Part shown: one piece after another, positions 1 through 64,000 of the stretch
Layout: every line of letters begins with the position of its first letter
Position numbering within the stretch: the stretch's first letter is position 1
From: Chitinophagaceae bacterium
Lineage (GTDB): Bacteria > Bacteroidota > Bacteroidia > Chitinophagales > Chitinophagaceae
Assembly: GCA_027489035.1 (NCBI GenBank)
Contig: JAIYAN010000013.1
Location: 4,141-68,140, forward strand
Reading direction: 5' to 3'
Length of the DNA: 64,000 nucleotides
The notes under the pieces: generated by a model
The model's input: the letters and a program-made list of their open reading frames with translations, nothing else
The model's database searches: none
What the model was told of the DNA's origin: nothing
Position numbers and translations under genes: made by a program

Positions 1-2124
1 AATATCATCCGGTTTCATTAGAATTTCTTTCTTTTTAATCAATGCATCTGTTAAATCAATGTTGCTATTTTTAGAAGAAGAAAATAAAGACAAATCAACC
101 AATTTAAAAGGCATTACATTTTCTTTTGTTTCAAATTTTAAATGAGCTGGGTCAAAAGCATCTATTCCATTCTGTCCGCCAAAATACATCCAACCTTGAT
201 CATCTTTAAAAGAAGAAATCCTGTTAAATTCTGTATTGGCTAGTCCGTCTTTTTTTCGGAATATTTTTGTTGAATAATTTTTCTTATTAAATTTCACTAA
301 ACCATTATAACTGCTTATCCATAAATTATTGTTGTTGTCTTCTTCAATCCTGTAAAGCATGTTATCAGGCAAACCATTTTCTATGGTAAACTTCATAATA
401 TTTTCAGAAGCCATTGGGTTCTTAGCATTCCAATTCCAACGAATCAATCCTTCACCATTCATAGCTAACCAAGCAACACCTGATTTGTCTTCATAAAAAT
501 CAAATATACCGGTGAAGGGTAAACGCTTTTCGGTTTGCTGTTGGTCTTGTCTGTAATAATCATAAATAGTACAATCATTATTAATAAAATAAATGCCATT
601 TTCTGCAACAGCAATCCAACCTTTAAATTTTGTTTGAATGATTCTGTATACATTAATCGGTGGAGGAGTTTTTTTATCCGCATAATTAATATATGTTGAA
701 ATGCCTGATTTCAAATTCATTGCAACGATATTCGAACTGCCTCCAATTAAAAATAAACTATCCGAAAAATTAGCTATAGACCAAACTTCACCAATGTTTA
801 AAAAAGAAAATGGCTTTTCATATTTTCCGTTGTTGAGATTATATTTTAAAAAAGAACCTCCAGCAATATACATCCAATCCTCTTTCTTCATTAGTACCGT
901 TCCTTGGGCGTTTTGAATACTTTTTTCTTCTTTTTCTTTCTTCATCAAACCATAGTTAACCATTGCAAAAATTCTTTTTTCGCCCAACTTATTTTGATCA
1001 ACATAAATAGACCTTGTAGCATTGTTGATCATTTCATTAATTCGATTATTTGAAAATACATGGTCAAATTGATGTTGACGAATATTTACCTGATAAACCC
1101 CTTTTTCTGAACAGAACCAATAATTGTCTTTATTATCTTTTATATAATTGCTTACTCCAAAATCTGTCAACATCATCCGATCGTTTAAATTGTATATTTC
1201 TATCGTTTGATTATCTATCTGTAAATAATAAGTATTTTGCTCCGATTTAAATAATATTGACTGGTCATCAAAACCATAAGGAATTAATTTGGATGATTTT
1301 TCTTTATCAAGCCCAATTGATATATCTATTTTATTTTGCTTTCCGGAAGCGTCCATTGAAAGAAAAATATTCGTTATTTTATTTTGAAGTATAAATTCCT
1401 TTTTTTCGGTTATTGATATTGGAATAAGATTTTTATTGTCTGTTAATAAAATCGTATCCGGGTAGATATAATAGTTTTGTTTTTTGTCAAAATTCTTGAT
1501 GAATATGCAGTCGTTAGCCGATTTAATTTCAGAAGAAAAAGGTATTTTGACATTTAGGGTAGCATAAAAATCAGCTCTTAATTTAAACGTTGCGTTTTTA
1601 CTATACTGCCATAATTTAGTGCGATCATCTGTTAAAAAATAAATACTTCCTGATGCATCATGAAAAATGGAATTAAATCGATCTGTTTTAAAAGGTAAAT
1701 TTGGTAATGCCTGATTAAGGTTGATAAATTGATAGGTATTTAAATCAATGGCCTGGAGTTTATCCTCTTGATAAATAGAACCCGAGTTTGCATTAGTTTG
1801 AACGAACAAATGATTTTTAGCATCAATTGCTAGTCCGGTAATTGTATTGGATATTAATGGGGAGTTTTTTGTATTGTAAATTTTAAAAGAATTTCCATCA
1901 TACCGGCAAAGTCCATTGGCTGTAGCAAACCACATAAAGCCTTCTTTATCTTGTATCGCATCAAAAACCACACGGGATGGCAAACCTTCTTCTACAGAAA
2001 GCATTCGTTTGGTGATGATATAATTTTGATTAGGGGTGTTGTTTTGCGAAAACCCAATGTTACCAACGAGCATCAATGCAAATAATAAAACAAGAAACTT
2101 GATTTTAAAAAATGTTTGTTGCAT
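1..2124 (-). CDS. Two-component-regulator beta-propeller sensor protein, N-terminal part (runs off window edge)
   Basis: Not in the ORF track. Translated by hand at both ends: ATG 2124 gives MQQTFFKIKFLVLLFALMLVGNIGFSQ...SVEEGLPSRVVFDAIQDKEGFMWFATANGLCRYDG (signal peptide plus Reg_prop-type repeat), and the same frame is open at base 1 (..KEILMKPDDI). The middle was not fully checked. Confidence 0.75.
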   Translation of the reverse strand, partial: MQQTFFKIKFLVLLFALMLVGNIGFSQNNTPNQNYIITKRMLSVEEGLPSRVVFDAIQDKEGFMWFATANGLCRYDGNSFKIYNTKNSPLISNTITGLAIDAKNHLFVQTNANSGSIYQEDKLQAIDLNTYQFINLNQALPNLPFKTDRFNSIFHDASGSIYFLTDDRTKLWQYSKNATFKLRADFYATLNVKIPFSSEIKSANDCIFIKNFDKKQNYYIYPDTILLTDNKNLIPISITEKKEFILQNKITNIFLSMDASGKQNKIDISIGLDKEKSSKLIPYGFDDQSILFKSEQNTYYLQIDNQTIEIYNLNDRMMLTDFGVSNYIKDNKDNYWFCSEKGVYQVNIRQHQFDHVFSNNRINEMINNATRSIYVDQNKLGEKRIFAMVNYGLMKKEKEEKSIQNAQGTVLMKKEDWMYIAGGSFLKYNLNNGKYEKPFSFLNIGEVWSIANFSDSLFLIGGSSNIVAMNLKSGISTYINYADKKTPPPINVYRIIQTKFKGWIAVAENGIYFINNDCTIYDYYRQDQQQTEKRLPFTGIFDFYEDKSGVAWLAMNGEGLIRWNWNAKNPMASENIMKFTIENGLPDNMLYRIEEDNNNNLWISSYNGLVKFNKKNYSTKIFRKKDGLANTEFNRISSFKDDQGWMYFGGQNGIDAFDPAHLKFETKENVMPFKLVDLSLFSSSKNSNIDLTDALIKKKEILMKPDDI

Positions 2125-2439
2125 GTGGTTATATAAAGTAAAAATTCAAAATTTTAAAAATTGAATTCGAAACCTTGATCCTTTTTTTATTAAAAATTAA
2201 AAAAGTTTTTTAAAATTTCATTTCATTAAAAATAAAGAAATAAGCTGCATTTAAGAGATTAGTAAATATAATATTTTATCAACCGACCATTTAAATATTG
2301 GTTTAGAAAAAAAATGGGAAAAAAACATTTTATTAATGTGTAAGATTCACCTCAAAAACACCTTAATCCTCAAAATAAAAACTTAAATTACCTTCAAATA
2401 TTGTTGATTTAACTATAAAATTTGGTTTTAAATTTTTGT

Positions 2440-2865
2440 TTCACTTTTATACACAATCAACATGTGAATAACCTGATTTTTCGTGGAAAACTGTCATTTT
2501 TAAAAATATAAAAGGGAATAATTGGTGCATTAAATTCATGGTTTTATACTTTTCATAAAGTTGATGTTATTTAACTACTTTTTATCCCAATCCAATTCAC
2601 AGATATATTTAAAAAAGACATAGGTTTTTTTTACACATGGTTATTTATATAAAATTGTTGTATAACTATTTTAGATTTATTAAAGTATCGATAATAGCTG
2701 TATATATTTCAATAAATTAAAAAACTATTTATGTTAATTTCATGTTTATACATGTGTATAAACTATTTTTTAACCCTTTAAAAATCGTTTTTATTTTTTT
2801 TATCCACTTATTAACAGCCCTAATAGTAATAGGTGATTAAATAATAAAATAGTATTAATACTTAT
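2440..2865. other. Putative chromosomal replication origin (oriC)
   Basis: AT-rich intergenic region with DnaA-box-like 9-mers: TTATACACA 2447-2455, TGTGAATAA 2463-2471, TTTTACACA 2629-2637, TGTGTATAA 2753-2761, TTATCCACT 2800-2808, TTATTAACA 2808-2816. These are followed by GCC, NTA triplets (2820-2831) and an AT-rich tract. parS sites lie 5 kb away. Confidence 0.7.
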
Positions 2866-2875
2866 TACAGGAGAT

Positions 2876-3865
2876 ATGCACAATCAAATTTTAGAAAAAA
2901 ATGGTTTCTTAAATCTTCCCATAAATCCATCGCTTGATTTGTTTGAAGAAATAAATAATTTAAAAAAAGAAAAGAATGCAATTATTCTGGCACACTATTA
3001 TCAAGAGCCAGATATTCAAGACATAGCTGATTATATAGGAGACAGTTTAGGTTTAGCACAAAAAGCTGAAAATACCAGTGCAGATATTATCGTTTTTGCT
3101 GGTGTACATTTTATGGCAGAAACGGCTAAAATTTTAAATCCCCATAAAAAAGTATTATTGCCTGATTTAAATGCGGGTTGTTCTTTAAGTGATTCTGCTC
3201 CACCTGCTTTGTTTAATCAATTTAAAATAAAACATCCTGATCATACAGTAATATCTTACATCAACTGTAGTTCAGGTATCAAAGCTTTAAGTGATATCAT
3301 TTGTACTTCATCAAATGCAGAAGCCATTGTAAACAGTTTGCCTAAAGATGAAAAAATAATATTTGCACCAGATAAAAATTTAGGCGCTTATTTAAATAAA
3401 ATTACCAATAGGAATATGGTTCTTTGGAATGGTGCTTGTATGGTGCATGAAATTTTTAGTTTGGAAAAAATTACTAAATTAAAAATTAGACATCCAGAGG
3501 CAAAATTTATTGCACATCCTGAGTGTGAAGAATCATTATTAGCGATTGCAGATTATATAGGGAGTACTACGGCACTTTTAAAGTTTACCCAACAAAGTAC
3601 TTGCAAACAATTTATTGTGGCCACAGAGACCGGTATACTGCATCAAATGCAAAAATTAAATCCTGATAAAACTTTTATACCAGCACCTCCAAATAATGCA
3701 TGTGCTTGTAATAATTGTCCATATATGAAACTCAATACATTGGAGAAATTATATACTTGTATGAAATATGAACTTCCAGAAATTATTATGGATGAAAATT
3801 TATTAATTGCAGCAAAGAAACCTATTACCAGAATGTTGGAGATTAGTAAATATTATGGTTTATAA
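2876..3865 (+). CDS. nadA: Quinolinate synthase
   Basis: ILAHYYQ, GDSLGL, CGVHFMAE-like ([11 protein letters not shown]), AGCSL, YINCS, HPEC and CPYMK motifs. Confidence 0.97.
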
Positions 3866-3933
3866 AAGAATTAAAAATTCAAAAATTAAAATTCAAAAAA
3901 AGTATTTTATATCTATATCATAATTTTTACTTT

Positions 3934-4992
3934 TTACTTTTCAATTTTTACTTTATAAAAACTATCAATTCTAGTTCTTACATTTTCTCTAATGTTCATA
4001 TAGTAAAGATTAATATCACCAATGTGGAAATTCTTTTTAGTGAAGAAAAATTTTCCAAACACATTTGGTTTACATGCCCATAATACATTTTGATGTACTT
4101 GTGCGTCAACTACTTTTGGAACAATCTTTTTAAAATTTTGTAAAATACCACCTTTGTTTAATTGAGCAGAAGTGTATGTTTCATCTGTAGTCCAGGTTAA
4201 TGGATTTACAACAATACATTTAAACTTTTCATTTTGAATTAAATCTGGAACATAACCATTTTTATACGTTCTCCAACCAACAAAACAACCTGTTTGATTT
4301 TCATTAGTACAAGGTTTTAAATTAGAAAAATAATTTTCTGGAATAGGCATTCCAATGATATACGCACAAACCAATTGTTTATGTAGCGTTTTATCATCAA
4401 AAAATGCTTTTAATAATTTACCTGCATGTTGTGTACCTTGACTATGAGAGGCAATAATGATTGGACGACCATTGTTAAAATTTTTGAGATAATATTCAAA
4501 TGCTGCTTTTACATCGTTGTACGCTATTTCAAAATAATCTTTAGCTATTTCTGGATTGATATAAAAACTATTGATATGCGCTTGTTGATATCTTGGAGCA
4601 AACAAACGAGACTGTTCATTAAATGCTGAAGCTTGATATAATATAGCAGTATTGTCTGTTTTTTCATTAATAGCTAAATCTTTTACATCCGCATTCCAAC
4701 TTTCAAATTCTTTTTGTAAATATGTAGTGGGATGAATAAAAAAAACATCTATCGATGAATCATTAACTCTCCTATCTATGATACCATCTGAAATACTGTC
4801 ACTTAAATCTTTCTTCCATGGATGTGCTGCCCAATTATTTAGGTCGCTATAATTCGTTATTTTTATGTTTGACGTTAACTTATTTTGTGCATGAATTTTT
4901 ATAAATAAAGAATCAAAAATAATAACTGCAAAACAAATTATTATTTTAAATAATTTAATAAAATTAGATTTTCTATACATTTTCATAATCAA
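3934..4992 (-). CDS. DUF3089-family alpha/beta hydrolase-like protein
   Basis: DVFFIHPTT, FAPRYQQA, YNDVKAAFEYY and ASHSQG nucleophile-elbow motif. Confidence 0.8.
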   Translation of the reverse strand: MIMKMYRKSNFIKLFKIIICFAVIIFDSLFIKIHAQNKLTSNIKITNYSDLNNWAAHPWKKDLSDSISDGIIDRRVNDSSIDVFFIHPTTYLQKEFESWNADVKDLAINEKTDNTAILYQASAFNEQSRLFAPRYQQAHINSFYINPEIAKDYFEIAYNDVKAAFEYYLKNFNNGRPIIIASHSQGTQHAGKLLKAFFDDKTLHKQLVCAYIIGMPIPENYFSNLKPCTNENQTGCFVGWRTYKNGYVPDLIQNEKFKCIVVNPLTWTTDETYTSAQLNKGGILQNFKKIVPKVVDAQVHQNVLWACKPNVFGKFFFTKKNFHIGDINLYYMNIRENVRTRIDSFYKVKIEK

Positions 4993-5043
4993 ATATACAT
5001 TCGTTAATTTTCAGTTTTATAATTAATGTAAAATTCTTGATTA

Positions 5044-6291
5044 TTGTTTTGGTCTAAAAATTATACTTTTTTAAAGACAGTCTTTTTATATACCATTACT
5101 GCTTTCGGTGGTCCGCAAGGTCATTTAGGTATGTTGAAAAAAACGTTTGTACAAAAAAAATATATCTCTGAAGATACACTTCATGATTTATTTGCTTTTT
5201 CTCAAATTCTACCCGGAGCTTCAAGTACTCAATTAATTACTTTAATCGGATACAAACGAGGTGGTTTTTTACTTTCAATAATTACACTGCTTATTTGGAT
5301 TTTACCTGCATGTATTTTGATGGGTGCTCTTTCATTTTTAATAAGTTCGAATGCACATGAAAGTTTTAATGCATCTCTATTTAAATTTATAAAACCTATG
5401 ACGATTGGATTTTTGTTATTTTCTTTTTATGGAAATTTCAAATTATCTGTAAACAATAAAATCACAACAATCATATTTTTATTATCAACATTTCTAACTC
5501 TTTTATTTTTTAAAAAGCCTTGGATATTTCCTTTGTTGATTGTACTTGCTGGTATAGTAACAAATTTCAGCAGTAAAAGAATTCCTTCAACAACTGATTT
5601 AAAACCAAAAATTATTCAATGGAAAAATTTATGGTTATTTATTTTCATTTTTGTTATTGCTGGATTTCTGAGTGAATCAGCTAGGAAAAACGAGTGGCAA
5701 AACAGAAATGCATTTAATGTTTTTGAAAACTTTTATCGTTTTGGTAGTTTGGTTTATGGTGGTGGTGATGTACTGTTTCCAATGATGCTAGATCAATACG
5801 TGGCTCGTCCAACAGATAAACAAACCCAAATTAAAAATCCCAATTCAATAAAAATTTCTAATTCAGATTTGATTGTTGGTTTTGGAATGATTCGTGCAAT
5901 TCCAGGGCCTGTTTTTTCAATTGGTTCTTATGTTGGTGGTATGGCAATGAAAGACAAAGGAAAATTAAATCAGTTTTATGGTTGCGTTTTAGGAAGTATT
6001 GCATTGTTTTTACCCGGAATTTTATTGCTCTATTTTTTCTTTCCAATTTGGGAAAATCTAAAGCGTTACGTTATCATTTTTCGAGCCATTGAAGGGATAA
6101 AGTCAGTTGTTCCTGGCTTTATTTGTGCAGCAGCAATTTATTTAATTAACGATTTATTTTCAGCATCTACAAAAATGGAATTCATTTTTTCATTTTTAAT
6201 TTTCTTTTCTACTTTTCTAATTTTAATTAAAACAAAATTACCTCCTCCTATTTTAGTTATACTTTGTCTATTATTAGGTTTTATATTTTAA
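5044..6291 (+). CDS. chrA: Chromate ion transporter (CHR family, long chain)
   Basis: Two homologous halves: AFGGPQGH...QILPGASSTQ and VYGGG...RAIPGP; TTG start. Confidence 0.88.
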   Translation: MFWSKNYTFLKTVFLYTITAFGGPQGHLGMLKKTFVQKKYISEDTLHDLFAFSQILPGASSTQLITLIGYKRGGFLLSIITLLIWILPACILMGALSFLISSNAHESFNASLFKFIKPMTIGFLLFSFYGNFKLSVNNKITTIIFLLSTFLTLLFFKKPWIFPLLIVLAGIVTNFSSKRIPSTTDLKPKIIQWKNLWLFIFIFVIAGFLSESARKNEWQNRNAFNVFENFYRFGSLVYGGGDVLFPMMLDQYVARPTDKQTQIKNPNSIKISNSDLIVGFGMIRAIPGPVFSIGSYVGGMAMKDKGKLNQFYGCVLGSIALFLPGILLLYFFFPIWENLKRYVIIFRAIEGIKSVVPGFICAAAIYLINDLFSASTKMEFIFSFLIFFSTFLILIKTKLPPPILVILCLLLGFIF

Positions 6292-6295
6292 TTAC

Positions 6296-6865
6296 TCATT
6301 TATACAAACCATTATTTTCTATATTTTCTCTAACTAAATCGGTCACTAAAAATTGAATCGATTTTTTATTTTTAACTAACTCACGGATATGTGTAGACGA
6401 AAGATATATTTGTGGACTATCTGTAAATCTATAGTTTGCTTTTATTTGTTTTTCTAATAAAAAGCCAGGACGTTGATAAACAATGAAATTATATTTATCT
6501 ATAATATATTTACTGTTTTTCCATTTTTCAATATTTTGAAATCCATCGCTTCCTAAAATAATTTCAAACTGATGATTAGGATATTTTTCTTCAAGATAGA
6601 TTAATGTGTTTATGGTATAGGAAGGTTTAGGAAGATTGAATTCGATATTACTTGCTTTTAATTTATCTGTATTTTCTATGGCCAATCTTACCATATTCAA
6701 TCTTAATTGGGCATTAAGTAATTGATGTTCTTGTTTGAATGGATTTTGTGGAGAAACAACAAACCAAACCTCATCTAGATTTTCATTTTCTACACAATGG
6801 TTTGCAATGATCAAATGACCAATATGAATGGGATTAAATGAACCGAAGTATAGTCCTACTCTCAT
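6296..6865 (-). CDS. nadD: Nicotinate-nucleotide adenylyltransferase
   Basis: GLYFGSFNPIHIGH (HxGH), SPQNPFK, PSYTINT, SSTHIR. Confidence 0.97.
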   Translation of the reverse strand: MRVGLYFGSFNPIHIGHLIIANHCVENENLDEVWFVVSPQNPFKQEHQLLNAQLRLNMVRLAIENTDKLKASNIEFNLPKPSYTINTLIYLEEKYPNHQFEIILGSDGFQNIEKWKNSKYIIDKYNFIVYQRPGFLLEKQIKANYRFTDSPQIYLSSTHIRELVKNKKSIQFLVTDLVRENIENNGLYK

Positions 6866-6867
6866 TT

Positions 6868-7098
6868 TTAAATTATTTCTTCAACTATAATATTTTCTGC
6901 TTCTTTTAAACGAAGGCTTAAATGATATCCAGAAACCAAAATAGAAATCGGATCTTTAAATGGAGCAATGTTTTCTATTTTTATTGTTTCGCCTGGAACA
7001 CAACCCATCTCCATCAATTTCAGATATAGATCTTCATTCTCAAATGACTTAATCGTAACCGTTTTCCCTGATTCAATTTCTGAAAGTTTTTTAAACAT
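6868..7098 (-). CDS. feoA: FeoA-family ferrous iron transport protein
   Basis: 76 aa; KLMEMGCVPGETIKIENIAPFKDPISILVSGYHLSLR. Confidence 0.85.
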   Translation of the reverse strand: MFKKLSEIESGKTVTIKSFENEDLYLKLMEMGCVPGETIKIENIAPFKDPISILVSGYHLSLRLKEAENIIVEEII

Positions 7099-7166
7099 TA
7101 CTATTATTTGGTTGTAAAGATAATTAATAGATAATCTTTTTACTTTTGGTGTTCAATTTATTCTTT

Positions 7167-7592
7167 ATGGAAATCAATTTATTTTTTCAAAATGCCATTT
7201 CATTAAAAGAACGTGGAAAGTTAAAATCGTTTATTATTTTTTTAATGAAAAAAGAAGGATATAAGCCAAAGGATATTTCTATAATTTTTTGTTCGGATGA
7301 ATACCTTTTGGAAATAAATAAACAGCACTTAAACCATAATTACTTTACCGATATCATAACTTTTGATCTGACACCCAAAAATGAAAATAAAATCACTGCC
7401 GAATTATACATTAGTACAGATCGTGTCAAATACAACGCGAAGGATTATAATACTACCATTTCCAATGAATTACATCGAGTAATATTTCATGGGATATTAC
7501 ACCTATGTGGTTATAAAGACAAATCAAAAAAAGACATTGCTTTAATGCGCGCAAAGGAACAAGAATACTTAAGTCTCTATTTTCCATCGTAA
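7167..7592 (+). CDS. ybeY: rRNA maturation endoribonuclease YbeY
   Basis: NKQHLNHNYFTDIITF and HGILHLCGYKD (HxxxHxxGxD); ATG 7167 preferred over the upstream alternative start at 7146. Confidence 0.93.
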   Translation: MEINLFFQNAISLKERGKLKSFIIFLMKKEGYKPKDISIIFCSDEYLLEINKQHLNHNYFTDIITFDLTPKNENKITAELYISTDRVKYNAKDYNTTISNELHRVIFHGILHLCGYKDKSKKDIALMRAKEQEYLSLYFPS

Positions 7593-7608
7593 TGTTCCAC
7601 GTGGAACA
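7593..7608. promoter_or_regulatory. parS centromere-like site 1
   Basis: Perfect 16-bp palindrome TGTTCCACGTGGAACA matching the established parS consensus. Confidence 0.9.
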
Positions 7609-7768
7609 TAAAAGGCGAATCAAGCATCCGGCCCCCTCAATCCCCCAAGGGGGATGTTTTGAAGTATATAAAATAAATTTGTTTGTCAAACGAGATCAAG
7701 CCTCTTGAATCAATTATCACGAATACAGTAAGGAAACAAGCTAATTAGTTTTATACTTTTATGCATAA

Positions 7769-7784
7769 TGTTCCACGTGGAACA
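7769..7784. promoter_or_regulatory. parS centromere-like site 2
   Basis: Identical TGTTCCACGTGGAACA, 176 bp downstream of site 1. Confidence 0.9.
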
Positions 7785-7816
7785 TTCAAACCTATCCAAT
7801 CAAAATCTTCAATATA

Positions 7817-7954
7817 AAGAAGGAGATCAAAGCGAATACGCTTCCCACCATTAATCCATTAAACCCTTAAACCAGCGAAGCGTTTTAAACAATAGTAAGA
7901 AGGAGATAAAAGCGTATACACTCTCTACCCTAAACCAGCGAAGCGTTTTAAACA
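7817..7954. repeat. Imperfect tandem duplication upstream of mnmG
   Basis: AAGAAGGAGAT(C/A)AAAGCG at 7817 and 7897; exact 24-mer TAAACCAGCGAAGCGTTTTAAACA at 7868 and 7931. Confidence 0.8.
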
Positions 7955-7985
7955 TTTTTCTATCTATATTTTATCTTCTGCGTAT

Positions 7986-7993
7986 TATCTTTG
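7986..7993 (+). promoter_or_regulatory. Bacteroidota -7 promoter element for mnmG
   Basis: TATCTTTG matches TAnnTTTG, 5 nt before the ATG. Confidence 0.55.
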
Positions 7994-7998
7994 TACCT

Positions 7999-9867
7999 AT
8001 GTTTCAAAAATATGATGTTATCGTTGTTGGTGCTGGTCATGCGGGTTGTGAAGCCGCCGCTTCAGCTGCAAATTTGGGCAGTAAAGTGTTGCTTATTACA
8101 ATGAATATGCAAACCATCGCCCAAATGAGTTGTAATCCAGCTATGGGCGGAATAGCAAAAGGACAAATTGTAAAGGAAATCGATGCAATTGGTGGATATA
8201 GCGGTATTGTTACCGATAAAAGCATGATTCAATTTAGAATGTTGAATCGTTCAAAAGGTCCAGCAATGTGGAGCCCAAGGGCACAAAGTGATAGAATGTT
8301 ATTTGCGGCAACATGGAGAGAAATGTTAGAAAACACGCCAAACGTTGATTTTTATCAAGATACTGTGGTAGAACTTTTGATAAACAACCATAAAGTAGAA
8401 GGTGTAGTTACAAGTTTAGGTCATAGAATAAAGGCAAATTCGGTAGTATTAACCAATGGTACATTTTTAAATGGCGTAATTCATATCGGAGAAAAGAATT
8501 TTGGAGGCGGAAGAGTAGCGGAAAAATCGGCAAAAGGGATAACAGAACAACTGGTTTCACTAGGTTTTGAAAGCGATCGCCTTAAAACAGGTACACCACC
8601 TCGTATTGATGGTAGAAGTTTGGACTATTCTAAAATGGAGGAACAAAAAGGCGATGATGAAATAGTTGGGTTTAGTTATTTAGAAAAACCTCAATTAAAA
8701 GCCGAAGATCAAAAAAGTTGCTGGATTACCTATACAAATGAAGAAGTTCATAGCTTATTAAAAGACGGATTTGAATCAAGTCCAATGTTTAAAGGCAGAA
8801 TTCAAGGAACAGGACCAAGATATTGCCCGAGCATTGAAGATAAAATAAATAGATTCGCTGAAAGAGATAGGCATCAACTTTTCGTAGAACCTGAAGGTTG
8901 GAATACCATTGAGATATATGTAAATGGATTTTCTACTTCATTATCAGAGGAAGTACAAATAAAAGCACTTAAAAAAGTACCTGGTTTTGAACATTGCAAA
9001 ATGTTCCGACCTGGATATGCCATAGAATACGATTTCTTTCCACCAACACAGTTAAGTTTTAGCTTAGAAACAAAGCATATTAAGAATTTGTTCTTTGCTG
9101 GACAAATTAATGGAACTACAGGGTATGAAGAAGCGGCTTGCCAAGGATTAATGGCTGGAATTAATGCACATCAAGCTTCTAGGGAATTAGAACCTTTTGT
9201 TCTAAAAAGAAGCGATGCCTATATTGGTGTACTAATTGATGATTTAATCAACAAAGGAACAGACGAGCCATATCGAATGTTTACCAGTAGGGCTGAATAT
9301 AGAACTCTACTTCGCCAAGACAATGCAGATATCAGATTAACAGAATTAAGCTTCAATTTAGGGTTGGCTTCACAGGAAAGATTAAATAACTTAATTAAAA
9401 AGCAAAATGACGTAGTTGTATTAAAAGATTACTTGCAAAAAGAAAATATTGAACCGTTAGAAGCAAACGAATATTTAGAAAGTGTAAATTCATCTGCTTT
9501 ATTAAATAAACAAAAAGCTGCTCAGTTATTGCTTAGACCAGGCGTGGACCTTAAGTCTATGATTAATAATATTCCTTCCATTCAAACTTTCTTAAACAAA
9601 TTTGAATACGATTCCTTAGAACAAGTAGAAATTCAACTTAAGTACGAAACCTATATAGAAAAGGAAAAAGAAATGGTTCAAAAAATGAGCCAACTTGAAA
9701 ACTTAATTATTCCAGATAATTTTAATTACGACAATTTGGTTTCATTAAGTAATGAAGCCCGTCAAAAATTCAATAAAATCAAACCAAAAACATTGGGTCA
9801 GGCATCTAGAATTTCAGGCGTAAACCCTAGCGATGTGCAAATTCTATTGTTGTTCATGGGTAGATAA
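7999..9867 (+). CDS. mnmG: tRNA uridine-5-carboxymethylaminomethyl(34) synthesis enzyme MnmG (GidA)
   Basis: VIVVGAGHAGCEAA, MSCNPAMGG, RLKTGTPPR, GPRYCPSIEDK, GQINGTTGYEEAA, YRMFTSRAEYR. Confidence 0.99.
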   Translation: MFQKYDVIVVGAGHAGCEAAASAANLGSKVLLITMNMQTIAQMSCNPAMGGIAKGQIVKEIDAIGGYSGIVTDKSMIQFRMLNRSKGPAMWSPRAQSDRMLFAATWREMLENTPNVDFYQDTVVELLINNHKVEGVVTSLGHRIKANSVVLTNGTFLNGVIHIGEKNFGGGRVAEKSAKGITEQLVSLGFESDRLKTGTPPRIDGRSLDYSKMEEQKGDDEIVGFSYLEKPQLKAEDQKSCWITYTNEEVHSLLKDGFESSPMFKGRIQGTGPRYCPSIEDKINRFAERDRHQLFVEPEGWNTIEIYVNGFSTSLSEEVQIKALKKVPGFEHCKMFRPGYAIEYDFFPPTQLSFSLETKHIKNLFFAGQINGTTGYEEAACQGLMAGINAHQASRELEPFVLKRSDAYIGVLIDDLINKGTDEPYRMFTSRAEYRTLLRQDNADIRLTELSFNLGLASQERLNNLIKKQNDVVVLKDYLQKENIEPLEANEYLESVNSSALLNKQKAAQLLLRPGVDLKSMINNIPSIQTFLNKFEYDSLEQVEIQLKYETYIEKEKEMVQKMSQLENLIIPDNFNYDNLVSLSNEARQKFNKIKPKTLGQASRISGVNPSDVQILLLFMGR

Positions 9868-10058
9868 TATTTATATAAATTATAATATATAAAAATGTCA
9901 TTATGTAGCATTTGACTAAAATTTTTCTTTGATATCTTAGTTAAAAATGCTTTTGTCTTTGGTGTAAAGATTGATTTTCATAGATTAATAAAATGCAATA
10001 CACGACCAACAAAATTGAATATTTTCAATACATAATGACATTAAAATAAAACTTGGAT

Positions 10059-10403
10059 TTAAGCAGAAGCTTTGCTGCCTAATAAAAGCAACTCGTTTAC
10101 TTGAATTTCGGTGACGTATTTTTTAACGCCTTCTTTATCCAAGTAATCTTTACTGATTAATTTTCCTTCTATTGCCACCTCAGAACCTTTGTCGAGGTAT
10201 TTTTCAGCAATATCCGCTACTTTACCCCAAGCCACTAAATTGTGCCATTGGGTTTCTTTTACTTTTTCACCTTTAGTGTTGGTGTAAGTTTCGTTGGTAG
10301 CCACAGAAAAGCGGACTAATTTTTTACCGGCTTCTGTGTTTTTTACATCTGGCGATTTTCCCAGATTTCCAATCAATTGTACTTTGTTTCTTAATGAAAA
10401 CAT
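10059..10403 (-). CDS. ssb: Single-stranded DNA-binding protein (short form without acidic tail)
   Basis: NKVQLIGNLGKSPD, FSVATNE, TQWHNLVAWG, KGSEVAIEGKL. Confidence 0.93.
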   Translation of the reverse strand: MFSLRNKVQLIGNLGKSPDVKNTEAGKKLVRFSVATNETYTNTKGEKVKETQWHNLVAWGKVADIAEKYLDKGSEVAIEGKLISKDYLDKEGVKKYVTEIQVNELLLLGSKASA

Positions 10404-10593
10404 GTTGTGTGTTTTTTAATTGTTTAAAATAATATTTCAGTCAATTACTGGCGCCAATAAAAAGACATAGCAAATGTGCTATTACAATTAAAAAATAGTC
10501 GGTACTTATTCGTTTGTTGTTGAAAATACATGTTTATAACCGTGTAAAAACGGATAAGAAATATTGGATTGATTTTAATTTTAAAATAAAAAA

Positions 10594-10950
10594 ATGGAAA
10601 ACAAAACATGTCTGCATTGCAAAAAAATCATCAAAGGTAGAACGGATAAAAAATTCTGTGATGATTATTGTAGAAACATTTTTAACAATCAATTAAAATC
10701 TACAACCAATAATTTGGTAAGAAACACGAATAATATTTTAGGAAAAAATAGAAGAATTATTGAAAGCTTTTTTGAAGAAGAGATCAACTATATAAAAATA
10801 AAAAAGGAAATACTAATCAATAATGGATTTCTATTTTCTTATAATACAAAGTCTAAAAAATTGGCAAAAGGTTCGTATATCTATTACTGTTATGATTATG
10901 CATTTCTCCCCATTTCTGAAGATTATTGTATTTTGATTAAAGAAATTTAG
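10594..10950 (+). CDS. Zn-ribbon hypothetical protein divergent from ssb
   Basis: CLHCKKIIKGRTDKKFCDDYCRNIFNN. Confidence 0.7.
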   Translation: MENKTCLHCKKIIKGRTDKKFCDDYCRNIFNNQLKSTTNNLVRNTNNILGKNRRIIESFFEEEINYIKIKKEILINNGFLFSYNTKSKKLAKGSYIYYCYDYAFLPISEDYCILIKEI

Positions 10951-10955
10951 ACTTA

Positions 10956-11456
10956 TTATTGTCTACATAATTTTTTAATTTCCTCAGAAAGTTCGGGGAA
11001 TTCTTTTATTAAATCATCTGCTTTTGCCAATTCAAAATCGTTGAAATCAAAACCCGGCGAAACAGTACATCCAACAAAACAAAATGCTGCATGATCAGCA
11101 GGAATACTTGCAAACCAACAATTGGCAGGAACAACATACTGAAATACTTCTCCATTTTCAATATCATTGCCCAATTTTATGATATCTAATTTTCCTTCGG
11201 CGTTAATAACGTACACCAATAGGGTTTGTCCAGCATAAAAATGCCAGCATTCATCACTTTTAATTTTATGAAATGCAGAAAAATTTCCCTGTTCCAATAA
11301 AAAATAAATGGCTGTGCTAAAAACCCTGCCTTCTGTAAAATTTGAAGGCAGGGCGCTTTGTATAATATTGTTGCTGCTTCTATACGTTTCTTTGTACCAC
11401 CCTCCTTCTGGATGTGGTAAAAGGCCATAATGAGAAATTAGTTTTTCAACAGTCAT
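10956..11456 (-). CDS. Cupin-superfamily protein (DUF985 / Cupin_5 type)
   Basis: LLPHPEGGWYKETYRS, STAIYFLL, DECWHFYAG, GCTVSPGFDFNDF. Confidence 0.88.
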   Translation of the reverse strand: MTVEKLISHYGLLPHPEGGWYKETYRSSNNIIQSALPSNFTEGRVFSTAIYFLLEQGNFSAFHKIKSDECWHFYAGQTLLVYVINAEGKLDIIKLGNDIENGEVFQYVVPANCWFASIPADHAAFCFVGCTVSPGFDFNDFELAKADDLIKEFPELSEEIKKLCRQ

Positions 11457-11459
11457 TTT

Positions 11460-12095
11460 TTATAAATTATCATATTCATAAAGATGGTCAATATGTGTAC
11501 CTGGTTCCATTTCATAAACTGGTTTTATAATTCCATCGTTCAAACCATAAACCCATCCATGTAAATGTGGGCGTTGATTGTTTTTCCAAGCTCTTTGAAT
11601 AATTGATGTTTTGGCTAGATTCATAACCTGTTCCATTACATTGTATTCAATTAATCTGTTTGTACGATCTTCTTCATTTTCAATTTTATCAATCTCATCT
11701 CTGTGAATTCTATAAACATCTTTAATACTTCGCAACCATTTATTAATAATACCTAATGACTGATTTCCCATAGCGGCTTTAACTCCCCCACATCCGTAAT
11801 GACCACAAACAATAATGTGTTTTACTTTTAAAACTTCTACAGCGTATTCTAAAACACTTAATAAATTTATGTCTGTATGAACCACCATATTGGCAATATT
11901 TCTATGCACAAATATTTCGCCAGGTTGAGTTCCGGTAATTTTATCTGCGGGCACCCTACTATCACTACAGCCTATCCATAAAAATTCCGGAGATTGGATA
12001 TGTGATAATCTAGAAAAAAATTCCGGATCTATTTGTACTTGTTCTTTAGCCCATGCTTTATTTTCTAACAATAATTTCTCGTATACGTTTATCAT
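11460..12095 (-). CDS. can: Beta-class carbonic anhydrase
   Basis: WIGCSDSRVP, FVHRNIAN, CGHYGCGGV zinc motifs. Confidence 0.96.
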   Translation of the reverse strand: MINVYEKLLLENKAWAKEQVQIDPEFFSRLSHIQSPEFLWIGCSDSRVPADKITGTQPGEIFVHRNIANMVVHTDINLLSVLEYAVEVLKVKHIIVCGHYGCGGVKAAMGNQSLGIINKWLRSIKDVYRIHRDEIDKIENEEDRTNRLIEYNVMEQVMNLAKTSIIQRAWKNNQRPHLHGWVYGLNDGIIKPVYEMEPGTHIDHLYEYDNL

Positions 12096-12158
12096 TTTTT
12101 GTTTTTTTTGAAGATAAATAAATATATAGTTTTTAAATCAGTTTTAATTTGTATTTAA

Positions 12159-13709
12159 TTAATTTGTTTCTAATAATTGATGCAGTTTATTGTGTTCATT
12201 TTTTTTGATAGTACAATTTATGTTTTTCAACGCAGCATGTTTAATAAATTCATTTATGGTATCAATTACGTCTTTATCAATATGTTCGGCATGCACTAAA
12301 TCAATAATGATGTTGGAATTTTCTGGAATTTCTTCCAACTTCTTTTTTAAAAGCGGTTTTATAAAAAAGGAAACATCTTTTCTCAATCTTATTAAAACAT
12401 TGTTTCCTTCAGAAATAGAAAAAATAGCAGATCTATAATTGCTTCTAATCACGTAAAACAACCCAATGAAAATACCAATAATTACCCCTTTTAATAAGTC
12501 GGTTAAAATGATACTTATAATTGTAATAACAAAAGGCATAAACTGATCCCAACCTTTTTGATAATATTCTTTAAACAAAGTGATTTTTGCCAATTTATAC
12601 CCTGTAAATACTAGGATAGCAGCCAATGCTGCTTTTGGAATTAAGTTTAAAACATTGGGTAAAAATACTACACAGATTAAAATGAGCAATCCGTGAATAA
12701 TTGTACTCGATTTTGTTTTTGCTCCAGCATTTACATTGGCGCTGCTTCGTACAATTACACTGGTGAGTGGAAGACCACCCAACAATCCACTTGTCATGTT
12801 TCCCAATCCTTGTGCAATTAATTCTCGATTCGTTGGTGTTACTCTTTTTAAAGGATCTAATTTATCAACAGCTTCAATGCCTAAAAGGGTTTCAAGTGAT
12901 GCTACCATGGCTAAAGTAAAGCCAACAACCCATACATCGGCATTGTTTAAAAATCCCCAGTTTGGAAATTTTAAAAAGCTAAAAAACTCGTTGGCTGTAT
13001 TTGCAATTGGAATATTAACCAAATGTGCGTTTCTATCTGTTATCGGATTTTCGATATTACCCAAAAATTGATTTAGCAATACGCCAATAATAACCACGCA
13101 TAAAGGCCCACTAAACAATTGAAAAAACTTTAAAGATTTTATTTTTTTATTTTCATAAATTATTAAAATAACAATTCCAATTAATCCAATAATTATTGCA
13201 TTTGGTGTAAAATGATTTATACCATTTAAAATAGAGGAAAAAGTATTTTCGCCTGAAATTTGAAAAAAGGTTTCATCGCCTTCATAATCTTTATCATAAC
13301 CAACTAAATGAGGCACTTGTTTTAAAATTAGAATAATACCAATTGCTGCCAACATTCCTTTGATAACGCTATTTGGAATATAATCGCCAATGATACCCAA
13401 TTTAAATACACCCATTAAAATTTGGAATGCACCAGCAATGACAACAGCTAAAAAGAAAGCTTCAATAGCAGGAACTTTCAAAACGCCGGCTGCTACAATG
13501 GCTGTTAATCCGGCTGCAGGACCACTTACACTTAATTGACTGCCACTAATGATTCCAACAACAATTCCACCAACTACACCAGCAATAATACCACTCATCT
13601 CGTTAACACCACTTGCAACAGCAATGCCCAAGCAAAGAGGAATTGCCACCAAAAAAACCACCAATGATGCAGAAAAATCTGCGCCAATATTTTGAATATA
13701 TTTTTTCAT
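12159..13709 (-). CDS. SulP/SLC26-family anion (probably bicarbonate) transporter
   Basis: VAIPLCLGIAVASG, VSGPAAGL, RELIAQGLGN, VIVRSSAN; directly upstream of the carbonic anhydrase. Confidence 0.92.
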   Translation of the reverse strand: MKKYIQNIGADFSASLVVFLVAIPLCLGIAVASGVNEMSGIIAGVVGGIVVGIISGSQLSVSGPAAGLTAIVAAGVLKVPAIEAFFLAVVIAGAFQILMGVFKLGIIGDYIPNSVIKGMLAAIGIILILKQVPHLVGYDKDYEGDETFFQISGENTFSSILNGINHFTPNAIIIGLIGIVILIIYENKKIKSLKFFQLFSGPLCVVIIGVLLNQFLGNIENPITDRNAHLVNIPIANTANEFFSFLKFPNWGFLNNADVWVVGFTLAMVASLETLLGIEAVDKLDPLKRVTPTNRELIAQGLGNMTSGLLGGLPLTSVIVRSSANVNAGAKTKSSTIIHGLLILICVVFLPNVLNLIPKAALAAILVFTGYKLAKITLFKEYYQKGWDQFMPFVITIISIILTDLLKGVIIGIFIGLFYVIRSNYRSAIFSISEGNNVLIRLRKDVSFFIKPLLKKKLEEIPENSNIIIDLVHAEHIDKDVIDTINEFIKHAALKNINCTIKKNEHNKLHQLLETN

Positions 13710-13847
13710 AAAAAATTAAAATAAATCTGAAAATGAAATTAATTAATCTAATTAAGAATAATTTTTAAAAAATGATTTTTGAGAAAGTTCAAACAGAATT
13801 AAATATTCATTTTAATAATTATGAAATCTAAAAAATCTAAAAAATTA

Positions 13848-14183
13848 TTAAGCGAATAAATTTGGAGGAGGTCCGTCCTTATCAATAAAAGGAGCAGAAA
13901 TTATTTCTACGGAGAAAAATAAATTTTTATTACAATTATTAAATACAAAAAGATTTATTAATGACTCATGAAGTGAAACATATTTTTCTTTTTGATTTTT
14001 TTCAGTTTCATCATCACCTTCATCATCCGAATCTTTTTCGTTTTTTTCGATATTGAAAGATTTTTTTAAAGATGATACTTCTTTTTTATTAATGTAATTA
14101 TGTAAAAAACAAATGTTTTCTATTATGCTGAGGTAATTAACAGAAATAACAATTAATAAAAAAAGGGTAATTAATTTTTTCAC
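13848..14183 (-). CDS. Hypothetical small exported/membrane protein upstream of SulP
   Basis: 111-aa ORF with hydrophobic N-terminus, acidic patch and PP near the C-terminus. Confidence 0.5.
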   Translation of the reverse strand: MKKLITLFLLIVISVNYLSIIENICFLHNYINKKEVSSLKKSFNIEKNEKDSDDEGDDETEKNQKEKYVSLHESLINLFVFNNCNKNLFFSVEIISAPFIDKDGPPPNLFA

Positions 14184-14329
14184 AAAGTGGGTATTAAAAC
14201 TTAAACCAAATTTAAGTTTAAAAAATTAGTTTCAATCAATTTTAAAGACATCTCACCGTAATATATTTCGACACTAATCAACATTTCTTCTCAATCTTGT
14301 ATTTAGTCTTTCGAACTAATTGAACATTT

Positions 14330-14360
14330 AACGCCAAACGCCAAACCACAAACTCGCAAA
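14330..14360. repeat. 7-bp periodic intergenic repeat (AACGCCA/AAACCAC type)
   Basis: aacgccaaacgccaaaccacaaac; related units at 25841-25900. Confidence 0.6.
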
Positions 14361-14382
14361 TCAATAATAATAAAAAATGAAA

Positions 14383-15138
14383 CTATATATTCATTCCACC
14401 ACAAGCGCTTATCGTTTGTCCTGTTACATAACTACCCATGTCCGAAGCAAGAAACAAACAAACGTTGGCAATATCTTCAGCTGATGCAAATCGGCCTAAA
14501 GGAATTAAAGATTTATATTTATCTGCACTATTTCCATCTTGTAAATAACTGGTCATATCTGTTTCTACAAATCCAGGAGCAACGGCATTGCAACGGATAT
14601 TTCTACTTCCCAATTCTTTAGCAACGCTTTTTGTAAATCCAATAACACCAGCTTTACTTGCTGCATAACTTGCTTGTCCTGCATTTCCCATTTCACCAAT
14701 TACACTGCTCATGTTTATGATGCTTCCCGATTTTGCTTTCATCATCGGCTTAATAACTTGTTTGGTCATATTAAAAACGCTATTCAAATTCACTTGAATT
14801 ACTTCATTCCATTGTTCAACACTCATGCGCAACAACAAATTATCTTTAGAAATACCGGCATTGTTTACACAAATATCAACTTGTCCAAACTCAGCAATAA
14901 CATCATTTACAAAAGTTTCGCATGCATTAAAATCTGCGGCATTGCTTTGATAAGCTTTAGCTTTTACACCCATCGCAGTAATTTTTTCAACCAGTGCGTT
15001 TGCTTTATCACGACTGCCATCACTAACATAAGTAAATGCGACATGAGCGCCTTCTTGTGCAAATTTTAACGCAACAGCTTCTCCGATTCCTCTTGCAGCT
15101 CCTGTTACAATGGCAACTTTTCCTGATAGTAAATTCAT
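14383..15138 (-). CDS. fabG: 3-oxoacyl-ACP reductase
   Basis: TGAARGIG, NNAGISKDNLLLRM, YAASK, GNAGQASY. Confidence 0.92.
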   Translation of the reverse strand: MNLLSGKVAIVTGAARGIGEAVALKFAQEGAHVAFTYVSDGSRDKANALVEKITAMGVKAKAYQSNAADFNACETFVNDVIAEFGQVDICVNNAGISKDNLLLRMSVEQWNEVIQVNLNSVFNMTKQVIKPMMKAKSGSIINMSSVIGEMGNAGQASYAASKAGVIGFTKSVAKELGSRNIRCNAVAPGFVETDMTSYLQDGNSADKYKSLIPLGRFASAEDIANVCLFLASDMGSYVTGQTISACGGMNI

Positions 15139-15210
15139 TTTTGTAATTGCTTTATATGATTTTAATAGAAAATTATGTATTGCGAAAGTAATAAATAAAA
15201 TAGGACCACA

Positions 15211-16716
15211 TTAAATCAGGGTTAGAATTTCTTCTAAAATTTTACGGTCATTACAAAGTCGAGGTATTTTATGTTGGCCACCCAATTTGTTTTTACTCAA
15301 AAGCCATTTGTTGAAAACGCCATTGGGTAAGATTTGAATTTTTGGAAGTTCAAGTGCAATATTGCCAGCACGCTTGGCTTCATAATCGCTGTTTAAAGAT
15401 TTTAATGCGTTATCCAATTCAATGGTAAACTTATTTAAATTAGTTGGTTGTTGTTCAAATTCGATAAGCCATTCGTGGGCACCATTATGTGTTTCAGAAA
15501 AAAATATTGGTGCAGCCGTATAGTCTAAAACTCGTGAATTGGTGATTTGCGCTGCAATAGCAATGGCGCGATCACTATTTTCTACAATGAGTTCTTCACC
15601 AAAAGCATTTATGTAATGTTTTAACCTACCGGTTACCTTTATACGATAAGGATTAATGGAAGTAAACGAAACGGTATCTCCAACCAAATATCTCCACAAA
15701 CCACCAGCAGTGCTGATGATAAGCGCATAGTTTTGATTAAGTTTTACTTTATCTAATCCAATGGTTAAAGGTGTTGGCTTTCCATATTCTTCAACGGGCA
15801 TAAATTCGTAAAATATTCCATGCTCAGTAAAAAGCGTCATTCCATCATCGTTTGGATTTTCCTGACCAGCAAAAAAACCTTCACTGGCATTATAAATTTC
15901 AAGATAATTAATTGGTGCGCCCATGATTTTTTCAAACTGTTCACGGTAAGGGATAAACGAAACACCACCATGAATATATAATTCAAGATTTGGCCAAACT
16001 TCTTTGATGCAATTTTTTTCTTTGATTTCTAAAATTCTTTTTAGCAATAACAATGTCCATGTAGGAACCCCGGCGATTGATGTTACATTTTCATCTGCTG
16101 TTGCAGTAGCTAGCTTTTCAATTTTATCTGTCCAATTATCTAAAAGTGCCACACTTAATTCGGGTGTTCTAAGCCATTGTCCCCAAAACGGTGTGTTTTG
16201 CATCAACACGGCACTTAAATCACCATATTGAATTTCGTCATTAACTTGATTTAATTGATGCGAACCGCCTACCACTAATCCTTTGCCTGTAAGCAAATCG
16301 CTTGAAGGAAAATTATTGTAGTAATTGGCTAATACATCTTTACTGGCTTTAAAGTGATTTTCTTGCAAGCTTTCTTCGCTAACAGGAATGAATTTGCTTT
16401 TGCTGCTTGTGGTGCCGCTACTTTTCGCAAACCATTTTACGGGTGTATTCCATAAAATATTTTCTTCACCGTTCATCATTTTTTCTATAAATGGAGCGGT
16501 GTTTTCGTATTCTTGAATGGGAACGTTAGCCTTGAACGCTTTAAGTGAATAAAGGTTTGAAAAATGATGTGCTTTTCCGAAATCGGTGTATTGGGCTGTA
16601 GTAACAAGGTCTTGTAAAACATCTCGTTGTGCAGCAACAGGATGATTTCTCCAATTCTTAATTCGCCAAATACGCATTCTGGCAATTTTTGATATTGCAG
16701 GAGCAAGAAACTTCAT
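15211..16716 (-). CDS. GH3-family acyl-adenylate synthetase-like protein
   Basis: FAKSSGTTSSKSKFIP, YNASEGFF, LWRYLVGDTV, GGQHKIPRL. Confidence 0.9.
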   Translation of the reverse strand: MKFLAPAISKIARMRIWRIKNWRNHPVAAQRDVLQDLVTTAQYTDFGKAHHFSNLYSLKAFKANVPIQEYENTAPFIEKMMNGEENILWNTPVKWFAKSSGTTSSKSKFIPVSEESLQENHFKASKDVLANYYNNFPSSDLLTGKGLVVGGSHQLNQVNDEIQYGDLSAVLMQNTPFWGQWLRTPELSVALLDNWTDKIEKLATATADENVTSIAGVPTWTLLLLKRILEIKEKNCIKEVWPNLELYIHGGVSFIPYREQFEKIMGAPINYLEIYNASEGFFAGQENPNDDGMTLFTEHGIFYEFMPVEEYGKPTPLTIGLDKVKLNQNYALIISTAGGLWRYLVGDTVSFTSINPYRIKVTGRLKHYINAFGEELIVENSDRAIAIAAQITNSRVLDYTAAPIFFSETHNGAHEWLIEFEQQPTNLNKFTIELDNALKSLNSDYEAKRAGNIALELPKIQILPNGVFNKWLLSKNKLGGQHKIPRLCNDRKILEEILTLI

Positions 16717-16792
16717 TTATGAAAGATATGAAAATATGCTGATGAATGAAAAACGATGTTTTATTTAGATATAACCTTGTTTTAGAAAATAT

Positions 16793-17593
16793 TTATTCTT
16801 TTAATTTCGAATCTTCTAAATCTTCATTTGACGCTTGTTCGTGGAGATAGTCTTTTCTTTTTAATTCAAAATTTCTACCTAGATATAATCTACGCACTTG
16901 TTCGTCGCTTGCCAATTCTTCGGCAGTGCCGTGTTTAAATATTTTTCCATCAATTAGTAAATACGCTCGATCACAAATAGATAAGGTTTCATTTACATTA
17001 TGATCGGTTATTAGGATACCAATGTTTTTGTATTTCAGTTTGGCAATAATTTCTTGAATGTCTTCAACTGCGATAGGATCCACGCCAGCAAAGGGCTCAT
17101 CTAGTAAAATAAATTTTGGATTTACAGCAAGCGCTCTCGCAATCTCCGTTCTTCTTCTTTCTCCCCCACTAAGTGTATCGCCATTGTTTTTTCGTACATG
17201 CTGCAACCTGAATTCGTTTAATAACGATTCTAGTTTTTCTTTCTGTTCAGATTTTTTAAGCTTTGTCATTTCCAAAACTGCCGTAATGTTATCTTCAACA
17301 CTAAGCTTTCTAAAAACACTTGCTTCTTGAGGTAAATAACCAATACCCAATTGCGCGCGTTTGTACATAGGCAACTTGGTGATATTGGTATCGTTTAAAA
17401 AAACTTCACCTTGATCGGATTTAACCAAACCTACTACTTGGTAAAACGATGTGGTTTTTCCAGCACCATTTGGACCGAGCAAACCAACGATTTCACCCTG
17501 ACTTACATCAAAGGAAACGTCGTTAACAACAGTTCTACTGCCGTATACCTTTACAAGATTTTTGCTGTATATGGTTAAATTCATTACATACAA
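16793..17593 (-). CDS. lptB: LPS export ABC transporter ATPase
   Basis: [53 protein letters not shown]. Confidence 0.96.
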
Positions 17594-17811
17594 ATTTAGC
17601 GGATGTAAACTATTTGACGCATTAAACTTTATAAAATAGGCTGTTAATTGAAATAAATATTATCAATCTTTGATTTTCTTTTCAATAGGATTTATCTTCA
17701 CCATCGAAATAAATAAAACCAATCTTTTAAACAATTATTTTGAAAATAGTGTTTATAAAGAGTTCAAAGCGTAAAAACGATTTAAAGAAAGTTAATAAAT
17801 TTTAAAGAAAG

Positions 17812-18765
17812 ATGAAAGTAACAGACCATATCAATCAATCTAATAAAACCTTGGTATCATTTGAAATTTTACCACCGTTAAAAGGAAAAGGTATTCAATC
17901 TTTATATAGTCATTTAGACCCTTTGATGGAGTATAATCCTTCTTTTATAAATGTAACTTATCATAGAAGTGAGCATACCTTCAAAAAAAAGGCAGACGGC
18001 AGTTTTGAAAAAGTTGTCGTAAGAAAGCGTCCCGGAACAGAATCTATTTGTGCGTCTATCATGAATAAGTATAATGTAGATACGGTTCCACATTTGATAT
18101 GCGGTGGGTTTGGTATAAATGAAACGGAAGATGCGTTGATTAATTTAAATTATTTGGGGATAGATAATGTGTTGGTACTTCGTGGAGATGCGGCCAAAAA
18201 TGAAAGTGCATTTGAACCAGAACCAGGAGGTCATCAATTTGCTATTGACCTATTAAAGCAAGTTAAAAACTTGAATGATGGTATTTATTTGGAAGAGGAT
18301 TTGAAAAATACAATCAAAACAAAGTTTTGTATTGGTGTTGCGGGTTATCCAGAGAAGCATTTTGAGGCGCCAAATATGGAATCGGATTTGAAACATTTGA
18401 AAGCAAAAGTAGATGCGGGTGCAGATTATATCATTACACAAATGTTTTTTGACAATGCTAAGTATTTTGCATTTGTAAATGCATGTAGAGAAATTGGCAT
18501 AAACGTACCAATTATTCCAGGGTTGAAGCCGGTATATACCAAAAAACAGTTGACTATTTTACCAAAAACATTCCATATTGATTTACCAACGCCGTTATCA
18601 GAAGCGGTTCAGGCGTGTAAAACGGATTTAGATGTAGAAAAAATTGGGGAAGAATGGATGATTGAGCAATCAAAAGAATTGAAAAAAGCAGGTGTTCCAG
18701 TTTTGCACTATTATACATTAGGAAGACCAATGTTGGTCGCTAATGTTGTTAAAGAAGTTTTTTAA
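17812..18765 (+). CDS. metF: 5,10-methylenetetrahydrofolate reductase
   Basis: SFEILPP, VPHLICGG, LVLRGD, GVAGYPEKH, ITQMFFD, LHYYTLG. Confidence 0.95.
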   Translation: MKVTDHINQSNKTLVSFEILPPLKGKGIQSLYSHLDPLMEYNPSFINVTYHRSEHTFKKKADGSFEKVVVRKRPGTESICASIMNKYNVDTVPHLICGGFGINETEDALINLNYLGIDNVLVLRGDAAKNESAFEPEPGGHQFAIDLLKQVKNLNDGIYLEEDLKNTIKTKFCIGVAGYPEKHFEAPNMESDLKHLKAKVDAGADYIITQMFFDNAKYFAFVNACREIGINVPIIPGLKPVYTKKQLTILPKTFHIDLPTPLSEAVQACKTDLDVEKIGEEWMIEQSKELKKAGVPVLHYYTLGRPMLVANVVKEVF

Positions 18766-18846
18766 TTGCTTTTATTTTTTTAGAAATGTAATAATCTGGC
18801 ATCAATCATCGTTATAGGTTTATAAAAGTTTTAAAAAACGTAACCT

Positions 18847-19176
18847 ATGCCTAGATTATCAACACACCAAGAAGTAATTCTTGTACAAGGAACCAAATTT
18901 GCCAACAGGCAATATGCTGAAAATAACAGTATGCCAAATACAAACAACTATTTATCTCAACACGAAAAGTTAAAAGAAGCTTGTTGGAATGGTCAGTTGA
19001 AAGAAATGATGCCAGAATTATTTTTTATGTTTACGCCAGATACTAATTTATTTTTATGGCAAATGCGTGAAGGGGAAAAAGTAATAACCATGGAATTATC
19101 GGAAGAGCCAACAGAATTGGATTTCCATGCGTCTATTGATCCATATATTTTTATGGAGATTCAGGAGTATAATTAG
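18847..19176 (+). CDS. Hypothetical protein
   Basis: 109-aa ORF with normal codon usage, followed by a terminator. Confidence 0.7.
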   Translation: MPRLSTHQEVILVQGTKFANRQYAENNSMPNTNNYLSQHEKLKEACWNGQLKEMMPELFFMFTPDTNLFLWQMREGEKVITMELSEEPTELDFHASIDPYIFMEIQEYN

Positions 19177-19201
19177 AAAGATGTTTATAAAATAAAAATT
19201 T

Positions 19202-19230
19202 AGTCGTTTCAATTTGGAACGACTTTTTTT
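19202..19230 (+). terminator. Intrinsic terminator
   Basis: AGTCGTT...AACGACT followed by a T-run. Confidence 0.75.
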
Positions 19231-19234
19231 ATTT

Positions 19235-19351
19235 AACACGAAGGCACAAAGACTCGAAGGCACGAAATTTTTTTAATAGAAAGTTGCGAATAAACAGAAA
19301 ATGCTAACAAACTTTTGAACTTCATAAACCTCACAAACCTCATAAACCTCG
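19235..19351. repeat. Mosaic of 8-bp (CACGAAGG-like) and 9-bp (AAACCTCAC-like) periodic repeats
   Basis: aacacgaaggcacaaagactcgaaggcacg and aaacctcacaaacctcataaacctc. Confidence 0.8.
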
Positions 19352-19360
19352 TTTTAAAAT

Positions 19361-19392
19361 AAAAAACCGCCTCAATAATTTGAGGCGGTTTT
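19361..19392 (-). terminator. Intrinsic terminator (bidirectional; T-run on - strand)
   Basis: AAAAAACCGCCTCA-ATAATT-TGAGGCGGTTTT. Confidence 0.8.
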
Positions 19393-19745
19393 AATTTTTT
19401 TGAATACCATTTTTGGTATCAGATTGTCGGATTGTTTAAAAAGGGTTAAGGATCATTTGGTTTTATTTTCATAGGTTTTGGTTTCAGCCATTATCGCTTT
19501 TTACAGCATAGGCCAGGATATTGGATTTGGTTTTTTCATAGTTTTTTAAAGAACTTTTTTAAAAAATAGAAGTTGATTGATTTTTGGTTTTTTTGGATAT
19601 TGAAAAGAACGTTTAAATTCTTTTGGATTTTGTTTGGATAGATATTTAATTCATTTTCTATCAATCAACTTCTTACACAAAGATGCGTCGATATTAGTTG
19701 CTCTACAAGAGCATTATTGCCCTTTTTTCGCAATGATGTAATTAC
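19393..19745 (-). ncRNA. Putative sRNA / small-peptide locus 1 (with promoter block 19675-19745)
   Basis: No long ORF. Bounded by a promoter-like block shared with 21004-21074 and by the terminator at 19361. Contains the conserved hairpin at 19487-19513. Confidence 0.45.
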
Positions 19746-19845
19746 ATGTTGGATAGTAAATAAACCTGGATTTTTGTTGGGGAAGTACGTTGAAGAAAGA
19801 ACGTATTTATACGTTTTTGAAGTGGCCATTGAATAATTATGGCAT

Positions 19846-19879
19846 AAAAAAACCCAGCTAAATTTAAGCTGGGTTTTTT
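19846..19879 (-). terminator. Intrinsic terminator after lipoprotein gene
   Basis: AAAAAACCCAGCT-AAATTTA-AGCTGGGTTTTTT. Confidence 0.8.
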
Positions 19880-19896
19880 AAAAAAATTAGGCGGAA

Positions 19897-20448
19897 TTAT
19901 TTGTCTTGTAATAAAACTTCTTTTCCGTTATCTAAAATCATGATTTTTTGTTTTTCGTTTCTGAAGTTTTTATAAACGCCACCATATCCACTTACTTCAG
20001 CTTTGTATACATAAAAAATTAAGTAACTTTTTTCAGTAATGGTATACATTGGGTGAACAAGCACATCAGCACTTGAATTTTCTAAAGCATTGTAAGCAGC
20101 TGCAGCTTTAACTTTTCCAACTGCGTCTCCAGTAGCAATTGTTTTAAAAATCTTAAAAGGGTTCAAAAATGAAAGTAATTTTTCAGTTGTTTTTGCTTCA
20201 GCAGAATAGTTTATGTTGTCTGCGTATTTGTTATCACCAGAAAGGCGGAAGAATAAAAAATAAGAAGATGAACTTTCTCCTTTTAATTTTTTTGATTGAT
20301 CAACAGAAAGATCTGCTTTAATTGGATCTAATTCAACACTTCTAGATAGAATTGGAGCAGATTGCATTGCTTTGTTTACTGTTGAACAAGAAGTAAAAAA
20401 AGTTACAGTAGCAAACGCTAAAAGTAAAAATACATTTGTTTTTTTCAT
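19897..20448 (-). CDS. Hypothetical lipoprotein
   Basis: Signal peptide with lipobox (FFTSC); KAAAAYNALENSSADVLVHPMY. Confidence 0.75.
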   Translation of the reverse strand: MKKTNVFLLLAFATVTFFTSCSTVNKAMQSAPILSRSVELDPIKADLSVDQSKKLKGESSSSYFLFFRLSGDNKYADNINYSAEAKTTEKLLSFLNPFKIFKTIATGDAVGKVKAAAAYNALENSSADVLVHPMYTITEKSYLIFYVYKAEVSGYGGVYKNFRNEKQKIMILDNGKEVLLQDK

Positions 20449-20541
20449 GATAAAATTTTTGGGTTATTGATATGAATAATTTCAAATTTATGAAATATTT
20501 ATTATAAAACGAAAGCGTTTATAATTATTTAATATTTATAT

Positions 20542-20573
20542 AAAAAAGAGGCTGCCCTTTTAAGACAGCCTCT
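20542..20573 (-). terminator. Intrinsic terminator
   Basis: AAAAA-AGAGGCTG...CAGCCTCT; U-run on - strand. Confidence 0.75.
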
Positions 20574-21074
20574 AAATTTTTTAACCTTTTACTCTTGGTT
20601 TTTCAGGATTGGGTTTTACTTATAGGGAGTAAACGTTTCCTGCTTTTAGAGTTTCTTTTTCATTGAAAAAGAAGTGGGTTTTAAAATTTTACAGATTTAA
20701 AGAAATCTGTTGTTTTTTTACCTGCTTACTTTTATTTGGAAAGTAAGTCGGCTTGGATGTTGGATCTACTGGTTTTTTTGCCATCATCGCTTTTTACGGC
20801 ATAGGCTAGGATATTGGTTTTTTTTAGTTTTCCACCATCATCGCTTTTTACAGCATAGGTGAGGATATTGGTTTTGGTTTTCATTTCCGGATAAAATATT
20901 TATCCGTTGTTATTGGATTTTAGTTTTTTTTAGGGTACTGGATTCGTTTGGTTTTCTAGGATTTTAGAAATCAAAATCTTGTTTTAGTTTCATTCGATTT
21001 CTGATACAAAGATGCACCGCTTTTTTATGTTGTACTAGAGCAATACTGCCCTTTTTTCGGGGTGATGTAATTAC
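20574..21074 (-). ncRNA. Putative sRNA / small-peptide locus 2 (with promoter block 21004-21074)
   Basis: Paralogous to locus 1. Two copies of the conserved hairpin (20780-20806, 20834-20860), with the terminator at 20542. Confidence 0.45.
20732..20884 (-). CDS. Possible 50-aa peptide with internal repeat
   Basis: Manual translation: MKTKTNILTYAVKSDDGGKLKKTNILAYAVKSDDGKKTSRSNIQADLLSK; below the ORF-track cutoff. Confidence 0.3.
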   Translation of the reverse strand: MKTKTNILTYAVKSDDGGKLKKTNILAYAVKSDDGKKTSRSNIQADLLSK

Positions 21075-21225
21075 CGAAATCAAGAAAAAAACAGCGTATA
21101 AGATACAGATCAAAGAGGTGTTTTAACTTCGTAATTTTACGTTCTTGAGAAGAAATTAGTGCCGTAAAATAAAAATGCTGCATCCTAAGATGCAGCACTG
21201 TATTGATTCTTATTCAATTTGTTGT

Positions 21226-22581
21226 TTATTTAGACAAACTTTGAATAATGTCGTATTTGGTTACAATCTGATACAAACCACTATCATCTTTACTCATCAC
21301 CGCTCCGTTTTCTTTATTGATAAAATTGCTTAAACGCTCAACAGGCGTATCAAAACTTACTTCTGGATATGGACTTTCTAAAACATCTTTTACCAAATGT
21401 GTTTTGATTTCACTGTTTACAAGCATCTTATTAAATAAACCACTTTCAGAAATGGCACCAACCATAATTCCATTTTCAAAAACAGGAATATTTTCAATGT
21501 CAAACTTCTTCATCAAATGAATGGCTTCCATAACGGTTTGGTCTGTAGTTAAGCTGATAAGCTTTTGACTTTTTCTACCATTGATAATGTCTTTAAATGT
21601 ATTCACATCCAAAAACCCGCGCTCCATCATCCATTCGTCATTATATACTTTACCTACATATCTACTTCCATGATCATGAAAAATACAAACCACCACATCA
21701 TCAGGTTTTAATTGATCTTTTAAATTATAAACACCTTGCAAACAACTACCACAACTGTAACCAATAAATATTCCTTCTTCTTTGGCAATTCTTCTGGCCA
21801 TAACTGCACCATCTTTATCGGTAACTTTTGTAAACTCATCGATGTACTGCATATCGTAATTCTGTGGCACAAAATCTTCACCAAAACCTTCGCTGATATA
21901 CGGATACACTTCATTGTTGTCCAACTCGCCTGTTTCAAAATACTTTTTCAATAAAGAACCATAACTATCAATGGCCCAAACTTTAATATTTGGATTTTTT
22001 TCTTTTAAATATTTTCCAGTACCAACAATGGTTCCACCTGTACCAGTTGCCACCACCAGATGCGTTATTTTCCCTTCGGTTTGTTCCCAAATTTCAGGTC
22101 CGGTTTGCTCGTAATGCGCTTGGCGATTGGCTAAATTATCATATTGATTTACATACCAAGAGTTTGGAATTTCGGTTGCTAATCTTTTTGAAACAGAATA
22201 ATAAGAACGTGGATCTTCGGGTTCAACATTGGTAGGACAAACGATAACTTCTGCACCAACTGCTTTTAAGATATCCGCTTTTTCTTTGGATTGTTTGTCG
22301 GTGGTAGTGAAAATACATTTGTATCCTTTAACGCAAGCTGCAAGCGCCAATCCCATACCTGTATTACCACTCGTACCTTCAATAATGGTACCACCTGGTT
22401 TGATTTTCCCTTCGGCCTCAGCCACTTCAAGCATTTTTAACGCCATTCTATCTTTAATAGAATTACCAGGGTTAAAATACTCCACTTTTGCTAAAACAGT
22501 ACAAGGTAAATCCTTGGTTACTTTGTTTAATTTAATTAACGGTGTATTTCCGATAGTTTCTAAAATGTTATTGAGCCACAT
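21226..22581 (-). CDS. Cystathionine beta-synthase with C-terminal CBS domains
   Basis: NPGNSIKDR (PLP Lys), GTSGNTG, GTGGT; C-terminal CBS pair. Confidence 0.9.
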   Translation of the reverse strand: MWLNNILETIGNTPLIKLNKVTKDLPCTVLAKVEYFNPGNSIKDRMALKMLEVAEAEGKIKPGGTIIEGTSGNTGMGLALAACVKGYKCIFTTTDKQSKEKADILKAVGAEVIVCPTNVEPEDPRSYYSVSKRLATEIPNSWYVNQYDNLANRQAHYEQTGPEIWEQTEGKITHLVVATGTGGTIVGTGKYLKEKNPNIKVWAIDSYGSLLKKYFETGELDNNEVYPYISEGFGEDFVPQNYDMQYIDEFTKVTDKDGAVMARRIAKEEGIFIGYSCGSCLQGVYNLKDQLKPDDVVVCIFHDHGSRYVGKVYNDEWMMERGFLDVNTFKDIINGRKSQKLISLTTDQTVMEAIHLMKKFDIENIPVFENGIMVGAISESGLFNKMLVNSEIKTHLVKDVLESPYPEVSFDTPVERLSNFINKENGAVMSKDDSGLYQIVTKYDIIQSLSK

Positions 22582-22762
22582 AAATTTTTTATTTCAAAGA
22601 TAATATTTCTAATAACTGGCGAATTGAGTATTGATGAATTCAAAACAATAGACAATAATGATAGATAAAGATTAATAAACCTTCTTTTATAGTAGAAAAA
22701 AACTTTAAATTCGCACTAGTTTTTAAAAATATATTTAATAAACTTTAAAAATATTAGCGTTT

Positions 22763-24073
22763 ATGTCAAAATCAGCAGCATATGTAACATTTGCCATTTT
22801 AATTTTGATTGCTTTTGCTTCATTGTTTATTCCGTCATTACCTGGTCCGATTCATTCTGAATCTATAGATGCTGCTGATACTGCGTGGATGTTAACGGCT
22901 ACGGCATTGGTGTTAATAATGACGCCCGGACTTGCTTTTTTTTATGGGGGGATGGTAAATAAGAAAAATGTGTTGAGTACCATGTTGCAAAGTTTTATAT
23001 GTATGGCATTGATTTCAATAATATGGGTAGTGGTTGGTTTTAGTTTATCGTTTGGAGATTCGTTTCATGGTATTATAGGAAATCCACTGAGTTTTTTTAT
23101 GATGAAGAATGTAATAGATGGGCAGCCTTGGAAGTTGGCGCCTACCATTCCATTAATATTATTTGCGTTTTATCAATTGAAATTTGCCATTATAACACCT
23201 GCATTAATTACCGGAGCTTTTGCAGAGCGGATAAAATTTAAGTCTTATTTATTGTTTATCGTTTTGTTTTGTTTGTTTATTTATTGTCCTTTGGCACATG
23301 CTACTTGGCATCCTGAAGGGATATTGGCAAAAGCAGGCATCATAGATTTTGCGGGTGGCGTAGTAGTTCATATGAGTGCGGGTTGGGCGGCATTGGCGAG
23401 TGCCATATATTTAAAAAGCAGAACAGAGTCGGTTCATAATCCAGCGAGAATAACGTATGTGATATTGGGAACAGGATTGTTATGGTTTGGATGGATTGGG
23501 TTTAATGCGGGATCGGCGTTTCATGCGGATACAATTGCTGCAATTTCAATTGGAACTACTTCAACAGCTTCTGCGGCTGCAGCATTTACTTGGATGATTT
23601 TCGAAGCGGTTAGAGGTAGAAGGCCAGGCGCAATGGGTGCATGTATTGGAGCAGTAGTTGGTTTGGTGGCCATTACACCAGCAGCGGGGTTTGTAACCAT
23701 ACCACAATCATTTGTAATTGGTTTTGTAACGGCAATTGTAAGTAGCTTAATGGTGGAATGGCGCTCTAAAACCAATATTGATGATACGCTTGATGTATTT
23801 CCTTGCCATGGTGTAGGCGGAATGATGGGAATGCTATTAACAGGTGTATTTGCCAACACAAAAATTAATGCTGCTGTACCAGGAAATGGATTGTTTTATG
23901 GCGAAACGAAATTGTTTATGGTACAACTATTGGCCATGATTGGCGTTTCCCTATTTGCATTTTTAGGCACTTTCGTTTTATTAAAAATAACAGATTTGAT
24001 TATGCCTTTAAGGGTAAGCGAAATAGAAGAACAAGAAGGCTTGGATTGGAGCCAGCATGAGGAGAGGCTGTAG
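22763..24073 (+). CDS. amtB: Ammonium transporter
   Basis: DTAWML, MTPGLAFFYGG, DFAGGVVVH, LWFGWIGFNAGS, DDTLDVFPCHG. Confidence 0.95.
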   Translation: MSKSAAYVTFAILILIAFASLFIPSLPGPIHSESIDAADTAWMLTATALVLIMTPGLAFFYGGMVNKKNVLSTMLQSFICMALISIIWVVVGFSLSFGDSFHGIIGNPLSFFMMKNVIDGQPWKLAPTIPLILFAFYQLKFAIITPALITGAFAERIKFKSYLLFIVLFCLFIYCPLAHATWHPEGILAKAGIIDFAGGVVVHMSAGWAALASAIYLKSRTESVHNPARITYVILGTGLLWFGWIGFNAGSAFHADTIAAISIGTTSTASAAAAFTWMIFEAVRGRRPGAMGACIGAVVGLVAITPAAGFVTIPQSFVIGFVTAIVSSLMVEWRSKTNIDDTLDVFPCHGVGGMMGMLLTGVFANTKINAAVPGNGLFYGETKLFMVQLLAMIGVSLFAFLGTFVLLKITDLIMPLRVSEIEEQEGLDWSQHEERL

Positions 24074-24079
24074 AAGAAA

Positions 24080-24225
24080 GGTTTCAGAGGTTTAAGATGT
24101 TTGAGATGTTTATGATGTTTAAAAGGTTCAATGAGTTCAATATGTTCAAAAGGTTGGAAGTGTTTTCCATTAAAAAAGCATACTAAAACCTTTGTGTCTT
24201 AGTGCCTTCGTGTCTTTGTGTTAAA
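24080..24225. repeat. Mosaic of 9-bp and 8-bp periodic repeats (reverse orientation)
   Basis: gaggtttaagatgtttgagatgttt...aggttcaatgagttcaa; ctttgtgtcttagtgccttcgtgtctttgtg. Confidence 0.75.
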
Positions 24226-24278
24226 AAACAATTCTCGCAGAGAATTTATACTAAGGGTTGAAATCGTATAGGTTCAAA

Positions 24279-24629
24279 CTAATTAGGGAGCGATACCCAA
24301 ATCCATTTTAAAAATATATATAAATAATAAAAAACCATACCGATTAATGAAACAACACCTGAAATGATAATAAACCAAATAAATAAGGAAAATAATTTGT
24401 ATTGAAAATTAACTATTTTACGGAATAAAAAGTTTAATAAAAATCCAATTGGAATTCCTAAAAAGAAAGATACTCTATGACTATTAAATAATAAAAAAGT
24501 AATAAAGTATAAAATGCCTGGAGTAACTAACCAAATCAAAAAAACAAAAACTACATAATCACTATTTGGGGAAGATGGAATGTCATCTTGTTCATCCCAA
24601 GTTTCCTTTATTATTTTAAATAAATTCAT
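24279..24629 (-). CDS. Hypothetical membrane protein
   Basis: 116 aa, three hydrophobic segments. Confidence 0.6.
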   Translation of the reverse strand: MNLFKIIKETWDEQDDIPSSPNSDYVVFVFLIWLVTPGILYFITFLLFNSHRVSFFLGIPIGFLLNFLFRKIVNFQYKLFSLFIWFIIISGVVSLIGMVFYYLYIFLKWIWVSLPN

Positions 24630-24856
24630 GTCATTTATTGTTAAAAATTCTTATTTACAACTTGAAAAAGCGGAGACAAGATAATTTTATTTACGAATAT
24701 ATAAATAAATAGACAGTTTAAACGTTTGATTTCGCCTATGTGGTAGAAAAAACTCGGAAGTTAACAATAGTTTTAAATGATCTAAAATAATTAAGCATTT
24801 TTTTTACTGATTATCAATACGTTATGAATGCACGATAAAAAATAATCGCTATTTTG

Positions 24857-24889
24857 TTTGGCGGTTACACAAGAACACCATTATCTTCG
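24857..24889 (+). promoter_or_regulatory. Bacteroidota sigma-A promoter of the rplM operon
   Basis: TTTG (-33) at 24857 and TATCTTCG (-7, one mismatch) at 24882, spaced 21 bp; leader hairpin GCCTC...GAGGC at 24907-24926. Confidence 0.6.
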
Positions 24890-24947
24890 CACTCCAAAAT
24901 TTTATAGCCTCGGGGATAGCTGAGGCATCACTTAAAAAAAAGTAAAA

Positions 24948-25403
24948 ATGAGTAAATTACATTTCACCACTAAACATGCGAACGAGGCTACCGTGCAGCG
25001 TAATTGGTACGTTGTAGATGGTACTAATCAAACCGTTGGACGTATGTGCGCAAAAATTGCGTCTGTTCTTCGTGGTAAGAACAAAGCTTATTACACTCCA
25101 CACGTTGATTGCGGAGATTTCGTAATTGTAACCAATTGCGAAAAGGTAGTTTTTACCGGTAATAAAATGGCAGATAAAGAATATTTAACCTACAGTGGAT
25201 ACCCAGGGGGTCAAAAAGGGGAAGCTGCTAAAGATTTATTGAAGCGTCGTCCAGAAGTAGTTATCGAAAGAGCTATTAAGGGTATGTTGCCAAAAAATAG
25301 ATTAGGCCGCAAAATGTATAAAAAATTATTTGTTTATGCAGGTGCTGAGCATCCACATGCTTCACAAAAGCCAGCAGAATTAATCTTCACAAAAATTAAA
25401 TAA
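24948..25403 (+). CDS. rplM: 50S ribosomal protein L13
   Basis: WYVVDG, RGKNKAYYTPHVDCGD, GMLPKNRLGR. Confidence 0.99.
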   Translation: MSKLHFTTKHANEATVQRNWYVVDGTNQTVGRMCAKIASVLRGKNKAYYTPHVDCGDFVIVTNCEKVVFTGNKMADKEYLTYSGYPGGQKGEAAKDLLKRRPEVVIERAIKGMLPKNRLGRKMYKKLFVYAGAEHPHASQKPAELIFTKIK

Positions 25404-25442
25404 TCCATTCAGTAATTGTTACTGATTAAATAAAGTATAATA

Positions 25443-25832
25443 ATGGAAAAACAAAAAAATGCAGTAGGCCGTAGAAAAGAAGCGGTTACTCGTGTGTTTC
25501 TCTCAAAAGGAGAAGGAAAAATTACCGTTAATGGAAAAGATTACAAAGATTATTTTCCTTTAGTGTATTTGCAAAATCAAGTAGAAGCTCCTTTGAAAAC
25601 TGTTGAGCTTTCTGATAAATTTGATATTTTGGTTAATGCAACTGGTGGCGGTGTTAAAGGTCAGGCAGAAGCAGCTAAATTAGGCATTTCAAGGGCTTTA
25701 TTAGAAGTAAATCCTGAATTGCGTCCAGTATTAAAAGCAGCAGGTTTATTGAAACGTGATCCTAGATCAGTTGAGCGTAAAAAACCAGGTCGCAAAAAAG
25801 CAAGAAGAAGCTTCCAGTTCAGCAAGCGTTAA
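25443..25832 (+). CDS. rpsI: 30S ribosomal protein S9
   Basis: GRRKEAVTRV, RDPRSVERKK, FQFSKR C-terminus. Confidence 0.99.
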   Translation: MEKQKNAVGRRKEAVTRVFLSKGEGKITVNGKDYKDYFPLVYLQNQVEAPLKTVELSDKFDILVNATGGGVKGQAEAAKLGISRALLEVNPELRPVLKAAGLLKRDPRSVERKKPGRKKARRSFQFSKR

Positions 25833-25920
25833 TATTATTTCGTTTCGTGTTTGGTGTTTGGTGTTGTTATTACATTAAACGCCAAACGCTAAACCCCAAA
25901 CAACTTTAAAAAAATTATAA

Positions 25921-26814
25921 ATGGAAAATACATCATTACAACAGCAACTTTTAGAAGCAGGTGTTCATTTTGGTCACTTGAAGAAAAAATGGAATCCAAA
26001 GATGTTGCCTTACATTTTCGCAGAGAAAAAAGGTATTCATATCATCGACCTTAACAAAACGGTTGAAGGTATGCAAGAAGCAGCTGCTGCTATGAAAGCA
26101 ATTGCTCGTAGCGGAAAGAAAATTATGTTTGTTGCTACAAAAAAACAAGCGAAAGAAATCGTATCTGAGTGTGCTCAACGTGTAAATATGCCATACGTAA
26201 CTGAAAGATGGTTAGGTGGTATGTTGACAAACTTCAATACTGTTCGTAAAAGTGTTAAAAAAATGCAGAGCATCGAAAAGTTATTAGGCGATGGTAGTGC
26301 AGAAAATCTTACTAAAAAAGAAAGATTAACCTTAACGAGAGATAAAGAAAAAATGGAAAAAGTATTGGGCGGTATAGCACAAATTAGCCGTGTACCAGCT
26401 GCTTTGTTCATGGTTGATATAGGTCATGAGCATATCGCACTTGCTGAAGCAAAGCGTTTGAACATCGGAACGTTTGGAATGGTAGATACCAATTGCGATC
26501 CGAACAAAATTGATTTCGCAATTCCTGCAAATGATGATGCAACAAAATCTATTTCTATTGTAGTTAATTATATTACTGCAGCAATTGCTGAAGGATTACA
26601 AGAACGTCAAATGGATAAAGATAGCGATGATGATCAAAATGATGTTGAAGAAAGCGCAGAAGCAAAAGCAGCACGTTTTGAGCAAAAAGTAGATGGTGGT
26701 GATGACAGAAACAAACGTGGCAGAGGGCCAGGTGCAGGTTCTGGAGCTCCAGCTAAAAGACGTACAACTGGTGGTCCAGGTGGCGGCGGAAACAGAAGAC
26801 CAGCTGGAAAATAA
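25921..26814 (+). CDS. rpsB: 30S ribosomal protein S2
   Basis: LLEAGVHFGH, WNPKM, RWLGGMLTNF, DTNCDP, PANDDA. Confidence 0.99.
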   Translation: MENTSLQQQLLEAGVHFGHLKKKWNPKMLPYIFAEKKGIHIIDLNKTVEGMQEAAAAMKAIARSGKKIMFVATKKQAKEIVSECAQRVNMPYVTERWLGGMLTNFNTVRKSVKKMQSIEKLLGDGSAENLTKKERLTLTRDKEKMEKVLGGIAQISRVPAALFMVDIGHEHIALAEAKRLNIGTFGMVDTNCDPNKIDFAIPANDDATKSISIVVNYITAAIAEGLQERQMDKDSDDDQNDVEESAEAKAARFEQKVDGGDDRNKRGRGPGAGSGAPAKRRTTGGPGGGGNRRPAGK

Positions 26815-26888
26815 TTTTAAAGTAAATTAATTTATCAAACATATTTAAAACATTTAACTTCAGAAATGAAGAATTAAAGGAGGTAACT

Positions 26889-27710
26889 ATGAGTACAATT
26901 ACAGCAGCAGACATAAATAAATTACGTCAGGCAACTGGAGCAGGAATGATGGATTGTCGTAAAGCATTAACAGAAAGTAACGGCGAATTTGAAGCAGCAA
27001 TTGATTGGTTACGTAAGCAAGGCCAAAAAGTAGCCGCAAAACGTAGCGATCGCGAAGCTAAAGAAGGTGTTATTTTAGCATATCCAACGCCAGGCAATAA
27101 AGCTGGTATTGTATTATGTATCAGTTGCGAAACAGACTTTGTAAGTAAAAATGCTGATTTCGTTGCATTTGCACAAAGCATTGCTGATGCAGCAATTGCA
27201 CACAATGTAAAATCTGCAGAAGAATTAAATAATGTAGAAATCAATGGTGCTAAAGTATCTGATATGATCAATGATAAATTAGCTGCAATCGGAGAAAAAA
27301 TTGAAATCTCTAAATTTGAAAGAATCGAAGCGCCTTATGTTGCTACTTACATTCACGGTTCAAACCGTATGGGTGTATTGGTAGGATTAACATTAGAAGC
27401 AGCTGAAGCTGGAAAAGATGTGGCTATGCAAATCGCTGCGATGAACCCATTAGCAGTTGACGAAAGCTCAATTTCTCCAGAAGTTATCGCTAGAGAAAAA
27501 GACATCGCAATTGAATTGGTTAAAGCAGAAGGTAAACCAGCAGAAATGGCAGAAAAAATTGCGATGGGAAAATTAAATAAATTTTTCAAAGACAATACCT
27601 TAATGGCTCAAGCCTTTGTAAAAGATGGCAACAAATCTGTTTCAGAATATTTAAAAGGCATCGATGCCAATTTAAGTGTTACTGAATTTAAGAGAGTTGC
27701 ATTAGGATAA
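26889..27710 (+). CDS. tsf: Elongation factor Ts
   Basis: LRQATGAGMMDCRKAL, CETDFVSKN, DVAMQIAAMNP. Confidence 0.99.
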   Translation: MSTITAADINKLRQATGAGMMDCRKALTESNGEFEAAIDWLRKQGQKVAAKRSDREAKEGVILAYPTPGNKAGIVLCISCETDFVSKNADFVAFAQSIADAAIAHNVKSAEELNNVEINGAKVSDMINDKLAAIGEKIEISKFERIEAPYVATYIHGSNRMGVLVGLTLEAAEAGKDVAMQIAAMNPLAVDESSISPEVIAREKDIAIELVKAEGKPAEMAEKIAMGKLNKFFKDNTLMAQAFVKDGNKSVSEYLKGIDANLSVTEFKRVALG

Positions 27711-27716
27711 TTTATT

Positions 27717-27748
27717 AAAGCCCGGTTTTTAAAAGCCGGGTTTTTTTT
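27717..27748 (+). terminator. Intrinsic terminator after tsf
   Basis: CCCGG...CCGGG followed by a T-run. Confidence 0.8.
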
Positions 27749-27792
27749 GATTATTATTTTAAATTTATTCAACAATAAAAATATACCCAATC

Positions 27793-28506
27793 ATGTTGCC
27801 AAAGTACAAAAGAATTTTATTGAAATTATCCGGTGAATCTTTAATGGGAGATAAAAGTTTTGGATTAGACTCTGATGTAATTGCTCAATACGCAAAAGAT
27901 ATCAAACAGATAACCGATATGGGTGTTCAAGTAGCATTGGTAATTGGTGGCGGAAATATTTATCGTGGAATGAATGAAGCTGAAACAGGAATTGAAAGAG
28001 CTCAGGGAGATTACATGGGCATGCTTGCCACTGTAATTAATGGTATGGCTGTACAAAGTGGACTTGAGAAAGCGGGTGTGTATACGCGTTTACAAAGCGC
28101 CATAAAAATGGAACAAATTGCAGAACCTTATATCCGTAGAAGAGCGATACGTCATCTAGAAAAAGGTCGTGTTGTAATCTTTGGCGCTGGTACTGGTAAT
28201 CCATATTTCACTACTGATACAGCAGGTTCATTGAGGGCTATTGAAATAAAAGCAGATGTTATTTTAAAAGGAACGCGTGTAAATGGGATTTATACCGCAG
28301 ATCCTGAAAAAAATCCAGATGCCACTAAATATGATAAAATTACTTTCTCAGAATGCATCAGCCAACAACTTAAAGTAATGGATATGACTGCGTTTACACT
28401 TTGCATGGAAAACAATTTACCCATTATTGTTTTTGACATGAATCAACCTGGAAATCTTTTGAATGTGGTAACGGGTGAGAAAGTTGGAACGTTGGTGAGT
28501 AATTAG
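27793..28506 (+). CDS. pyrH: UMP kinase
   Basis: [37 protein letters not shown]. Confidence 0.99.
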
Positions 28507-28519
28507 AGCTTTTTGTAAA

Positions 28520-29013
28520 TGAAACACGAAGTTGAAATGCTTGCAGCATTTTTTAAACACGAAGGCACGAAAACGCAAAGGCACGAAGTTTTTTTGTTTC
28601 ACGCAAAGCTCGCAAAGGAGCAAAGACGCAAAGATTTTGAAACACACGGCAGAAGTTTTTTATAAAACAAAGTTGCTAATAATTGGAAAATGCTTCCAAC
28701 CTTTTGAACTCATTGAACAAATTGAACCTATTGAACATTTTCTTGGCACGAAGACACAAAGCCACGAAGTTTTTTGGTTAGAGCGAGAAACAGAATGTGA
28801 ATGAAGAAAAAAGCCAAAACTCAATTTTCGTTCTCGTTCTCATTTTCGCTCTGACTTTTTGAACCTCTTGTAGACACCGGTTTGGAAACCGGCGCTAGAG
28901 GAATAGAAAACACTTCCAACCTTTTGAACATATTGAACTCATTGAACCATTTGAACAAATTGAACCTCTTAAACTTCACAAACCTCACAAACCTCACAAA
29001 CTTCACAAACCTC
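28520..29013. repeat. Large mosaic of 6-, 8- and 9-bp periodic repeats with a palindrome
   Basis: CACGAAGG/CGCAAAGG 8-mers (28557-28630, 28745-28770), TTGAACC 9-mers (28700-28740, 28920-28970), TTCTCG 6-mers (28823-28855), CACCGGTTTGGAAACCGG (28874-28891), AAACCTCAC (28963-29013). Confidence 0.85.
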
Positions 29014-29043
29014 TAATCCCCACGTTTAAACTATATTTGAATT

Positions 29044-29781
29044 ATGTCTGAAAAATACTACAGGGGAAAAATTACCTACATCAACAACGATAAGCAAATT
29101 GCAACAATAGAATATATAACAGGAAATAAATCCAAAAAGATTCAGGCGATTATTGATGATAAGCAACAGGAGAAATATGTGCAGCTTAAATTAATTAAAA
29201 AACCTCATCGTTTTTTGGTTGGCGACAATGTGAAGTTTATCATTAAAAAATCGAGCGCTGGCGTATTTTTTGCAGATCATGTATTGTATGAATTTAATAA
29301 TGCCCTTGAAGTATTGATTAATAAAGCACAATTAACCAATAAATTTCTGGGATATATTAAACAAGTAGATGACCAATATTTTATTAAAGAAATTGAAAGT
29401 TATTTATTCTTCCCTTTGAAAGTTTATAAATATGAAATTCCTCCAACCGTAACAGAAGCGGATAGGGCGGTTGCTTTCAAACTAATCAACTTAGAAAAAA
29501 CAGATAAGATTTCTGCAGAATTATTTAACCATCAATATACACCAGGTTTTTTAATTGCCATAAAACAATCAAAACAGGAAAATCCCATTGAGTCTATTGT
29601 TACAAAAATTACACCCTTTGGGTTGTTTGTTACTTTATCTGAATCGCAAATTGAATGCAAAATTGCTATTGATGAAACACTAGATCAAAAATTAAAATCT
29701 GCTGAAATTATTTTAGGAACTTCTTTAATGGTTAAAATAAAACATTTAACGCCAGATAGGCTGATTGTTGAATTGGTATAA
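29044..29781 (+). CDS. Multi-OB-fold (cold-shock/S1-like) hypothetical protein
   Basis: GKITYIN..VGDNVKF and VTKITPFGLFVTL S1-like strands. Confidence 0.55.
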   Translation: MSEKYYRGKITYINNDKQIATIEYITGNKSKKIQAIIDDKQQEKYVQLKLIKKPHRFLVGDNVKFIIKKSSAGVFFADHVLYEFNNALEVLINKAQLTNKFLGYIKQVDDQYFIKEIESYLFFPLKVYKYEIPPTVTEADRAVAFKLINLEKTDKISAELFNHQYTPGFLIAIKQSKQENPIESIVTKITPFGLFVTLSESQIECKIAIDETLDQKLKSAEIILGTSLMVKIKHLTPDRLIVELV

Positions 29782-29808
29782 TCAATTTTACTTTTTACAC
29801 TTCTTTAT

Positions 29809-29845
29809 AAAAAAAATGCCCACTGAAAACAGCGGGCATTTTTTT
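29809..29845. terminator. Bidirectional intrinsic terminator between convergent genes
   Basis: AAAAAAATGCCC...GGGCATTTTTTT. Confidence 0.8.
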
Positions 29846-29860
29846 AAAAATTAGTCTTCT

Positions 29861-31690
29861 TTATTGAGTTCTACGAATTCTGAAGGTACATGATGTATTG
29901 TAAATTGTACTTGTTGGCGCACTACCAACTAAAGCTCCTGAAAAGTTTCCAGCAATGAACTGGCCAACAGTTCCGTATTCTGTAATTTGAACATTGATAG
30001 GTGAAGTTAAAGAAGTTGAATCATTTCCAACATGAGAAGTAAATAAACTTAATAACTGTTGTGTGCTTCCTGCAGCAATATTGGCTTGTGAAATTTGAAA
30101 TGAAATTTGATTATAAACCGTAGTTCCGCCTGATTGAGTTATGCGCATTCCGCCCAAATAGATAGAAAGAGGGTTTGATTGTTGATTAAGCCAGAAATTA
30201 AATGAATCTACCGGTGATGTATAGTTGTAGTCAGTACCATTAATATTTAAATTAATGAATTGCTCAGTTGTAGTTCCACATGCTTGTAAATTTGGAACGG
30301 TGTTATTTCCAGTATTTAATGTGTAGCTAAATGGTGTACTTTGCTGATTGCTTGAATTGTCTTCAGCAATAAATGATACGCTCTCTGAATTCCCATTGCA
30401 TAAAAGATTTGTAAAATTGAAAGTTCCTGTTGAACTCAGGTTGTATCTATAGTATTGACTGTTTTTAAGCATGATGATATAACCATTCGAAACTGCCGCA
30501 TTGTTACAATCTGTTACTGTACCCGAAACATTAGCTGTATGTGCTATAGTATTTGGAATGGTAAGATTACCTAAAGAGACATTGGAACTAGTTGTGCTGA
30601 ACGTTTGTGTAAACGCTGCAGTACCACATTCATATTGTGTATATACATCTAGTTTCAAAGAGGCATTGTTTGGAACAGCACCTGCAACAAATCCACTAGA
30701 ATCGGTTAATCCATATCTATAACTTTGTGGATTGTTTACATTGGTTATTTTTACTAAAGTAAATGGAATTGGCTGGCCATTTTCATTTAATAAAGTACAA
30801 TTGAATTGAACAAAATTGCTTGGTACATCACAATTCCAAAATGAAAAATGTGCAACATCTCCAACATAATTGTTGCCTACTTTAGTTGCTGATCCTTCTT
30901 CTTTCCACAAACCATTTGATTCATCAAAATACCATAATGGAATTGATGCTGGTGCAGTGGTGCTTAAAGAACTTGGTATTGGAAATGTTAGGGTTGCTTT
31001 CTTACCTGAAGCAATTTGTAAAGCTTGACCTTGGTCTCCCTTTAATTCAACAGCCACCATCCCAAAAGATTGTAACACACTCATTGAACCATTTTGGTTT
31101 ATACCCCTTAAATCTCCTGGCATAATTGAATTGATATCAGATGCCGTTGGATCGATGTATGAAGCTGAAACGTATACGGTTCCTGAATAAGGATTACTAT
31201 TTGAAGAAAGCAAATCTTGAATTCCATTTATAGGAAAATCAATTTTCATTCCATTTGATAAGGTTATTGTTCCACCATTTAATCCATTGAAACTTCCGCT
31301 GTTTAATTTTGGAATTAATTTAATTCTAAAAAATGCAGATTTGTTTTCAGTGGCGATGTAGGTTTTGATACCAGGAAAATACCCTGATTTGTTTACGGTA
31401 ACAACCGCTGCTGTTTTAACAACATTTACATTATTAACTGAAAAGTAACCGTAATCATCAGTTGTAGTAGTTTTGTCATAAATAACTACTGAAGCACCTG
31501 CAACAGCTTCATTGTTTTCATCAACAACAAAACCAGATACAGATGAATTTATTTTGGTCGTTAAATTCGGAATTTGGTTGATGTTATCAACTAGAGTTTC
31601 GTCTAAATCTTTTTGACAAGACCATAATGCAGTAGCTGCCAATAAAAGAATCAGCAAACTTTTGAAAGAAGAAGCAATAAAATTTTTCAT
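29861..31690 (-). CDS. Surface lipoprotein with carboxypeptidase-regulatory-like beta-sandwich domains
   Basis: Lipobox LWSC; VSGFVVDENNEAVAGASV; PGDLRG...SFGMVAVEL...IPLWYFDESNGLWKEEG...HFSFWNCD. Confidence 0.75.
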   Translation of the reverse strand: MKNFIASSFKSLLILLLAATALWSCQKDLDETLVDNINQIPNLTTKINSSVSGFVVDENNEAVAGASVVIYDKTTTTDDYGYFSVNNVNVVKTAAVVTVNKSGYFPGIKTYIATENKSAFFRIKLIPKLNSGSFNGLNGGTITLSNGMKIDFPINGIQDLLSSNSNPYSGTVYVSASYIDPTASDINSIMPGDLRGINQNGSMSVLQSFGMVAVELKGDQGQALQIASGKKATLTFPIPSSLSTTAPASIPLWYFDESNGLWKEEGSATKVGNNYVGDVAHFSFWNCDVPSNFVQFNCTLLNENGQPIPFTLVKITNVNNPQSYRYGLTDSSGFVAGAVPNNASLKLDVYTQYECGTAAFTQTFSTTSSNVSLGNLTIPNTIAHTANVSGTVTDCNNAAVSNGYIIMLKNSQYYRYNLSSTGTFNFTNLLCNGNSESVSFIAEDNSSNQQSTPFSYTLNTGNNTVPNLQACGTTTEQFINLNINGTDYNYTSPVDSFNFWLNQQSNPLSIYLGGMRITQSGGTTVYNQISFQISQANIAAGSTQQLLSLFTSHVGNDSTSLTSPINVQITEYGTVGQFIAGNFSGALVGSAPTSTIYNTSCTFRIRRTQ

Positions 31691-31751
31691 TTTTTAGTAT
31701 TTAAAAATTAGGAATTAAAGTTAAGACGCAATGTTTGTATTTTTTGTTGCC

Positions 31752-33233
31752 TTATTTATTTTTATTTTTAAGATTCATTCTTAAGCCTAAACGCAAACCT
31801 GTAGTAGTAAAGCGTTGTTTGAAATGGGTGGTTTCTTTATTCATCAAAGAAAAATTGTACCTAAAATAGGGTTCTGTAAATACGCTAAACTTATTGTTAA
31901 TTGGGTGCACAATAGACATTGATCCGATAAAGCCTAATCCAATATTGGTTTTAAGTTGATATGCTTTTGAAAGCGATGAAGCATTCATTGCAATGGGTTG
32001 CAAATCGCTGTTTAAAACATCACCCTTATAAAAGCTAACTATATTCATTATAACGCCTGCATTAACAATAAAATCCCAGTTGTTTTGTTTCCAGCCATAT
32101 CCAATTGTAATGGGTAGATCAATGGTTCTGTATTTATTATAGGTGGTTTTGTATCGGGTACTTTCTGTTTGATAAATGTCAATAGTATCGCCTGATGCAT
32201 TGGTAACGTAAATGATTTGAATGATGTTTCCTTTTGAAAACTTAAACTGTTCATTAATTTGACTGTAATTCAATCCAGCACTAAAGTTGAATTGTTTACC
32301 AAATTCCTTTACATATCTAAATCCTGCACTAAAAGACAGTTGAGATGTAGTAACCTCGTTTCTATTTTTTAAATAAATCGAATTGGCAGAATCTGAAAAC
32401 TGTCGATTAATAAAATCTACACTGCTATAAAAGTCTACATAACTTTTGTTTTCTTTATTATTAAAATCCGGACAAGGGATGGTTAATTTAGATAAAGATT
32501 TCGCATTTAATTTTAAAGATTTCAAATTTGAATGCTTTAAAAGTTCGACTTGAAAATCAAGATTCTTTTTTAAGTAAACATCGCTCTCATCAGGCATTTC
32601 GTCTATTTCAGCAGATTGAATATGAATGTTTTTGTGCGCGTTTAAATTTTTGTGTTTGTTTTTTTTATTGTTTATTGAAACTAGATCCTCGCTATTATCT
32701 ATTGAAGGAATTAAGTTATTTTTTGCTTGTTTATTTCCTTTTTTATTAAAAGAAAAATCCGAATTAGCATCTATTGCATTTGAAGAACCAGCTACTTTTT
32801 TATTGACATTCGAATTGTTGTTTGTAGATGTTATTTGAACAGTTTTTTTGGAAACATCATTATTTGATTTTAATTCAGTGAGGTTATTTTCAACAGCAAC
32901 ATCAATATTTTTAGAATCAACAGGTTGAATGTTTGGTGATGCATTTTGGGATTGGATTGTACTTACAACAATTTCATTATTTGAATGATTTTCCTTTGAA
33001 CTTGAATTAAGATCAGCATTGTTTTTAGAAAAAATAGTATACCCTATAAATATAGAAAGCGCAACAATTCCAATTAGAATAAAATTTCTATTGCTGCTAT
33101 TAAAAAACCAAAAACCAAAACGTTTTTTATTTTCTTTTTTGGCTGATATTTTATTCCAAACATCATCAGATACTTCACCATCTATGTGAAGCATTTGCTG
33201 TTTGATTAAGTCGTCGAATAATTTATTTTTCAT
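31752..33233 (-). CDS. Anti-sigma-like N-terminus fused to an outer-membrane beta-barrel
   Basis: DDLIKQQM..DDVWNKI anti-sigma-like N-terminus, one TM segment, Asn/Ser-rich linker, C-terminal alternating beta strands (YRTIDLPITIGY, EPYFRY). Confidence 0.7.
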   Translation of the reverse strand: MKNKLFDDLIKQQMLHIDGEVSDDVWNKISAKKENKKRFGFWFFNSSNRNFILIGIVALSIFIGYTIFSKNNADLNSSSKENHSNNEIVVSTIQSQNASPNIQPVDSKNIDVAVENNLTELKSNNDVSKKTVQITSTNNNSNVNKKVAGSSNAIDANSDFSFNKKGNKQAKNNLIPSIDNSEDLVSINNKKNKHKNLNAHKNIHIQSAEIDEMPDESDVYLKKNLDFQVELLKHSNLKSLKLNAKSLSKLTIPCPDFNNKENKSYVDFYSSVDFINRQFSDSANSIYLKNRNEVTTSQLSFSAGFRYVKEFGKQFNFSAGLNYSQINEQFKFSKGNIIQIIYVTNASGDTIDIYQTESTRYKTTYNKYRTIDLPITIGYGWKQNNWDFIVNAGVIMNIVSFYKGDVLNSDLQPIAMNASSLSKAYQLKTNIGLGFIGSMSIVHPINNKFSVFTEPYFRYNFSLMNKETTHFKQRFTTTGLRLGLRMNLKNKNK

Positions 33234-33340
33234 GTGTTATGTTTAAGTCAAAATGAAAAATTCAAAAATTGATGATTCCCCTTTTTTAAATTTTTACTTT
33301 TTACTTTCTTTTATTCTGCTTCGAAATTCATTTAGTTATT

Positions 33341-33889
33341 TTATCTTATCACTTCTTTATTCATTTCCAATATTTGTTTTTGCAGCATATTTCGCGCTTT
33401 TGCAAGTTGACTTCTGCTGGTGCCAGAATTTATCTTCAATAATTCGGCGATTTCATCGTGTTTGTATCCTTCAATTACGTATAAATTAAAAATCAATCTA
33501 TATCCATCTGGCAAATTATTTATTAGGGCAAGAATTTCTTTTTCGCCTAAAGCGCTTAATGAATCCTCCTCATAAAAATAATTTTCTTCATAATTGGCCT
33601 CGTAGTTAAATGATTTCTCGTAAGTGAAGCGAATCAAACTATATTTTTTCAACGCTACATTAACCACAATTTTTCTAATCCAACCTTCAAAAGAACCTTC
33701 ATGTTTAAACTGATGAATTTTTTCAAACACTTTACAAAACGCTTCAATTAATATTTCTTCGGCATCCACTTCATTACGGGCATAGCGAAGACATACGCCC
33801 ATCATTCGTTTGGAGTAAAGGTCAAAAACCGATTTTTGAGCAACATGTTCCTGACGGACGCAACCTTTTATCAATTGTTGTTCTGTCAA
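33341..33889 (-). CDS. ECF RNA polymerase sigma-70 factor
   Basis: MMGVCLRYA, GSFEGWIRKIVVN, LPDGYRLIFNLYVIEGYKHDEIA, TSRSQL. Confidence 0.95.
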   Translation of the reverse strand: MTEQQLIKGCVRQEHVAQKSVFDLYSKRMMGVCLRYARNEVDAEEILIEAFCKVFEKIHQFKHEGSFEGWIRKIVVNVALKKYSLIRFTYEKSFNYEANYEENYFYEEDSLSALGEKEILALINNLPDGYRLIFNLYVIEGYKHDEIAELLKINSGTSRSQLAKARNMLQKQILEMNKEVIR

Positions 33890-34060
33890 TTTTTAACGTA
33901 GTTAAGTGATTTTAAAGAGAGATACGTGTAGAATAGATTTCGTTGCCTATTCTAAAAATTACATTCTGAAAAGTACGAAATAGAAGGAATAGATAAAAAT
34001 AAAATCGGAGGTAAAGAATTATAAACCGTTTAAACGGTTGTGAAAAAGTTTTGTTTTCAT

Positions 34061-34084
34061 AGCCCACGGTTTTAACCGTGGGTT
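34061..34084 (+). repeat. REP-like palindrome
   Basis: AGCCCACGGTTTTAACCGTGGGTT, with related AACCGTTTAAACGGTT (34024) and AATGGTTTCAACCATT (34107). Confidence 0.75.
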
Positions 34085-34250
34085 ATAGAATAGGTTGAAA
34101 ATTTGTAATGGTTTCAACCATTTATTTTTTCGGAATAGAAAGAATAGATTAAAATAAAATCGGGTAAAAAAAATCCATGTTAAGTTAACCATTGATTGGC
34201 TTCTTAACATGGAAAATATATTAACGAGAATGCTAAATACAAAAATTTGC

Positions 34251-35918
34251 TTACCCATTCATCGAAGTCAAGAACTCTGCATTGTCTTTTGTTCCTTTCA
34301 TATTTTTCAACAACATATTGATGGCTTCTTCAGGATTCATATCGGCCATATGTTTGCGCAAAATCCACATACGTTTGAATGTATCTTTATCAAGCAATAA
34401 ATCATCACGTCTTGTAGAAGATGAAACGATATCGATAGCTGGGAAAATTCTTCTGTTGGATAATTTTCTTTCGAGTTGAAGCTCCATGTTACCGGTACCT
34501 TTAAACTCTTCAAAAATCACTTCATCCATTTTACTTCCTGTATCAACTAATGCGGTTGCGATGATGGTAAGAGATCCGCCATTTTCAATTTTTCTAGCCG
34601 CACCAAAGAATTGTTTTGGTTTTTGCATGGCATTGGCTTCTACCCCACCCGATAAAACCTTTCCGCTAGAAGGTGCTACTGTATTATGTGCACGAGCCAA
34701 ACGGGTAATTGAATCTAAAAGAATAACTACATCGTGTCCACATTCTACCAAGCGTTTTGCTTTTTGTAAAGCGATGGTAGAAACCTTAACGTGTTTCTCT
34801 GCTGGCTCATCAAAAGTAGAGGCGATAACTTCTGCTTTTACGCTTCTTTCCATATCTGTAACTTCCTCTGGTCTTTCATCTACAAGTACAATCATCAAAT
34901 AACATTCTGGATGATTTTCTGCAATTGCGTTTGCCAATTCTTTGAGTAACATGGTTTTACCTGTTTTAGGTTGCGCAACAATAAGTCCTCGCTGACCTTT
35001 ACCAATTGGTGTAAACAGGTCCATGATTCTGGTGCTATAATTATCTGCTGTAGTAGTAAGGTTTAATCTTTCGTAAGGGAATAACGGTGTTAGATAATCG
35101 AAGGGAACGCGGTCGCGAACATCTTCAGGACTTTTACCGTTAATGGTTTCTACTTTTAAAAGAGCGAAATATTTTTCACCTTCTTTTGGAGGACGCACAG
35201 AACCGTAAACCGTGTCTCCTGTTTTTAAACCAAAAAGTTTTATTTGAGATGGTGAAACATAAATATCATCTGGACTAGACAAATAATTATAATCGCTGCT
35301 TCTTAAAAAACCATATCCATCAGGCATCATTTCAAGCACGCCTTCACCCAATACAATACCATCGAATTCGATATTAAAAACGGGTGGTGTATATTTTTGT
35401 TGTTGATATTTTTGATGGGGTTGTTTAGGATTTTGTTGTTCGATATTTATTTCAGGTTGTTGAATATCTTCTTCCTGAAGCATTTGAGCAATAGCCGCTG
35501 GAACGGTAGTTTGTTCGCTGGTGATGGGTTGTAAATCTGATTCAACATCATTAGTTATTACAGGTTCAACCTTTGGTTTTTTAGCAATTACTTTTTTTGG
35601 TTTCGCAGCTGTGGCAGGAACAGCAACAGGCTTTTCTACTTTAGGTTCTTCTTGATTGATTACGGGTTCTTCGGTAAACAATGCAGAGGTATTAGAAGGT
35701 GCTCCTTTTTTAACGGGTTCTTTTACGATTCTTTTTCTTTTAGGTTTGTCTGCTCCGTCGGCATCATTTTTTACTTCTTGCGAACCTGCTTGTTTTTCCA
35801 TAATTGCAGCTATTAAATCTGTTCTTGATAAATCTTTTGAATTTGAGATGTTGAATTGATCAGCGATATCGTTCAATTCTAAAACGAGCATGTCGTTTAG
35901 CTGTGATAAATTATACAT
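34251..35918 (-). CDS. rho: Transcription termination factor Rho with a long N-terminal insertion
   Basis: [55 protein letters not shown]. Confidence 0.99.
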
Positions 35919-36184
35919 AATAAGTTGAAAATGCGTTGTTCAAATGTTGTACGCTTAAAATAAAGATGTGGTTGAAAATTTGTTGATGAAGGAAAAGGTT
36001 TTCAATGAAGCGATTAGATTGGGATTAATCTTATCAACCATTTCCGACACAATATTAAGTAGATTTTGTTTAATAAAAGAACTTTTTTTTGATTTTTTGT
36101 TCATTATCGCATAAAAAAATTGGCTCAGCTTTGAAATGGTCGATTTAAAAAGAAATAGGTCATGGAGGAAAGGTGCTGGAAAGT

Positions 36185-36366
36185 AGTTTCACGCAAAGCT
36201 CGCAAAGGTAGAATGTTTACAACCTATTGAACCTCTTGAAAAAATTAACCCACCGTTGAAACGGTGGGCTAACAAATGAAAATCATATTTTTAAAAATCG
36301 AATCCTGATCATGAAACAAAATTCCAACGTCTTAAACCTCACAAACCTCTTAAACGTCTTGAACCT
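36185..36366. repeat. Repeat mosaic between rho and katG including a REP-like palindrome
   Basis: cacgcaaagctcgcaaagg, 9-mer aacctattgaacctcttga, AACCCACCGTTGAAACGGTGGGCT (36247-36270), aaacctcacaaacctcttaaacgtcttgaacc. Confidence 0.8.
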
Positions 36367-38589
<2,223 letters not shown>

Positions 38590-38931
38590 TTAGTTAAGTT
38601 TTTCGTGTGATAAAGTAAAACTGATGAATATTAGTTGGGTTGTTTATTAATCGTAAAATATAGGGAGCGGAGGGTTAAACAAATTGGGGAGAAAGGATTT
38701 TGAACTGAAAAAAATTATGGTTAGGGTAAATAAAAATAAGTGAGAAAAGAGGTGGTTGAGGTAGGTGGGAATTAATTTTAAAAAAATAAAATAGTCAAAA
38801 AAGTTCGGTTTTAATCAGAACTTAATTAAATTTAAAAAGGGATTAAATGGGATTGATAGGAAAGAAACAACCTTTAAAAACAATAAAACGACCATTGAAA
38901 AATGGTTGCGTAAAAATGGATACATAGATTA

Positions 38932-39480
38932 ATGAAAACACATTTTGATATAGAAAAAATTGTAGAAATGGGCATAATCACCAGTGAATTGGATTATGAA
39001 AGGGCGTTAATTGCGGATAGAAAACTAAGGCTACTTGGGAAGGAAGATGTACATTTTAAACATCTAAGAAAAAAGTTGCGCAACATCATTGAAAAGTATG
39101 AAAATAAGGAATGGAGTGTAGTTGAAAGCATTGATGATAATAAACTTTTAGAAAGCGAGAAAGCGGAAAAGTTTGCAGAATTAGAAAGACAATTTTTAGA
39201 AACCAGAAAAATAGAAATCAGAAAAAAACTAAAAGTGCTTGAACTCACTCAAGAAAATCTGGCTTCAATATTAGGTCATAAAAGCAAGACGCACATGTCG
39301 GAATTGATGAATGGGATCAAGCCATTTACGCTAAGGGATATAATTATTATACATCAACTATTAAAAATAGAAATATCAACATTGATACCTGTGTTTCTTT
39401 CAAAAGAGGAACAAAACAAAATAAACAGAGCGGTTGAGAAATTAGATATATCGAAAGGTGTGAGGATTGGGTATTTGTGA
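38932..39480 (+). CDS. XRE-family HTH protein, HigA-like antitoxin
   Basis: SELDYERALIADRKLR; LTQENLASILGHKSKTHMSELMNG HTH. Confidence 0.75.
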   Translation: MKTHFDIEKIVEMGIITSELDYERALIADRKLRLLGKEDVHFKHLRKKLRNIIEKYENKEWSVVESIDDNKLLESEKAEKFAELERQFLETRKIEIRKKLKVLELTQENLASILGHKSKTHMSELMNGIKPFTLRDIIIIHQLLKIEISTLIPVFLSKEEQNKINRAVEKLDISKGVRIGYL

Positions 39481-39645
39481 TGGAATTGGAATGATTTTAA
39501 GTTAGTTGATTCGAACACAAATAGTAGTAAATAAAAAATACCATAATTTTTAAATATTACAGGAAAAGATATATTTTTGAAGAGGGTGTGTGAGATATAA
39601 ATCTGGCATAAGAGGATTATGGGCAAGTTTGATGACAGACAAAAT

Positions 39646-39707
39646 AGTTGAGACAAGAAAACAACTAAAAAAACAGGGAGCATTCAGAAAATCCAAAAGA
39701 GTAGGAA
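39646..39707 (+). ncRNA. Cassette-leader structured RNA, copy A
   Basis: AGUUG/CAACU hairpin; GGA..UUCA-GAAAA-UCC..G-AGUA-GGAA; 20 nt before ATG 39728. Confidence 0.7.
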
Positions 39708-39727
39708 CAAATTTTTAAAAAAACAAA

Positions 39728-40234
39728 ATGAAAAATTTATTGATTTTAGCAACAATGTTGCTTTCGTTTGGAGCCGTAAATGCTCAAAATCATATTATGA
39801 CATATGATGGTTCATCGTCAGGGGGGAGCGGTTTATTTACAATTGTTGGTAATAACATAATGAGTTATGATGGATCATCTTCAGGGGGTAAAGGTATTTA
39901 CACGATTGTCGGTAATAATATTATGACATATGATGGTTCATCTTCTGGAGGGAGAGGTGTTGCAACTATTAATGGAAATAATATAATGACATATGATGGA
40001 AGTTCTTCAGGTGGAAAGGGAATTGCAACATTTGTAAATAATAATATTATGACTTACGATGGAAGTTCTTCAGGTGGAAAAGGTATAGCCACAAAAGTAA
40101 ATAGCAATTTAATGACTTATGATGGTTCGTCATCTGGCGGAAGGAGAATTTTAACCTTTAAAGATCCATATATGTCCAAGCCAACTTTTGCAGCAATATT
40201 ATTGGCAAAAGGGATTATTTGGAGTGGAAATTAA
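39728..40234 (+). CDS. Secreted tandem-repeat protein (6 x 21-aa IMTYDGSSSGG repeats)
   Basis: Signal peptide ending VNA-Q; repeat period 63 nt with synonymous variation. Confidence 0.85.
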   Translation: MKNLLILATMLLSFGAVNAQNHIMTYDGSSSGGSGLFTIVGNNIMSYDGSSSGGKGIYTIVGNNIMTYDGSSSGGRGVATINGNNIMTYDGSSSGGKGIATFVNNNIMTYDGSSSGGKGIATKVNSNLMTYDGSSSGGRRILTFKDPYMSKPTFAAILLAKGIIWSGN

Positions 40235-40375
40235 ACCAGCCAATAAAACGGGTTTGGCAAAAGTTGCGGTTTATTGCTCCGCAGACACATTTGTGGTTAA
40301 TCAAAGTTTGGTTCTACGCATCAACGTATGTGGTGAAAACCGCCAACTTCTTTTAGCAGCAAACCGTTAACATTC
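40235..40375 (+). mobile_element. attC-like imperfect palindrome 1
   Basis: Starts right after the stop (CAGCCAATAAAA); arms AAGTTGCGGTTT / AAACCGCCAACTT; ends CCGTTAACA. Confidence 0.65.
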
Positions 40376-40388
40376 ATTCATAAAAAAA

Positions 40389-40423
40389 CAGGAGGAAGCC
40401 GAAAATCCTTAATAAGAGTAGGC
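40389..40423 (+). ncRNA. Cassette-leader structured RNA, copy B (pseudoknot domain only)
   Basis: AGGA..GCC-GAAAA-UCCU..G-AGUA-GGC; 26 nt before ATG 40450. Confidence 0.7.
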
Positions 40424-40449
40424 GAAAATTTTAAAAATAAAACAGTATT

Positions 40450-40881
40450 ATGAAAGAAAGTTTTGAAAAACTGGCAGCTGCTATCATCTATTCAGATGGC
40501 GAGGTGGCTCCAAGCGAGTTAAGCCAACTCGAAAAACTGGCTACTGACATAGGTACTGACAAAGCAGCTATGGTAGCTTCCATTGAGGCAGAAATTGAAA
40601 AGCTGAAGCCTATGGATGAAGAAGAATTTCAGCAGTACATGAAAGATGCAGCTTCAGGCATTACAGAGCCTGAGCATCGCTACAAAGCCTTTGATGCGAT
40701 GTTGGAACTTACCTTGGCCGACAATTCTTTGGATGATTTAGAAACCAATGTATTGGGCAATATGTCACAATACTTGGAAATTCCCATTCATTATTTTGCC
40801 AATAATTTGGCTTTTCAAGTCAAGGCAAAAAATGTAGAAATCTTTGCACAAAAAAGTTGGCAAAAACCTGTAGAAATTTAA
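40450..40881 (+). CDS. TerB-like helical protein
   Basis: Two TerB-type half motifs: AIIYSDGEVAPSE and LTLADNSLDDLE. Confidence 0.7.
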   Translation: MKESFEKLAAAIIYSDGEVAPSELSQLEKLATDIGTDKAAMVASIEAEIEKLKPMDEEEFQQYMKDAASGITEPEHRYKAFDAMLELTLADNSLDDLETNVLGNMSQYLEIPIHYFANNLAFQVKAKNVEIFAQKSWQKPVEI

Positions 40882-40893
40882 AAACAAATAAAA

Positions 40894-40924
40894 ACGCGGA
40901 TACCGAAAAGCGAATAGAGTAGGC
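40894..40924 (+). ncRNA. Cassette-leader structured RNA, copy C (pseudoknot domain only)
   Basis: CGC..ACC-GAAAA-GCG..G-AGUA-GGC; 22 nt before ATG 40947. Confidence 0.7.
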
Positions 40925-40946
40925 GTAAAAACTTAAAATCATTAAA

Positions 40947-41150
40947 ATGTCTTTTACAAATATAAAGCTAAAAGGGGGCAAAGTTGGACAAGTATACCAA
41001 ACAATAAATTACTTTTCCGAATCAAAAAACTGCAAATGGTGTGGTAAGGAGATTAAACAACATAAGGCAGTTTTTGAAGCAGATGGTGATGGTTCGAAAC
41101 CATGTTGTGGCATGGCGCATGCGAAGGCATATATGAATGCAAAAATATAA
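40947..41150 (+). CDS. Small putative zinc-binding protein
   Basis: 67 aa; CKWC...CCGMAH ligand set. Confidence 0.6.
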   Translation: MSFTNIKLKGGKVGQVYQTINYFSESKNCKWCGKEIKQHKAVFEADGDGSKPCCGMAHAKAYMNAKI

Positions 41151-41227
41151 TTACAGTCAATTAAGTGCAGGGCGTATATCATAAAATTTATGCCTTGCAT
41201 TTATGTTCAATTAAACAGAGTTTAATA

Positions 41228-41752
41228 ATGACTAAACCAAAAATTAAGAACACGATTGTCGCAATTAGCGAAGGCTTGTTGGGTAAAGCTGTTTTTAACT
41301 CAAAAATCAATATTTCTGAGGCTTATTCAGAGTATATGCTTTATGAGCCTATCGTACTAATAGCAAACAGAAACTGGAATGTTCAAAGTGAAGTCCAACT
41401 GACTTCATTAAAAAGCAAGGGACGGGGCGACAATAAAAAAATTGATTTTGTTTTAACTGATTTGGAGAACAATGACCGTTCTATTGCTTTGGAGGTCAAA
41501 TACATAAAAGGGGTCAAATCAAAAATCAAAATTGATGCAGACATTGAAAAACTATCAGCCTTTAAAACTGAAAAGTCTTCAAAAGATACAAAAGCTTTTT
41601 TGATGATTTTATGGAAAGAACATTCAAATCGCGACAAACATCGAACCCGAATATCACAAATTGGTATAAAGAAGTATTTTGAATGTTCTTTTGAAACAAA
41701 TTTAAAGCAGAAATATGTAGTCACTGTGTTTGAAATATACACGAAACGCTAA
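41228..41752 (+). CDS. PD-(D/E)XK nuclease-fold protein
   Basis: VQSEV..L...KKIDFVL...IALEVK catalytic-motif spacing; ATG 41228 preferred over the upstream alternative start at 41165. Confidence 0.6.
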   Translation: MTKPKIKNTIVAISEGLLGKAVFNSKINISEAYSEYMLYEPIVLIANRNWNVQSEVQLTSLKSKGRGDNKKIDFVLTDLENNDRSIALEVKYIKGVKSKIKIDADIEKLSAFKTEKSSKDTKAFLMILWKEHSNRDKHRTRISQIGIKKYFECSFETNLKQKYVVTVFEIYTKR

Positions 41753-41816
41753 AAGCGTGTAATCGATATTGCCCCTCCCTTTGCGCCATCGCCTACACGC
41801 TAACCGTCATAAGCAA
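41745..41816 (+). mobile_element. attC-like palindrome 2 (short)
   Basis: CGCTAAAA overlaps the stop; GCGTGTA / TACACGC arms; ends CCGTCATAAGCAAT. Confidence 0.5.
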
Positions 41817-41863
41817 TTTTAGAACACCAAAAAACATATAATTAACAAAAGAAAAAGAAAAAT

Positions 41864-42343
41864 ATGAAAAAACGTAAAATAATATTTATAACATTTTTAC
41901 TACTTGTTTTAGGGTTGGTTGTTTATTACTTTTATCCAGAGCAGCATATAAAAGACGGGCAAAAAGCGGATAAAATTGTTGTTAATAAAGCTGCTCACGA
42001 ACTTCTGCTTTATTACAAGGATGAACTTGTTGCTTCTTATTCGGTTTCGCTAAGTAAAAATGGGCTTGGTAAAAAAACAATGAAAGGCGATAACCTCACA
42101 CCTGAGGGTAGTTTTAAAGCAAAAAAAGGACTTAAAACTAAATTCCATAAAGCAATTGGCGTTGGAGAGTGGGAAGATTGTTGCGTCGTTAGAATACACG
42201 GACTCGGAGAACAATTTGGTTGGGTTGGAAAATTCCACCGTTGGGTAGATTTGTCGGAAGGATGTATTGTTCTTACCAATAATGAAATTGATGAAGTGTA
42301 TAAAGCAACAGTAGTAGGCACAAAGATTGAAATCAACCCTTAA
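41864..42343 (+). CDS. L,D-transpeptidase (YkuD) family protein
   Basis: KIVVNKAAHELLLY, GDNLTPEG, IHG...SEGCIVL (His/Cys). Confidence 0.85.
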   Translation: MKKRKIIFITFLLLVLGLVVYYFYPEQHIKDGQKADKIVVNKAAHELLLYYKDELVASYSVSLSKNGLGKKTMKGDNLTPEGSFKAKKGLKTKFHKAIGVGEWEDCCVVRIHGLGEQFGWVGKFHRWVDLSEGCIVLTNNEIDEVYKATVVGTKIEINP

Positions 42344-42362
42344 CAAAACTGATATAATAAAT

Positions 42363-42471
42363 GCTGCCTTTAACAACACAATTACAATAGGCGGCGGTTC
42401 AGTGCTCCGCATCAATATTTGTAGTGAAAATCACCACCTTCGCCTACGCGCTGAACGACGTTATGGGAAAG
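42363..42471 (+). mobile_element. attC-like palindrome 3
   Basis: GCCTTTAAC ... TAGGCGGCGG / CCACCTTCGCCTA ... CGTTATGGG; interior is a shortened version of palindromes 1 and 7. Confidence 0.6.
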
Positions 42472-42527
42472 TTTAAACGTCATAGTGGTTAAAAGCAGGC
42501 TGACCACCTAAAGTGACAAACAAAAAT

Positions 42528-42588
42528 ACTGGAGTCAAGAAAACCACTTTAAAACAGCGAGGATTCCGAAAATCGACAAGAGTAGGAA
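42528..42588 (+). ncRNA. Cassette-leader structured RNA, copy D
   Basis: UGG/CCA hairpin; CGA..UUCC-GAAAA-UCG..G-AGUA-GGAA; 22 nt before ATG 42611. Confidence 0.7.
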
Positions 42589-42610
42589 ACACTTTAAAAT
42601 AAAATAAAAA

Positions 42611-43063
42611 ATGGCACAGGAAATGTATAAACATGATGCATTGCTTCACTTATTGTGGGCAGTTGCAAATGCAGATACTACATCAGATGATCAAAAATAT
42701 GGTGATGCAGTATCCAGTTTAGAAGATGAGTATTATGAAAAGGTTAAAAAGGCAGAAGGAATTGATATTTCCTTTTCAGAAATTGCTGATAAGCGCAAAG
42801 CGTTAAGAAATAGCATTGGATCTGATGGAATCATTAACGAAGCACTGAAGGCTACAAATGGTTGTAGCAAAGAATGGAAAGCGAAAGTAATTGTTTATAT
42901 GATTAAGATGTCTAATAGATCATGGGGCGGTGATTATCTATCGAATGGCGAAAAAATTAATATCTCTGATAGTGAATTTGAAATTATCAAAAAGGCTAGA
43001 AAATACTTAGGTTTAACTGAAGAAGAAGAACAAAAAGGTTGGGACTTAATAAAAGGCTCATAA
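42611..43063 (+). CDS. TerB-like protein
   Basis: LLWAVANAD...LEDE and ISDSEFEIIKKARKYLGL. Confidence 0.6.
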   Translation: MAQEMYKHDALLHLLWAVANADTTSDDQKYGDAVSSLEDEYYEKVKKAEGIDISFSEIADKRKALRNSIGSDGIINEALKATNGCSKEWKAKVIVYMIKMSNRSWGGDYLSNGEKINISDSEFEIIKKARKYLGLTEEEEQKGWDLIKGS

Positions 43064-43193
43064 CAACGCATAAGCAATAGCAGGGCGGAAGTGCTTCATT
43101 GAACTTCTGCCCTTTTTTGTAATTTGTAACTTGTGTTAAGCTTTGGTGCTTTTAAGCCCGCCCATCACAAATCTGCAAACCTTTATGGGCAAG
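43055..43193 (+). mobile_element. attC-like palindrome 4
   Basis: GGCTCATAAC overlaps the stop codon; GGGCGG/GCCC arms; ends CTTTATGGGCAAG. Confidence 0.6.
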
Positions 43194-43257
43194 TTTAAAA
43201 AATAAAAAGGTCTGCGAAACCATAGGGCTGACCACCAAAAGCGACAGAACATAAAAA

Positions 43258-43318
43258 AGTGGAGACCAGAATCCACTCAAAAAAACGGGGCGAAATCCGA
43301 AAAGCTAAACGAGTAGGA
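43258..43318 (+). ncRNA. Cassette-leader structured RNA, copy E
   Basis: AGUGG/CCACU hairpin; GGC..UCC-GAAAA-GCU..G-AGUA-GGA; 18 nt before ATG 43337. Confidence 0.72.
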
Positions 43319-43336
43319 AATAAAAAAAGTAAAAAA

Positions 43337-43588
43337 ATGGCAAACTTCACTTACAAATGTGTTCCTGTTCCTGACGTAATTAATACAGGGAAAACAGGAA
43401 AAGACTTACACTCATACGCTGTAACTTCTTATGAAAAAATTATCAACGATGCTTCCTCGGGCGGTTGGGAACTTGTAAATATTGACACAGTAACTTCTGT
43501 TCAAAGACCAGGTTGTTTAGCAGGTCTATTTGGTGCAAAAGCTCAATCCGTAACGTTTAAACTGTTAGTGTTCAAGAAGACTGTGTAA
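43337..43588 (+). CDS. DUF4177-like small protein
   Basis: True start ATG 43337 (the ORF-track start 43259 reads through the RNA element); FTYKCV...IINDASSGGWELV...LLVFKK. Confidence 0.7.
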   Translation: MANFTYKCVPVPDVINTGKTGKDLHSYAVTSYEKIINDASSGGWELVNIDTVTSVQRPGCLAGLFGAKAQSVTFKLLVFKKTV

Positions 43589-43603
43589 CCAATAAAATTC
43601 TGT

Positions 43604-43629
43604 AAGAAGGAGGGTTCTCCCTCCTTCTT
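43604..43629. terminator. Strong GC-rich hairpin between the DUF4177-like and YidD-like genes
   Basis: AAGAAGGAGGG-TTCT-CCCTCCTTCTT, perfect 11-bp stem, no long U-tract. Confidence 0.55.
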
Positions 43630-43645
43630 ATTAAACAAATGAAGA

Positions 43646-43849
43646 ATGAAAAAAATCCTTATTCTGATTGCACACCTGTATCAAAAAACTGCACCTAAAA
43701 GAATTAGAAACTCTTGTAGATTTGAGCCATCATGTTCGGAGTATATGATTTTGTCATTAAACAAATATGGAGTATGGAAAGGTTTGTCAAAAGGGTTAGG
43801 AAGGTTAAAAAGGTGTAAAATTCCAAATGGAGGAATTGATTATCCTTAA
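43646..43849 (+). CDS. YidD-like (membrane protein insertion efficiency / haemolytic domain) paralogue
   Basis: LYQKTAP..SCRFEPSCSEYMILSLNKYG..GLGRLKRC....GGIDYP. Confidence 0.85.
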   Translation: MKKILILIAHLYQKTAPKRIRNSCRFEPSCSEYMILSLNKYGVWKGLSKGLGRLKRCKIPNGGIDYP

Positions 43850-43976
43850 ATTTTTTGAAATACTGCTACATGCAGTCAAAGTAAAACTTCTAAAGTAATA
43901 ATAAATAAACCGATATTAATAATGTGCAGGCTAAACGGTTCAAAGCATGCTTATCACCTAAAGTAACATACAAAAA

Positions 43977-44037
43977 AGTTGAGACAAGAAAACAACTCAA
44001 AAAACAAGGAGCAATCTGAAAATCCATAAGAGTAAGA
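43977..44037 (+). ncRNA. Cassette-leader structured RNA, copy F
   Basis: AGUUG/CAACU hairpin; GGA..UCU-GAAAA-UCC..G-AGUA-AGA (compensatory UCU/AGA); 20 nt before ATG 44058. Confidence 0.72.
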
Positions 44038-44057
44038 ATAAATTTAAAATCAAAGAA

Positions 44058-44540
44058 ATGAAAAATGTAAAAAGTACTTTGTTATTATCTTATTTATGCC
44101 TGATACTATTATCAAGTTGCAGTGAGAATTACTCAAATGGCGAAAGAATTGGAGTAATAACCCAATTTTCAGAAACAGGTTTAATTTGGAAAAGTTGGGA
44201 AGGTCATTTAAACGTAACTCAAACAGGCATGAATAGTAGTGTACCTTTCGATTTTTCAATTGACAATGATAATCCAGACGAAGAAATAATCAAAAGACTT
44301 GATTCAGCAACTCAATATGGTTGGAAAGTAAAATTAGTTTACCATGAAACTGCTGGTAAAAATTGGTTTAGTAACCGAGGCGAAACAAACCATTTTATTA
44401 CAAAAGTAGAAGTGCTTGAAAAGAATTTTGGAAATGCATTTAACGGAAATCAACAACAGAAAAATTCAGGGAAAGTTATTGATACAATTTATGTAGTTAT
44501 TACTCCCGACAATCCTGATTATAAAAAATTCTTTAAATAA
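44058..44540 (+). CDS. Hypothetical lipoprotein
   Basis: Lipobox LSSC; YSNGERIGVITQFSETGLIWKSWEGHL. Confidence 0.75.
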   Translation: MKNVKSTLLLSYLCLILLSSCSENYSNGERIGVITQFSETGLIWKSWEGHLNVTQTGMNSSVPFDFSIDNDNPDEEIIKRLDSATQYGWKVKLVYHETAGKNWFSNRGETNHFITKVEVLEKNFGNAFNGNQQQKNSGKVIDTIYVVITPDNPDYKKFFK

Positions 44541-44747
44541 AAAATGATAAAAAACGCTCAATAAAATTCGTTACAAGAAATTGGCTGTTCGGTACTTTTT
44601 ATGATCATTTTTTGTTTAACAAACATTCATTCTTCGTAAGAATATACAAGTGATGATGAATAAGTTTTAATTCAGATAAAAAAATAAACGAGTCACCAAG
44701 CGAAAAATTTTCCTACTTAAGTTTTTTTAATATATTTATAAAAAATA

Positions 44748-44806
44748 AGTGGAGTCCAGAAACCACTTTAAAAACGGGGCGAAACCGAAAAGCCTTAAGA
44801 GTAGGA
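44748..44806 (+). ncRNA. Cassette-leader structured RNA, copy G
   Basis: AGUGG/CCACU; GGC..ACC-GAAAA-GCC..G-AGUA-GGA; 18 nt before ATG 44825. Confidence 0.72.
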
Positions 44807-44824
44807 AAATAAAAAATTAATAAA

Positions 44825-44938
44825 ATGGCAAAATCACAAACAAAAAGCGTAACAGGTTCTAAAACCACTACAAAAACAGTTACAAAAGCAGGAAAGGCAG
44901 ATAAGCGCACTAAACTAGGTGGTGCAAAGAAGAAATAA
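44825..44938 (+). CDS. 37-aa Lys/Thr-rich basic peptide
   Basis: Manual translation MAKSQTKSVTGSKTTTKTVTKAGKADKRTKLGGAKKK; sits at the standard distance behind RNA copy G. Confidence 0.6.
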   Translation: MAKSQTKSVTGSKTTTKTVTKAGKADKRTKLGGAKKK

Positions 44939-44958
44939 ATGAAATCAGCAAATTTCAA

Positions 44959-45017
44959 AGTGGAGTCCAGAAACCACTCAAAAAACGGGGCGAAACCGAA
45001 AAGCCTTAAGAGTAGGA
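44959..45017 (+). ncRNA. Cassette-leader structured RNA, copy H
   Basis: Near-identical to copy G; 18 nt before ATG 45036. Confidence 0.72.
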
Positions 45018-45035
45018 AAACAAAATTTTTATAAA

Positions 45036-45668
45036 ATGAAAAAATCAAGAATTATTATCCTCGTTATCCTAATCATTATTGTTGCTATTGGTTATTGCTA
45101 TTTACTTTACAAAACATGGAATATTTTTGGCTTCTGGACATTGATGTGTACTGCTTTAATTTCAATTATTTCAACGTCCTTTCTTGGTAATTTAGTTGGT
45201 TCCAGGACTGAAAACAATGGAGTAATTATGTATAATCCAAAAGAATGGCCCAAATTTTTAAATATGTTGGTTTCACTTGCAATTGGCTATTATTTATTTA
45301 CAAAAATTGATAATCCAAGCATCTCAAGTTATGACTATATATTTGGATTAACATATCTTATACTGTTATCATTAATACCAATATTAATTTCCATTTTTAA
45401 ATTAATTAGAGACCGAAACGATTATATTTCAATAGATGGTGATAGTTTAAAGTACAAGGATAATGATGAAACAGGTGAATTTAAATTTGCAGATATCGCA
45501 ACTGCTGAAATATCTAATGGAATTAAACTAAACTTTAAAGATGATACAACATTGACGATAAAAACAGGCAACATGAATTTTAACGCAAAAGATTTATCAA
45601 ATGCATTTAGTGACATCGTAGCAAGACTACCGGAGGTTAAAATGGAAGATACATCAAATTCAAATTAA
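45036..45668 (+). CDS. Hypothetical membrane protein with a C-terminal PH-like beta domain
   Basis: Four hydrophobic segments followed by RNDYISIDGDSLKYKD. Confidence 0.7.
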   Translation: MKKSRIIILVILIIIVAIGYCYLLYKTWNIFGFWTLMCTALISIISTSFLGNLVGSRTENNGVIMYNPKEWPKFLNMLVSLAIGYYLFTKIDNPSISSYDYIFGLTYLILLSLIPILISIFKLIRDRNDYISIDGDSLKYKDNDETGEFKFADIATAEISNGIKLNFKDDTTLTIKTGNMNFNAKDLSNAFSDIVARLPEVKMEDTSNSN

Positions 45669-45806
45669 TAAATTCAAAAGGCGTTTGATAACTCAATATT
45701 TTTCCAAATATAGAATCAAGAAAAAAATTGTATAAAAATTATTTTTTAAAAAAGGAGTATTCTAAAATTACAAATAAATAAAAAACAGTAAATTAAAATT
45801 AATAAA

Positions 45807-46211
45807 ATGGCAAGAGAAATAACAACAACAGGATCTAAAAAAGTATCTACGTTAATGAAAGAGTTTAACGAACATTTTCCATATTTACGCTTGAGACTTT
45901 ATAATCCTGAGGTAAAAAAAGCGATTTCTGAAGGTGTTAAATCTCTCACGGAGTTTAGAGTTGATATTGAAAAAACGTTATCTGAGGTTCGTACAAAAAA
46001 AGGTGCTGGAACTGCTTCATTTACAGGAAGTAAAAACGTAGGAACAGTCGAAAAAGAGTTTGAAAATATTTTTGGGTTATTTGCTCAAATTTGTTTTACA
46101 AGTGCTGATGGTGGAATGTTTGCTTCTACGGGGGCGGATGACAAGAAATCATTAACTGAATTAAACAGAGAAAAAGCTGCGGCAGGTTGTTTGAAAGATC
46201 AATGGAAATAA
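45807..46211 (+). CDS. Hypothetical protein with two internally similar halves
   Basis: TGSKKVSTLMKEFNEHFPYL vs TGSKNVGTVEKEFENIFGL. Confidence 0.7.
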   Translation: MAREITTTGSKKVSTLMKEFNEHFPYLRLRLYNPEVKKAISEGVKSLTEFRVDIEKTLSEVRTKKGAGTASFTGSKNVGTVEKEFENIFGLFAQICFTSADGGMFASTGADDKKSLTELNREKAAAGCLKDQWK

Positions 46212-46215
46212 CAAT

Positions 46216-46320
46216 ATTGTAACATCGTATTAGCAATATTAGGGCAAAAGTACTTCATTGAACTTTTGCCCTTTTTTTATTTGTTCTAGTTAAAAACTTT
46301 GGTATTTTTAAAAAATGTAA
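46216..46320 (+). mobile_element. attC-like palindrome 5 (degenerate)
   Basis: Shares AGGGC..AAGT.CTTCATTGAACTT.TGCCCTTTTT with palindrome 4. Confidence 0.5.
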
Positions 46321-46406
46321 TAGTCAATATTCAGTGCTTTAAAGGATATTGAATAAAAGAAAATAATTTTCTTAAACAAATAATACTAATAATTAAATTT
46401 ACATTA

Positions 46407-47159
46407 ATGAAAAAGAGTATAAAAAACAACACAAATGATAAGTATAAGTCACATTTAATCGACAAAAACATCTTTTGGGGTTTACCATTTACCTTTTTTG
46501 CTTTCTTTTTGATTGTAATTTTATCTATTAATCAATCTACTTCAATAGATTCATCTGGAGCAGAAGTTGTACAAAACACAGCTTTTTTTGCTTTGTATAA
46601 AGTTCTTTTATCTTCAGGCTTTTCGATGCTTCTCATTGGTTTTGTTTTAAATTCTACAAGTGTTTTACCCATAGATATTTATGAAAAAAACAATTCATCA
46701 TACCTTTTCACCAATCATACCTTTATTATAATTATTAAAATTATTATTATAATTATCGGTTTGATTTTATTTGTTTTATCATCCATGTTTGAACCTGGAA
46801 GTAAAACACCATTATCGTTCTGGGATTTTTTTTTCATTTCTATTTGTATTCTTTTTACTATGTATTTTATTAAGAAACTAATTCAAAATAGAGGCGATTA
46901 CGTATTAATTGAAAATGAGAAATTAGCATGGTTTGATGATAAAAATAATGCTGTTAATGAAATCAAATTTTCTGAAATCAAATCATACAAAAAAATTTTA
47001 GAAAATACATCTAGGTCTCCTCAAATTGTAGGTATTTTAATTGTTTCAACTTTTGAGAAAGAGTTAAAAATAGATTTTGGAAACATGAGTCTCATACCTC
47101 AAAGTGGGTTTATTTTTAATGTGATTTTAGAAAAAATTCCACAAGCATATATTGATTAA
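46407..47159 (+). CDS. Hypothetical membrane protein
   Basis: Four TM segments; C-terminal RGDYVLIENEKL domain resembles that of 45036..45668. Confidence 0.65.
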   Translation: MKKSIKNNTNDKYKSHLIDKNIFWGLPFTFFAFFLIVILSINQSTSIDSSGAEVVQNTAFFALYKVLLSSGFSMLLIGFVLNSTSVLPIDIYEKNNSSYLFTNHTFIIIIKIIIIIIGLILFVLSSMFEPGSKTPLSFWDFFFISICILFTMYFIKKLIQNRGDYVLIENEKLAWFDDKNNAVNEIKFSEIKSYKKILENTSRSPQIVGILIVSTFEKELKIDFGNMSLIPQSGFIFNVILEKIPQAYID

Positions 47160-47285
47160 AAGATAAAATTAAAAACAGATAGAAACACATAATTTGTAAG
47201 CTCAAATAATTACTCAAGTTTAAACCTTAATACACCTTAGAAAGCCGAAAATTCATTTTATAATAGTCACAAAAAAATATACAAT

Positions 47286-48488
47286 ATGGCAGAAATAATT
47301 TCATGGACACTAGTAATAATGACAGGTGTATTTGTATCTTATTGGTTAATTACTTATTTGTTTCTTAAACTTGGCTTTTACTTTAATGTTGGTTTTGGAA
47401 CAATAGAGTTTTTCAGAATTTTCCTAAAGCCTCTTTTTTTAATTAATTTCTCTTGGTTCCTATTAATAGAAATTGTTTTTTCTTTAGTTTATTGGACATC
47501 ATTCCTTCTTTTAAAGATAATACCATTTTTATCTCCGATTTTTCTTTTTGTTAATGGATTTCATGCTCAAGAGCCCGCATTTTTTACTTGGTTATTCTAT
47601 TCTTTAATTATTTATTGCTTGGTGATGGCTCCTTATTTTCTTTTGCAATATAAGTTGAGCTATTATTTTAAAAGAACAATATTTACCAAGTTATCATCTT
47701 CATTAAATGCACAAAAATCAAATTTTATAGGACAATCTGGTGGTGTAGCAATTGACCAAAACGTGCTCACACAGATTGTTGCTAAAGAACAAAACCTCAA
47801 AGATTGGGTTACACAATCATTGCAAGATTTCTCAACATCGAAAGGAAATGAAGATAAACGATTTTCAATTCAAATGACCTCAACAGATCATATGTCGTGG
47901 GAGATGAATAAAATTAAAGCAAACTTTTTTGAAGCTTTTATAAAATTTGAAGGCGATGAAAAATATACTGTTGAAGATGGTGTGCCTAAATACAAAACCA
48001 CACTTTCAAAAGAACTCTTTGATGGAATTGTGATTTTTGTAGAAAATGCATTTGAAGACACATGGAAACCAACAGTATTCGAAGCTGAGCGATTGTTTAA
48101 CGAAAAAGAGAAAAAGAATAGAACCATACATAAGCAAAACTTTTTCATTAGACTATATGATCAGTTAGTTTTTAAAACAATGGCAACAAAAAAACTTGCC
48201 GCTTATGATAATACTACTTTGCAACAATATATTACTCCTGAAATACTTAATGTAAAAACCGATTCTTTATTTCAATATATTGTTTGTGATAAAAAGAATC
48301 TCTACCTATTCATTCATACCGATTTAGAAAATACCGCTTTTGACCTTAATATGAATATTCCAGTAAAAACTAGCATGGAATTGTTTAAACAAGATCTATC
48401 ATTAGTTCATTCTGCAATTGGAGAAATCCAAATAATATTGAAATTTCTTGAGGAGAATAATTTTAAATATACCGGGCAAGTGGCATAG
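47286..48488 (+). CDS. Membrane protein with a large soluble C-terminal domain (DUF3137-like)
   Basis: N-terminal TM bundle; FFEAFIKF...LFDGIVIFV...FE...F pattern. Confidence 0.55.
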   Translation: MAEIISWTLVIMTGVFVSYWLITYLFLKLGFYFNVGFGTIEFFRIFLKPLFLINFSWFLLIEIVFSLVYWTSFLLLKIIPFLSPIFLFVNGFHAQEPAFFTWLFYSLIIYCLVMAPYFLLQYKLSYYFKRTIFTKLSSSLNAQKSNFIGQSGGVAIDQNVLTQIVAKEQNLKDWVTQSLQDFSTSKGNEDKRFSIQMTSTDHMSWEMNKIKANFFEAFIKFEGDEKYTVEDGVPKYKTTLSKELFDGIVIFVENAFEDTWKPTVFEAERLFNEKEKKNRTIHKQNFFIRLYDQLVFKTMATKKLAAYDNTTLQQYITPEILNVKTDSLFQYIVCDKKNLYLFIHTDLENTAFDLNMNIPVKTSMELFKQDLSLVHSAIGEIQIILKFLEENNFKYTGQVA

Positions 48489-48672
48489 ATAAAAACTATA
48501 TTTATTTTTGATCAAATTGATTCTTTAATCACTTTGAACGCTACAAAATAGATTAGCCCAAAAAACAACCAAGAATTTTTTTATAATTTGTTTTTTAATA
48601 TATTTACTTTTTAATGGTGACGATAAAAAAGCACTTTTAAAACTAGTGCGAAATCAAAAAAATTAGAGAAAA

Positions 48673-48936
48673 ATGGAAATCAACGAAAAAAAACTTAAAG
48701 AAACCGCTGAAGACATTGTTGAAGCAATAGCTGCGCTTAGTCTCGGTAAAGAGCCGAATTTTCTTTCAAATAGTGTTTATAAATCTATCGCAACGCATAC
48801 TAATTTTCAACAGATCAAACAATTGGTAATAGATTATTTACAAACTTTTGATGGAAAATTAGAAACTACAGAAGAATTGAAGGACTTAAATGATTTTCGT
48901 TTCAAAATTGTTGAATTATACTCAAAACCAATATAA
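48673..48936 (+). CDS. Hypothetical protein
   Basis: 87-aa acidic helical ORF. Confidence 0.55.
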   Translation: MEINEKKLKETAEDIVEAIAALSLGKEPNFLSNSVYKSIATHTNFQQIKQLVIDYLQTFDGKLETTEELKDLNDFRFKIVELYSKPI

Positions 48937-48972
48937 TTAATCATCTTCATTATTTTTGAATCCATTTAGCTG

Positions 48973-49554
48973 ATGAAAAAAATTAAAATAATTTACAAAA
49001 AAACGATTCCAGTTTGGGGCTGTATCGCGATGCTTTTCTTGTTTCTTGCCTCATGTAATAAACCTGTGGAAGAGGAAAATCCTGTTGAAAAGGTAATTAA
49101 GATAAAAGACCTCAATCAGCTGGGTACTGTAGAATTTAAAGTTTCAAAAATAATACCGGCTTCTGATGATTTAAACTGGTATAAAATAGGTAATCGCAAA
49201 ATTTTATTCTCATGCGAAGCTGTTATCAAAGCTGGGATTGACTTCAGTAAGTTAAAAAAAGAAGATATTTCAATAGAAAATAAGTTGGTTAGTTTGAAGC
49301 TGCCCAAAGCTGAAATTATCTACATTAAGATTGATCACAACAACATAAAAGAAGAATACAAAAATATCGATTGGAACAGGTCTGATTTCACCAATAAGGA
49401 GAAGGATGAACTATTGGTGCTTGGTGAAAAAAGCATTAAAGAAGCTATTCCATCAATGGGCATTGTTGCCGCTGCAGAAAGCAACGCTAAATTGTTTCTT
49501 AGTGCTTATTTAAAAGCGAGTGGTTTTAAAGATGTAAGCGTACAATTTTATTAG
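48973..49554 (+). CDS. DUF4230-family lipoprotein
   Basis: Lipobox LASC; IKAGIDFSKL...LKLPKAEI...AAESNAKLFL..GF. Confidence 0.8.
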   Translation: MKKIKIIYKKTIPVWGCIAMLFLFLASCNKPVEEENPVEKVIKIKDLNQLGTVEFKVSKIIPASDDLNWYKIGNRKILFSCEAVIKAGIDFSKLKKEDISIENKLVSLKLPKAEIIYIKIDHNNIKEEYKNIDWNRSDFTNKEKDELLVLGEKSIKEAIPSMGIVAAAESNAKLFLSAYLKASGFKDVSVQFY

Positions 49555-49569
49555 AAATAAATAAAAATC

Positions 49570-50202
49570 ATGCAAAAATTAGCTGTAAAAATAGGGATAT
49601 TCGCATTGATACTTACCATTCTTGGAGGTGTAGGTTATTATGTGAGCGTTAAAATGAATTTACTACCTAATGCTTTTGAGGAGAAGAAAGCATACATTTC
49701 AGAAACGCCTACCATGGTTAAAGAAATCAAAAGTATTGCTGAGCTATATTCGGTTTGTTACTATGATCAGCTTTATGTTGATTCAGTAAGAAAGGAGATT
49801 AAAACCACAGATGCCGTAATTAATTTTTTTGGAGGCAATAGCACAACAAACACGAAACTAGGATTGATTACAACCGCTAAGGTGTTTGCGGGATTTGACC
49901 TTAGTAAGTTGGACTCTACAGATATTTCGGTAATGGACAGCACTTTAACCATTAAATTACCAGCACCTCAAATAATCGATATAGTGATGAATCCATCAGA
50001 TGTAATCACATTTATTGAAGAAGGCAAATGGTCTATGGATGAAGTTAAAATGGTAAAGAATAAAGCGATCTCAATGTTCAGAAAGAGGGCTTTAAACAAA
50101 GGAATATTGGTCGATGCTGAGAAAAAAGGTAAGGAAAGCATCGAACTTTTCTTTAAATCTCTAGGATTTAAAAATGTGATTGTTGAACAGAAAAACAGCT
50201 AA
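49570..50202 (+). CDS. DUF4230-family membrane-anchored protein
   Basis: EIKSIAEL...KVFAGFDLSKL...IKLPAPQI...AEKKGKESIELFFKSLGF. Confidence 0.8.
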   Translation: MQKLAVKIGIFALILTILGGVGYYVSVKMNLLPNAFEEKKAYISETPTMVKEIKSIAELYSVCYYDQLYVDSVRKEIKTTDAVINFFGGNSTTNTKLGLITTAKVFAGFDLSKLDSTDISVMDSTLTIKLPAPQIIDIVMNPSDVITFIEEGKWSMDEVKMVKNKAISMFRKRALNKGILVDAEKKGKESIELFFKSLGFKNVIVEQKNS

Positions 50203-50281
50203 GAATTTATTACTTAAATGCTTCTTGTCAAATCGTCAATAGAACAATAGAAAATAGGAACTGCATAGTCTAAATTTTAGT

Positions 50282-51142
50282 ATGAATAACGCGTATAAAT
50301 TATCTGGAAAATCCGGCAATATTTTTATATTAGGATTATTAATTGGACCAATTTTAATAACACTTTTATGTATTATATATTCTTATATAGATGTTTATAA
50401 TCCTTTTGTTTATTTTACTCTTTTAGTATTTATTGGACTTTTGTTTGGTATTATATTAATACAGAAGTTAGTAATTAGATTATCTAAGTGTAGAAATGTA
50501 ACTAGTTCAATAATTTATGGACTTGTCGTTGGCATTTTTGGTATTTATGCAAATTGGTGTTCTTTTCTTTATGTTATGTTAAGCAAAAATAATTTCCCTA
50601 TTGATTTAACAGAATTAATGCTTAACCCATCTATGATTTATGAAATAACAAATGCATTATCGGAAGAAGGTTACTATGACGTATTTGGTTTTACTGTAAA
50701 AGGTGGTTTTTTATGGTTTGTATGGATAGTTGAAGCAATAGGAATTCTTGGCGCAGGTGCGCTTGGTGGTTTATTGGTGTTGCACGAAGAAGTTTATTGT
50801 GAAGATTGCAATAGATGGGCAGAAGATTTAAATTTTGATTTGCGATTAGCTATTGAAAATAAAGACCTGTCAAAACAGATAATTGAATCAAACATAATTA
50901 AAATTTTAGATTTCCCAATTTACGAAGGAGAAAATTCAGAACATATCAGGGTTAATTTGCATCAATGTTCCAAATGTCAAAGCACATCAACAATTGATGT
51001 TGACTTAATGACTTATGAAACTAATGATAAGGGAGAGATAAAAGAAAATAATGAAGATTTTAGTGAAATTTATATTTTAAATAACAGCCAATTGAAAAAA
51101 TTTACAAACAAAAAAAACGGAACAGCTCAACAATTTGTTTAA
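50282..51142 (+). CDS. Membrane protein with a C-terminal zinc-ribbon
   Basis: Four or five TM segments; CEDC...CSKC. Confidence 0.65.
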   Translation: MNNAYKLSGKSGNIFILGLLIGPILITLLCIIYSYIDVYNPFVYFTLLVFIGLLFGIILIQKLVIRLSKCRNVTSSIIYGLVVGIFGIYANWCSFLYVMLSKNNFPIDLTELMLNPSMIYEITNALSEEGYYDVFGFTVKGGFLWFVWIVEAIGILGAGALGGLLVLHEEVYCEDCNRWAEDLNFDLRLAIENKDLSKQIIESNIIKILDFPIYEGENSEHIRVNLHQCSKCQSTSTIDVDLMTYETNDKGEIKENNEDFSEIYILNNSQLKKFTNKKNGTAQQFV

Positions 51143-51425
51143 TCGATATATTCCCGCCGCAGAGCTTTAATTGTAATTTTTATCTACTTGTTCCATAAAA
51201 AATCGGAATTCTAACGACCAACCCCATCAATAAAATTTTATCGTAAAAGAATTATTTTTAAAAAGATCTACCAGATTGGATTTCGAGGATATAAGCGTCA
51301 AATCAAATTTTTTAAAAACATAGACAAACTGATTAATTGAGATTGGATAAGGGTTGGGTAGTCGATGCTAGCTTTGTATAGGATATTTGATTTTAATCAA
51401 CAAAATGCACTTCTTTTATTTCCTT

Positions 51426-51950
51426 TTAAATCTTAAACGTGAAAACTGTAATTTGTCCATTAGTGAACGTTACCGCGAACTCGCATTTCTTGTCATTGTT
51501 ATTTTTAAAGTACCAGGTTTCAATATGTGTGCTGTCTCCTAAAAAATAATCATCCCAAATCTCATCCGGCTTGGATGATATATAAGCAGGGATTTGATTT
51601 TGCAGATCATCTATTATTTTAGCAATTGAAGGGATGCCAGACATCTCTTTCATTTTACCATTTTCTTGTAGAAATAACACTCCGCTGAATCTTGGTAGTT
51701 GTGTAATTTTAATGATAACGCTATCTTGATTACGCTTAATTATATCCATCATCTTTCCCCTAAAATTTCCGTGATTGGTGCTTACCTCATAAGGTCGTAA
51801 GTCTTCATCAGATAAAATTTCTTTTACGGCATCGGCAATAACTTTGTTGTTATATTTTTCTATAGAATCTTTTTCAGCTTGTGTGATTTGAGAAATTCCA
51901 GTAAAAGAAATAATCGAAGTCAATAATAAAAAGGAGAATATCTTTTTCAT
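51426..51950 (-). CDS. Hypothetical secreted protein
   Basis: Signal peptide (GIS-Q). Confidence 0.6.
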   Translation of the reverse strand: MKKIFSFLLLTSIISFTGISQITQAEKDSIEKYNNKVIADAVKEILSDEDLRPYEVSTNHGNFRGKMMDIIKRNQDSVIIKITQLPRFSGVLFLQENGKMKEMSGIPSIAKIIDDLQNQIPAYISSKPDEIWDDYFLGDSTHIETWYFKNNNDKKCEFAVTFTNGQITVFTFKI

Positions 51951-52079
51951 ACGTTTAAATTTTGATTTACGATTTAAATATAAAATCCGATATTTTCAAC
52001 ATCCACTAAGTTGCCATAAATTTTAATCTTTCATGTAACCTGTATCAAACTGATCTCTTTTGTTGTGTCTATTTATCTT

Positions 52080-52568
52080 TTAAAAATCTCTACTTCCGTT
52101 TAATACATTTAAGATTACCCAAGAGCCCTCTATGGTCCAAGTATAATAAATAAAAGGCGCTTTTTTAGGATTTTTTTCCTTGCCCATAAACTGTTTTCTT
52201 TCCAGATTAACTATATTATCTTTCATTGATTTTGTATCTGAGGGATCTGCAATTGTAAATTTGTAGATTTGATGATGATACTTAAAATTCTTCCACTCAA
52301 GATCTTTCTGTTTTCTATTAAAATCTGAAATTGTTTTCAATTTAATAGGTTTAACACCTTGGTTATACTCATCCATTGGGTAAAATACATATTTAGGTGA
52401 ATTGTTGTTAGCTTTCCCGGTTTGTATTTCTTCTATGGTTAGATCCGTTACTATGGGTGATGTCATAAAAGAAATGATCTTTTTTTCTATTAAAGAATCT
52501 TTAGGGGTTTGAGCATGTAGAATTAATGCCGATAATAAAATGATGGGGATGAAGATTATTTTTTTCAT
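52080..52568 (-). CDS. Hypothetical secreted protein
   Basis: Signal peptide (LHA-Q). Confidence 0.6.
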   Translation of the reverse strand: MKKIIFIPIILLSALILHAQTPKDSLIEKKIISFMTSPIVTDLTIEEIQTGKANNNSPKYVFYPMDEYNQGVKPIKLKTISDFNRKQKDLEWKNFKYHHQIYKFTIADPSDTKSMKDNIVNLERKQFMGKEKNPKKAPFIYYTWTIEGSWVILNVLNGSRDF

Positions 52569-52965
52569 AATTTTTGTTTTTAATAAAATAAAAAATCTGA
52601 TGAGTAAAAAAATACAATAATCAAAGAAGATTTAATTTTTGAAGCATAGATATTTATTTAGGTTTGAAAAAATGGAACGAATAATTTGAATATTTTTTAT
52701 GACTACTACTATATACACAGGTATTGCATCATAAAGCTCATCAACATCTTTTCTTCTTAAAGAAATACAACCTTTAGTCCAATTGAATAATTTGACTTGT
52801 GAAAATCTATTGAATACTAAATTAAAATTTGTCAGTGGATAAAAAATAATAAACGTCGTAATTAACAAAACAATAAAATCATTCTGTATTTTATTCTGAG
52901 TTTGAAAATTACATTTGTATTGGTTGATGGATAATTTCATTTTTTAAAATTTTAAATTTATTAGT

Positions 52966-53322
52966 ATGAAAAAGACAATCTTATCAATTTTAATTTTAGC
53001 CGGATTAAACCCCGCATTTTCCCAGACAAATGAGCAGGTTACCACTTTTCTATCAGACAGAACAATGCCATTCAATAAAGGTGTTAAAGCAGAGGAGGTT
53101 AATAATATTGATAGTGTAATTAGATCTTGCAGTAAGAGAAATATTAGTTGCTCCCACGATATCTTCACTTTGTATGGAACATCATTCGCTCCCGCTCAAG
53201 TAATAGGAGGTTATAGCCAAACAATAATCAAAGATAAAAAACTGCCTTTTGTTAAGTATACCTTTTATAATAAAAATGGTAACACGATTATTGAGGTCGT
53301 TAGTGGTAGTGATTCATTATAG
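52966..53322 (+). CDS. Hypothetical secreted protein
   Basis: Signal peptide (AFS-Q). Confidence 0.55.
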   Translation: MKKTILSILILAGLNPAFSQTNEQVTTFLSDRTMPFNKGVKAEEVNNIDSVIRSCSKRNISCSHDIFTLYGTSFAPAQVIGGYSQTIIKDKKLPFVKYTFYNKNGNTIIEVVSGSDSL

Positions 53323-53545
53323 ATTTTCGAGAATGGGATTTAAAACTTCTATCATTTTGCCTACATATAAAATTGTTAAAACCTAAGATAGTTTCTCCAA
53401 TAAAAACACTTTTAACAAACCCTTGTCAATAAACGTCTTTAATTTTCCAAGGTTCGTAATTGTTTCGTGAAACGTTAATTCGTTTATGCAACACCGTTAC
53501 CATTCAATTTAATTAGTGTTTTATCATAACCGTAAATTTTATTAA

Positions 53546-54376
53546 ATGAAAATTATTTTTTTTACTTTTTCACTATTTATGACAGCCTTTAATTGTATTG
53601 GGCAGAATGTTGAAAACTTAACGCTTCAATATGGATTTAATCGATTCAAAATTGAGAAAAAATATAAGTTGATTATTGATAGTGTTATTGATGGAAAGTC
53701 ATTTCAGGAAATTAATATTGAAGCCCATTGTGATTTTGTTGGAACCATGGATTACAATGATTCATTGTCATTAAAAAGAGCAATGGAAGTAAAAAATTAT
53801 TTGATCTCAAAGAACATTAATGAAAACGTAATAAAAGTATTTGCTCGAGGTAAAAGAATTCCATTGGTTGAAAATACAGATGATATTTCGCGTGCTAAAA
53901 ACAGAAGGGCCGAAATTCAATTTACTTTAAAACCCGCCGAAACTACACAGTATATTGACACGATTGATAAAGTTGTCATTGATAGCTTAGACTTAAACAA
54001 CTTGGAAGTTGGGGCTACATTCCGGTTGGAAAACATTAATTTTTATGGCGGTAAACATTTATTTCTAGAAAGTTCAATGAACGCTCTAGATAATTTATAT
54101 TATTCGTTAAACGCCTATCCACATCTGGAAATTGAAATACAAGGCTACATTTGTTGTTCCAATAATGGCGAGGATGGAGTGGATCTTGGAACAGGAACAC
54201 CGAATTTGTCGGAGAATAGGGCGAAAGCTGTATACGACTTTTTAATTCAAATGGGAATTAGTCCCCAAAGGCTTAGTTATAAAGGATATGGATCGTCAAA
54301 AAAATTAGTTGAAGAAGTTACGGAGAATGACAGAATAACAAATCGAAGGGTTGAGATAAAAATTTTAAAAAAATAA
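53546..54376 (+). CDS. Protein with two OmpA-like peptidoglycan-binding domains
   Basis: LSLKRAMEVKNYL...KNRRAEI and LSENRAKAVYDFL...TNRRVEI. Confidence 0.9.
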   Translation: MKIIFFTFSLFMTAFNCIGQNVENLTLQYGFNRFKIEKKYKLIIDSVIDGKSFQEINIEAHCDFVGTMDYNDSLSLKRAMEVKNYLISKNINENVIKVFARGKRIPLVENTDDISRAKNRRAEIQFTLKPAETTQYIDTIDKVVIDSLDLNNLEVGATFRLENINFYGGKHLFLESSMNALDNLYYSLNAYPHLEIEIQGYICCSNNGEDGVDLGTGTPNLSENRAKAVYDFLIQMGISPQRLSYKGYGSSKKLVEEVTENDRITNRRVEIKILKK

Positions 54377-54502
54377 AAAGCCCGTTAAGGTATCTAATAA
54401 CAATTATTTCCACCATTAATAAAACTAAAAGTTATATTTTTAAAAAGTCTTTGTGAGAATGGATTTATAGTGTAAGTGCGCCAAATCAAAATTTTTAAAA
54501 AC

Positions 54503-55087
54503 ATGTACATACAGAAGAAGTTTGTATTAGCATTGACAGTATTTGGAATTATTCTTTCAGTATTTTTAAGCAGTTGTAAAAAGGAAGTTGAATGCCCTGG
54601 TTTACCTTATCAAATGGAAGGGTATTTCCCATCAGTCAATGAGTTGAAGTTTAGCAATGGGATTGGCGACACTTTGCTTTTACCTGTTGACAATTATTCT
54701 CGCTCTATTCCGCGCACCTTGTCTAATAACCCTTTAAGCGTTGGTGGAACTGGAGCGAAGCCGTTTTGTATAGAGACTCTCGAAGCATGGTCTTCGATGA
54801 ATATTCCAGTTTATTGGTCTTTTAAATTTGCTGTTTCGGAAGATGCTAAAACTACAGAAATCAATTTTACAATTACTGAAGCATTTATATCTACGAACAG
54901 TTTTAACAAGGTAGTAAATGAAACGCCGAGCACATTAGGCGATTACAAAGTATTTGGAGATACGTTAGTTATGTCTGCGATTCAGCCGCCTGTGGCAAGA
55001 TTTAGTGAGGCTCAAATTGTTTATGGTCAGGGATTGGTGAAGTTGCACGATGTGGTGAATAATTGCGATTGGACAAGAGTTTGGTAG
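54503..55087 (+). CDS. Hypothetical lipoprotein
   Basis: Lipobox LSSC; ATG 54503 preferred. Confidence 0.65.
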   Translation: MYIQKKFVLALTVFGIILSVFLSSCKKEVECPGLPYQMEGYFPSVNELKFSNGIGDTLLLPVDNYSRSIPRTLSNNPLSVGGTGAKPFCIETLEAWSSMNIPVYWSFKFAVSEDAKTTEINFTITEAFISTNSFNKVVNETPSTLGDYKVFGDTLVMSAIQPPVARFSEAQIVYGQGLVKLHDVVNNCDWTRVW

Positions 55088-55338
55088 TCGATCCTGGCTT
55101 TTGTAAAGCGAAAAAATAATGTATGGTCAGGAGTTGGAAAAATCTTTAGAAATAGAAAAGTTAATGCGTCAACAGAAACCATTTCATTAATCGATTAAAA
55201 ATAAATAAAAAAAAATAACCCGAAACAGATTTTGCTTTCAACATCGTCTATCAGGATTTAAATGATGGGAAATGTGTAGATAAGAGAAATTAACTGCGGG
55301 TATAAGGGAGTTATGCCCAATTTTAGAAAAATAGAACC

Positions 55339-56139
55339 ATGAAAATATTTACTGTAGATACTTTTACAAACAAACCTTTTACAGGAAACCAAGCTGGAGT
55401 TTGTATTCTTGATAAAGACATAGATGATAGTTTAATGTTACAAATTGCTAAAGAACTAAATTATTCAGAGACAGCATTTGCTTTACCACTAGAAGAAAAT
55501 TTTAATAAGTTTAATTTGAGATGGTTTACCCCAAAACAAGAAGTAGATTTATGTGGACACGCAACATTAGCAACTTCTAGAGTACTTTACGAAATTGGAT
55601 TAGTAAATAAAAATCTTTCTATAGATTTTGAAACAAGAAGCGGTGTACTGGTAACTAATATTTCAGGGGAAAAAATTATAATGAACTTCCCATCAAGGCA
55701 AGTAAATCAAAGCAATGCAGACGAAATCATTATTAAATTTACACAAGCAAACCCAGTCTTTGTAGGGATTGATGAAAATTGGTGCTTGGTGGAGCTAGAG
55801 AATGAAAAAGCAGTAAAATCAATAACTCCTGATTTTGAATTATTAAAAACGCATAGGCAAAAGGTTTTTACAATTACAGCTAAATCTGATAATCCAGCGT
55901 TTGATTTTGTTTCTCGATGTTTTGGTCCAGCGGTTGGGATAAATGAAGATCCAGTTACAGGATCAGCACATTGTTATTTGACTCCATATTGGGCAGACAA
56001 GCTAAGGAAGAAAAAATTAACAGGCTTTCAAGCTTCAGAGAGGACAGGGAAAATAGAGTGTGAATTAATTGAAAACGGAAGAGTACTTTTGACTGGGGAA
56101 AGTTTAATAATGTGTGAAATAAAACAAAACTGGGCATAA
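55339..56139 (+). CDS. PhzF-family isomerase
   Basis: VDTFTNKPFTGNQAGV, NYSETAF, EVDLCGHATLA, EDPVTGSAHC. Confidence 0.93.
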   Translation: MKIFTVDTFTNKPFTGNQAGVCILDKDIDDSLMLQIAKELNYSETAFALPLEENFNKFNLRWFTPKQEVDLCGHATLATSRVLYEIGLVNKNLSIDFETRSGVLVTNISGEKIIMNFPSRQVNQSNADEIIIKFTQANPVFVGIDENWCLVELENEKAVKSITPDFELLKTHRQKVFTITAKSDNPAFDFVSRCFGPAVGINEDPVTGSAHCYLTPYWADKLRKKKLTGFQASERTGKIECELIENGRVLLTGESLIMCEIKQNWA

Positions 56140-56270
56140 CAGGCGTTTGGTTCAATGGCGGGTGCAGTGGTTAATTGAACATTGTACCTCGCATCAACTT
56201 TCCTTGTATATTGACAGTATAATTATCCAAAATCCCCACTGCGCCAAGCAAGGGAACGCTGGCTGCAACC
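56131..56270 (+). mobile_element. attC-like palindrome 6
   Basis: TGGGCATAAC overlaps the phzF stop; TTGG..GGCGGGTGCAG / CCCCACTGCGCCAA arms; ends GCTGGCTGCAACC. Confidence 0.65.
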
Positions 56271-56337
56271 TTAATTGATCTCCAGTCCTAAAATAGGTTG
56301 ACCAAATCAATCAAAGACTATAAAGTAATTAAACTTT

Positions 56338-56994
56338 ATGATTAAAATGACCAAAAAAATCATACTATTTCTCTCAATCTTAACTAGTTTTAGTTGTGAA
56401 ATATATGCTCAAAATTATTATTTGGGTTATAACTATGGATTTAGTTGGAATGGAGTAAAGAGTAATGGAAATCCAATCGGTACATCACAAAATAATTTTT
56501 GTACTGGATTAATTTTTGAAGTTATTACAAAAAAGAAACTACGTTTAGGTGCAGAGATTTTGTATGAAAAGCGAGGTTTCAATCTTGGCTATGCAGTTAT
56601 TTTTAACAACTTTGATGAACGATTCTTAACAAATTACCACTACCAGAACTATTTATCAATTCCCCTGAAGATTGGCTATCAGACAGGAAATAAAATTTAT
56701 GGCTATGGCGACATTGGGTTAGCTCCAGCATTTAATTTAAAGTCCACTTTTAAGTATCCTAAAATAGACAGCTCATCTAATATTATTGGTGAAATAACAG
56801 AGAATGAACAATTAGAAATAAGACCTTTTGATCTTAGTGCTTTAATAGATTTTGGAGTTGGATACAACTTAACAGAAAAAATTTCGATTTTAAGTTCAAT
56901 AAGAATACAAAAAAGTTTATTTGAGTTCTCAAAAGATTATCAAATGTCCCATAAGGCTACAACCCTATTTTTGTCTTTAAGATATAAGTTATGA
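56338..56994 (+). CDS. Outer-membrane beta-barrel (porin/PorT-like) protein
   Basis: Signal peptide; EILYEKRGF, YLSIPLKIGY, C-terminal LRYKL. Confidence 0.8.
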   Translation: MIKMTKKIILFLSILTSFSCEIYAQNYYLGYNYGFSWNGVKSNGNPIGTSQNNFCTGLIFEVITKKKLRLGAEILYEKRGFNLGYAVIFNNFDERFLTNYHYQNYLSIPLKIGYQTGNKIYGYGDIGLAPAFNLKSTFKYPKIDSSSNIIGEITENEQLEIRPFDLSALIDFGVGYNLTEKISILSSIRIQKSLFEFSKDYQMSHKATTLFLSLRYKL

Positions 56995-57027
56995 AAATGA
57001 ATTTATAGAGATAAGAATGATATAAAA

Positions 57028-57166
57028 GGTAGCAGCCAACACATTTACAATTGGCGGGGTTTTATGCTCTGAAGACAATTTTGTGGTAGCCAAAAGTTTA
57101 GTTCTCAACATCAATATTTGTGCTAAAAAATCCGCCCATCGCAAATCTGAAAACCGTTAAAGCCAA
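57028..57166 (+). mobile_element. attC-like palindrome 7
   Basis: GGTAGCAGCCAAC ... TTGGCGGGGTTT / AATCCGCCCATCGCAA ... CCGTTAAAGCC; interior homologous to palindrome 1. Confidence 0.65.
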
Positions 57167-57258
57167 TTTAAATATCTCTAGAAAAGCAATAATGATAGGT
57201 TAACCAGAAAAGTGAATTAATGAAAACTTCCCCATAACTTCCAAGCGGAAACAAATCC

Positions 57259-57266
57259 TATCTTTG
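57259..57266 (+). promoter_or_regulatory. -7 promoter element of the metal-handling operon
   Basis: TATCTTTG, 7 nt before ATG 57274. Confidence 0.55.
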
Positions 57267-57273
57267 CACAGCA

Positions 57274-57621
57274 ATGAAGTTTTTAACATTTATATTAGCG
57301 ACTTTTATTCTGTTTCTAGCAGTTATGCCGGGGATTAATATGCTTTCATTGCCGGCAGACATCAATCAAACTTGTTGTGGTGGACAATGCAATCCTACTT
57401 CAGAAAATGACAATGCACAAGACCAAAATGAAGACAACGATTGTGACGAAAAATCTTGTAACCCTTTTCAGGTTTGCAGTTCTTTTGTTTTAATTTGTTT
57501 CAATATACCATCAATCAGTATTCCTAAACCTACATTTTTCTCAGTCAAGGGATTTACCAATCAAACCGTTTTTATTTCTCAATTTGCTCCTGACTTTTGG
57601 CAACCGCCAAAATTTGTTTAA
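57274..57621 (+). CDS. Cys-rich small membrane protein (DUF6660-like)
   Basis: MKFLTFILATFILFLAVMP...CC...CNPFQVC...FWQPPK. Confidence 0.7.
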   Translation: MKFLTFILATFILFLAVMPGINMLSLPADINQTCCGGQCNPTSENDNAQDQNEDNDCDEKSCNPFQVCSSFVLICFNIPSISIPKPTFFSVKGFTNQTVFISQFAPDFWQPPKFV

Positions 57622-57694
57622 TAACTCTTTAGACTTTGCACCGAAAAAATCGGAGCATTAAATTCTTGTCGTTAAACAATTTAAATTCAGAAAA

Positions 57695-58039
57695 ATGAAA
57701 TTCATAAAATCATTCGTTTTGGCTTTCATATTATTGACTGCCACAACAAACATTGCGTTTTCGCAAACAACATCTACCCAAACTACAACAGACAGTTTAA
57801 AAACTGCAACCATTAAGGTTAAAGGCATTAATTGTTCAAAGGACTTAAAAATGATTTCTGCCAATGTAGATAAAGTAAAAGGCGTGAGCAGTAGCAAGGT
57901 ATTAAAACAAGGAACAGTAACCACCTTTGAAGTAAATTACAATCCTACATTAGTAGCAGAAAAGGAAATTTTTGCAGCCATTGAAAATACGGGAACTTGC
58001 GAAAATCCTGACGAAAGACGTTACAAAATAAAACAGTAA
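57695..58039 (+). CDS. Exported heavy-metal-associated (HMA) domain protein
   Basis: Signal peptide; IKVKGINCSKD...KVKGVSS. Confidence 0.75.
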   Translation: MKFIKSFVLAFILLTATTNIAFSQTTSTQTTTDSLKTATIKVKGINCSKDLKMISANVDKVKGVSSSKVLKQGTVTTFEVNYNPTLVAEKEIFAAIENTGTCENPDERRYKIKQ

Positions 58040-58202
58040 TACCCAATTGAATTATAAACTAGTCCATAATTTTCTAGTATTATGCCGATGTGGTAACTGT
58101 TTGGGACAATTTCATTGGACCATTACAGATATCCAATCGGTATAAATAATTTAAAGTGCAGTGCATTTAAAATCCACTACACTACTTTTTAAAAACAAGA
58201 CA

Positions 58203-60434
58203 ATGAAAAAATACATCTTCATTCTTGGTTTACTGTTTCCGTTTGGCTTATCGGCTCAAAAAATATTAGGAAAAGTAACCAACGACAAAAAAGAACCTAT
58301 TATTGGTGCAAGAATATATTGGCTTGGCACTGCTATTGGCGAAACAACAGATAACCAAGGAGCGTTTCAAATTTCTACTACAGACATTTCAAATAAAAAA
58401 CTCATTGCAAGTTATGTGGGGCATTCATCAGACACCATTGAAATCATCAATCAAACCTTTGTTGAGTTCCACTTGCAGGAAACAAAGACACTAAATGAAG
58501 TGGTTGTACAAGGACAAAGAGACGGCGTAATTATTTCAGACATCAATCCAATAAAGACCGAGCAAATAACACAAACGGAACTTAAAAAATCGGCTTGTTG
58601 TGACCTTGCAGGATGTTTTGAAACTCAAACCACTGTGCAACCACAAACGACCAATGTAATAACGAACTCTAAAGAACTGCGCATTTTGGGTTTATCGGGC
58701 GTTTACAATCAGGTATTGATTGATGGTTTCCCATTGATACAAGGCTTGTCGTACACGTATGGCATCAGCACTATTCCAGGCACAATGGTTGACAACATTT
58801 ATATTTCAAAAGGTGCAAACAGTGTATTGCAAGGATATGAAAGCATTAGCGGACAAATAAATGTTGAAACGAAAGAACCCGACAAAACAGACAGCTTGTT
58901 GCTTAATGTTTATGTGAACAATTTTATGGAAAAACATTTTAACGCAAACTATGCTTTCAAAAAAAATAAATGGAGCAACTTAACAACGTTTCATACGGTA
59001 CAACCAGCTAATAAAATTGATCGAGACAATGATAAATTTCTAGACTTGCCTTTGCTAACCCGTTATATGATTTCCAACAGATGGAAATACGGAAATGAAA
59101 AAGAATGGGGTTGGAATAGTCAAATAGGTTTACGTTTTTTTAACGAACAACGTATTGGCGGACAAACCTTCTTTAATCCCGAAAGAGACAAAGGCAGCAC
59201 CAGTGTTTACGGACAAAGTGTACAGATCAACCAACCTGAAATTTGGACAAAAACGGGTTATCGTGTAAATGATAATCATAACATTGTTTTGTTTGCTTCG
59301 AGTTTTCATCAACAACAAAATTCATTTTTTGGAACGGTAAAATATGATGCACAGCAAACGAATTTTTACGGAAACATTCAGTATGAGCTGAGCTATGCCG
59401 AACACGAATTAAAAACAGGCATCAGTTACCGTCATTTGAATTTGAAAGAAGATATTGCTTTTACCGACACCTTGTTGCAACGGACATATGCCGGAAAATA
59501 TCAACGATTGGAAAATATTCCCGGAATTTTTGCCGAAAATACATTCCGATTTTTTGATGATAAACTCACTTGGATTGTAGGCGTTCGGGGCGACCAACAT
59601 AATCAATTTGGTTTTCAGTTTACGCCAAGAACTTTACTTAAATACGACATCGCACAAAAAACGATTGTTAGGGCAAATGTTGGAACAGGTTGGAGAACGG
59701 TAAATTTATTTAGCGAAAATATCGGATTACTTGTAAGTTCACGTGACATCATTTTTGCGGAGCAGTTACAACCCGAGAAAGCGTTAAATTTTGGCGTTAA
59801 CTTGACACAAAAGTTTGAAACGAAAAACAATAATCTATCAGGTTATTTAAGTGTGGACTATTACCGAACAGAATTTCAAAATCAAATTTTTCCTGATTAT
59901 GACAGTGACCCTACAAAAGCAATTATTAAAAATTTTACAGGAACAAGCGTGAGCAATGGTTTTCAGGCAGAGTTGTATTTGAAATTTTATAAAAGGGTTG
60001 AATTGAAAACGGGATATAATTTTTTAGATGTTTACAGGGAAATTGGTGAAACTAAACAGTTATTGCCTTTCAATCCAATGCATAAATTCATAACAACTTT
60101 CAGTTACAAACCAATGACGAATAAATTTCACTTTGATATGAATGTGCATTGGTTTGGAGAACAACGATTGCCAGACACGAAATCAAATCCGATAGAATTT
60201 CAGCGACCTGATTTTTCAAAACCATACACAACTGTAAATGCACAATTCACGTACAATTTAAAAAAGTTTGAAGTTTATGCAGGCTGTGAAAACATCTTAG
60301 ACTTCCGACAAAAACAACCGATAATCAGTTGGCAAGGCCCATTTAGCCCATATTTTGACACGTCTTCCGTTTGGGGTCCGACGCGAGGAAGGGAAATTTA
60401 TGTTGGCGTTAGATTTAAGTTGAATAAGAAATAA
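58203..60434 (+). CDS. TonB-dependent receptor (heavy-metal-associated type)
   Basis: ELKKSACCDLAGCFET plug motif; WGPTRGREIYVGVRF C-terminus; ATG 58203 preferred. Confidence 0.9.
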   Translation: MKKYIFILGLLFPFGLSAQKILGKVTNDKKEPIIGARIYWLGTAIGETTDNQGAFQISTTDISNKKLIASYVGHSSDTIEIINQTFVEFHLQETKTLNEVVVQGQRDGVIISDINPIKTEQITQTELKKSACCDLAGCFETQTTVQPQTTNVITNSKELRILGLSGVYNQVLIDGFPLIQGLSYTYGISTIPGTMVDNIYISKGANSVLQGYESISGQINVETKEPDKTDSLLLNVYVNNFMEKHFNANYAFKKNKWSNLTTFHTVQPANKIDRDNDKFLDLPLLTRYMISNRWKYGNEKEWGWNSQIGLRFFNEQRIGGQTFFNPERDKGSTSVYGQSVQINQPEIWTKTGYRVNDNHNIVLFASSFHQQQNSFFGTVKYDAQQTNFYGNIQYELSYAEHELKTGISYRHLNLKEDIAFTDTLLQRTYAGKYQRLENIPGIFAENTFRFFDDKLTWIVGVRGDQHNQFGFQFTPRTLLKYDIAQKTIVRANVGTGWRTVNLFSENIGLLVSSRDIIFAEQLQPEKALNFGVNLTQKFETKNNNLSGYLSVDYYRTEFQNQIFPDYDSDPTKAIIKNFTGTSVSNGFQAELYLKFYKRVELKTGYNFLDVYREIGETKQLLPFNPMHKFITTFSYKPMTNKFHFDMNVHWFGEQRLPDTKSNPIEFQRPDFSKPYTTVNAQFTYNLKKFEVYAGCENILDFRQKQPIISWQGPFSPYFDTSSVWGPTRGREIYVGVRFKLNKK

Positions 60435-60526
60435 TAATTTTTTCAAACTGTAATGCAAATAATCTAATACTGCATTTATACATAACCGTTAGTTGAAACC
60501 TTAATCAACTAAACCAACAAGTGAAA

Positions 60527-61051
60527 ATGATAAATATTGATATACAAAAGGTAACGCTTGAAAACATTGACCAATTGCAACAAATTTGCAGACAGACATT
60601 TTTTGAAACCTTCTCCTCTGGAAACACAGAAGAGAATATGAAGAAATATCTTGATGAAGAATTGTCTATCACAAAATTGACAACTGAACTTAACGACAAC
60701 AACGCTGAGTTTTATTTTGCAATGCATGACGAAAAAGTAATTGGTTATTTAAAATTAAACTTTGGACAATCTCAAACAGAACTACAAGATGAAAAGGCAA
60801 TTGAAATTGAACGTATTTATGTTTTAAAAGAATATCAGGGAAAAAGCGTTGGACAAATTCTTTATGACATAGCAATACAAATAGCTAGAAAAAAATGCGC
60901 AGAATATATTTGGTTGGGTGTTTGGGAAGAAAACTCAAAAGCAATAAACTTTTACAAGAAAAATGGTTTCGTTGAGTTTGACAAACATGTTTTCAAATTG
61001 GGCAATGACGAACAGACTGATATAATGATGAAATTAAAATTGCAGTATTGA
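60527..61051 (+). CDS. GNAT N-acetyltransferase (PaiA/SSAT-like)
   Basis: EIERIYVLKEYQGKSVG, WLGVWEEN..AINFYKKNGF. Confidence 0.92.
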   Translation: MINIDIQKVTLENIDQLQQICRQTFFETFSSGNTEENMKKYLDEELSITKLTTELNDNNAEFYFAMHDEKVIGYLKLNFGQSQTELQDEKAIEIERIYVLKEYQGKSVGQILYDIAIQIARKKCAEYIWLGVWEENSKAINFYKKNGFVEFDKHVFKLGNDEQTDIMMKLKLQY

Positions 61052-61092
61052 TAAGAAAGAAACTCAGCCACAAAAAATATCCCACTACCTCA

Positions 61093-61836
61093 TTACTGAC
61101 AAGTATACCCACCATCAACAGAATAAAGGCTTCCTGTCACAAAACTAGCGTCATCGGATAATAAAAAACAAACCACATTAGCAACTTCATAAGGTTGTGC
61201 AATTCGATTGATTGGTTGCGCTTTTTTAAGAGAATCAAGGATGGTATCTTTTTCCAAATTTGTCCTTTTAATAAATCCTTCTACCGCATTATAAAGCAAT
61301 GGCGTTTCAATGGTTCCAGGACAAATACAGTTAACCCTAATGTTGTGTTCAGCATAATCAATTGCTGTGCTTTTTGTAAGTTGGCCAATGGCTCCTTTTG
61401 TTAAACCATAAACAGCGCTTTTTCCTTTGCCAACGAATGATTGATCTGAACCCATCAATACGATACTTCCTTTACTTTGATTCCTCATGTAAGGAAGCAC
61501 GGCTTTTAAGGTATAAAAAACACTTTTTAAATTAACGGAAAGTACATGTTCAAAGTCTTCGATTTTTGTTTCTTCTATATTTCCAACAAGGTGAATACCT
61601 GCATTGGCAAACAATAAATCTAGTTTTTGATGTTTATTAAAAATCTGATCAACAGATTGTTTTACGCTTTCAAAATCACTTACATCACAATGAATATAAA
61701 ATTCATCATTGGCTTCGTCATTAAACAAATCTAAATTATAAACAAGGGCACCTTTTTCACGTAGTTTAATTTTGGTTGCTTGTCCGATTCCAGAACTGGC
61801 GCCAGTTACAATTACGATTTTTCCTTCTTGTTGCAT
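61093..61836 (-). CDS. SDR-family oxidoreductase
   Basis: TGASSGIG, ANAG, YGLTK, NCICPGTIET. Confidence 0.92.
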   Translation of the reverse strand: MQQEGKIVIVTGASSGIGQATKIKLREKGALVYNLDLFNDEANDEFYIHCDVSDFESVKQSVDQIFNKHQKLDLLFANAGIHLVGNIEETKIEDFEHVLSVNLKSVFYTLKAVLPYMRNQSKGSIVLMGSDQSFVGKGKSAVYGLTKGAIGQLTKSTAIDYAEHNIRVNCICPGTIETPLLYNAVEGFIKRTNLEKDTILDSLKKAQPINRIAQPYEVANVVCFLLSDDASFVTGSLYSVDGGYTCQ

Positions 61837-62060
61837 AAAATCTTGTTTTATTATTTTCTCCTTTTAATTGGCAAATTTGCATTTAAATTTAGCGTAATGC
61901 AAAATTATTTTTATGAATATAGAAAAGCGTATTGTAGGAAGTTTCAATTGTTTTGTAAACTTTTTAATTTCACCCATAGAAAAAATGCAAACCAAAATAC
62001 CAACAGTTTTGTATTAACTTTAAATTCGAAATTTTGAGTACGTTAATCTTTATCAATAAA

Positions 62061-62867
62061 ATGAAAACAAAAATCATATCACTGGAAAAAATAGCAACCT
62101 TTTGCTGCTTATTGATATTACTTGCTTTCAACAATAACGTATTCGCACAAATTATCTACACCGACATACCTGACGAAACGCCTAATGCTACTTATCCCTT
62201 AGATTTGAACAACGACAATATTGTTGATTTCATTATTCAATTTGGTGGAAGTGGTAGTATGATTGGAGTAATTTGTTCCCCTCAAAATAACAATGCTTAT
62301 GCGGGTAATTTTGTTGGTGGTGTACATTTACCATGGGCTTTATCTGCGTCTAATAATATCTGCGACACATTATCAACATGGTATGAATCTAATAACCCTG
62401 GTATAATGGGAATGGGCGTAAACATAGGATATTGGCCTAGTGCAACAAATAAATATTTAGCCCTCAAACTTATGGTGGGAACAAACACATACTATGGCTG
62501 GGCGCGATTTGATTTATTAGAAATATCCTCATCCTTTACCATAAAAGATTACGCTTACAATAGCATTCCAAATGGGTGCATTCAAGCAGGAAAAACCAAC
62601 GTAGGGGGTAATGAGAATTCAGGCAAGAACATTTCTGTCTTCCCCAATCCGCTTATTTCTTCAACAACATTTAAGATGATAAACGATCTTAAAAATGCAA
62701 CCCTAACCATTTACAACGCTTACGGTATTGCTTTAAAACAAATGAAAAATATTTCGGGAAAGACCTTTACTTTATTTCGGGAAAACCTTCCAAGCGGAAT
62801 TTATTTTATTAGACTGATAGATGAAAACAAAACCATCGCTGTAGAGAAATTAATAATTACAGATTGA
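62061..62867 (+). CDS. Secreted protein with a T9SS type-A C-terminal sorting domain
   Basis: Signal peptide; DLNNDNIVDF; ISVFPNP...LPSGIYFIRL...EKLII. Confidence 0.88.
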   Translation: MKTKIISLEKIATFCCLLILLAFNNNVFAQIIYTDIPDETPNATYPLDLNNDNIVDFIIQFGGSGSMIGVICSPQNNNAYAGNFVGGVHLPWALSASNNICDTLSTWYESNNPGIMGMGVNIGYWPSATNKYLALKLMVGTNTYYGWARFDLLEISSSFTIKDYAYNSIPNGCIQAGKTNVGGNENSGKNISVFPNPLISSTTFKMINDLKNATLTIYNAYGIALKQMKNISGKTFTLFRENLPSGIYFIRLIDENKTIAVEKLIITD

Positions 62868-62980
62868 GAATAGATTTTGTATTAACAGGCATTATACCTG
62901 ATATACAAAAGCATTGACTAGATTTTCTGATGAAATTAATTTTTAAAAATAGTCAACATCGACTAGTCAAAATCATTATT

Positions 62981-63934
62981 ATGAAAATAGTAAACTATAT
63001 ATTCTTTTTGATTTTTGCAATTACGACAATGTCATGTAATCAAAGTGGTAGCAATGAAACAAATAAAAAAATTAGTCAGAATAATAAAACTGAAATTAAA
63101 GTTCAAGTTTTTAAATACGACTCATTGACCATTCCGAATTTTTTTAAAACACTTATTGAAAACCACATTGATGATTTTTATAAAATAGAAAGTCCCAACT
63201 TTAATGCGCTTTTTAGTAGTAATGATATCGCTTCAACAGACACTCAAAATATCAACAAATATTTTACCATTAAAATACTCCATGATTTATTTACAAGTCA
63301 AACGGCATCTAATTGTTCTCAAGGCGAAATATTAAACATACCGTATTTGTGGCATTGGACAAATCCTAATCCAAGACATGATATTTATTTTGTTCAATCT
63401 AGACAACTATTATTTGAAACCCAAGCTCCGCATGAATTTTCAAATTATAGTTCATATGCTGACATTGATAGAACACCATATTTATTTTTAAGCGATTTGG
63501 TTCATGATGGTCCAAAATACTATTCCAATGCTTGTGATACTTTTTCTACATTTGGTTGGTGTAGTGAGCGGGAAATGGCATTTGTTGCTTTGACAAATCT
63601 TTTAAATTTTGATGGGAAAGTAATAGCAGAAGGAAACCACAGTTGGTCCGAATTTATTATTCCATTAAAATTGAAAAACGGACAATTTCAAAATTTTAAA
63701 GTAAAAGTGGACAATACATTTAATGCTGTTGAATGGACAACAATTGACAATACAGAAATCATGGCATGGAGACATTATAATGGAAATGTTAGTCTTGCTA
63801 ATTGGTATAATCAAAAAGCAAAGTCTTCAATTGAGTTAGGAAAAATTAGAAATCATTTGGCTTCAAATTCGGCCATGACAAGTATTGAAATGAAACTGGT
63901 GAATTATTTAGAGAAAAAAATTAATAAAAAATAA
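62981..63934 (+). CDS. Hypothetical lipoprotein
   Basis: Lipobox TMSC; conserved-looking FGWCSEREMAF and HSWSEF (possible Cys-His catalytic pair). Confidence 0.65.
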   Translation: MKIVNYIFFLIFAITTMSCNQSGSNETNKKISQNNKTEIKVQVFKYDSLTIPNFFKTLIENHIDDFYKIESPNFNALFSSNDIASTDTQNINKYFTIKILHDLFTSQTASNCSQGEILNIPYLWHWTNPNPRHDIYFVQSRQLLFETQAPHEFSNYSSYADIDRTPYLFLSDLVHDGPKYYSNACDTFSTFGWCSEREMAFVALTNLLNFDGKVIAEGNHSWSEFIIPLKLKNGQFQNFKVKVDNTFNAVEWTTIDNTEIMAWRHYNGNVSLANWYNQKAKSSIELGKIRNHLASNSAMTSIEMKLVNYLEKKINKK

Positions 63935-64000
63935 CAAAGTGTAGTAAGTTCAAGCGTTTTATAGTAATTTATTTAAAATTTTGTTTTTGTTGAATGGAGT

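Follow-up and report, generated by a model that had tools for sequence, protein, structure and literature searches.

What are the imperfect palindromes that follow small genes in this Bacteroidota genome, and could they have moved those genes? Here we report that positions 39617-57156 of the window (the whole 64,000-nt stretch of DNA analysed) very probably hold a partly decayed array of mobile cassettes without a nearby recombinase, one example of an integron-like gene-capture system found widely in Bacteroidota. We read the palindromes as recombination sites bounding mobile gene cassettes, recombination itself being deduced from sequence. IntegronFinder surveys record essentially no integrons in Bacteroidetes (PMC9024848; 10.1101/2024.07.02.601686), and no published description of this system was found in the literature searched. 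In other Bacteroidota the sites lie beside an integrase-like enzyme, in a phylum thought to be nearly integron-free.

A covariance model, R2, trained on 67 sites from other genomes and on no window sequence, was run over the whole 64-kb window on both strands with filters off. It returned exactly six matches at E <= 0.008, all on the + strand and just 3' of genes, and its seventh-ranked match had E >= 1. These coincide with six of the seven palindromes, all co-oriented, that a first-pass annotation had listed; the other, at 46216, is a truncated remnant, and a "decayed" element placed near 44556-44702 gave no signal with model R1 or R2. The sites are as follows.

40239-40375, + strand: site 1, attC-like (R2 E = 3e-10); left box GCCAATAA(AAC), right end AAACC-GTTAACA
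41745-41815, + strand: site 2, short form of 71 nt (R2 E = 0.006)
42366-42469, + strand: site 3, 104 nt (R2 E = 0.008); left box GCCTTTAAC, right end GACG-TTATGGGAA
43056-43191, + strand: site 4 (R2 E = 3e-12); left box GCTCATAAC with the stop codon inside, TTT replacing the GTT core
46215-46298, + strand: site remnant (R1 E = 0.03; R2 interior-only match, E = 4.6)
56132-56267, + strand: site 6 (R2 E = 8e-17); left box GGGCATAAC with the stop codon inside, GCT replacing the GTT core
57032-57165, + strand: site 7 (R2 E = 3e-11), 3' end of the array; left box GCAGCCAAC, right end AAACC-GTTAAAG

Left ends in the window follow nnnnnTAAC, with the stop codon within ATAAC at 43061, 46209 and 56137, and right ends read ..AACC-GTTA.. 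or a mutated form of it. Cores are mutated in four of seven cases (ATT at 39614, GTC at 41806, TTT at 43182, GCT at 56258), and the array is, as the annotation had suggested, an ageing one; it is an orphan, is probably mostly fossil and could at best be mobilised in trans. Both cores of site 2 are altered (TAAA.. and GTC), and short forms resembling it occur at L035:1536 and L013:3894. Homology among the interiors was likewise found (families D5, D8, D12 and D16; alignment A1). The remnant at 46215, which keeps a left box ..TGTAAC and an interior with a terminator and lacks the right arm and core, matches site 4 along 71 nt with 79% identity (family D12), and in alignment the interior of site 6 is nearly identical to that of L028:4681. 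Fold predictions place an intrinsic terminator hairpin with a T run in the centre of site 4. Within the span first assigned to the array (39617-57166), no site was found over the roughly 9 kb from 46.3 to 55.3 kb, a stretch that includes minus-strand genes, so the array is not continuous over that span.

The same 70-140-nt element recurs across Bacteroidota in arrays whose members share one orientation. Its left box, nnnnn[T/C]AAC, often overlaps a stop codon and leads into an imperfect stem of ~20 bp that preserves its pairing through changes in sequence; beyond a variable centre, in some cases with a terminator, an A-rich asymmetric loop (AAAAC or AAACC) precedes the G of the GTT core. The R box is 9 bp (GCCCATAAC/GTTATGGGC), with unpaired loops on both flanks, of 1 to 3 nt on one and of 5 or 6 nt on the other, and site interiors are conserved across orders. 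In the 67 non-window sites, 90.4% of stem cells are paired, against 53% in shuffles and 31-40% in slid controls, counts that were taken on model-fitted alignments and are biased towards the structure; the covariation score is 0.78 against 0.17, with compensatory changes in 15 of 15 pairs. Mismatches in the top-strand stem are A.C in 40 cases and G.T in 3, an excess equivalent to G.T wobble in the bottom strand, which argues for folding of bottom-strand DNA. When the window sites were folded, the bottom strand being a check proposed at the outset, the long-range hairpin of site 1 was present in the MFE fold of both strands and site 2 reached z = -3.2 on the bottom strand; whole-element MFE z-scores are weak (0 to -3), hardly better than those of shuffles.

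The junctions between elements carry a further regularity. The five nucleotides that follow GTTA in one site are complementary to the left box (nnnnnTAAC) of the site after it rather than to that of the same site. Over 55 adjacent pairs, agreement between a left box and the bases after GTTA averages 4.49 of 5 positions when those bases come from the previous site, 2.44 when they come from its own site and 2.06 at random; the complement is perfect (5/5) in 42 of the 55, and the previous site is favoured in 44 of 48 informative pairs (p = 1.5e-9). The fourth core base obeys the same rule, TAAC going with GTTA and CAAC with GTTG. In the window the corresponding scores are 4, 3, 3, 3, 5 and 5 for the previous site and about 1 for a site's own bases. 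We take this complementarity to be the signature of circular permutation known from integron cassettes, with G|TT as the crossover point: because strand exchange would fall in or next to GTT, the post-GTTA bases would belong to the next cassette and pair with its left box. Strains L111 and L112 share 99.7% identity over 3.5 kb, then diverge totally right after CCGTTGTGTG of a site.

With these boundaries the array divides into the following putative junctions and cassettes.

39575-39616, + strand: possible decayed attI-like edge, GGGTGTGTGAGATATAAATctggcataagagga
39614-39632, + strand: first junction and start of cassette 1, gA|TTATGGGCAAGTTTGA, ATT replacing the GTT core
39617-40366, + strand: cassette 1, with a DUF805 leader, gene 39728-40234 and site 1
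40367-41806, + strand: cassette 2, with three genes (TerB-like, 67-aa and 174-aa) and the short site 2
41807-42460, + strand: cassette 3, with gene 41864-42343 and site 3
42461-43182, + strand: cassette 4, with a DUF805 leader, 150-aa gene 42611-43063 and site 4
43183-46298, + strand: six small genes in a row, with four DUF805 leaders
55310-55319, + strand: orphan junction and start of the PhzF cassette, G|TTATGCCCA
55311-56258, + strand: PhzF-family cassette, with gene 55339-56139 and site 6
56259-57156, + strand: last cassette, with outer-membrane beta-barrel gene 56338-56994 and site 7

The edge at 39575-39616 bears only a loose likeness to the conserved attI core ..GGTGTACATATAAAC.AG|TTA of L042 and L049. 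The motif TTATGGGMAAGTTTRA occurs three times in the window (39617, 42461 and 43183) and also stands after GTT in L028, both at attI and at sites; the copy at the first junction is complementary at 4 of 5 positions to the left box of site 1. The gene of cassette 1 encodes 21-aa tandem repeats with a weak Bflower_3 match, gene 40450-40881 matches Pfam TerB, and gene 41864-42343 is YkuD L,D-transpeptidase-like (Pfam YkuD 5e-13). The six genes of 43183-46298 (by Pfam DUF4177, YidD-like, lipoprotein, 37-aa, 210-aa and 134-aa) have no intact site between them, R1 and R2 matching solely the terminal remnant. The orphan junction at 55310 has no recognisable site upstream and, read as its reverse complement, equals the left box of site 6 (TGGGCATAAC, 56131) at all 10 nt, a match with a chance of about 0.015 for this box; gene 55339-56139 matches Pfam PhzC-PhzF at 5e-64. 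The last cassette, whose gene matches Pfam OMP_b-brl_2, starts with (G)CTGGCTGC, which shows complementarity to site 7's left box at all 5 positions.

No tyrosine recombinase was found among the 30 large ORFs of the window, and tblastn finds neither gene nor remnant there. In other genomes, complete elements begin with a co-oriented tyrosine recombinase of ~385 aa, and a dif-like attI with the layout of an arm-spacer-arm core, GnnCATAT-AAACAAG|TTAnnnnn, lies 65-105 nt past its stop codon; in L028, L042, L043 and L055 the junction at attI is complementary to the left box of the first cassette. Across 80 loci fetched by recombinase homology alone, 56 sites lie downstream of the recombinase (53 co-oriented) and 3 upstream, a density per kb ~40 times higher downstream, and sites are present in 15 of the 20 loci that extend 2 kb or more downstream. 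Exceptions are L051, with sites on the opposite strand, and L056, with sites on both sides. An IntI-like tyrosine recombinase encoded elsewhere, or lost, had been postulated as the builder of the array; the linkage in other genomes supports an origin through a tyrosine recombinase, but the linked enzyme is not a canonical IntI. It retains the catalytic R-K-H-R-H-Y residues and is about equally related to IntI and Xer/XerA (best PDB matches XerA 4a8e and VchIntIA 2a3v). It lacks the I2/additional domain of IntI, with ~40 aa of the IntI insertion missing, has an extra N-terminal alpha/beta domain of ~80 aa, and scores 185.7 against TIGR02249 (integron integrase; cutoff 265); no protein in about 120 loci reaches the integron-integrase threshold. 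Some family members adjoin mobilisable elements (L043), and array service is therefore not required of every homologue.

Based on these observations, we suggest that strand exchange would occur within or beside the GTT of a site, and that a cassette would consist of a start (TTA and then ~5 variable nt), a leader where present (often DUF805/DUF805b), one to three small ORFs and a 70-140-nt site. On the model of integrons and of Xer-dependent CTX phage integration, the recombinase would excise circular cassettes by site x site recombination and insert the circles at attI, probably recognising a folded hairpin, most likely that of the bottom strand.

The system resembles integrons (IntI/attI/attC, CALINs, and sedentary chromosomal forms such as the Vibrio VCR array) in its co-oriented, mostly single-gene, promoter-poor cassettes of unknown function, its imperfect palindromic sites of 57-140 nt with AAC...GTT cores and conserved structure but not sequence, a G|TT crossover giving circularly permuted cassettes, an attI adjoining the recombinase gene, homogeneous long sites per lineage (cf. 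VCRs) and orphan arrays without integrase. It differs in a recombinase that lacks the IntI-defining domain, falls under the NCBIfam integron-integrase cutoff, has the extra N-terminal domain and lies co-oriented with the cassettes directly upstream of attI, in the 9-bp R box with asymmetric loops, in interiors conserved across orders, and in the structured 5' leader (DUF805 RNA) that many cassettes carry. "Inverted integrase" integrons (e.g., Treponema denticola; cited in PMC4889954) are likewise distinct, their enzymes being bona fide IntI with the additional domain. The cassette-array layout first proposed for the window, that of a CALIN, is strongly supported by stem covariation, permutation, recombinase linkage and the divergence of L111 and L112 at a site, while membership in integrons is unproven: "CALIN of an integron" describes how the array works, since the linked recombinase has no I2, scores below the TIGR02249 cutoff and is co-oriented. 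The window sites might also be called ordinary attC.

An ordinary integron CALIN, in which plain attC sites are served by a canonical I2-bearing IntI elsewhere and the Xer-like neighbour is incidental, would account for AAC/GTT cores, orientation to ORFs, size range and permutation, all exactly attC-like. We consider it very improbable, given the failure of any protein in those 120 or so loci to reach the threshold, the four loci in which a junction within ~100 nt of the Xer-like gene complements the first cassette's left box, the ~40-fold excess of sites downstream of that gene, and the surveys cited above. Non-mobile repeats, either REP- or MITE-like palindromes or 3' UTR and terminator structures chancing to follow genes, would also be intergenic, palindromic and repeated, some with terminators, and the modest fold z-scores in the window would suit them. 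Yet the ends of MITE or REP elements complement each other, whereas the left end of these elements matches bases downstream of the previous element; they all share one orientation and are linked to a recombinase, near-identical strains diverge at the core, and the T run is missing from most sites. This explanation is scarcely credible and is already largely refuted by the tests made.

Alternatively, the same recombinase and cassettes could use the sites as double-stranded cores, like Xer/dif or the pdif modules of Acinetobacter plasmids, the long palindrome having some other role, for instance in transcription termination or in transcript stability. The enzyme has no I2 helix, which the field regards as the innovation that enabled single-stranded attC recognition (PMC7790495), the attI resembles a normal arm-spacer-arm core, as in dif, and a true terminator occupies the centre of two window sites and of L017. 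Duplex binding leaves unexplained a ~20 bp stem that covaries across 65 nt despite sequence drift; the left box can pair with its own cassette's 5' end only if folded or circular, the 40-to-3 ratio of top-strand A.C to G.T mismatches speaks against an RNA or top-strand structure, and XerC, also without I2, already recombines a folded single strand of CTX phage. We judge this account unlikely. A parallel for the integron-like system that we favour is the action of an I2-less Xer-type enzyme on a dif-duplex-mimicking hairpin of single-stranded DNA, as in CTX phage and other IMEX. CTX phage, IMEX and pdif differ from that system in using host XerC/D and chromosomal dif, in moving entire phages or modules with inverted dif-like sites at their ends, and in having no dedicated recombinase-attI platform that stacks permuted cassettes.

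Among structured motifs, the DUF1874 motif has been proposed as an unusual attC (PMC5737381). Like the present sites it is structured, lies in consecutive intergenic regions with no integrase seen nearby and is suspected to be single-stranded DNA; unlike them it is multistem, it is not matched here, and neither permutation nor recombinase evidence is given for it (PMC5737381). A proposed resemblance to the Flavo-1 RNA motif, which is found in Flavobacteria, did not hold: Flavo-1 has no match in the window even at E <= 5 and none at gathering score in 20 related site-rich loci, and is not the element here. Rfam instead gives eight DUF805/DUF805b matches above gathering score in the window, outside the palindromes and each just 5' of a small gene.

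39642-39711, + strand: DUF805 RNA motif (Rfam RF03081, 59.6 bits), leader of the cassette 1 gene
40389-40424, + strand: DUF805b RNA motif (Rfam RF02914, 45.7 bits), 5' of TerB-like gene 40450-40881
40893-40925, + strand: DUF805b RNA motif (Rfam RF02914, 42.5 bits), 5' of gene 40947-41150
42524-42592, + strand: DUF805 RNA motif (Rfam, 53.3 bits), leader of gene 42611-43063
43254-43323, 43973-44043, 44744-44811 and 44955-45022, + strand: four DUF805 leaders (Rfam)

The DUF805 (RF03081) and DUF805b (RF02914) motifs were described by Weinberg et al. 2017; a context as cassette leaders was not found reported in the literature searched. Their position 5' of genes sets them apart from the palindromes. 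Most recombinase-fetched arrays are without them, and they are therefore an optional leader carried by cassettes. Where they occur in arrays, they lie 55-100 nt past the crossover and always behind GTTATGGGCAAGTTWAA.

Six attC-like sites were called in the window by R2, a covariance model trained on 67 sites from outside the window and run on both strands with filters off. All six matches have E <= 0.008 and lie on the + strand, and the next match has E >= 1. They are listed here together with a truncated remnant:

40239, + strand, site 1
41745, + strand, site 2
42366, + strand, site 3
43056, + strand, site 4, with a terminator at its centre (43087-43120)
46215, truncated remnant, with a terminator at its centre (46241-46277)
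56132, + strand, site 6
57032, + strand, site 7

These are the palindromes that the first-pass annotation had picked out at the same places, with left ends of the form nnnnnTAAC and right ends reading AACC-GTTA or a mutated version of it; in three window left ends the sequence ATAAC contains a stop codon. The element proposed at 46216 was recovered as a truncated remnant, not as a full site, both by R2 and by R1, a model trained on four window sites and four sites of another Bacteroidota locus (L028) that then matched the same element in many other loci. A decayed element proposed at 44556-44702 gave zero signal with the models, and the proposed array span of 39617-57166 has sites at both ends and none between 46.3 and 55.3 kb. 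A suggested resemblance to the Flavo-1 RNA motif did not hold up, as the Rfam covariance model found no match in the window, whether at the gathering score or with E <= 5. The common orientation of the elements was borne out, significant site copies within a locus all being on one strand.

The attC-like fold expected of the single elements could be judged only poorly from the window sites, whose z-scores (0 to -3 on either strand) are too weak to decide, and we therefore turned to comparative covariation. Sites are 70-190 nt long, about 85% of them have TAAC or CAAC and GTTA or GTTG cores, and the strict RYYYAAC/GTTRRRY pattern is followed only in part. In the 67 non-window sites, pairing across a long-range stem of 15 pairs reaches 90.4%, compared with 53% in shuffles and 31-40% in slid controls, counts that come from model-fitted alignments and hence are biased towards structure, with a margin that is large even so. 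The covariation score of this stem is 0.78 versus 0.17, with compensatory changes in 15 of 15 pairs, and we conclude that the structure of the site is under selection. Internal stem mismatches on the top strand are A.C in 40 cases and G.T in 3, across at least 12 loci, a bias consistent with folding of the bottom strand with G.T wobble pairs, as in integrons. An asymmetric loop adjoins the R box. The interior of window site 56132 is nearly identical to that of one L028 site.

Intrinsic terminators (a GC-rich hairpin followed by a T run) are found in the window only at the centres of sites 43056 and 46215. These rho-independent terminators, of the form GGGCGGAAGT...ACTTCTGCCC plus T run, are nested in the variable site centre, as is another at L017:1409-1538. 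Because the remaining window sites have no T run, termination is at most an extra feature of some sites; those that bear a terminator may also end cassette transcripts.

We show that the cassettes are circular permutations, with the crossover within GTT or directly beside it. In the left box, the variable bases are reverse-complementary to those downstream of GTTA in the previous site, not in the same site. Over 55 adjacent pairs the mean match was 4.49/5 to the previous site, 2.44/5 to the own site and 2.06/5 to random sites; it was a full 5/5 to the previous site in 42 of the 55, and the previous site was favoured in 44 of 48 informative pairs (p = 1.5e-9). Whole chains are perfect in four loci (L042, L112, L019 and L056), and the rule extends to the fourth core base, CAAC going with GTTG. 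Left boxes in the window match the previous site at 4, 3, 3, 3, 5 and 5 of 5 positions and their own site at about 1. The last two cassettes are clean, 55310 to 56132 and 56258 to 57032 both matching 5/5: the PhzF cassette opens with GTTATGCCCA at 55310, a match to TGGGCATAAC at 56131, and the OMP cassette begins with GCTGGCTGC, which matches GCAGCCAAC at 57032. Such complementarity to the previous site is what integrons predict, with their G/TT crossover and circularly permuted cassettes, and is the opposite of what is expected of MITE or REP elements. We rejected an identity as REP or MITE, since the complementarity of an element's own ends is near random, the match is to the previous element, and the copies in a locus are one-stranded. 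A generic scan for GTTA plus six nucleotides with the complement upstream of TAAC returns about 12 pairs per strand by chance and has no value by itself; the one pair that we retained from it ends in site 56132, which had been called independently.

Cassette content varies at these sites between near-identical strains. Two loci, L111 and L112, share 99.7% identity over 3.5 kb and are unrelated directly after the CCGTTGTGTG of a site that was later called independently by R2. Contigs from public sequencing runs were also considered as evidence for excision and were dropped, being short and having their joints within low-complexity sequence. Two unrelated arrays (L019 4167-5085 and L086 10916-11834) share a cassette gene at 69% DNA identity, which in each of them lies directly after a site. 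In L049 the sequence past the last site (GTTGTACGTAATGCGAGC) equals the start of the first cassette at attI (4530-4550 and 7589-7615), which a duplicated cassette could explain, or a contig that is circular or collapsed. Past the crossover, 3' of the R box, cassette 5' ends in many loci (L029:1300, L043:12397, L056:5473, L028:5717) share a leader of about 25 nt, GTTRnnnnCAAKnnTAAAAAGACAG, which may serve as an accessory site for binding or as a signal for expression.

Complete elements were found in other genomes. A pattern derived from the DUF805 RNA, an Rfam motif, retrieved 40 loci from diverse Bacteroidota MAGs, among them L028 (Bacteroidales), which has a tyrosine recombinase gene, an attI junction and cassettes that each end in a 135-nt site. 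About 70 nt past the recombinase gene it reads ..ATATAAACAAG/TTATGGGCAAGTT (the slash marks the junction), and the motif TTATGGGCAAGTT is also present in the window at 39617, 42461 and 43183. Proteins of about 385 aa, annotated as XerD or site-specific integrase, make up the large family to which the L028 enzyme belongs. An alignment of 12 members of this family retrieved 80 metagenomic loci by protein homology alone, in which R2 called 59 sites (56 on the recombinase strand). Downstream of the recombinase there are 56 sites and upstream 3, despite twice as much upstream sequence, and sites are present in 15 of the 20 loci having at least 2 kb downstream. In 35 of the 80 the contig stops within 500 bp past the recombinase gene, as expected where repeats break assemblies. 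The order of the platform is recombinase, attI, array. Two loci depart from this layout: in L056 (5333-19838) the recombinase gene is flanked left and right by co-oriented sites, and L051 (3547-7623) has three sites downstream of it on the opposite strand.

The attI consensus, ATATAA[AG][CT]NAG/TT[AG], lies 65-105 nt past the recombinase stop in at least 14 loci, and the first cassette is joined at this point. Upstream of it are an inverted repeat and a direct copy, whose variable part differs among loci. Read as GnnCATAT-AAACAAG-TTAnnnnC, attI has a dif-like arm-spacer-arm layout. One locus, L042, lies on a 4.1-Mb contig, where recombinase and attI are followed by at least nine cassettes. Another, L043, from cultured Sunxiuqinia elliptica (SNWV01000017, 1-12400), combines the recombinase and attI with just one cassette; this encodes a cNMP-binding protein together with an SMR efflux transporter, and its left box complements the attI junction at 10 of 10 positions. 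Relaxase, MobC-like and primase genes adjoin the L043 platform, which may ride on a mobilisable element.

The closest solved relatives of the linked recombinase, by sequence and by fold, are archaeal XerA (4a8e) and the integron integrase VchIntIA (2a3v). Against VchIntIA the enzymes of the complete relatives align in two pieces, with 26 aa where IntI has 68, in the stretch of the IntI-specific insertion; the alignment with XerA is continuous end to end. Both insertions of IntI1 are likewise absent in a multiple alignment, which is a lead only, the IntI1 sequence in it not being a database copy. The enzyme scores below the cutoffs of all three NCBIfam models considered: NF040815 for XerA/integron integrases (197.7 bits, cutoff 220), TIGR02249 for integrase_gron (185.7 bits, cutoff 265) and XerD (161.8 bits, cutoff 329.6). 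Catalytic residues are invariant in the family, which has an additional N-terminal alpha/beta domain of about 80 aa. An acceptable structural model of this domain (pLDDT about 80) had no significant match in the PDB, the best being a YciH/SUI1 fold at E = 0.027.

In the window, the Rfam models RF03081 (DUF805) and RF02914 (DUF805b) have six and two matches, respectively, above the gathering score, all on the + strand, each just 5' of a gene and distinct from the palindromes. In arrays the DUF805 RNA begins 55-100 nt past the crossover, always behind GTTATGGGCAAGTTWAA, and about one third of the loci fetched with it contain sites. We considered it as part of the recombination site and rejected this, as it is missing from nearly all of the arrays fetched via the recombinase. 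The DUF805 RNA is thus an optional leader that cassettes carry, a candidate promoter or translation leader.

We applied the definition of integrons sensu Mazel and of Cury et al., in which the integrase is an IntI with the IntI-specific additional domain (I2 helix). Like attC, the sites described here are imperfect palindromes with AAC and GTT cores in which structure is conserved above sequence; relatives of the window array have an attI beside the recombinase gene with the first-cassette junction; and the cassettes combine a G/TT crossover with circular permutation. The difference lies in the integrase, since the window has no tyrosine recombinase and the enzyme of its relatives lacks the I2 insertion. 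On this defining feature the element falls outside the integrons; it is best described as a variant of the integron kind, present in the window as an orphan, ageing array. The first-pass reading of the region as a cassette array was right as to how the element works. The additional domain is needed for IntI activity, according to a passage in PMC4889954 citing Messier and Roy (2001), and the I2 helix or additional domain has been viewed as the innovation that permits single-strand recombination at hairpin sites (PMC7790495). In the I2-less system the recombinase would recognise the folded hairpin, and cassettes would be excised as circles and inserted at attI; recombination through a duplex mechanism is a possible alternative. 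The most far-reaching reading, to which we give about even odds, is that Bacteroidota and at least some Ignavibacteria own a widespread integron-type capture platform, in which a Xer/IntI-like enzyme recombines folded attC-like hairpins without I2 and may use its N-terminal domain instead. The platform would be either ancestral-like or independently invented, with the DUF805 RNA as a mobile expression leader of cassettes.

In Bacteroidetes, IntegronFinder 2.0 reported only In0 elements and one complete integron, in Salinibacter (PMC9024848), a 2024 preprint lists Bacteroidota among the integron-less clades (10.1101/2024.07.02.601686), and the taxon-specific attC models have no class for Bacteroidota. 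Weinberg et al. proposed the attC idea for another motif, DUF1874 (PMC5737381). A full-text literature search of incomplete coverage found no published description of the system, and an earlier one is possible. A full integron signature with an I2-less enzyme is abundant in a phylum where surveys report almost nothing, and IntI-anchored detection probably overlooks the whole class of elements. The system would amount to a large, hitherto unrecognised channel for exchanging genes among bacteria common in the freshwater, marine and sediment samples from which these loci come, would be a natural experiment on how hairpin recombination sites are recognised, and would explain the genomic context of the orphan Rfam motif DUF805. 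With its SMR-type efflux cassette beside a mobilisable element in cultured S. elliptica, L043 makes the system accessible to experiment.

The window itself is chromosome-like for Bacteroidota, with a GC content of about 32%, a T9SS sorting domain, SusC-like TonB receptors and the Bacteroidetes-specific DUF805 RNAs. Upstream of the array region are rho, katG and a gene of 182 aa; short + strand genes fill 39.6-46.3 kb and 55.3-57.2 kb. Most of these genes lack a Pfam match, and the rest match TerB, YkuD, DUF4177, YidD, PhzF and an OMP beta-barrel. The absence of an integrase near the array was confirmed across the 64-kb window, with no tyrosine recombinase among 30 larger ORFs and no tblastn match to the linked recombinase that would mark a gene or remnant. 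Four sites are clustered in 3 kb (40239-43191) and two more in 1 kb (56132-57165), so that, provided the sites count as attC equivalents, the region has the composition of an orphan array (at least two close sites with no integrase nearby). Its left edge is only loosely similar to the attI of relatives.

Among the public runs compared with the array, a freshwater metagenome was the only one containing it in full. In the source-sample assembly, contigs break inside site 1 (40248-40333), with several short variant contigs of differing depths, indicating that more copies of the site family are present in that sample; contigs also break at the duplicated DUF805 leaders (44780-45010). The first cassette gene has five tandem 63-nt (21-aa) repeats (39788-40165) and a weak Pfam match to Bflower_3. 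The stretch 51255-51375 resembles the start and end of the gene 54476-55087 (54438-55101) joined with the interior deleted (repeat families D10 and D17). A short ORF on the - strand, 52632-52940, has a weak match to the YkuD C-terminus and may be a fragmentary paralogue of the YkuD cassette gene at 41864-42343.

Follow-up and report, generated by a model that had tools for sequence, protein, structure and literature searches.

Eight copies of the Bacteroidota DUF805/DUF805b RNA motif precede small accessory genes in one Chitinophagaceae locus

Within a 64-kb stretch of DNA from a Chitinophagaceae bacterium (the window), 8 of the 11 plus-strand genes between 39.7 and 45.7 kb are preceded by copies of one short sequence, which raises the question of what this repeat is and what it does for the genes behind it. 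The repeats are copies of the catalogued Bacteroidota DUF805/DUF805b RNA motif, lying in the 5′ UTRs of eight small accessory genes (probability about 0.97). Six exceeded the Rfam gathering score of DUF805 RNA (RF03081, 51.1 bits) and two that of DUF805b (RF02914, 35.6 bits), families of the same clan (CL00115; Table 1). The first-pass annotation had called the leader apparently undescribed and had named a significant Rfam match as the result that removes novelty; the Rfam search returned such a match for every copy, so this reading was rejected. The copies fit the curated models over their full length, in sequence and in both nested hairpins (53–90 bits for DUF805 and 42–46 bits for DUF805b), and they share with the families the Bacteroidota taxon, the site upstream of genes and the conserved strings CCGAAAA and GAGUAGG. 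By contrast, none of the eight downstream genes encodes a DUF805 domain (5 of 135 in a wider sample), and the Rfam covariance model carries no pseudoknot, unlike the structure read here. The window also differs in density, its eight copies in 5.4 kb exceeding those at any of 288 other loci (maximum 4). Both motifs were reportedly first described by Weinberg et al. in 2017 (NAR 45:10811).

All eight copies lie on the plus strand, where the first-pass annotation had placed them, and the three motif-free genes of the array start at 41228, 41864 and 43646. The pattern GAAAA-N7-GAGTARG has seven exact matches in the window, every one within 39.6–45.1 kb; with up to one mismatch allowed, 0.9 matches are expected by chance, and the observed count was reached in 0 of 100 shuffles. 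Copy B, with a spacer of 10 nt, falls outside this pattern and was detected by the covariance models. No further copies were found elsewhere in the window; a fragment at 47238 was considered and rejected.

Table 1. Positions of the DUF805-type RNAs, their parts and the associated elements in the window
Feature	Position	Strand	Model, bits	Hairpin 1	Helix 2	Loop-GAAAA	GAGUA-GG(N)	Start codon, downstream gene or remark
Copy A, DUF805	39642..39711	+	RF03081, 59.6	39646-39650/39662-39666 (AGUUG/CAACU)	39677-39679/39692-39694 (GGA/UCC)	39684-39691 (UCA)	39699-39706 (GGA)	ATG 39728, beta-flower-like repeat protein (Pfam)
Copy B, DUF805b, core only	40383..40432	+	RF02914, 45.7	absent	40391-40393/40406-40408 (GGA/UCC)	40398-40405 (GCC)	40416-40423 (GGC)	ATG 40450, TerB-domain protein (Pfam)
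Copy C, DUF805b	40886..40933	+	RF02914, 42.5		40895-40897/40910-40912 (CGC/GCG)	40902-40909 (ACC)	40917-40924 (GGC)	ATG 40947, 67-aa Cys-rich protein
Copy D, DUF805	42524..42592	+	RF03081, 53.3	42528-42532/42544-42548 (ACUGG/CCACU, one mismatch)	42558-42560/42573-42575 (CGA/UCG)	42565-42572 (UCC)	42580-42587 (GGA)	ATG 42611
Copy E, DUF805	43254..43323	+	RF03081, 77.3	43258-43262/43273-43277	43289-43291/43304-43306 (GGC/GCU)	43296-43303 (UCC)	43311-43318 (GGA)	ATG 43337, DUF4177 protein (Pfam)
Copy F, DUF805, compensated pseudoknot variant (CU/AG)	43973..44043	+	RF03081, 56.6	43977-43981/43993-43997	44008-44010/44023-44025 (GGA/UCC)	44015-44022 (UCU)	44030-44037 (AGA)	ATG 44058, lipoprotein-like
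Copy G, DUF805, near-consensus	44744..44811	+	RF03081, 90	44748-44752/44763-44767	44778-44780/44792-44794 (GGC/GCC)	44784-44791 (ACC)	44799-44806 (GGA)	ATG 44825, 37-aa Lys-rich ORF
Copy H, DUF805	44955..45022	+	RF03081, 87	44959-44963/44974-44978	44989-44991/45003-45005 (GGC/GCC)	44995-45002 (ACC)	45010-45017 (GGA)	ATG 45036, 210-aa membrane protein
Y module before copy D	42462..42527	+						TATGGGAAAGTTTAAA ... GGCTGACCACC ... GTGACA
Similar Y module before E	43184-43257							
Similar Y module before A	39618-39645							short form
Similar Y module before F	43937-43976							partial
X, ~130-nt imperfect palindrome, gene A to copy B	40243..40372	+	nhmmer					5′ ..ATAAAAC, 3′ ..CAAACC-GT/TAACA
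X-related element	~42366-42466		nhmmer					
X-related element	43064-43186		nhmmer					
X-related element	57034-57162		nhmmer					
X-related element	41753-41812		nhmmer					degenerate

The motif begins with an optional 5′ hairpin with the loop AGnCCAGAAA, followed by an A-rich linker and a core made up of a 3-bp helix and the 11–12-nt loop that it closes, which ends in CC-GAAAA. Beyond the helix, 7 nt downstream, comes an invariant GAGUA; the GG(N) just behind it pairs with the loop CC and with any U, G or C that precedes this CC, making a small H-type pseudoknot. In the window the 3-bp helix is complementary in 8/8 copies; the crossing pairs are UCC/GGA (D, E), GCC/GGC (B), UCU/AGA (F), CC/GG (C, G, H) and, with one mismatch, UCA/GGA (A); and the upstream hairpin (AGUGG/CCACU or AGUUG/CAACU) is present in six, with one mismatch in D. 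All three helices, including the crossing one, also covary across about 320 copies from Bacteroidota, Ignavibacteria relatives and phage contigs. On 131 full-length copies, 0 of 500 shuffles reached the observed covariation scores and slid controls scored far lower; model-fitted alignments gave the same result. In copies selected for GAGUA-AG alone, U immediately preceded GAAAA in 92 of 116, compared with 10 of 46 among copies unselected on either side whose 3′ base is G (Fisher p ~1e-11, copies counted without phylogeny correction). At the third crossing pair, likewise uncorrected for phylogeny, G was matched by C in 37/41 copies, C by G in 14/18, and U by A or G in 128/132. G-U pairs are tolerated in the pseudoknot (UG:4 and UG:3) and occur in helices 1 and 2. 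These results support the earlier view of a strand-specific, cis-located structured RNA. About 20 invariant or near-invariant nucleotides occupy formally unpaired positions (GAAAA, A-N-GAGUA, ACGG), and the A-rich leaders fold only weakly alone (z-scores near 0), and the fold must therefore depend on non-canonical pairs or on a partner.

Throughout the phylum the motif keeps a fixed distance from the start codon, as the first-pass annotation had reported for the window: its 18–26 nt, counted from the base after GG, equals 19–27 nt from the last G to the ATG. In the wider set this distance has a mode of 20 nt, with 127 of 146 copies within 16–28 nt, and it holds in Bacteroidales, Flavobacteriales, Chitinophagales, Cytophagales, Sphingobacteriales and Ignavibacteria relatives; a co-oriented ORF lies just downstream of 146 of 152 matches. 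The spacer in between is A/U-rich and variable. Bacteroidota is a phylum that does not use Shine–Dalgarno pairing. To our knowledge, the 3′ end of 16S rRNA offers no convincing complementarity beyond AGGA, which lies too far from the AUG for a Shine–Dalgarno interaction. Because the 3′ edge of the fold would lie some 20 nt before the AUG, facing the unstructured spacer at the upstream border of the region covered by an initiating 30S subunit, we tentatively favour a cis-acting element in Shine–Dalgarno-independent translation initiation as the most likely role. The fold might offer the ribosome, or a factor associated with it, a compact platform for docking or insulation, and transferable genes would thereby gain a portable initiation signal. 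The motif is not generally required, since most Bacteroidota genes lack it. The idea that it travels with mobile genes held in part: core-motif or DUF805b copies precede small genes on phage contigs and the array in the window resembles a row of cassettes, but elsewhere the majority of copies occur singly, in front of ordinary chromosomal genes.

The main rival to an initiation role is a ligand- or protein-responsive switch. The pseudoknot core could be an aptamer for a small ligand, an ion or an RNA-binding protein, and the CC/GG pairing beside the A-rich landing site could switch a stress-related regulon on or off at the level of translation, as small pseudoknot riboswitches such as preQ1-I do; we regard both parts of this proposal as possible, if rather unlikely. 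The fixed spacing would suit a switch masking the ribosome landing site too, which counts against the initiation role. The many unpaired conserved nucleotides resemble those of ligand pockets, the fold is only marginally stable alone, its size and topology are those of known H-type pseudoknot aptamers, and Rfam classes the family as cis-regulatory. Small stress-type or membrane proteins are frequent downstream (AHSA1/SRPBCC 12, DUF805 5, SCO4226-like 5, TM2 4, plus TerB and DUF4177), yet the downstream genes follow no coherent pathway: 57 Pfam families occur among 135 genes, including seven rhodopsins, outer-membrane beta-barrels/porins, a cold-shock protein, lipoproteins and phage genes. Rhodopsins, outer-membrane beta-barrels, cold-shock proteins and lipoproteins are expected to be abundant, which, like the diversity itself, speaks for the initiation role. 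Such diversity makes a metabolite-specific regulon unlikely. Moreover, in a single array the same motif precedes eight differently functioning genes, and no conserved terminator or anti-sequestor platform was seen, the spacer being A/U-rich and variable.

It is less probable still that the element stabilizes or processes mRNA 5′ ends. On this reading hairpin 1 and the pseudoknot would lie at the extreme 5′ terminus of a transcript, or where an endonuclease cuts the polycistronic RNA of the array, and would shield the downstream mRNA from 5′-dependent decay. The motif is transcribed within the 5′ UTR, as judged from low-depth assembled RNA contigs rather than mapped 5′ ends. In Flavobacterium johnsoniae CI04, the contig of the downstream gene stops at G3457, a base of the 5′ stem of hairpin 1, and what lies upstream is covered by another contig. 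C. indologenes has a perfect −7 box, TATCTTTG, 20 nt ahead of hairpin 1, and in the window the motif precedes successive genes of a co-oriented array. However, these ends come from low-depth assembly, contigs of C. indologenes span the motif and reach 20–45 nt further upstream, DUF805b copies lack hairpin 1 entirely, the helices are too short and weak to stop nucleases by stability alone, and a stabilizer needs no fixed distance to the AUG.

A function at the DNA level, whether as promoter or operator (used by an alternative sigma factor or by a regulator) or within a recombination site, would make the RNA helices incidental and is very improbable. The canonical Bacteroidota −7 box TAnnTTTG occurs within 80 nt upstream of only 8 of 151 copies, so many copies need some other promoter, and conserved DNA modules adjoin some copies. 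Against this, three separate helices show compensatory changes with G-U tolerated, orientation to the downstream ORF is strict, the fixed distance is to the ATG rather than to a promoter box, no box was found at a fixed position upstream, and the motif region occurs in RNA contigs. A small self-cleaving ribozyme that processes array transcripts would suit a compact, pseudoknotted RNA with invariant unpaired purines placed in tandem before successive genes, but is hardly credible given that RNA contigs run uninterrupted through the core, that no Rfam ribozyme family matched even at E≤10 and that the main text of Weinberg et al. 2017 (PMC5737381) is silent on DUF805.

The motif-bearing genes form a cassette-like array, punctuated by covarying palindromes of about 132 nt (TAAC...GTTA; X in Table 1) and a conserved upstream module (Y), neither of which is in Rfam. 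At about 25 other loci the Y module likewise stands ahead of DUF805 copies whose downstream genes are unrelated. It may act as a promoter or operator, and may or may not form part of the DUF805 RNA. The X elements are associated context, outside this RNA. Their long-range stem covaries, and a single-strand fold was computed. They recall integron attC sites and ERIC/Correia-type repeats in length (129–134 nt), in their ..TAAC and GTTA.. ends (attC boxes being R″ RYYYAAC and R′ GTTRRRY) and in arms that vary in sequence yet covary. As in attC arrays, each small co-oriented ORF is followed by one element, with a spacing of ~1 kb, and the conserved stretch ends at GTTA. The X boxes fit the attC consensus at 5/7 positions; no integron integrase was found near the array, only one Xer-like recombinase 7.5 kb away and below the TIGR02249 cut-off. 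The G-U pairs (26 versus 4) point to folding of the gene-sense strand, for which an RNA-level palindrome is a better fit than a bottom-strand attC site.

Within the DUF805 fold, the invariant GAA opposite AGUA may extend the crossing helix as a bulged-G (loop E)-like stack, as the first-pass annotation had suggested. In the sarcin–ricin loop, 5′-AGUA-3′ stands opposite 5′-GAA-3′ with a G-C pair directly 3′ of AGUA and 5′ of GAA. The CC-GAA/AGUA-GG arrangement has this polarity and these flanking Watson–Crick pairs, a likeness at the sequence level, although here the strands would be joined by the pseudoknot and not by an internal loop.

The preQ1-I riboswitch is a small H-type pseudoknot aptamer adjoining the ribosome-binding site. 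Like the DUF805 core it is about 35 nt long, with a short hairpin, then an A-rich stretch and a purine-rich 3′ tail that pairs with the hairpin loop, and it lies just upstream of a start codon. DUF805 differs in its conserved nucleotides, in having no Rfam match to preQ1 families and no queuosine-related genes downstream, and in its paired GG, which lies ~20 nt from the AUG and outside any Shine–Dalgarno sequence. The translational operator of phage T4 gene 32, a 5′ pseudoknot flanking an unstructured A/U-rich initiation region, has no sequence relation to DUF805, which precedes so many unrelated genes that autoregulation by one protein is unlikely. What the two share is layout, a pseudoknot that borders, on the upstream side, an unstructured A/U-rich leader over the initiation site.

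An Rfam 15 scan of the window at curated thresholds returned eight matches, and these are exactly copies A to H, the leader repeats that lie on the + strand between 39646 and 45017, each ahead of the ATG of an accessory gene (see table). All eight score above the gathering thresholds of DUF805 RNA (RF03081; 51.1 bits) or DUF805b RNA (RF02914; 35.6 bits). The first-pass annotation had presented the motif as apparently undescribed, subject to there being no significant Rfam match; given these matches, the novelty claim is refuted. The eight copies are members of already catalogued families, and the motif itself is not new. The hallmarks of DUF805 RNA are present, namely a 5' hairpin of 4–5 bp with the loop AGnCCAGAAA, followed by a 3-bp hairpin with the loop ...CCGAAAA and a 3' GAGUAGG. 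DUF805b RNA is the core without the 5' hairpin, which fits copies B and C. Both families are of the Rfam type Cis-reg and belong to clan CL00115, and a permissive Rfam scan of 39400–45900 (E ≤ 10) gave no further credible family. According to Pfam, the DUF805 domain is absent from all eight window genes downstream of the leaders; this does not exclude membership, because DUF805 genes are enriched behind the motif without being obligatory. No paper on the function of DUF805 or DUF805b RNA was found in the literature searched. We take RF03081 and RF02914 to originate from Weinberg et al. 2017. DUF805 is not mentioned in the main text of that paper (NAR 45:10811).

Leader copies and adjoining elements. 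X, palindromes of ~132 nt; Y, upstream module; L-numbers, related loci outside the window.
Feature	Coordinates	Family	Strand	Score (bits)	Model positions	Remark
Copy A		DUF805 RNA (RF03081)	+	59.6	1-68/68	
Copy B		DUF805b RNA (RF02914)	+	45.7	1-35/35	
Copy C		DUF805b RNA (RF02914)	+	42.5	1-35/35	
Copy D		DUF805 RNA (RF03081)	+	53.3	1-68/68	
Copy E		DUF805 RNA (RF03081)	+	77.3	1-68/68	
Copy F		DUF805 RNA (RF03081)	+	56.6	1-68/68	
Copy G		DUF805 RNA (RF03081)	+	90	1-68/68	near-consensus
Copy H		DUF805 RNA (RF03081)	+	87	1-68/68	
Y module	39618-39645, 42462-42527, 43184-43257, 43937-43976					
X in window	40243-40372, about 42366-42466, 43064-43186, 57034-57162					
X in window	41753-41812					degenerate
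X in L061	71-202, 1042-1173, 2066-2198					
X in L226	58-189, 3309-3440, 6019-6150					
X in L187						three copies

Reading 39.4–45.9 kb directly and listing its ORFs, we found the description of the array to be accurate: there are eight copies, all on the + strand and each ahead of a co-oriented ORF, so that the motif precedes 8 of the 11 + strand genes at 39.7–45.7 kb, the proposed helices agree base by base with the copies, and the rest of the 64-kb window is without it. Measured from the final G of GAGUA-GG, the distance to the ATG is 19–27 nt. The pattern GAAAA-N7-GAGTARG occurs exactly seven times in the window, always within the array stretch, compared with a chance expectation of ~0.9 at one mismatch or fewer, and none of 100 shuffles gave as many as observed. 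Copy B, which has a longer spacer than this pattern, was recovered by covariance models. A fragment at 47238 that could have been a ninth copy proved to be a look-alike. The array is a run of small co-oriented ORFs, with the genes for S2, EF-Ts, UMP kinase, Rho and catalase-peroxidase upstream, and its products comprise a beta-flower-like repeat protein, TerB, DUF4177, a 37-aa Lys-rich peptide, a membrane protein and three proteins without a Pfam match. Eight copies in 5.4 kb form the densest cluster seen, most loci having one copy per 8 kb.

Several features of the array genes deserve mention in their own right. Gene A contains five to six tandem 63-nt (21-aa) repeats at 39788–40165, with a consensus like NNIMTYDGSSSGGKGIxT and a weak, below-cut-off Pfam match to the 6-fold beta-flower family; a similar repeat protein follows a DUF805 copy in locus L253. 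A 37-codon Lys/Thr-rich ORF at 44825–44938 (MAKSQTKSVTGSKTTTKTVTKAGKADKRTKLGGAKKK) is preceded by copy G, a near-consensus DUF805 leader of its own, and copy H (Rfam match from 44955) lies 18 nt past the stop codon of this ORF and is 91% identical to copy G. An ORF of 67 aa at 43646–43849, which is without a DUF805 leader, resembles by eye a YidD-type membrane protein insertion efficiency factor (CxxxPSCSxY).

Pairs were counted for the three helices in 131 distinct full-length copies aligned with MAFFT. Hairpin 1, the optional 5' hairpin, shows compensated changes at five of its five pairs, the second of which is GC in 81 copies and AU in 30. The 3-bp helix of the core hairpin is paired in 98% of cells, and in wider alignments its closing pair occurs as CG, GC, AU and UA. 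For the crossing helix, in which the loop CC pairs with the GG that follows GAGUA, the pair adjoining GAAAA (C2-G) is CG in 59 copies, UA in 55, UG in 4 and something else in 13, and the second pair (C1-G) is CG in 127, UG in 3 and UA in 1. The third pair is UA in 52 copies, UG in 12, AU in 3 and CG in 2; the 62 other cells are due to an A in 11-nt loops, in which this pair does not form. None of 500 shuffles reached the observed covariation, and shifting the 3' partner by one to three columns lowered the pairing from 88% to 19–49%.

Because the first scan had fixed both CC and GG, we ran a one-sided selection test in which a metagenome scan demanded only a 3' GAGUA-AG and left the loop free. 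The base before GAAAA was U in 92, C in 22 and A in 2 of the 116 unique copies obtained, compared with U in 10, C in 35 and A in 1 of the 46 copies with a 3' G in which neither side had been selected (for U, Fisher p ~1e-11, uncorrected for phylogeny). Among all unique copies, the third pair matched G with C in 37 of 41 cases, C with G in 14 of 18 and U with A or G in 128 of 132. Viral contigs supplied 27 and 21 loci, too few for a 2×2 covariation table. The natural, compensated change from CC/GG to CU/AG indicates that the pseudoknot is real, and copy F of the window (UCU/AGA) is one of the compensated variants. Thus, the covariation of all three helices that the first-pass annotation had proposed, crossing helix included, is upheld by the 131 copies and by the one-sided test, and an H-type pseudoknot is well supported; the structure line of the Rfam model holds two hairpins only. 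An alternative hairpin in the fold of copy G, between a conserved CGG and the loop CCG, was discarded, since the GG is missing from copies A, D and F. At locus L026 (1891–1942, − strand), two DUF805 cores stand in tandem, GAAAAUCCUAAAAAGAGUAGG and then directly GAGCGGAAGCCGAAAAGCUUGAGAGUAGGC.

Invariant in the 131 copies are GAAAA, the A, U and A of GAGUA, and the A two bases before GAGUA, and both G residues of GAGUA are nearly so. Aligned antiparallel, CC-GAA stands opposite AGUA-GG, with Watson–Crick pairs directly 5' of GAA and 3' of AGUA. Bulged-G modules have this polarity, with a Watson–Crick pair 5' of GAA and 3' of AGUA, and the DUF805 core, which matches the bulged-G (loop E) signature and polarity in sequence, may contain such a module. 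If the non-canonical pairs form, they would make the crossing helix a stack of five to six tiers, which would leave loops of 4–5, 1–2 and 4 nt, a sensible geometry for an H-type pseudoknot. By nearest-neighbour energies the leaders fold weakly (−4 to −15 kcal/mol, z-scores near 0), so the fold must depend on tertiary contacts or on a partner; the loop-E reading fits this weak folding.

Scanning one genome per species for the exact pattern gave at least 120 loci. Among the 120 matches listed, nearly all are from Bacteroidota or relatives of Ignavibacteria, and the groups represented are Bacteroidales, Flavobacteriales, Chitinophagales, Cytophagales, Sphingobacteriales and relatives of Ignavibacteria/Kapaibacteria. 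A core covariance model built from the eight window copies gave 326 matches in the window and 288 other loci. A co-oriented ORF starting with ATG lies just downstream of 146 of 152 matches, with a gap from GG to ATG that has its mode at 20 nt and falls within 16–28 nt in 127 of the 146. The fixed spacing and orientation relative to start codons that had been noticed in the window hold in other genomes as well.

The motif forms a pseudoknotted RNA that is conserved and strand-specific; it lies in the 5' UTR at a fixed distance from the AUG, from which an A/U-rich, unstructured spacer separates it. Translation initiation in Bacteroidota does not rely on Shine–Dalgarno pairing. In a clade without such pairing, a start-codon distance of ~20 nt that is fixed phylum-wide suggests a role for the initiating ribosome, and the 3' edge of the fold, at about −20, would coincide with the upstream border of the mRNA held by the initiating 30S subunit. 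The simplest reading, to which we assign a probability of roughly 40%, is that the leader is a cis-acting translation-initiation element, which might dock the ribosome or a partner, or might insulate the landing site.

The main rival is a translational switch that responds to a ligand or a protein, which we consider possible but doubtful. The many invariant unpaired bases of the leader and its marginal stability favour a switch, but the genes served do not form a coherent set. The 135 downstream proteins fall into 57 Pfam families, the commonest being AHSA1/SRPBCC (12), bacteriorhodopsin-like (7), DUF805 (5), SCO4226-like (5) and TM2 (4), and others include outer-membrane beta-barrels, SnoaL, GYD and a cold-shock protein. 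A few dozen copies were found in viral contigs; in these IMG/VR phage or prophage contigs (L121–L147 and L268–L288), the cores, most of which are of the DUF805b type, stand ahead of small genes. These phage genes include phrog_24909, ParB-like, lipoprotein/protease-like and cystatin-like (89 aa) proteins, and the PHROG annotation of genes downstream of DUF805b is mostly 'unknown function'. The coherent gene set expected of a riboswitch was found neither in the window nor in the wider sample nor among the phage genes, all of which are mixed. Such diversity, phages included, argues against a pathway-specific riboswitch. Also against a switch, no expression platform was seen, and the leaders show no conserved terminator or sequestor.

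Evidence from transcripts bears on the 5' end of the mRNA. The window organism was found in freshwater metagenome DNA runs only, and the RNA evidence comes from other species. Assembled RNA contigs of Chryseobacterium indologenes cover hairpin 1, the core and the gene start and extend 20–45 nt further upstream; hairpin 1 is preceded, at a distance of 20 nt, by a perfect Bacteroidota −7 box (TATCTTTG). In Flavobacterium johnsoniae CI04, the RNA contig of the downstream gene ends within the 5' stem of hairpin 1, and the DNA upstream is covered by another, separate contig. No RNA coverage was found for a second F. johnsoniae copy. Given their low depth, these assemblies establish no more than the presence of the motif in the mRNA, close to the 5' end. 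Such a position would suit a 5'-end stabiliser or a processing site, a reading that is nevertheless unlikely. Across 151 loci, conservation starts ~4 nt ahead of hairpin 1 and no promoter box was found at a fixed position upstream of it; an element acting at the DNA level is very unlikely. Least likely is a ribozyme, as hammerhead, twister, pistol, hatchet and other self-cleaving families gave no covariance-model match in 39400–45900 at E ≤ 10.

Should the leader prove to be a translation-initiation module, it would matter for our view of translation initiation in Bacteroidota and would make a useful expression part for Bacteroides and Flavobacterium. The natural compensated variant supplies ready-made mutants. 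In sum, the repeats exist and their structure had been read well, but the family is already known; to this orphan RNA class the analysis adds a pseudoknot that has been tested, a spacing that holds phylum-wide, statistics on gene content and an unexpected context resembling a cassette array.

That context consists of two elements adjoining some copies. The Y module, composed of TTATGGGCAAGTTTAAA followed by GGTCTGCGAAAGCCAAMGGGCTGACCACC and GTGACA, lies between the X palindrome and DUF805 hairpin 1, 90–175 nt upstream of GG, ahead of copies A, D and E and, in partial form, copy F. A further ~25 loci from different organisms have it too, before unrelated genes (for example, L226:3436–3520, L253, L267 and L217). 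Y does not resemble a structured RNA, having 4 bp only and almost no covariation; it may serve as a promoter or operator that accompanies the leader. Immediately upstream of Y is X, an imperfect palindrome that begins just past the preceding stop codon and has a strikingly constant length of 129–134 nt. X has the ends 5' ..YATAAC and 3' ..CAAAMC-GT|TA, and its conservation ends at GTTA, beyond which the Y module follows in 11 of 31 cases and unrelated sequence in the others. Its arms vary between copies yet remain complementary, and RNAalifold predicts from 22 copies a 15-bp long-range stem with compensatory changes at 13 of the 15 pairs. Rfam holds no family for X or Y. Over 40248–40333, part of an X element, the depth rises 10–100-fold in three unrelated metagenome runs, which indicates a multi-copy repeat family that is widespread in freshwater and other communities. 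The stretches 43048–43118 and 46207–46277 are 79% identical, each directly after the stop codon of an unrelated gene, and end in a strong terminator-like hairpin and a T run (AGGGC..AAGTGCTTCATTGAACTT..GCCCTTTTTT); the former falls inside an X-type element.

X follows successive small co-oriented ORFs at ~1-kb spacing in loci L061, L226, L187 and L253. This layout, with the ends TAAC...GTTA, looks like an integron cassette array with attC sites, although X conforms only in part to the R-box consensus. No tyrosine recombinase was found in 30 ORFs scanned between 25.9 and 54.4 kb of the window, and no convincing integron integrase (intI) was found beside the arrays in the window and 25 related loci; a lone Xer-like recombinase in the latter lies 7.5 kb away, and its score falls short of the cut-off for integron integrases. 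In related metagenome contigs, cassette presence/absence joints did not mark clean boundaries at the X palindromes and are mostly repeat or low-complexity artefacts. A low-complexity, ATT-rich stretch at 46722–46757, in the ORF at 46407–47159, has very high depth and many false joints in metagenome contigs. It is rather unlikely, taken as a whole, that a portable Shine–Dalgarno-independent initiation module, a loop-E pseudoknot docking the 30S subunit or a partner ~20 nt before the AUG, forms together with Y (TTATGGGCAAGTTTAAA...) the 5' end of mobile cassettes bounded by ~132-nt attC-like palindromes. If the cassette reading is true, Bacteroidota would have an integron-like system that current attC models largely miss, and the ~132-nt palindromes and the cassette-like array merit study in their own right. 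The X elements may be either attC-like or ERIC/Correia-like. Their G-U pairs favour folding of the gene-sense strand (26 versus 4), and a transcribed palindrome of the ERIC/Correia type fits this bias better than attC does.

Follow-up and report, generated by a model that had tools for sequence, protein, structure and literature searches.

An integron-type cassette array occupies ∼39.6–58.1 kb of the window (the whole stretch of DNA that was analysed, 64 kb in length), which lies on a freshwater Bacteroidota chromosome. The array consists of integrase-less, CALIN-like, decayed gene cassettes of the integron type, and we hold it to be probable, by a modest measure, that its leaders of attC core, linker and DUF805 RNA form a module that acts at the RNA level on translation initiation. 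In a well-preserved unit, the crossover point (G|TT) of the attC site and an extended R' box (GTTATGGGCAAGTT), the "core" of a preliminary description, are followed by a conserved leader block of ∼40 nt (its "linker"), the DUF805 RNA with hairpins P1 and P2 and two pseudoknots, an A-rich spacer of 18–24 nt and the ATG with its ORF, and, last, by R'' (AACCAGCCCATAAC) together with an imperfect palindrome; AAC and the next GTT are 118 nt apart. The same unit boundaries were found at six other loci (L040, L044, L077, L079, L085, and L099), each with a core at the 5' end and, behind the ORF that belongs to it, the inverted counterpart AACCAGCCCATAAC. We establish this anatomy, the family identities of its parts, and the recurrence of the layout in other genomes. 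The region 42460–44058, for which a nested order of core, linker, RNA element and ORF had been described, spans cassettes D and E plus the leader of F.

The array and its attC-type sites

The array is flanked by katG, rho and T9SS-type genes. A Pfam scan of 40 window ORFs gave no match to Phage_integrase, the recombinase box II signature (strict regular expression) was absent from the six frames of the 64-kb window, and the combination of intI, attI and Pc adjoining the array that marks a complete integron is missing from the window. The array is CALIN-like because it combines five attC-type sites with the lack of an integrase in the window.

When nhmmer was run with a profile of 69 independent sites from metagenomes, all five sites were located on the + strand, which is the strand of the ORFs. 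The best preserved one, at 40234..40376 (nhmmer 40236–40376, E 4.5e-25), has its extended R'' (AACCAGCCAATAAAAC) at 40234–40249, R' GTT at 40366–40368 and an arm duplex of −17 kcal/mol; the homology that it shares with ∼60 loci ends at 40367–40370, that is, at the G|TT crossover, and it belongs to a high-copy family found at 10–100x depth in four metagenomes. The metagenome contigs mapped on the array, which showed this high copy number of attC, were too short for synteny breaks. A shortened site of 114 nt at 42360..42473, whose right half matches the profile (42397–42471, E 7e-07), ends in R' G42460|TT and in the extended R' core of cassette D (TTATGGGAAAGTT, 42461..42473). The site after ORF D, at 43055..43193 (E 5e-04; repeat family D11), has T (43182) instead of G as the first base of R', leads into the extended R' core of cassette E (43183..43195) and, in the predicted fold, has a left arm that doubles as a terminator-like hairpin (43082–43113 with a T run to 43118). 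The remaining two sites lie after a PhzF-like ORF (56130..56269, E 3e-11) and at 57048..57167 (E 2e-08), the latter of which has a degenerate core (GTTAAAGCCAATTT) and is not followed by an RNA. A further extended R' core, that of cassette A (TTATGGGCAAGTT, 39617..39629), has A instead of G at the crossover position (39616); the core motif TTATGGG(C/A)AAGTT starts at 39617, 42461, and 43183. Several of the attC sites in the window are degenerate.

The cores had previously been called attC-like. The sites behave as real attC-type sites, with covarying arms, a 118-nt spacing and a homology break at G|TT, and the cores are the extended R' box of a very uniform Bacteroidota attC family. When compared with the attC pattern used here (R'' RYYYAAC, R' GTTRRRY; length of ∼57–141 nt), the sites have the inverse cores, their RRRY and RYYY parts are only loosely purine and pyrimidine, the box is longer than 7 bp, and A or T replaces G at 39616 and 43182. 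The 16 curated sites (from 11 loci and the window) measure 140–149 nt, except for the 114-nt site at 42360–42473, and the distance from AAC to GTT is 118 nt in 75 of the 97 listed sites (124 nt with AAC and GTT counted in). In R', G is conserved to 99%, TT to 95% and the A at +3 to 75%, T-AAC of R'' is conserved to 90–100%, and the extended R' and R'' consensus sequences are complementary. Further, the imperfect palindrome is conserved more in structure than in sequence: cognate arms pair at −14.5 kcal/mol compared with −9.8 kcal/mol for non-cognate arms, the cognate partner ranks first for 9 of the 16 sites, and none of 20,000 permutations was as good. Asymmetric bulges, candidates for the extrahelical bases by which the recombining bottom strand is set apart, were seen in the arm duplexes.

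Recombinases were found near such sites elsewhere. With a looser box II regular expression, IntI-like recombinases were detected in 6 of the 120 listed attC-anchored loci (L138, L146, L150, L182, L204, and L227), whereas the strict expression found none in the listed DUF805-anchored loci. All six score 165–228 bits against TIGR02249, below its cutoff of 265, and match it in two stretches (profile positions ∼2–178 and 237–315) that skip the IntI-specific insertion region; an SPLD-like C-terminal motif is present. By their sequences, these recombinases are IntI-like, non-canonical and seem to be without the IntI-specific insertion. Group II introns lie beside such attC sites in L024 and L108.

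These data bear on whether the 118-nt elements might be a REP- or MITE-like repeat or a terminator family, in which case the region would be one of ordinary small operons. The lack of an integrase in 64 kb, the terminator-like hairpin inside one element, the recombinase scores below the integron-integrase cutoff and the single-sequence DNA folds of intergenic regions, which were no better than those of shuffles, would all suit such a family. We nevertheless regard it as quite unlikely, given AAC/GTT inverse cores with exact R''/R' geometry and arm covariation, strict co-orientation with the ORFs, one element per ORF that begins at or near the stop codon, homology that breaks exactly at G|TT, and the IntI-like recombinases and group II introns nearby. 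With loosely set limits, a purpose-written search for AAC/GTT palindromes did not tell the array apart from control regions; one based on energy, for which the spacing was fixed, gave 0 false positives in the window at about half sensitivity. RNAalifold found next to nothing on MAFFT alignments of attC sites and of leaders, since the arms were out of register there.

The array resembles a CALIN, as defined by IntegronFinder, in that each ORF is succeeded by an imperfect palindrome whose inverse cores are AAC and GTT, in the conservation of structure over sequence, in the co-orientation of sites and ORFs, in the G|TT crossover and in having no integrase nearby. It differs in that the R box of the window family is extended to ∼9–14 bp, the sites hardly vary in length (118 nt from AAC to GTT), complete integrons are reported to be rare in the host phylum (PMC9024848), and the associated recombinases look non-canonical.

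A leader common to mostly unrelated ORFs

Eight RNA copies on the + strand reach the Rfam gathering score: six DUF805 (RF03081; 53.3–90 bits at a cutoff of 51.1 bits) and two DUF805b (RF02914; 42.5 and 45.7 bits at a cutoff of 35.6 bits). Both families belong to Rfam clan CL00115 and to the candidate structured RNA set of Weinberg et al. 2017, and the window copies share with them the hairpins, the GAGUAGG tail, the place upstream of ORFs and the Bacteroidota host.

The ORFs behind copies A–F are likewise on the + strand. Copy A (DUF805, 39642–39711, 59.6 bits) precedes the cassette A ORF (39728..40234), which encodes 168 aa, contains 63-nt tandem repeats and has a weak Bflower_3 match. Copy B (DUF805b, 40389–40424, 45.7 bits) begins 21 nt past the R' GTT at 40366–40368 and precedes an ORF with a TerB domain (40450..40881; Pfam PF05099); copy C (DUF805b, 40893–40925, 42.5 bits) is intercistronic, ∼10 nt past the TerB ORF stop codon, with a 67-aa ORF (40947..41150) downstream. 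Copies D (DUF805, 42524–42592, 53.3 bits) and E (DUF805, 43254–43323, 77.3 bits) precede, respectively, an ORF of 150 aa with no Pfam match (42611..43063) and an 83-aa DUF4177 ORF (43337..43588). Copy F (DUF805, 43973–44043, 56.6 bits) stands before an ORF of 160 aa with no Pfam match (44058..44540) and has the linker, with no core or attC upstream. Neither linker nor core or attC lies upstream of copies G (DUF805, 44744–44811, 90 bits), which is followed by a 37-aa ORF (44826–44939), and H (DUF805, 44955–45022, 87 bits), which is intercistronic, 15 nt past the stop codon of that ORF, and is followed by ORF 45036–45668. The earlier view that copies A, B, D and E of the RNA lie between an attC-like core and the ORF, inside the cassette unit, agrees with the cores at 39617, 42461, and 43183 and with the position of copy B.

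The RNA element had also been described as modular, with copies B and C holding only the 3' pseudoknot domain. Both copies match DUF805b and have that domain only because DUF805b lacks hairpin P1. The element is modular, as described, and the leader is common to mostly unrelated ORFs. The linker was recovered by repeat search as family D9 (42487–42526, 43215–43254, and 43937–43976; 65–85% identity), which comprises the + strand class I linkers of cassettes D (GGCTGACCACCTAAAGTGACA), E, and F, the last with no core or attC upstream. A candidate conserved hairpin in the class I linker shifts its register between copies when compared by eye. The extra upstream block noted before starts exactly at 42499 and 43227 as GCTGACCACC and at 43949 as GCTTATCACC, and since it also occurs in seven leaders of other genomes or metagenomes it is not a chance match.

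The window leaders D, E, and F are 74–84% identical to those of L141 (two cassettes), L220, L085, L122, and L174, and leader A is 83–88% identical to those of L085, L141, and L220, the three loci whose ORFs behind this leader are homologous to the cassette A ORF. Homology of the leaders to other loci stops at 42609 in D and at 43336–43344 in E, where the ATGs lie at 42611 and 43337. Core, linker and RNA are therefore a homologous module in front of mostly unrelated ORFs.

The fold was derived by covariation from 132 DUF805 copies (matches listed), and the RNA is a double pseudoknot, with both pseudoknots supported by covariation. Hairpin P1 covaries at pairs 19–36 (GC 65, AT 28) and 21–34, and hairpin P2 at pairs 48–64 and 50–62 (CG 109, AT 14). 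In pseudoknot 1, the P1 loop pairs with G46/G47 (pairs 26–47 and 27–46) with changes from CG to TA; in pseudoknot 2, the P2 loop pairs with the GG of GAGUAGG (56–74: CG 91, TA 20, TG 17). An extension of the latter beyond two base pairs, between (A/U/G)CC of loop 2 and GG(A/C), was rejected, with only 46% Watson-Crick pairs at 54–76. The distance from the end of the RNA to the ATG has a median of 20 nt (interquartile range of 18–24 among the 132 copies listed), so that in most of these copies, from loci almost all in Bacteroidota, the ATG follows 18–24 nt downstream. GAGUAGG was also considered as a Shine-Dalgarno (SD) sequence; its distance of ∼20 nt to the ATG and the pairing of its GG within the pseudoknot led us to reject this. 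Of the features expected of a riboswitch, the conserved fold is present, the downstream genes are heterogeneous, and there is neither a terminator nor sequestration of the start codon.

The RNA and attC sites in other genomes

Two collection scans were made with one sequence pattern each; the counts refer to the matches listed, and the percentages are therefore rough. The preliminary description had left the enrichment of the RNA next to attC-like cores to be checked elsewhere, and such enrichment is seen and is strong: a 12-mer core regular expression was found at 13 of 120 copies compared with 0 of 120 for the reverse-strand control, and ∼15 of 126 DUF805 copies have a core 55–140 nt upstream on the same strand (matches listed in both cases). 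Its broader idea, that the attC-like array and the RNA could together make up a single system for gene capture and expression, is not supported. Among the matches listed, ∼14% of the sampled DUF805 RNAs are in an attC context and ∼86% are without a detectable one, so the motif is not cassette-specific, and 3–4 of 94 attC-anchored cassettes (∼3–4%) carry the RNA. Within one sub-family of cassettes, the RNA is a leader that may or may not be present, and it is not integral to the recombination system.

The same figures would suit a passive origin, in which the DUF805 RNA is simply the regulatory 5' UTR (riboswitch or protein-binding element) of certain small Bacteroidota genes, was captured together with them and has no functional tie to cassettes. 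Further, the loops and joining regions of DUF805 are highly conserved in sequence, as would also suit a ligand- or protein-binding regulator, and Rfam files the motif as cis-regulatory. Such hitch-hiking is a possible but distinctly less likely explanation, for the entire leader is 74–88% identical across cassettes of mostly unrelated ORFs with homology that ends at the ATG, and the genes that follow are far more varied than is usual behind a metabolite riboswitch. Moreover, among the matches listed, the linker is found only with the R' core (3 of 13 core-bearing copies compared with 0 of 107 others), and the RNA occurs only in those cassettes whose R' comes closest to the consensus (after 3 of 12 core-bearing attC sites compared with 0 of 82 others; Fisher p = 0.0016).

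Comparative methods are blind to the difference between single-stranded DNA and RNA, and for another motif, DUF1874, it has been proposed that it might be an attC (PMC5737381). On these grounds, the DUF805 motif could be imagined to act as single-stranded DNA, in an accessory role at the recombination site. We regard this as very unlikely. The motif keeps a fixed spacing to the ATG, always lies on the coding strand (12 compared with 2 fuzzy matches, and all ∼9 genuine ones), and is far from any attC in most copies. In addition, RNA-derived contigs of Chryseobacterium show that the motif is transcribed together with its ORF; these contigs and those of Flavobacterium johnsoniae are unstranded, low-depth assemblies that do not fix the transcription start, and a search of RNA runs for the window itself gave no match.

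Expression of the leader-bearing cassettes

It had been suggested that these cassettes, unlike classical promoterless ones, may carry their own expression module. Taken to mean a promoter, the suggestion found no support: TAnnTTTG (the Bacteroidetes −7 box) showed no positional enrichment upstream of the motif, a perfect box was present in 0 of 16 core-bearing copies when the 30 nt directly before P1 were tested, no box of this type occurs in the window's class I linker, and sigma-70-type matches in the array are at the level of shuffles (50 compared with 45). Copies C and H and 8 of 129 listed copies lie at most 40 nt behind an upstream stop codon, which leaves no room for a promoter. If core and linker nonetheless held one, so that each cassette transcribed itself and the RNA marked the 5' end of the transcript, this would be in keeping with documented cassette-borne promoters, e.g. 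of cmlA and many Vibrio cassettes (PMC8876359), with the terminator-like hairpin (43082–43118) upstream of cassette E, with TTTG and T(T/A)ATTTTG blocks in class II linkers of other loci, and with the ends of Chryseobacterium RNA-derived contigs at a non-cassette copy, which fall 30–55 nt upstream of P1 and close to a perfect TATCTTTG box. On the evidence above, we consider self-transcription improbable. Transcription most likely comes from outside the leader, which contains no recognisable promoter, and a non-consensus promoter within it is conceivable. Leader-bearing cassettes seem to carry their own translation signal and no recognisable promoter.

Judging from its spacing, its position and the biology of the phylum, the likeliest role of the RNA is in translation initiation. 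Bacteroidia ribosomes are blind to SD sequences, and mRNA structure and upstream A residues tune initiation (PMC7797042, PMC6847099); attC stem-loops hinder translation of the downstream cassette, and some cassettes have their own leaders (PMC8876359). With a compact pseudoknot that folds by itself and keeps a fixed distance from the AUG, a cassette would have an initiation region of its own, independent of where the cassette lands in a polycistronic transcript. The pseudoknot might serve as a docking or standby element for the ribosome or, alternatively, as an insulator against upstream attC hairpins, and the DUF805 fold might also be a regulatory switch. More tentatively, the leader could be a dedicated mobile translation-initiation module, a structured landing pad for the ribosome with which integron-type cassettes of SD-blind Bacteroidota would have any captured ORF translated at any landing place, and which would move between ORFs together with the extended R' box. 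As a corollary, cassettes might be formed from mRNA by reverse transcription, and the complete 5' UTR, the occasional terminator hairpin in an attC arm and the nearby group II introns would fit such mRNA-derived cassettes.

Classical cassettes have very short 5' regions, whereas the sub-family described here has a structured leader of 150–190 nt. Like the promoter and translation-attenuation leader of cmlA1 and the ORF-11/ORF-18 coupling at attI1 (PMC8876359), this leader would be a cis element in or at the edge of the cassette that lessens the dependence of expression on array position and attC hairpins. Those systems rely on SD sequences and consist either of leaders specific to a gene or of a short ORF carried by attI, whereas DUF805 is one structured RNA family, with no leader peptide or SD logic, across mostly unrelated cassettes. 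A structured RNA was also claimed to control cassette translation in the proposal of an aminoglycoside riboswitch in class 1 integrons; its sequence is attI1, and the reading was replaced by ORF-11-dependent attenuation (PMC8876359), whereas DUF805 is a separate fold, supported by covariation, inside the cassette. The DUF1874 motif (Weinberg et al. 2017) is similarly conserved in consecutive intergenic regions, and a connection to integrons was raised for it (PMC5737381); it was suggested to be attC itself, whereas DUF805 lies downstream of a separate attC, next to the start codon. In the literature searchable here, no function or genomic context of DUF805 is described; PMC5737381 is silent on the motif in its main text, and none of the other papers takes it up. 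New here are DUF805 inside attC-bounded cassettes with a shared leader, its two covarying pseudoknots and its fixed spacing of 18–24 nt.

Overall, the results provide a first concrete genomic context and a testable function for an orphan RNA family, whose motif is also present in a tractable host, F. johnsoniae (L100). They reveal an attC family that is widespread, unusually uniform and accompanied by non-canonical IntI-like recombinases, in a phylum in which integrons were thought to be rare. The leader, which mostly unrelated ORFs share and whose homology ends at the ATG, is relevant to how cassettes assemble. To our knowledge, earlier work on the expression of promoterless cassettes concerns Proteobacteria (ORF-11, SD-containing initiation regions) and not Bacteroidota. 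If true, a role of the leader in translation initiation would explain how promoterless cassettes are expressed in a phylum with SD-blind ribosomes.

RNA copies and attC-type sites in the window

As found by cmscan, the window carries DUF805 (RF03081) copies starting at 39642, 42524, 43254, 43973, 44744, and 44955 (A and D–H, lettered in window order) and DUF805b (RF02914) copies starting at 40389 and 40893 (B and C), all on the + strand and reaching gathering scores. Because the DUF805b family lacks hairpin P1 (Rfam), the preliminary description of B and C as pseudoknot domain only was right. The extra block it noted in D, E, and F is equally real and corresponds to linker repeat family D9, located by repeat search at 42487–42526, 43215–43254, and 43937–43976; GCTGACCACC or GCTTATCACC starts exactly at 42499, 43227, and 43949, as described. 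The core TTATGGG(C/A)AAGTT lies at 39617, 42461, and 43183. Copies G and H are duplicates, 91% identical and 211 nt apart, with a 37-aa lysine-rich ORF (44826–44939) between them.

We assembled a curated set of 16 attC-type sites from 11 genome-collection loci and the window. In 15 of these, extended R'' and extended R' (the inverse core sites) span 140–149 nt; the shortened window site 42360–42473 measures 114 nt. Cognate arms paired at -14.5 kcal/mol and noncognate arms at -9.8 kcal/mol, the site's own right arm ranked first in 9/16 cases, and none of 20,000 permutations equaled this result. Arm sequences vary from site to site: structure is conserved over sequence, which is the hallmark defining attC sites. 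Further, a metagenome scan seeded by a site-centre pattern independent of RNA and core gave an AAC..GTT distance of 118 nt in 75 of the 97 sites among the matches listed, with an R'' consensus of CCAGCCnATAAC and an R' consensus of GTTA(G/T)nGGCAA. The core of the preliminary description is therefore the extended R' box of this attC-type family in its consensus form. An nhmmer profile built from 69 metagenome sites placed attC-type sites at 40236–40376, 42397–42471, 43055–43193, 56130–56269, and 57048–57167, all five on the ORF strand. BLAST homology of 40223–40370 to ∼60 loci breaks off at 40367–40370, the G|TT crossover point; a near-identical counterpart of 40234–40379 occurs in a Cytophagales MAG (L069), and in four metagenomes the depth of 40248–40333 is 10–100x that of neighboring sequence. 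Downstream of ORF D, the attC-type site has as its left arm a conserved hairpin that resembles a terminator and ends in a T run (43082–43118); the same hairpin recurs at 46240–46277, after ORF 45807–46211, without the site's right half.

No integrase was found in the window by Pfam on 40 ORFs or by a six-frame signature search, and we therefore read the window as a cassette array of the CALIN kind, partly decayed and flanked by katG/rho and T9SS-type genes. In this array, the interval between cassettes E and F contains an ORF of the YidD family of membrane protein insertion efficiency factors (43646–43849), with no attC on either side. At the array's left edge, a 182-aa ORF (38932–39480), which has no Pfam match and a helix-turn-helix-like stretch by eye, is followed by the first R', a degenerate one at 39616. 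Among the attC-anchored loci listed, 6/120 encode tyrosine recombinases (L138:2402–3574(+), L146:13361–14476(-), L150:8534–9391(-), L182:3687–4652(-), L204:8794–9981(-), and L227:2467–3108(-)) whose best matches are integron-integrase models; all score under the integron-integrase cutoff, and their matches leave out the stretch where the IntI-specific insertion lies. The three full-length ORFs (L138, L146, and L204) have N-terminal extensions of ∼100–120 aa, and 5/6 recombinases are co-directional with the attC sites of adjoining arrays. These enzymes may represent a noncanonical integrase lineage of Bacteroidota, a phylum (Bacteroidetes) in which integrons are reported to be rare (PMC9024848). 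Group II intron domains lie beside DUF805-leader cassettes in two loci (L024:3283–5819(-), on the opposite strand to the cassette, and L108 at 1–75, 797–854, and 5709–5786); one group II intron lineage inserts into attC sites (PMC3001079).

The RNA leader as part of the cassette

The proposal that the RNA sits inside the mobile unit was borne out in six loci from elsewhere (L040, L044, L077, L079, L085, and L099), in which the unit G|TTATGGGCAAGTT, leader, DUF805, ORF, AACCAGCCCATAAC, palindrome, and next R' recurs. Within one unit, the 5' core is complementary to the 3' R'' at 12/14 positions, and in an excised circle the two would join into one R box, so that RNA and ORF are parts of the same cassette. 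Some such units (in L085, L030, and L011) have no recognizable upstream attC, which again links the leader with the ORF and attC that follow it.

Leaders D, E, and F share 74–84% identity with leaders in L141 (two consecutive cassettes), L220, L085, L122, and L174, and leader A shares 83–88% with L085, L141, and L220. Homology starts at the core or just before it. It ends at 42609 for leader D (ATG 42611) and at 43336–43344 for leader E (ATG 43337), with unrelated ORFs beyond, and for leader F it extends a few bases past ATG 44058, to 44063–44076. Homologs of the cassette A ORF occur in one L141 cassette as well as in L085 and L220, each behind a leader that has the linker missing from A. Within the cassette A ORF, a 63-nt unit encoding 21 aa is repeated in tandem (39788–40165; listed as five 126-nt copies that overlap and are spaced 63 nt apart), and homologous repeat proteins stand behind the same leader in L085, L220, and L141.

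Among the copies listed, the linker was seen only with a core (3/13 versus 0/107 without; reverse-strand control, 0). By eye, a class II linker (L011, L040, L094, and L099) resembles class I plus ∼40 nt between two GACAA repeats. In four attC-anchored loci (L149, L186, L222, and L228), cassettes with a core-like R' and no DUF805 begin with short leaders in which (C/T)GACA(G/A)AC repeats abound, a block also found directly 5' of P1 in copies A, D, and E. In contigs of metagenome run X2, window positions 43200/43202 are fused directly to 43254/43255; this junction, with A-rich flanks of 20–22 nt, weakly suggests a form of the cassette E leader that would lack the 52-nt linker.

Frequency of the RNA–attC association

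The RNA-anchored sample of the genome collection comprised at least 126 matches in at least 120 loci, almost all Bacteroidota. Cultured carriers include F. johnsoniae (L100) and Flavobacterium sp. 28A (L015), the latter having the RNA together with a core-like site. A core lay 55–140 nt upstream on the same strand in ∼15 of the 126 copies listed, and adding a structural detector and profile gave ∼17–18 copies, roughly 14% among the matches listed. Conversely, in the attC-anchored sample of 94 listed sites having enough downstream sequence, RNA followed three by the strict pattern and one more (L220) by eye. All RNA-bearing sites fell within the 12 extended-core sites (3/12 versus 0/82, p = 0.0016, sites listed). 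A fuzzy search of 598 kb yielded ∼9 genuine copies, each on the same strand as the attC and, with few exceptions, directly after R'. Both samples are pattern-biased, and ∼14% and 3–4% are rough estimates from the matches listed. Enrichment of the RNA beside attC-like cores elsewhere, on which the nested arrangement depended, was thus present in both samples. The further idea that attC array and RNA form one system was not supported, since RNA follows only 3–4 of the 94 listed attC sites: the RNA is an optional leader of a cassette subfamily and no standard part of the system.

In three Pseudomonas isolates (L029, L082, and L090), the DUF805 pattern likewise precedes an ORF, and a GGAGA block comes after it near the ATG, so the motif is not strictly limited to Bacteroidota. 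The Proteobacteria labels of the MAGs containing L044, L079, and L094 are probably binning errors.

RNA fold and likely action

In 132 copies, covariation supports hairpins P1 and P2 as well as two pseudoknots: CC in the P1 loop pairs with G46/G47, and C55/C56 in the P2 loop with GG of GAGUAGG. The spacer between motif end and ATG is A-rich, and its median length is 20 nt (interquartile range, 18–24); the motif has no terminator and does not pair with the start codon. Copy C begins ∼10 nt past the stop of a TerB ORF and copy H 15 nt past a small ORF, and for 8/129 copies an upstream ORF is ≤40 nt away; this proximity suggests that the motif would work within polycistronic RNA. Upstream of cassette and other copies alike, the Bacteroidetes -7 box TAnnTTTG showed no positional enrichment, and the suggested expression module, in the sense of a promoter within the leader, was not supported. 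Chryseobacterium RNA-derived contigs span motif and ORF and do not define the transcript start.

Single genes are known whose cassettes bring along a promoter or leader (PMC8876359), whereas here one RNA family is common to mostly unrelated cassettes. The literature we searched contained no description of such a covariation-supported family, of an attC family with fixed 118-nt spacing and a long R box, or of associated IntI-like enzymes without the hallmark insertion; the DUF805 motif is in Rfam, yet we found no discussion of it in the papers that could be searched. Bacteroidia ribosomes do not recognize SD sequences, and mRNA structure and upstream A residues govern initiation (PMC7797042, PMC6847099); further, attC hairpins impede translation of downstream cassettes (PMC8876359). 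Because of these two properties, we infer that the DUF805 leader is most economically viewed as a portable translation-initiation element, which may enhance, insulate, or switch translation.

Follow-up and report, generated by a model that had tools for sequence, protein, structure and literature searches.

Adjacent phzF and porin units with self-complementary ends, probable integron-type cassettes of an integrase-less array in a Bacteroidota chromosome

In the right part of a 64-kb stretch of a Bacteroidota chromosome (the window, meaning the whole stretch of DNA analyzed), a phzF gene and the gene of an outer-membrane beta-barrel protein ("porin") each lie between short sequences that are complementary to one another, which raises the question of whether the two genes arrived there as discrete units. 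A sequence-only reading had proposed that they did and had taken the complementary ends as the strongest evidence. Arrival of both genes as discrete cassettes is supported by the occurrence of the phzF unit with the same ends elsewhere and by an excess of complementarity between a cassette's own ends. Of these two lines of evidence, the cross-genome phzF copy outweighs end complementarity itself. Very probably, phzF and porin are adjacent integron-type cassettes, the last ones of an attC cluster that lacks an integrase (CALIN) and is now a decaying fossil.

Ends, genes, and attC sites of the two units

Each cassette has a single ORF behind a short leader and ends in an attC hairpin of ~131 nt (Table 1). 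The perfect 10-bp reverse complement reported for the phzF unit, GTTATGCCCA (55310-55319) versus TGGGCATAAC (56131-56140), is present and extends to 14 of 15 Watson-Crick pairs (GTTATGCCCAaTTTT versus the reverse complement GTTATGCCCAgTTTT). The lone difference, a top-strand A/C, reads as G·T on the bottom strand, where all 15 positions pair with that G·T included. The phzF stop codon TAA (56137-56139) lies within R''. Likewise, the 11/13 complementarity reported for the porin ends, GCTGGCTGCAACC (56258-56270) versus GGTAGCAGCCAAC (57028-57040), stands and becomes 13/15 Watson-Crick when extended, or 14 of 15 pairs on the bottom strand. A porin cassette start at 56271 (GCAACC↓TTAATTG), with 56258 inside the phzF attC, was considered and overturned by alignment with relatives, which upheld 56258. 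Such alignment also gives GCTGGCT as the R' core of the phzF attC, with GCT in the place of GTT. By the G↓TT convention, the limits of the cassettes are 55311-56258 for phzF and 56259-57156 for porin.

Table 1. Features of the array in the window (CM R1, covariance model score)
Feature	Position	Strand	Details
Upstream part of the phzF/porin array, integrase-less	39616-43188	+	First 5' end at 39616, ATTATGGGC
attC	40239-40372	+	CM R1 86.6 bits
attC, short and weak	41745-41812	+	CM R1 13.5 bits
attC, short	42366-42466	+	CM R1 19.7 bits
attC	43056-43188	+	CM R1 83.9 bits
attC remnant, decayed, AT-rich	46215-46344	+	CM R1 23.5 bits, E 0.001; nhmmer match
phzF cassette 5' end	55310-55324	+	R' core (G↓TTATGC) plus extension, GTTATGCCCAATTTT; left flank is non-attC DNA
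phzF ORF, 266 aa, PhzC-PhzF family	55339-56139	+	Pfam PF02567, 217 bits
phzF attC R'' extension plus R'' inverse core, AAAACTGGGCATAAC	56126-56140	+	Pairs with 55310-55324; overlaps stop
phzF attC, 133 nt by model	56132-56264	+	CM R1 86.2 bits, E 1e-19; alignment with relatives
Porin cassette 5' end, GCTGGCTGCAACCTT	56258-56272	+	Complementary to 57026-57040
Outer-membrane beta-barrel ("porin") ORF, 218 aa	56338-56994	+	Pfam PF13568, 51 bits
Porin attC R'' extension plus R'', AAGGTAGCAGCCAAC	57026-57040	+	Pairs with 56258-56272
Porin attC, AAC...GTT triplets intact; last site of the array	57032-57162	+	CM R1 88.3 bits

A covariance model search of the window yielded no attC match upstream of 55310, so that the 5' junction of the phzF cassette is with unrelated DNA; what lies there may be a secondary site or the remains of an attI-like one. 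Comparison of 55240-55309 with the first-cassette junctions of relatives revealed no evident shared attI motif. A clean empty site was not found, the closest relative (G076) having both flanks on one small contig in a different order. At the other end of the array, no partner was found for the 5' end downstream of the porin attC.

All attC sites of the window are on the + strand, each after an ORF, and they form clusters of two or more with no integron integrase nearby. The window, searched with attention to ORF 54476-55087 and ORF 38932-39480, has no integrase remnant; the second of these ORFs has the appearance of an HTH protein. Nor does the genome contain an integrase: its TIGR02249 scores do not exceed 81.5 bits, and its matches to the array recombinase of relatives are solely Xer-like (≤76 bits). 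A core triplet (AAC or GTT) is mutated in 7 of the 9 modelled sites of this genome versus 13 of 89 in relatives (Fisher P = 1.5e-4). With the array recombinase absent from the genome and the core triplets mutated to this extent, the array is best read as a decaying fossil.

Pairing of each cassette's own ends

Whether as an excised circle or single-stranded, a cassette would pair its first ~15 nt (GTT + 12) with the 15 nt ending in the AAC of its own R'', and this pairing of the two ends would close the attC hairpin. A site-specific recombination event at GTT, or adjacent to it, would then split the stem, leaving one arm at the 3' end and the other at the 5' end of the cassette. With the stem split in this way, either end of a cassette should have its complement in the other end and none in the neighboring cassette. 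We infer the recombination chemistry, the bottom strand as its substrate, and the exact crossover base.

Own and mismatched cassette ends, a comparison proposed in the sequence-only reading, were examined with boundaries set by the covariance model and with mismatched pairs as the control for the family consensus. At positions 4-18, own ends match on average at 8.87 of 15 positions in 67 unique cassettes from this genome and its relatives, versus 5.48 of 15 for mismatched pairs (n = 4422; permutation P ≤ 5e-5, n = 67) and 6.07 of 15 for R'' and R' of the same in-array site. Own-end complementarity is limited to positions 4-15, falling to background from position 16 on, while positions 1-3 are invariant. 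Thus, as in classical cassettes, the inverse core to which the 5' end is complementary is the cassette's own and not the one upstream. At positions 4-18, phzF and porin both have 11/15 matches, a value reached by 0.86% of the mismatched pairs, and the reverse complement of the 15-nt R'' extension of either unit matches once elsewhere in the window, at the unit's own 5' end (0.00 and 0.09 matches expected from shuffling).

Folding of the re-formed attC sites, also suggested earlier, gave concordant results. On the bottom strand, the re-formed attC of phzF has an energy of -22.3 kcal/mol versus -14.8 kcal/mol for the in-array hybrid, and that of porin -23.6 versus -13.6 kcal/mol; the means over 70 cassettes are -27.0 and -22.0 kcal/mol, and 58 of the 70 are more stable when re-formed.

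Two further units had been noted as weaker cases. The complementary pair of the repeat-protein unit (39616 to 40247) lies where it had been placed and is in fact strong, with 11/15 matches or 12/15 bottom-strand pairs. An R'' anchor at 40249 was rejected for this unit because the model and MAFFT both give 40247 (AAC to AAA), and moving the anchor from 40249 to 40247 lifts the cassette from 2/15 to 11/15. For the unit described as "TerB-like," the pair at 42460/43055 exists, but the name is wrong and the complementarity is at background: the TerB-domain ORF is 40450-40881, ORF 42611-43063 has no Pfam match, and the unit from 42460 to 43064 shows 7/15 beyond GTT, within the range of mismatched pairs (5.5 ± 1.9). 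The own ends of the cassette from 40366 to 41753 are at background level as well.

The phzF cassette in other genomes

A copy of the phzF cassette is present in a MAG contig labelled Flavobacteriales (JBKDXR010000045.1), with 94% identity over 961 bp. The homologous segment runs from exactly 55310 to 56268, the copy contains the entire attC hairpin, and a complete attC precedes it. A rearranged copy was found in JBKDKI010000035.1 (87% and 83% identity). Both phzF copies have the unusual R' GCT, and their downstream DNA differs; the common GCT does not fit a classical G↓TT crossover unless T changed to C twice. The same cassette in another context with identical boundaries, as expected of movement as a whole unit, has been observed for phzF, whose cassette has crossed between MAGs that bear the labels of different Bacteroidota orders. 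The expectation of finding the same units with the same ends elsewhere was not borne out for porin: one metagenome scan and a search of 400 genomes from the order gave no second cassette copy, and the 400 genomes have no porin homologue at E ≤ 1e-30. Orthologues of phzF or porin embedded in conserved neighborhoods without these ends, which had been named as the observation that would speak against cassette arrival, were not found. At base resolution, the results support the accessory genes phzF and porin as discrete mobile cassettes.

It is extremely improbable that the end complementarity arose by chance or reflects the mere family consensus (GTTRnC.../...GnYAAC) without cassette-specific pairing. 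Inverted repeats of 10 bp some 800 bp apart are not rare, ~10^2 being expected by arithmetic in 64 kb of AT-rich DNA, and two cassettes of the window are at background; against this stand the matches at exactly the predicted site, where next to none were expected, and the excess of own ends over mismatched pairs, in which the consensus is controlled for. A small transposon or MITE-like element with terminal inverted repeats is a scarcely credible reading of the phzF unit, even though a single gene between 14/15 inverted repeats would suit such an element. Comparison of the flanking sequences showed no target-site duplication, the flanks being different (...AAGGGA↓GTT versus AAC↓AGGCGT); there is no transposase, and neither 15-mer recurs in the window. 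Moreover, the right arm forms the R'' box of a covarying 131-nt hairpin, which extends past the arm and is included as a whole in the Flavobacteriales-labelled copy, and the next unit begins at the final base of the hairpin.

An attC family and its adjacent recombinases in Bacteroidota

The attC hairpins of this family are about 131 to 134 nt long. They have the palindromic R''-L''...L'-R' layout with AAC and GTT, follow ORFs, and form same-orientation arrays; compensatory changes occur in 15 of 18 stem pairs (23 sites), and both triplets are present in 78 of 98 modelled sites. With one ORF and one imperfect palindrome per unit, same-orientation arrays, conserved AAC...GTT, and a structure kept by covariation, the cassettes are like those of classical integrons, whose 59-base elements or attC sites, with core GTTRRRY and inverse core RYYYAAC, are said to go back to Hall, Brookes, and Stokes in 1991 and Stokes et al. 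in 1997. Unlike classical attC, these sites have a paired R stem of 15 bp versus ~7 and a consensus fold without bulged extrahelical bases, and the sequence conservation of the ~134-nt site is phylum-wide. In place of bulges there are three conserved positions with A·C on the top and G·T on the bottom strand; two 1x1 positions of the consensus fold have a top-strand A·C, equivalent to a bottom-strand G·T, in 14 of 23 and 19 of 23 sites. These bottom-strand wobbles could set strand choice. Owing to the 15-bp R stem, cassette ends are readable to the base, and the 15-nt end rule offers a simple means of setting cassette limits and of locating attI-type junctions.

Canonical integron cassettes moved by a classical IntI from elsewhere, with the Xer-like recombinases beside the arrays as unrelated neighbors, are an unlikely source of the array. 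With AAC...GTT, R and L boxes, and a variable loop, the attC architecture is classical, as is the end-complementarity rule, and 4 of 11 high-scoring recombinase genes are without a listed attC within 5 kb. TIGR02249, however, is above cut-off neither in the genome itself nor in seven array-carrying relatives, and an adjacent integrase with the IntI-specific additional domain was found in none of them. Array-adjacent recombinases of relatives include MBK7883492.1, from the same genus, and MBK7569191.1. The recombinases beside the arrays of relatives score 159 to 185 bits against TIGR02249 (cut-off, 265 bits). They are XerA-like, without the IntI-specific domain, and of the XerA and XerC-XerD type (PDB 4a8e, 5hxy) they are closest to XerA (125 bits), while sharing the catalytic core of VchIntIA (PDB 2a3v; 101 bits). 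Where VchIntIA has the 66-residue segment 183-248, which we take to be the location of the IntI-specific insertion, they have 23 residues, and only distant similarity (≤81 bits) connects them to the housekeeping Xer genes of their genomes. Also against a classical IntI, 7 of the 11 high-scoring recombinases have an attC within 5 kb and a further three are placed beside arrays in divergent orientation, versus 0 of 16 Xer-like genes (binomial P ~6e-9 if arrays make up 3% of a genome), and first-cassette 5' ends are predicted 52 to 210 nt from recombinase genes. The first-cassette junctions were located in relatives, and no shared attI motif was seen among them.

It is conceivable, and we suggest it tentatively, that these arrays represent a Bacteroidota-wide integron-like class with a XerA-like recombinase without the IntI insertion and a bulge-less ~134-nt attC with three G·T wobbles and a 15-bp R stem. 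If the Xer-like recombinase drives the arrays, the IntI-specific domain and extrahelical bases would not be universally required for cassette recombination. The cassette principle is ordinary, while the attC/recombinase variant may be new; we found no literature tie of DUF805 RNA or of Flavobacteria/Bacteroidota attC arrays to a Xer-like integrase, which is no proof of novelty. Clusters of attC without an integron integrase are known as CALIN (Cury et al. 2016; Neron et al. 2022, PMC9024848). Like a CALIN, the present array has at least two successive attC in a genome without an integrase and is read as a degraded integron, the triplet mutations fitting decay. CALIN are, however, defined relative to IntI-type integrons, and here the complete platforms of relatives are also without an IntI-type integrase. 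IntegronFinder criteria would probably label all these platforms CALIN, and, if the class is real, its members would all count as integrase-less for standard integron finders. This one attC family was detected in 46% of the 251 genomes sampled from the phylum, versus the one Bacteroidetes genome, Salinibacter, in which IntegronFinder 2.0 reported a complete integron (PMC9024848).

Long chromosomal arrays with homogeneous attC are shared with the sedentary chromosomal integrons of the Vibrio VCR type. In Vibrio, such homogeneity is at the species or genus level, whereas the Bacteroidota family spans classes, and the orientation of the integrase is mixed here (co-directional and divergent), unlike in sedentary chromosomal integrons. 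The attC sequence is unusually conserved despite its covarying stem. The long arrays of two genomes, one of ~67 kb with >30 sites (G163) and one with at least 134 sites (G169), contain cassettes with accessory and defence-type genes.

Paired ends of the phzF and porin units

Both the phzF and the porin ORF are trailed by an imperfect palindrome of ~131 nt, and like palindromes lie 3′ of other small + strand ORFs at 39.6 to 46.3 kb of the window. Their layout is that of attC sites (...RYYYAAC, spacer, L″, variable loop, L′, spacer, GTTRRRY). For an alignment of 23 sequences, comprising window sites and copies from relatives, RNAalifold predicted an 18-pair stem with compensatory double changes in 15 of the 18 pairs. 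A covariance model built from this stem and the AAC/GTT pairs (R1), applied to the window with its filters disabled, gave matches on the + strand without exception. At the end of the phzF site relatives read ...CACTGCGCCAAGCGCCAAAAC|GTTAGCTGC and the window ...CACTGCGCCAAGCAAGGGAAC|GCTGGCTGC, which places the R′ core, its GTT changed to GCT, at 56258-56264; the phzF/porin boundary proposed in the sequence-only reading is exact. The variable loop of the 43056 site (43083-43118) holds a terminator-like hairpin with a T run on its 3′ side (GGGCGGAAGTGCTTCATTGAACTTCTGCCCTTTTTT), a copy of which is kept at 46240-46275 in the decayed 46215 site.

The phzF unit opens with GTTATGCCCA at 55310, ahead of the ORF, and closes with TGGGCATAAC at 56131-56140, which includes the TAA stop (56137-56139), the end pair being as first described. 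When extended, the arms (GTTATGCCCAATTTT and AAAACTGGGCATAAC) are Watson-Crick paired at 14 of 15 positions, and the one exception reads A/C in the top strand but forms a G·T pair in the bottom strand. The porin unit starts, as noted earlier, at 56258 with GCTGGCTGCAACCTT; its arms extend to 13 matches out of 15 with the 3′ arm AAGGTAGCAGCCAAC (57026-57040). By arithmetic, ~10^2 pairs of 10-bp inverted repeats ~800 bp apart are expected in 64 kb; a bare repeat of this kind is not rare, and the evidential weight therefore lies on the position-specific arm test. Reverse-complemented, each 3′ arm matches at just one other place in the whole window, the 5′ end of its own unit; shuffles predict 0.00 (phzF) and 0.09 (porin) matches.

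Genes, attC sites (R1 score) and cassettes (pairs at positions 1-15) in the window
Feature	Position	Strand	Match	Watson-Crick	Bottom-strand pairs
phzF ORF	55339-56139	+	PF02567, 217 bits		
outer-membrane beta-barrel (porin) ORF	56338-56994	+	PF13568		
attC	40239-40372	+	86.6 bits		
short, weak attC	41745-41812	+	13.5 bits		
short attC	42366-42466	+	19.7 bits		
attC	43056-43188	+	83.9 bits		
decayed attC	46215-46344	+	23.5 bits		
phzF attC	56132-56264	+	86.2 bits		
porin attC	57032-57162	+	88.3 bits		
repeat-protein cassette	39616 to 40247			11	12
cassette	40366 to 41753			7	10
cassette	41806 to 42374			9	12
cassette	42460 to 43064			9	9
phzF cassette				14	15
porin cassette				13	14

Own ends, mismatched ends and re-formed sites

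Cassette boundaries were taken from the model and not from complementarity, with the C of AAC at match start + 8 and the G of GTT at end - 6. For 67 unique cassettes of ≤2.5 kb, drawn from the genome of the window, arrays of seven other genomes and contig JBKDXR010000045.1, the first 22 nt were compared with the 22 nt that end in the cassette's own AAC, taken as reverse complement. Own ends agree in 63 to 90% of cassettes at positions 4-10 and 12-15, mismatched ends in 28 to 60%; from position 16 on both are alike at background. Summed over positions 4-18, the score is 8.87 for own ends, 6.07 for the same in-array site and 5.48 (sd 1.93) for mismatched ends (permutation p≤5e-5); end complementarity no better than between mismatched cassettes, which would speak against the sequence-only reading, was thus not what we found. 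An earlier, smaller test had the same outcome. The phzF and porin cassettes each score 11, which is attained by 0.86% of 4422 mismatched pairs. Position 11, a conserved A of the 5′ arm facing a C of the 3′ arm, is Watson-Crick paired in just 4% of cassettes and G·T on the bottom strand in 75%, own and mismatched ends being equal here.

Circular sites were re-formed in silico by joining the 3′ part of each cassette (R″ extension through G) to its own 5′ end and were folded with DNA parameters. The re-formed phzF site has a closing stem of 15 bp. Bottom-strand energies are -22.3 kcal/mol re-formed versus -14.8 in the array for phzF and -23.6 versus -13.6 for porin; means over 70 cassettes are -27.0 and -22.0 kcal/mol, with 58 of the 70 more stable when re-formed (p about 1e-10). 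The bottom strand also folds better than the top (-27.0 versus -23.5; 56/70 cassettes). The L stem has two unpaired 1x1 positions, which read A·C in the top strand of 14/23 and 19/23 sites, equivalent to G·T in the bottom strand, and the consensus fold of the 23-site alignment contains no bulged extrahelical bases.

The phzF cassette in other genomes

A PhzF protein scan with one genome per species brought up a protein of 95% identity on JBKDXR010000045.1, a contig of a MAG labelled Flavobacteriales. Here the phzF unit recurs with the same ends: DNA identity is 94.4% over 961 bp, spanning 55310-56268, and homology begins at the G of GTTATGCCC and stops just past the R′ core. The copy is flanked 5′ by a full attC site belonging to this family (...gcccgaaaac|GTTATGCCCAATTTT...) and 3′ by unrelated GC-rich DNA. 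JBKDKI010000035.1, from a MAG labelled Sphingobacteriaceae, retains the first 155 bp of the cassette (87% identity) and its attC (83% identity) with other genes between. The phzF cassette is common to the window and MAGs labelled as other orders. A search of 400 genomes of the order for porin homologues (E≤1e-30) was negative, as was a metagenome scan; the porin is an orphan accessory gene, and what suggests mobility of its cassette is the end test alone. The paired ends, the re-formed folds and the phzF copy elsewhere support the original proposal that these genes arrived as discrete cassettes.

The R′ triplet is GCT in place of GTT at three sites: 56258-56260 of the window, about 3921 of JBKDXR010000045.1 and joined coordinate 40221 of the array-bearing genome G163. 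Both phzF attC copies have GCT although the DNA past position 3 differs, and GCT retains a bottom-strand G·T pair. This would reflect either recurrent, tolerated T->C changes or a crossover located 3′ of position 2 instead of at G|TT.

Recombinase, array state and relation to known integrons

Within the order, the model detected this attC family in 112 of 151 genomes (62/82 genera); of 251 genomes in a phylum-wide sample, 116 carry it, other classes included, where scores exceed 120 bits. Some genomes have long arrays, of ~67 kb in G163 and with no fewer than 134 sites in G169. On G169:C5:1-66456 (L062-L065), dozens of identical sites (53.7 bits each, ~306-nt spacing) form tandemly amplified units with just ~170 nt between sites.

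With the array-adjacent tyrosine recombinase as query, scores are bimodal, 175 to 386 bits versus ≤81 bits for Xer genes. Among 11 high-scoring genes, 7 have an attC ≤5 kb away, downstream and co-directional, and G016, G030 and G028 add three divergent cases; 0 of 16 Xer-like genes are near an attC site. First cassettes have their predicted 5′ ends 105 nt past the recombinase stop in G163 (14/15), and 210 nt (14/15) and 52 nt (11/15) ahead of the recombinase start in G030 and G016, respectively. In G030:C5 (L027 16176-18099, -) this first cassette encodes an AAA_21/AAA_15 ATPase and an HNH endonuclease, a defence-system-like pair in one 2-kb cassette. Public records name these recombinases XerD or “tyrosine-type recombinase”, and one of them, encoded by a genome in the same genus as the window, carries the label Chitinophagaceae; they score under the TIGR02249 and NF040815 cut-offs, and archaeal XerA is closest (PDB 4a8e, 125 bits). 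Residues 183-248 of VchIntIA (2a3v), which we take to carry the IntI-specific insertion, align to just 23 of their residues.

The genome of the window contains no integron-integrase (best TIGR02249 score 81.5 bits versus a 265-bit cut-off); the relatives' recombinase retrieves Xer-like genes only (≤76 bits), and no integrase remnant was found in the window. There are 8 model matches on three contigs, and AAC or GTT is mutated in 7/9 own sites versus 13/89 in relatives (Fisher p=1.5e-4). The model scan placed no attC upstream of 55310, where the phzF cassette borders unrelated DNA like first cassettes beside the recombinase in relatives, and no partner arm follows the porin attC. Missing integrase, mutated triplets, and the lack of an upstream attC and a downstream partner arm thus mark the two cassettes as a terminal, immobile remnant. 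Being integrase-less, the array falls under CALIN as the term is used in PMC9024848, where IntegronFinder 2.0 reported a complete integron in one Bacteroidetes genome only.

The system differs from textbook integrons in its 15-bp R stem, in G·T/A·C strand asymmetry that stands in for bulged bases in the consensus fold, and in another recombinase type with a site sequence conserved phylum-wide. The first bases of a cassette reportedly come from its own 59-base element (a rule attributed to Hall et al. 1991 and Stokes et al. 1997). This classical rule is the one invoked in the sequence-only reading; paired ends are therefore an expected property of real cassettes and their principle is ordinary, while the surrounding system is likely a new variant within the integron kind; the literature searched, which is no proof of absence, contained no paper describing it.

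Eight RNA motif sites at 39642-45022 (DUF805, RF03081, six copies; DUF805b, RF02914, two copies) sit in 5′ leaders of upstream-array cassettes; no such motif occurs in the phzF and porin cassettes. A 182-aa ORF (38932-39480) immediately 5′ of the first cassette junction has an XRE-type helix-turn-helix look (…LTQENLASILGHKSKTHMSELMNG…) and no Pfam match; it was rejected as an integrase remnant. A ~110-nt intergenic element (58035-58146) just 5′ of the TonB-dependent receptor gene has no Rfam match at gathering score and recurs at 83 to 95% identity on four other contigs of the genome and many times in close relatives (G050, G053 and the closest, G076); a dispersed repeat and a regulatory RNA are both conceivable. 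On the 3.3-kb contig G076:C197 the TonB-receptor gene is followed downstream by the OmpA-family gene, and the flanks of the phzF-porin pair (53411-54343, 58881-59200) are therefore ordered differently there.
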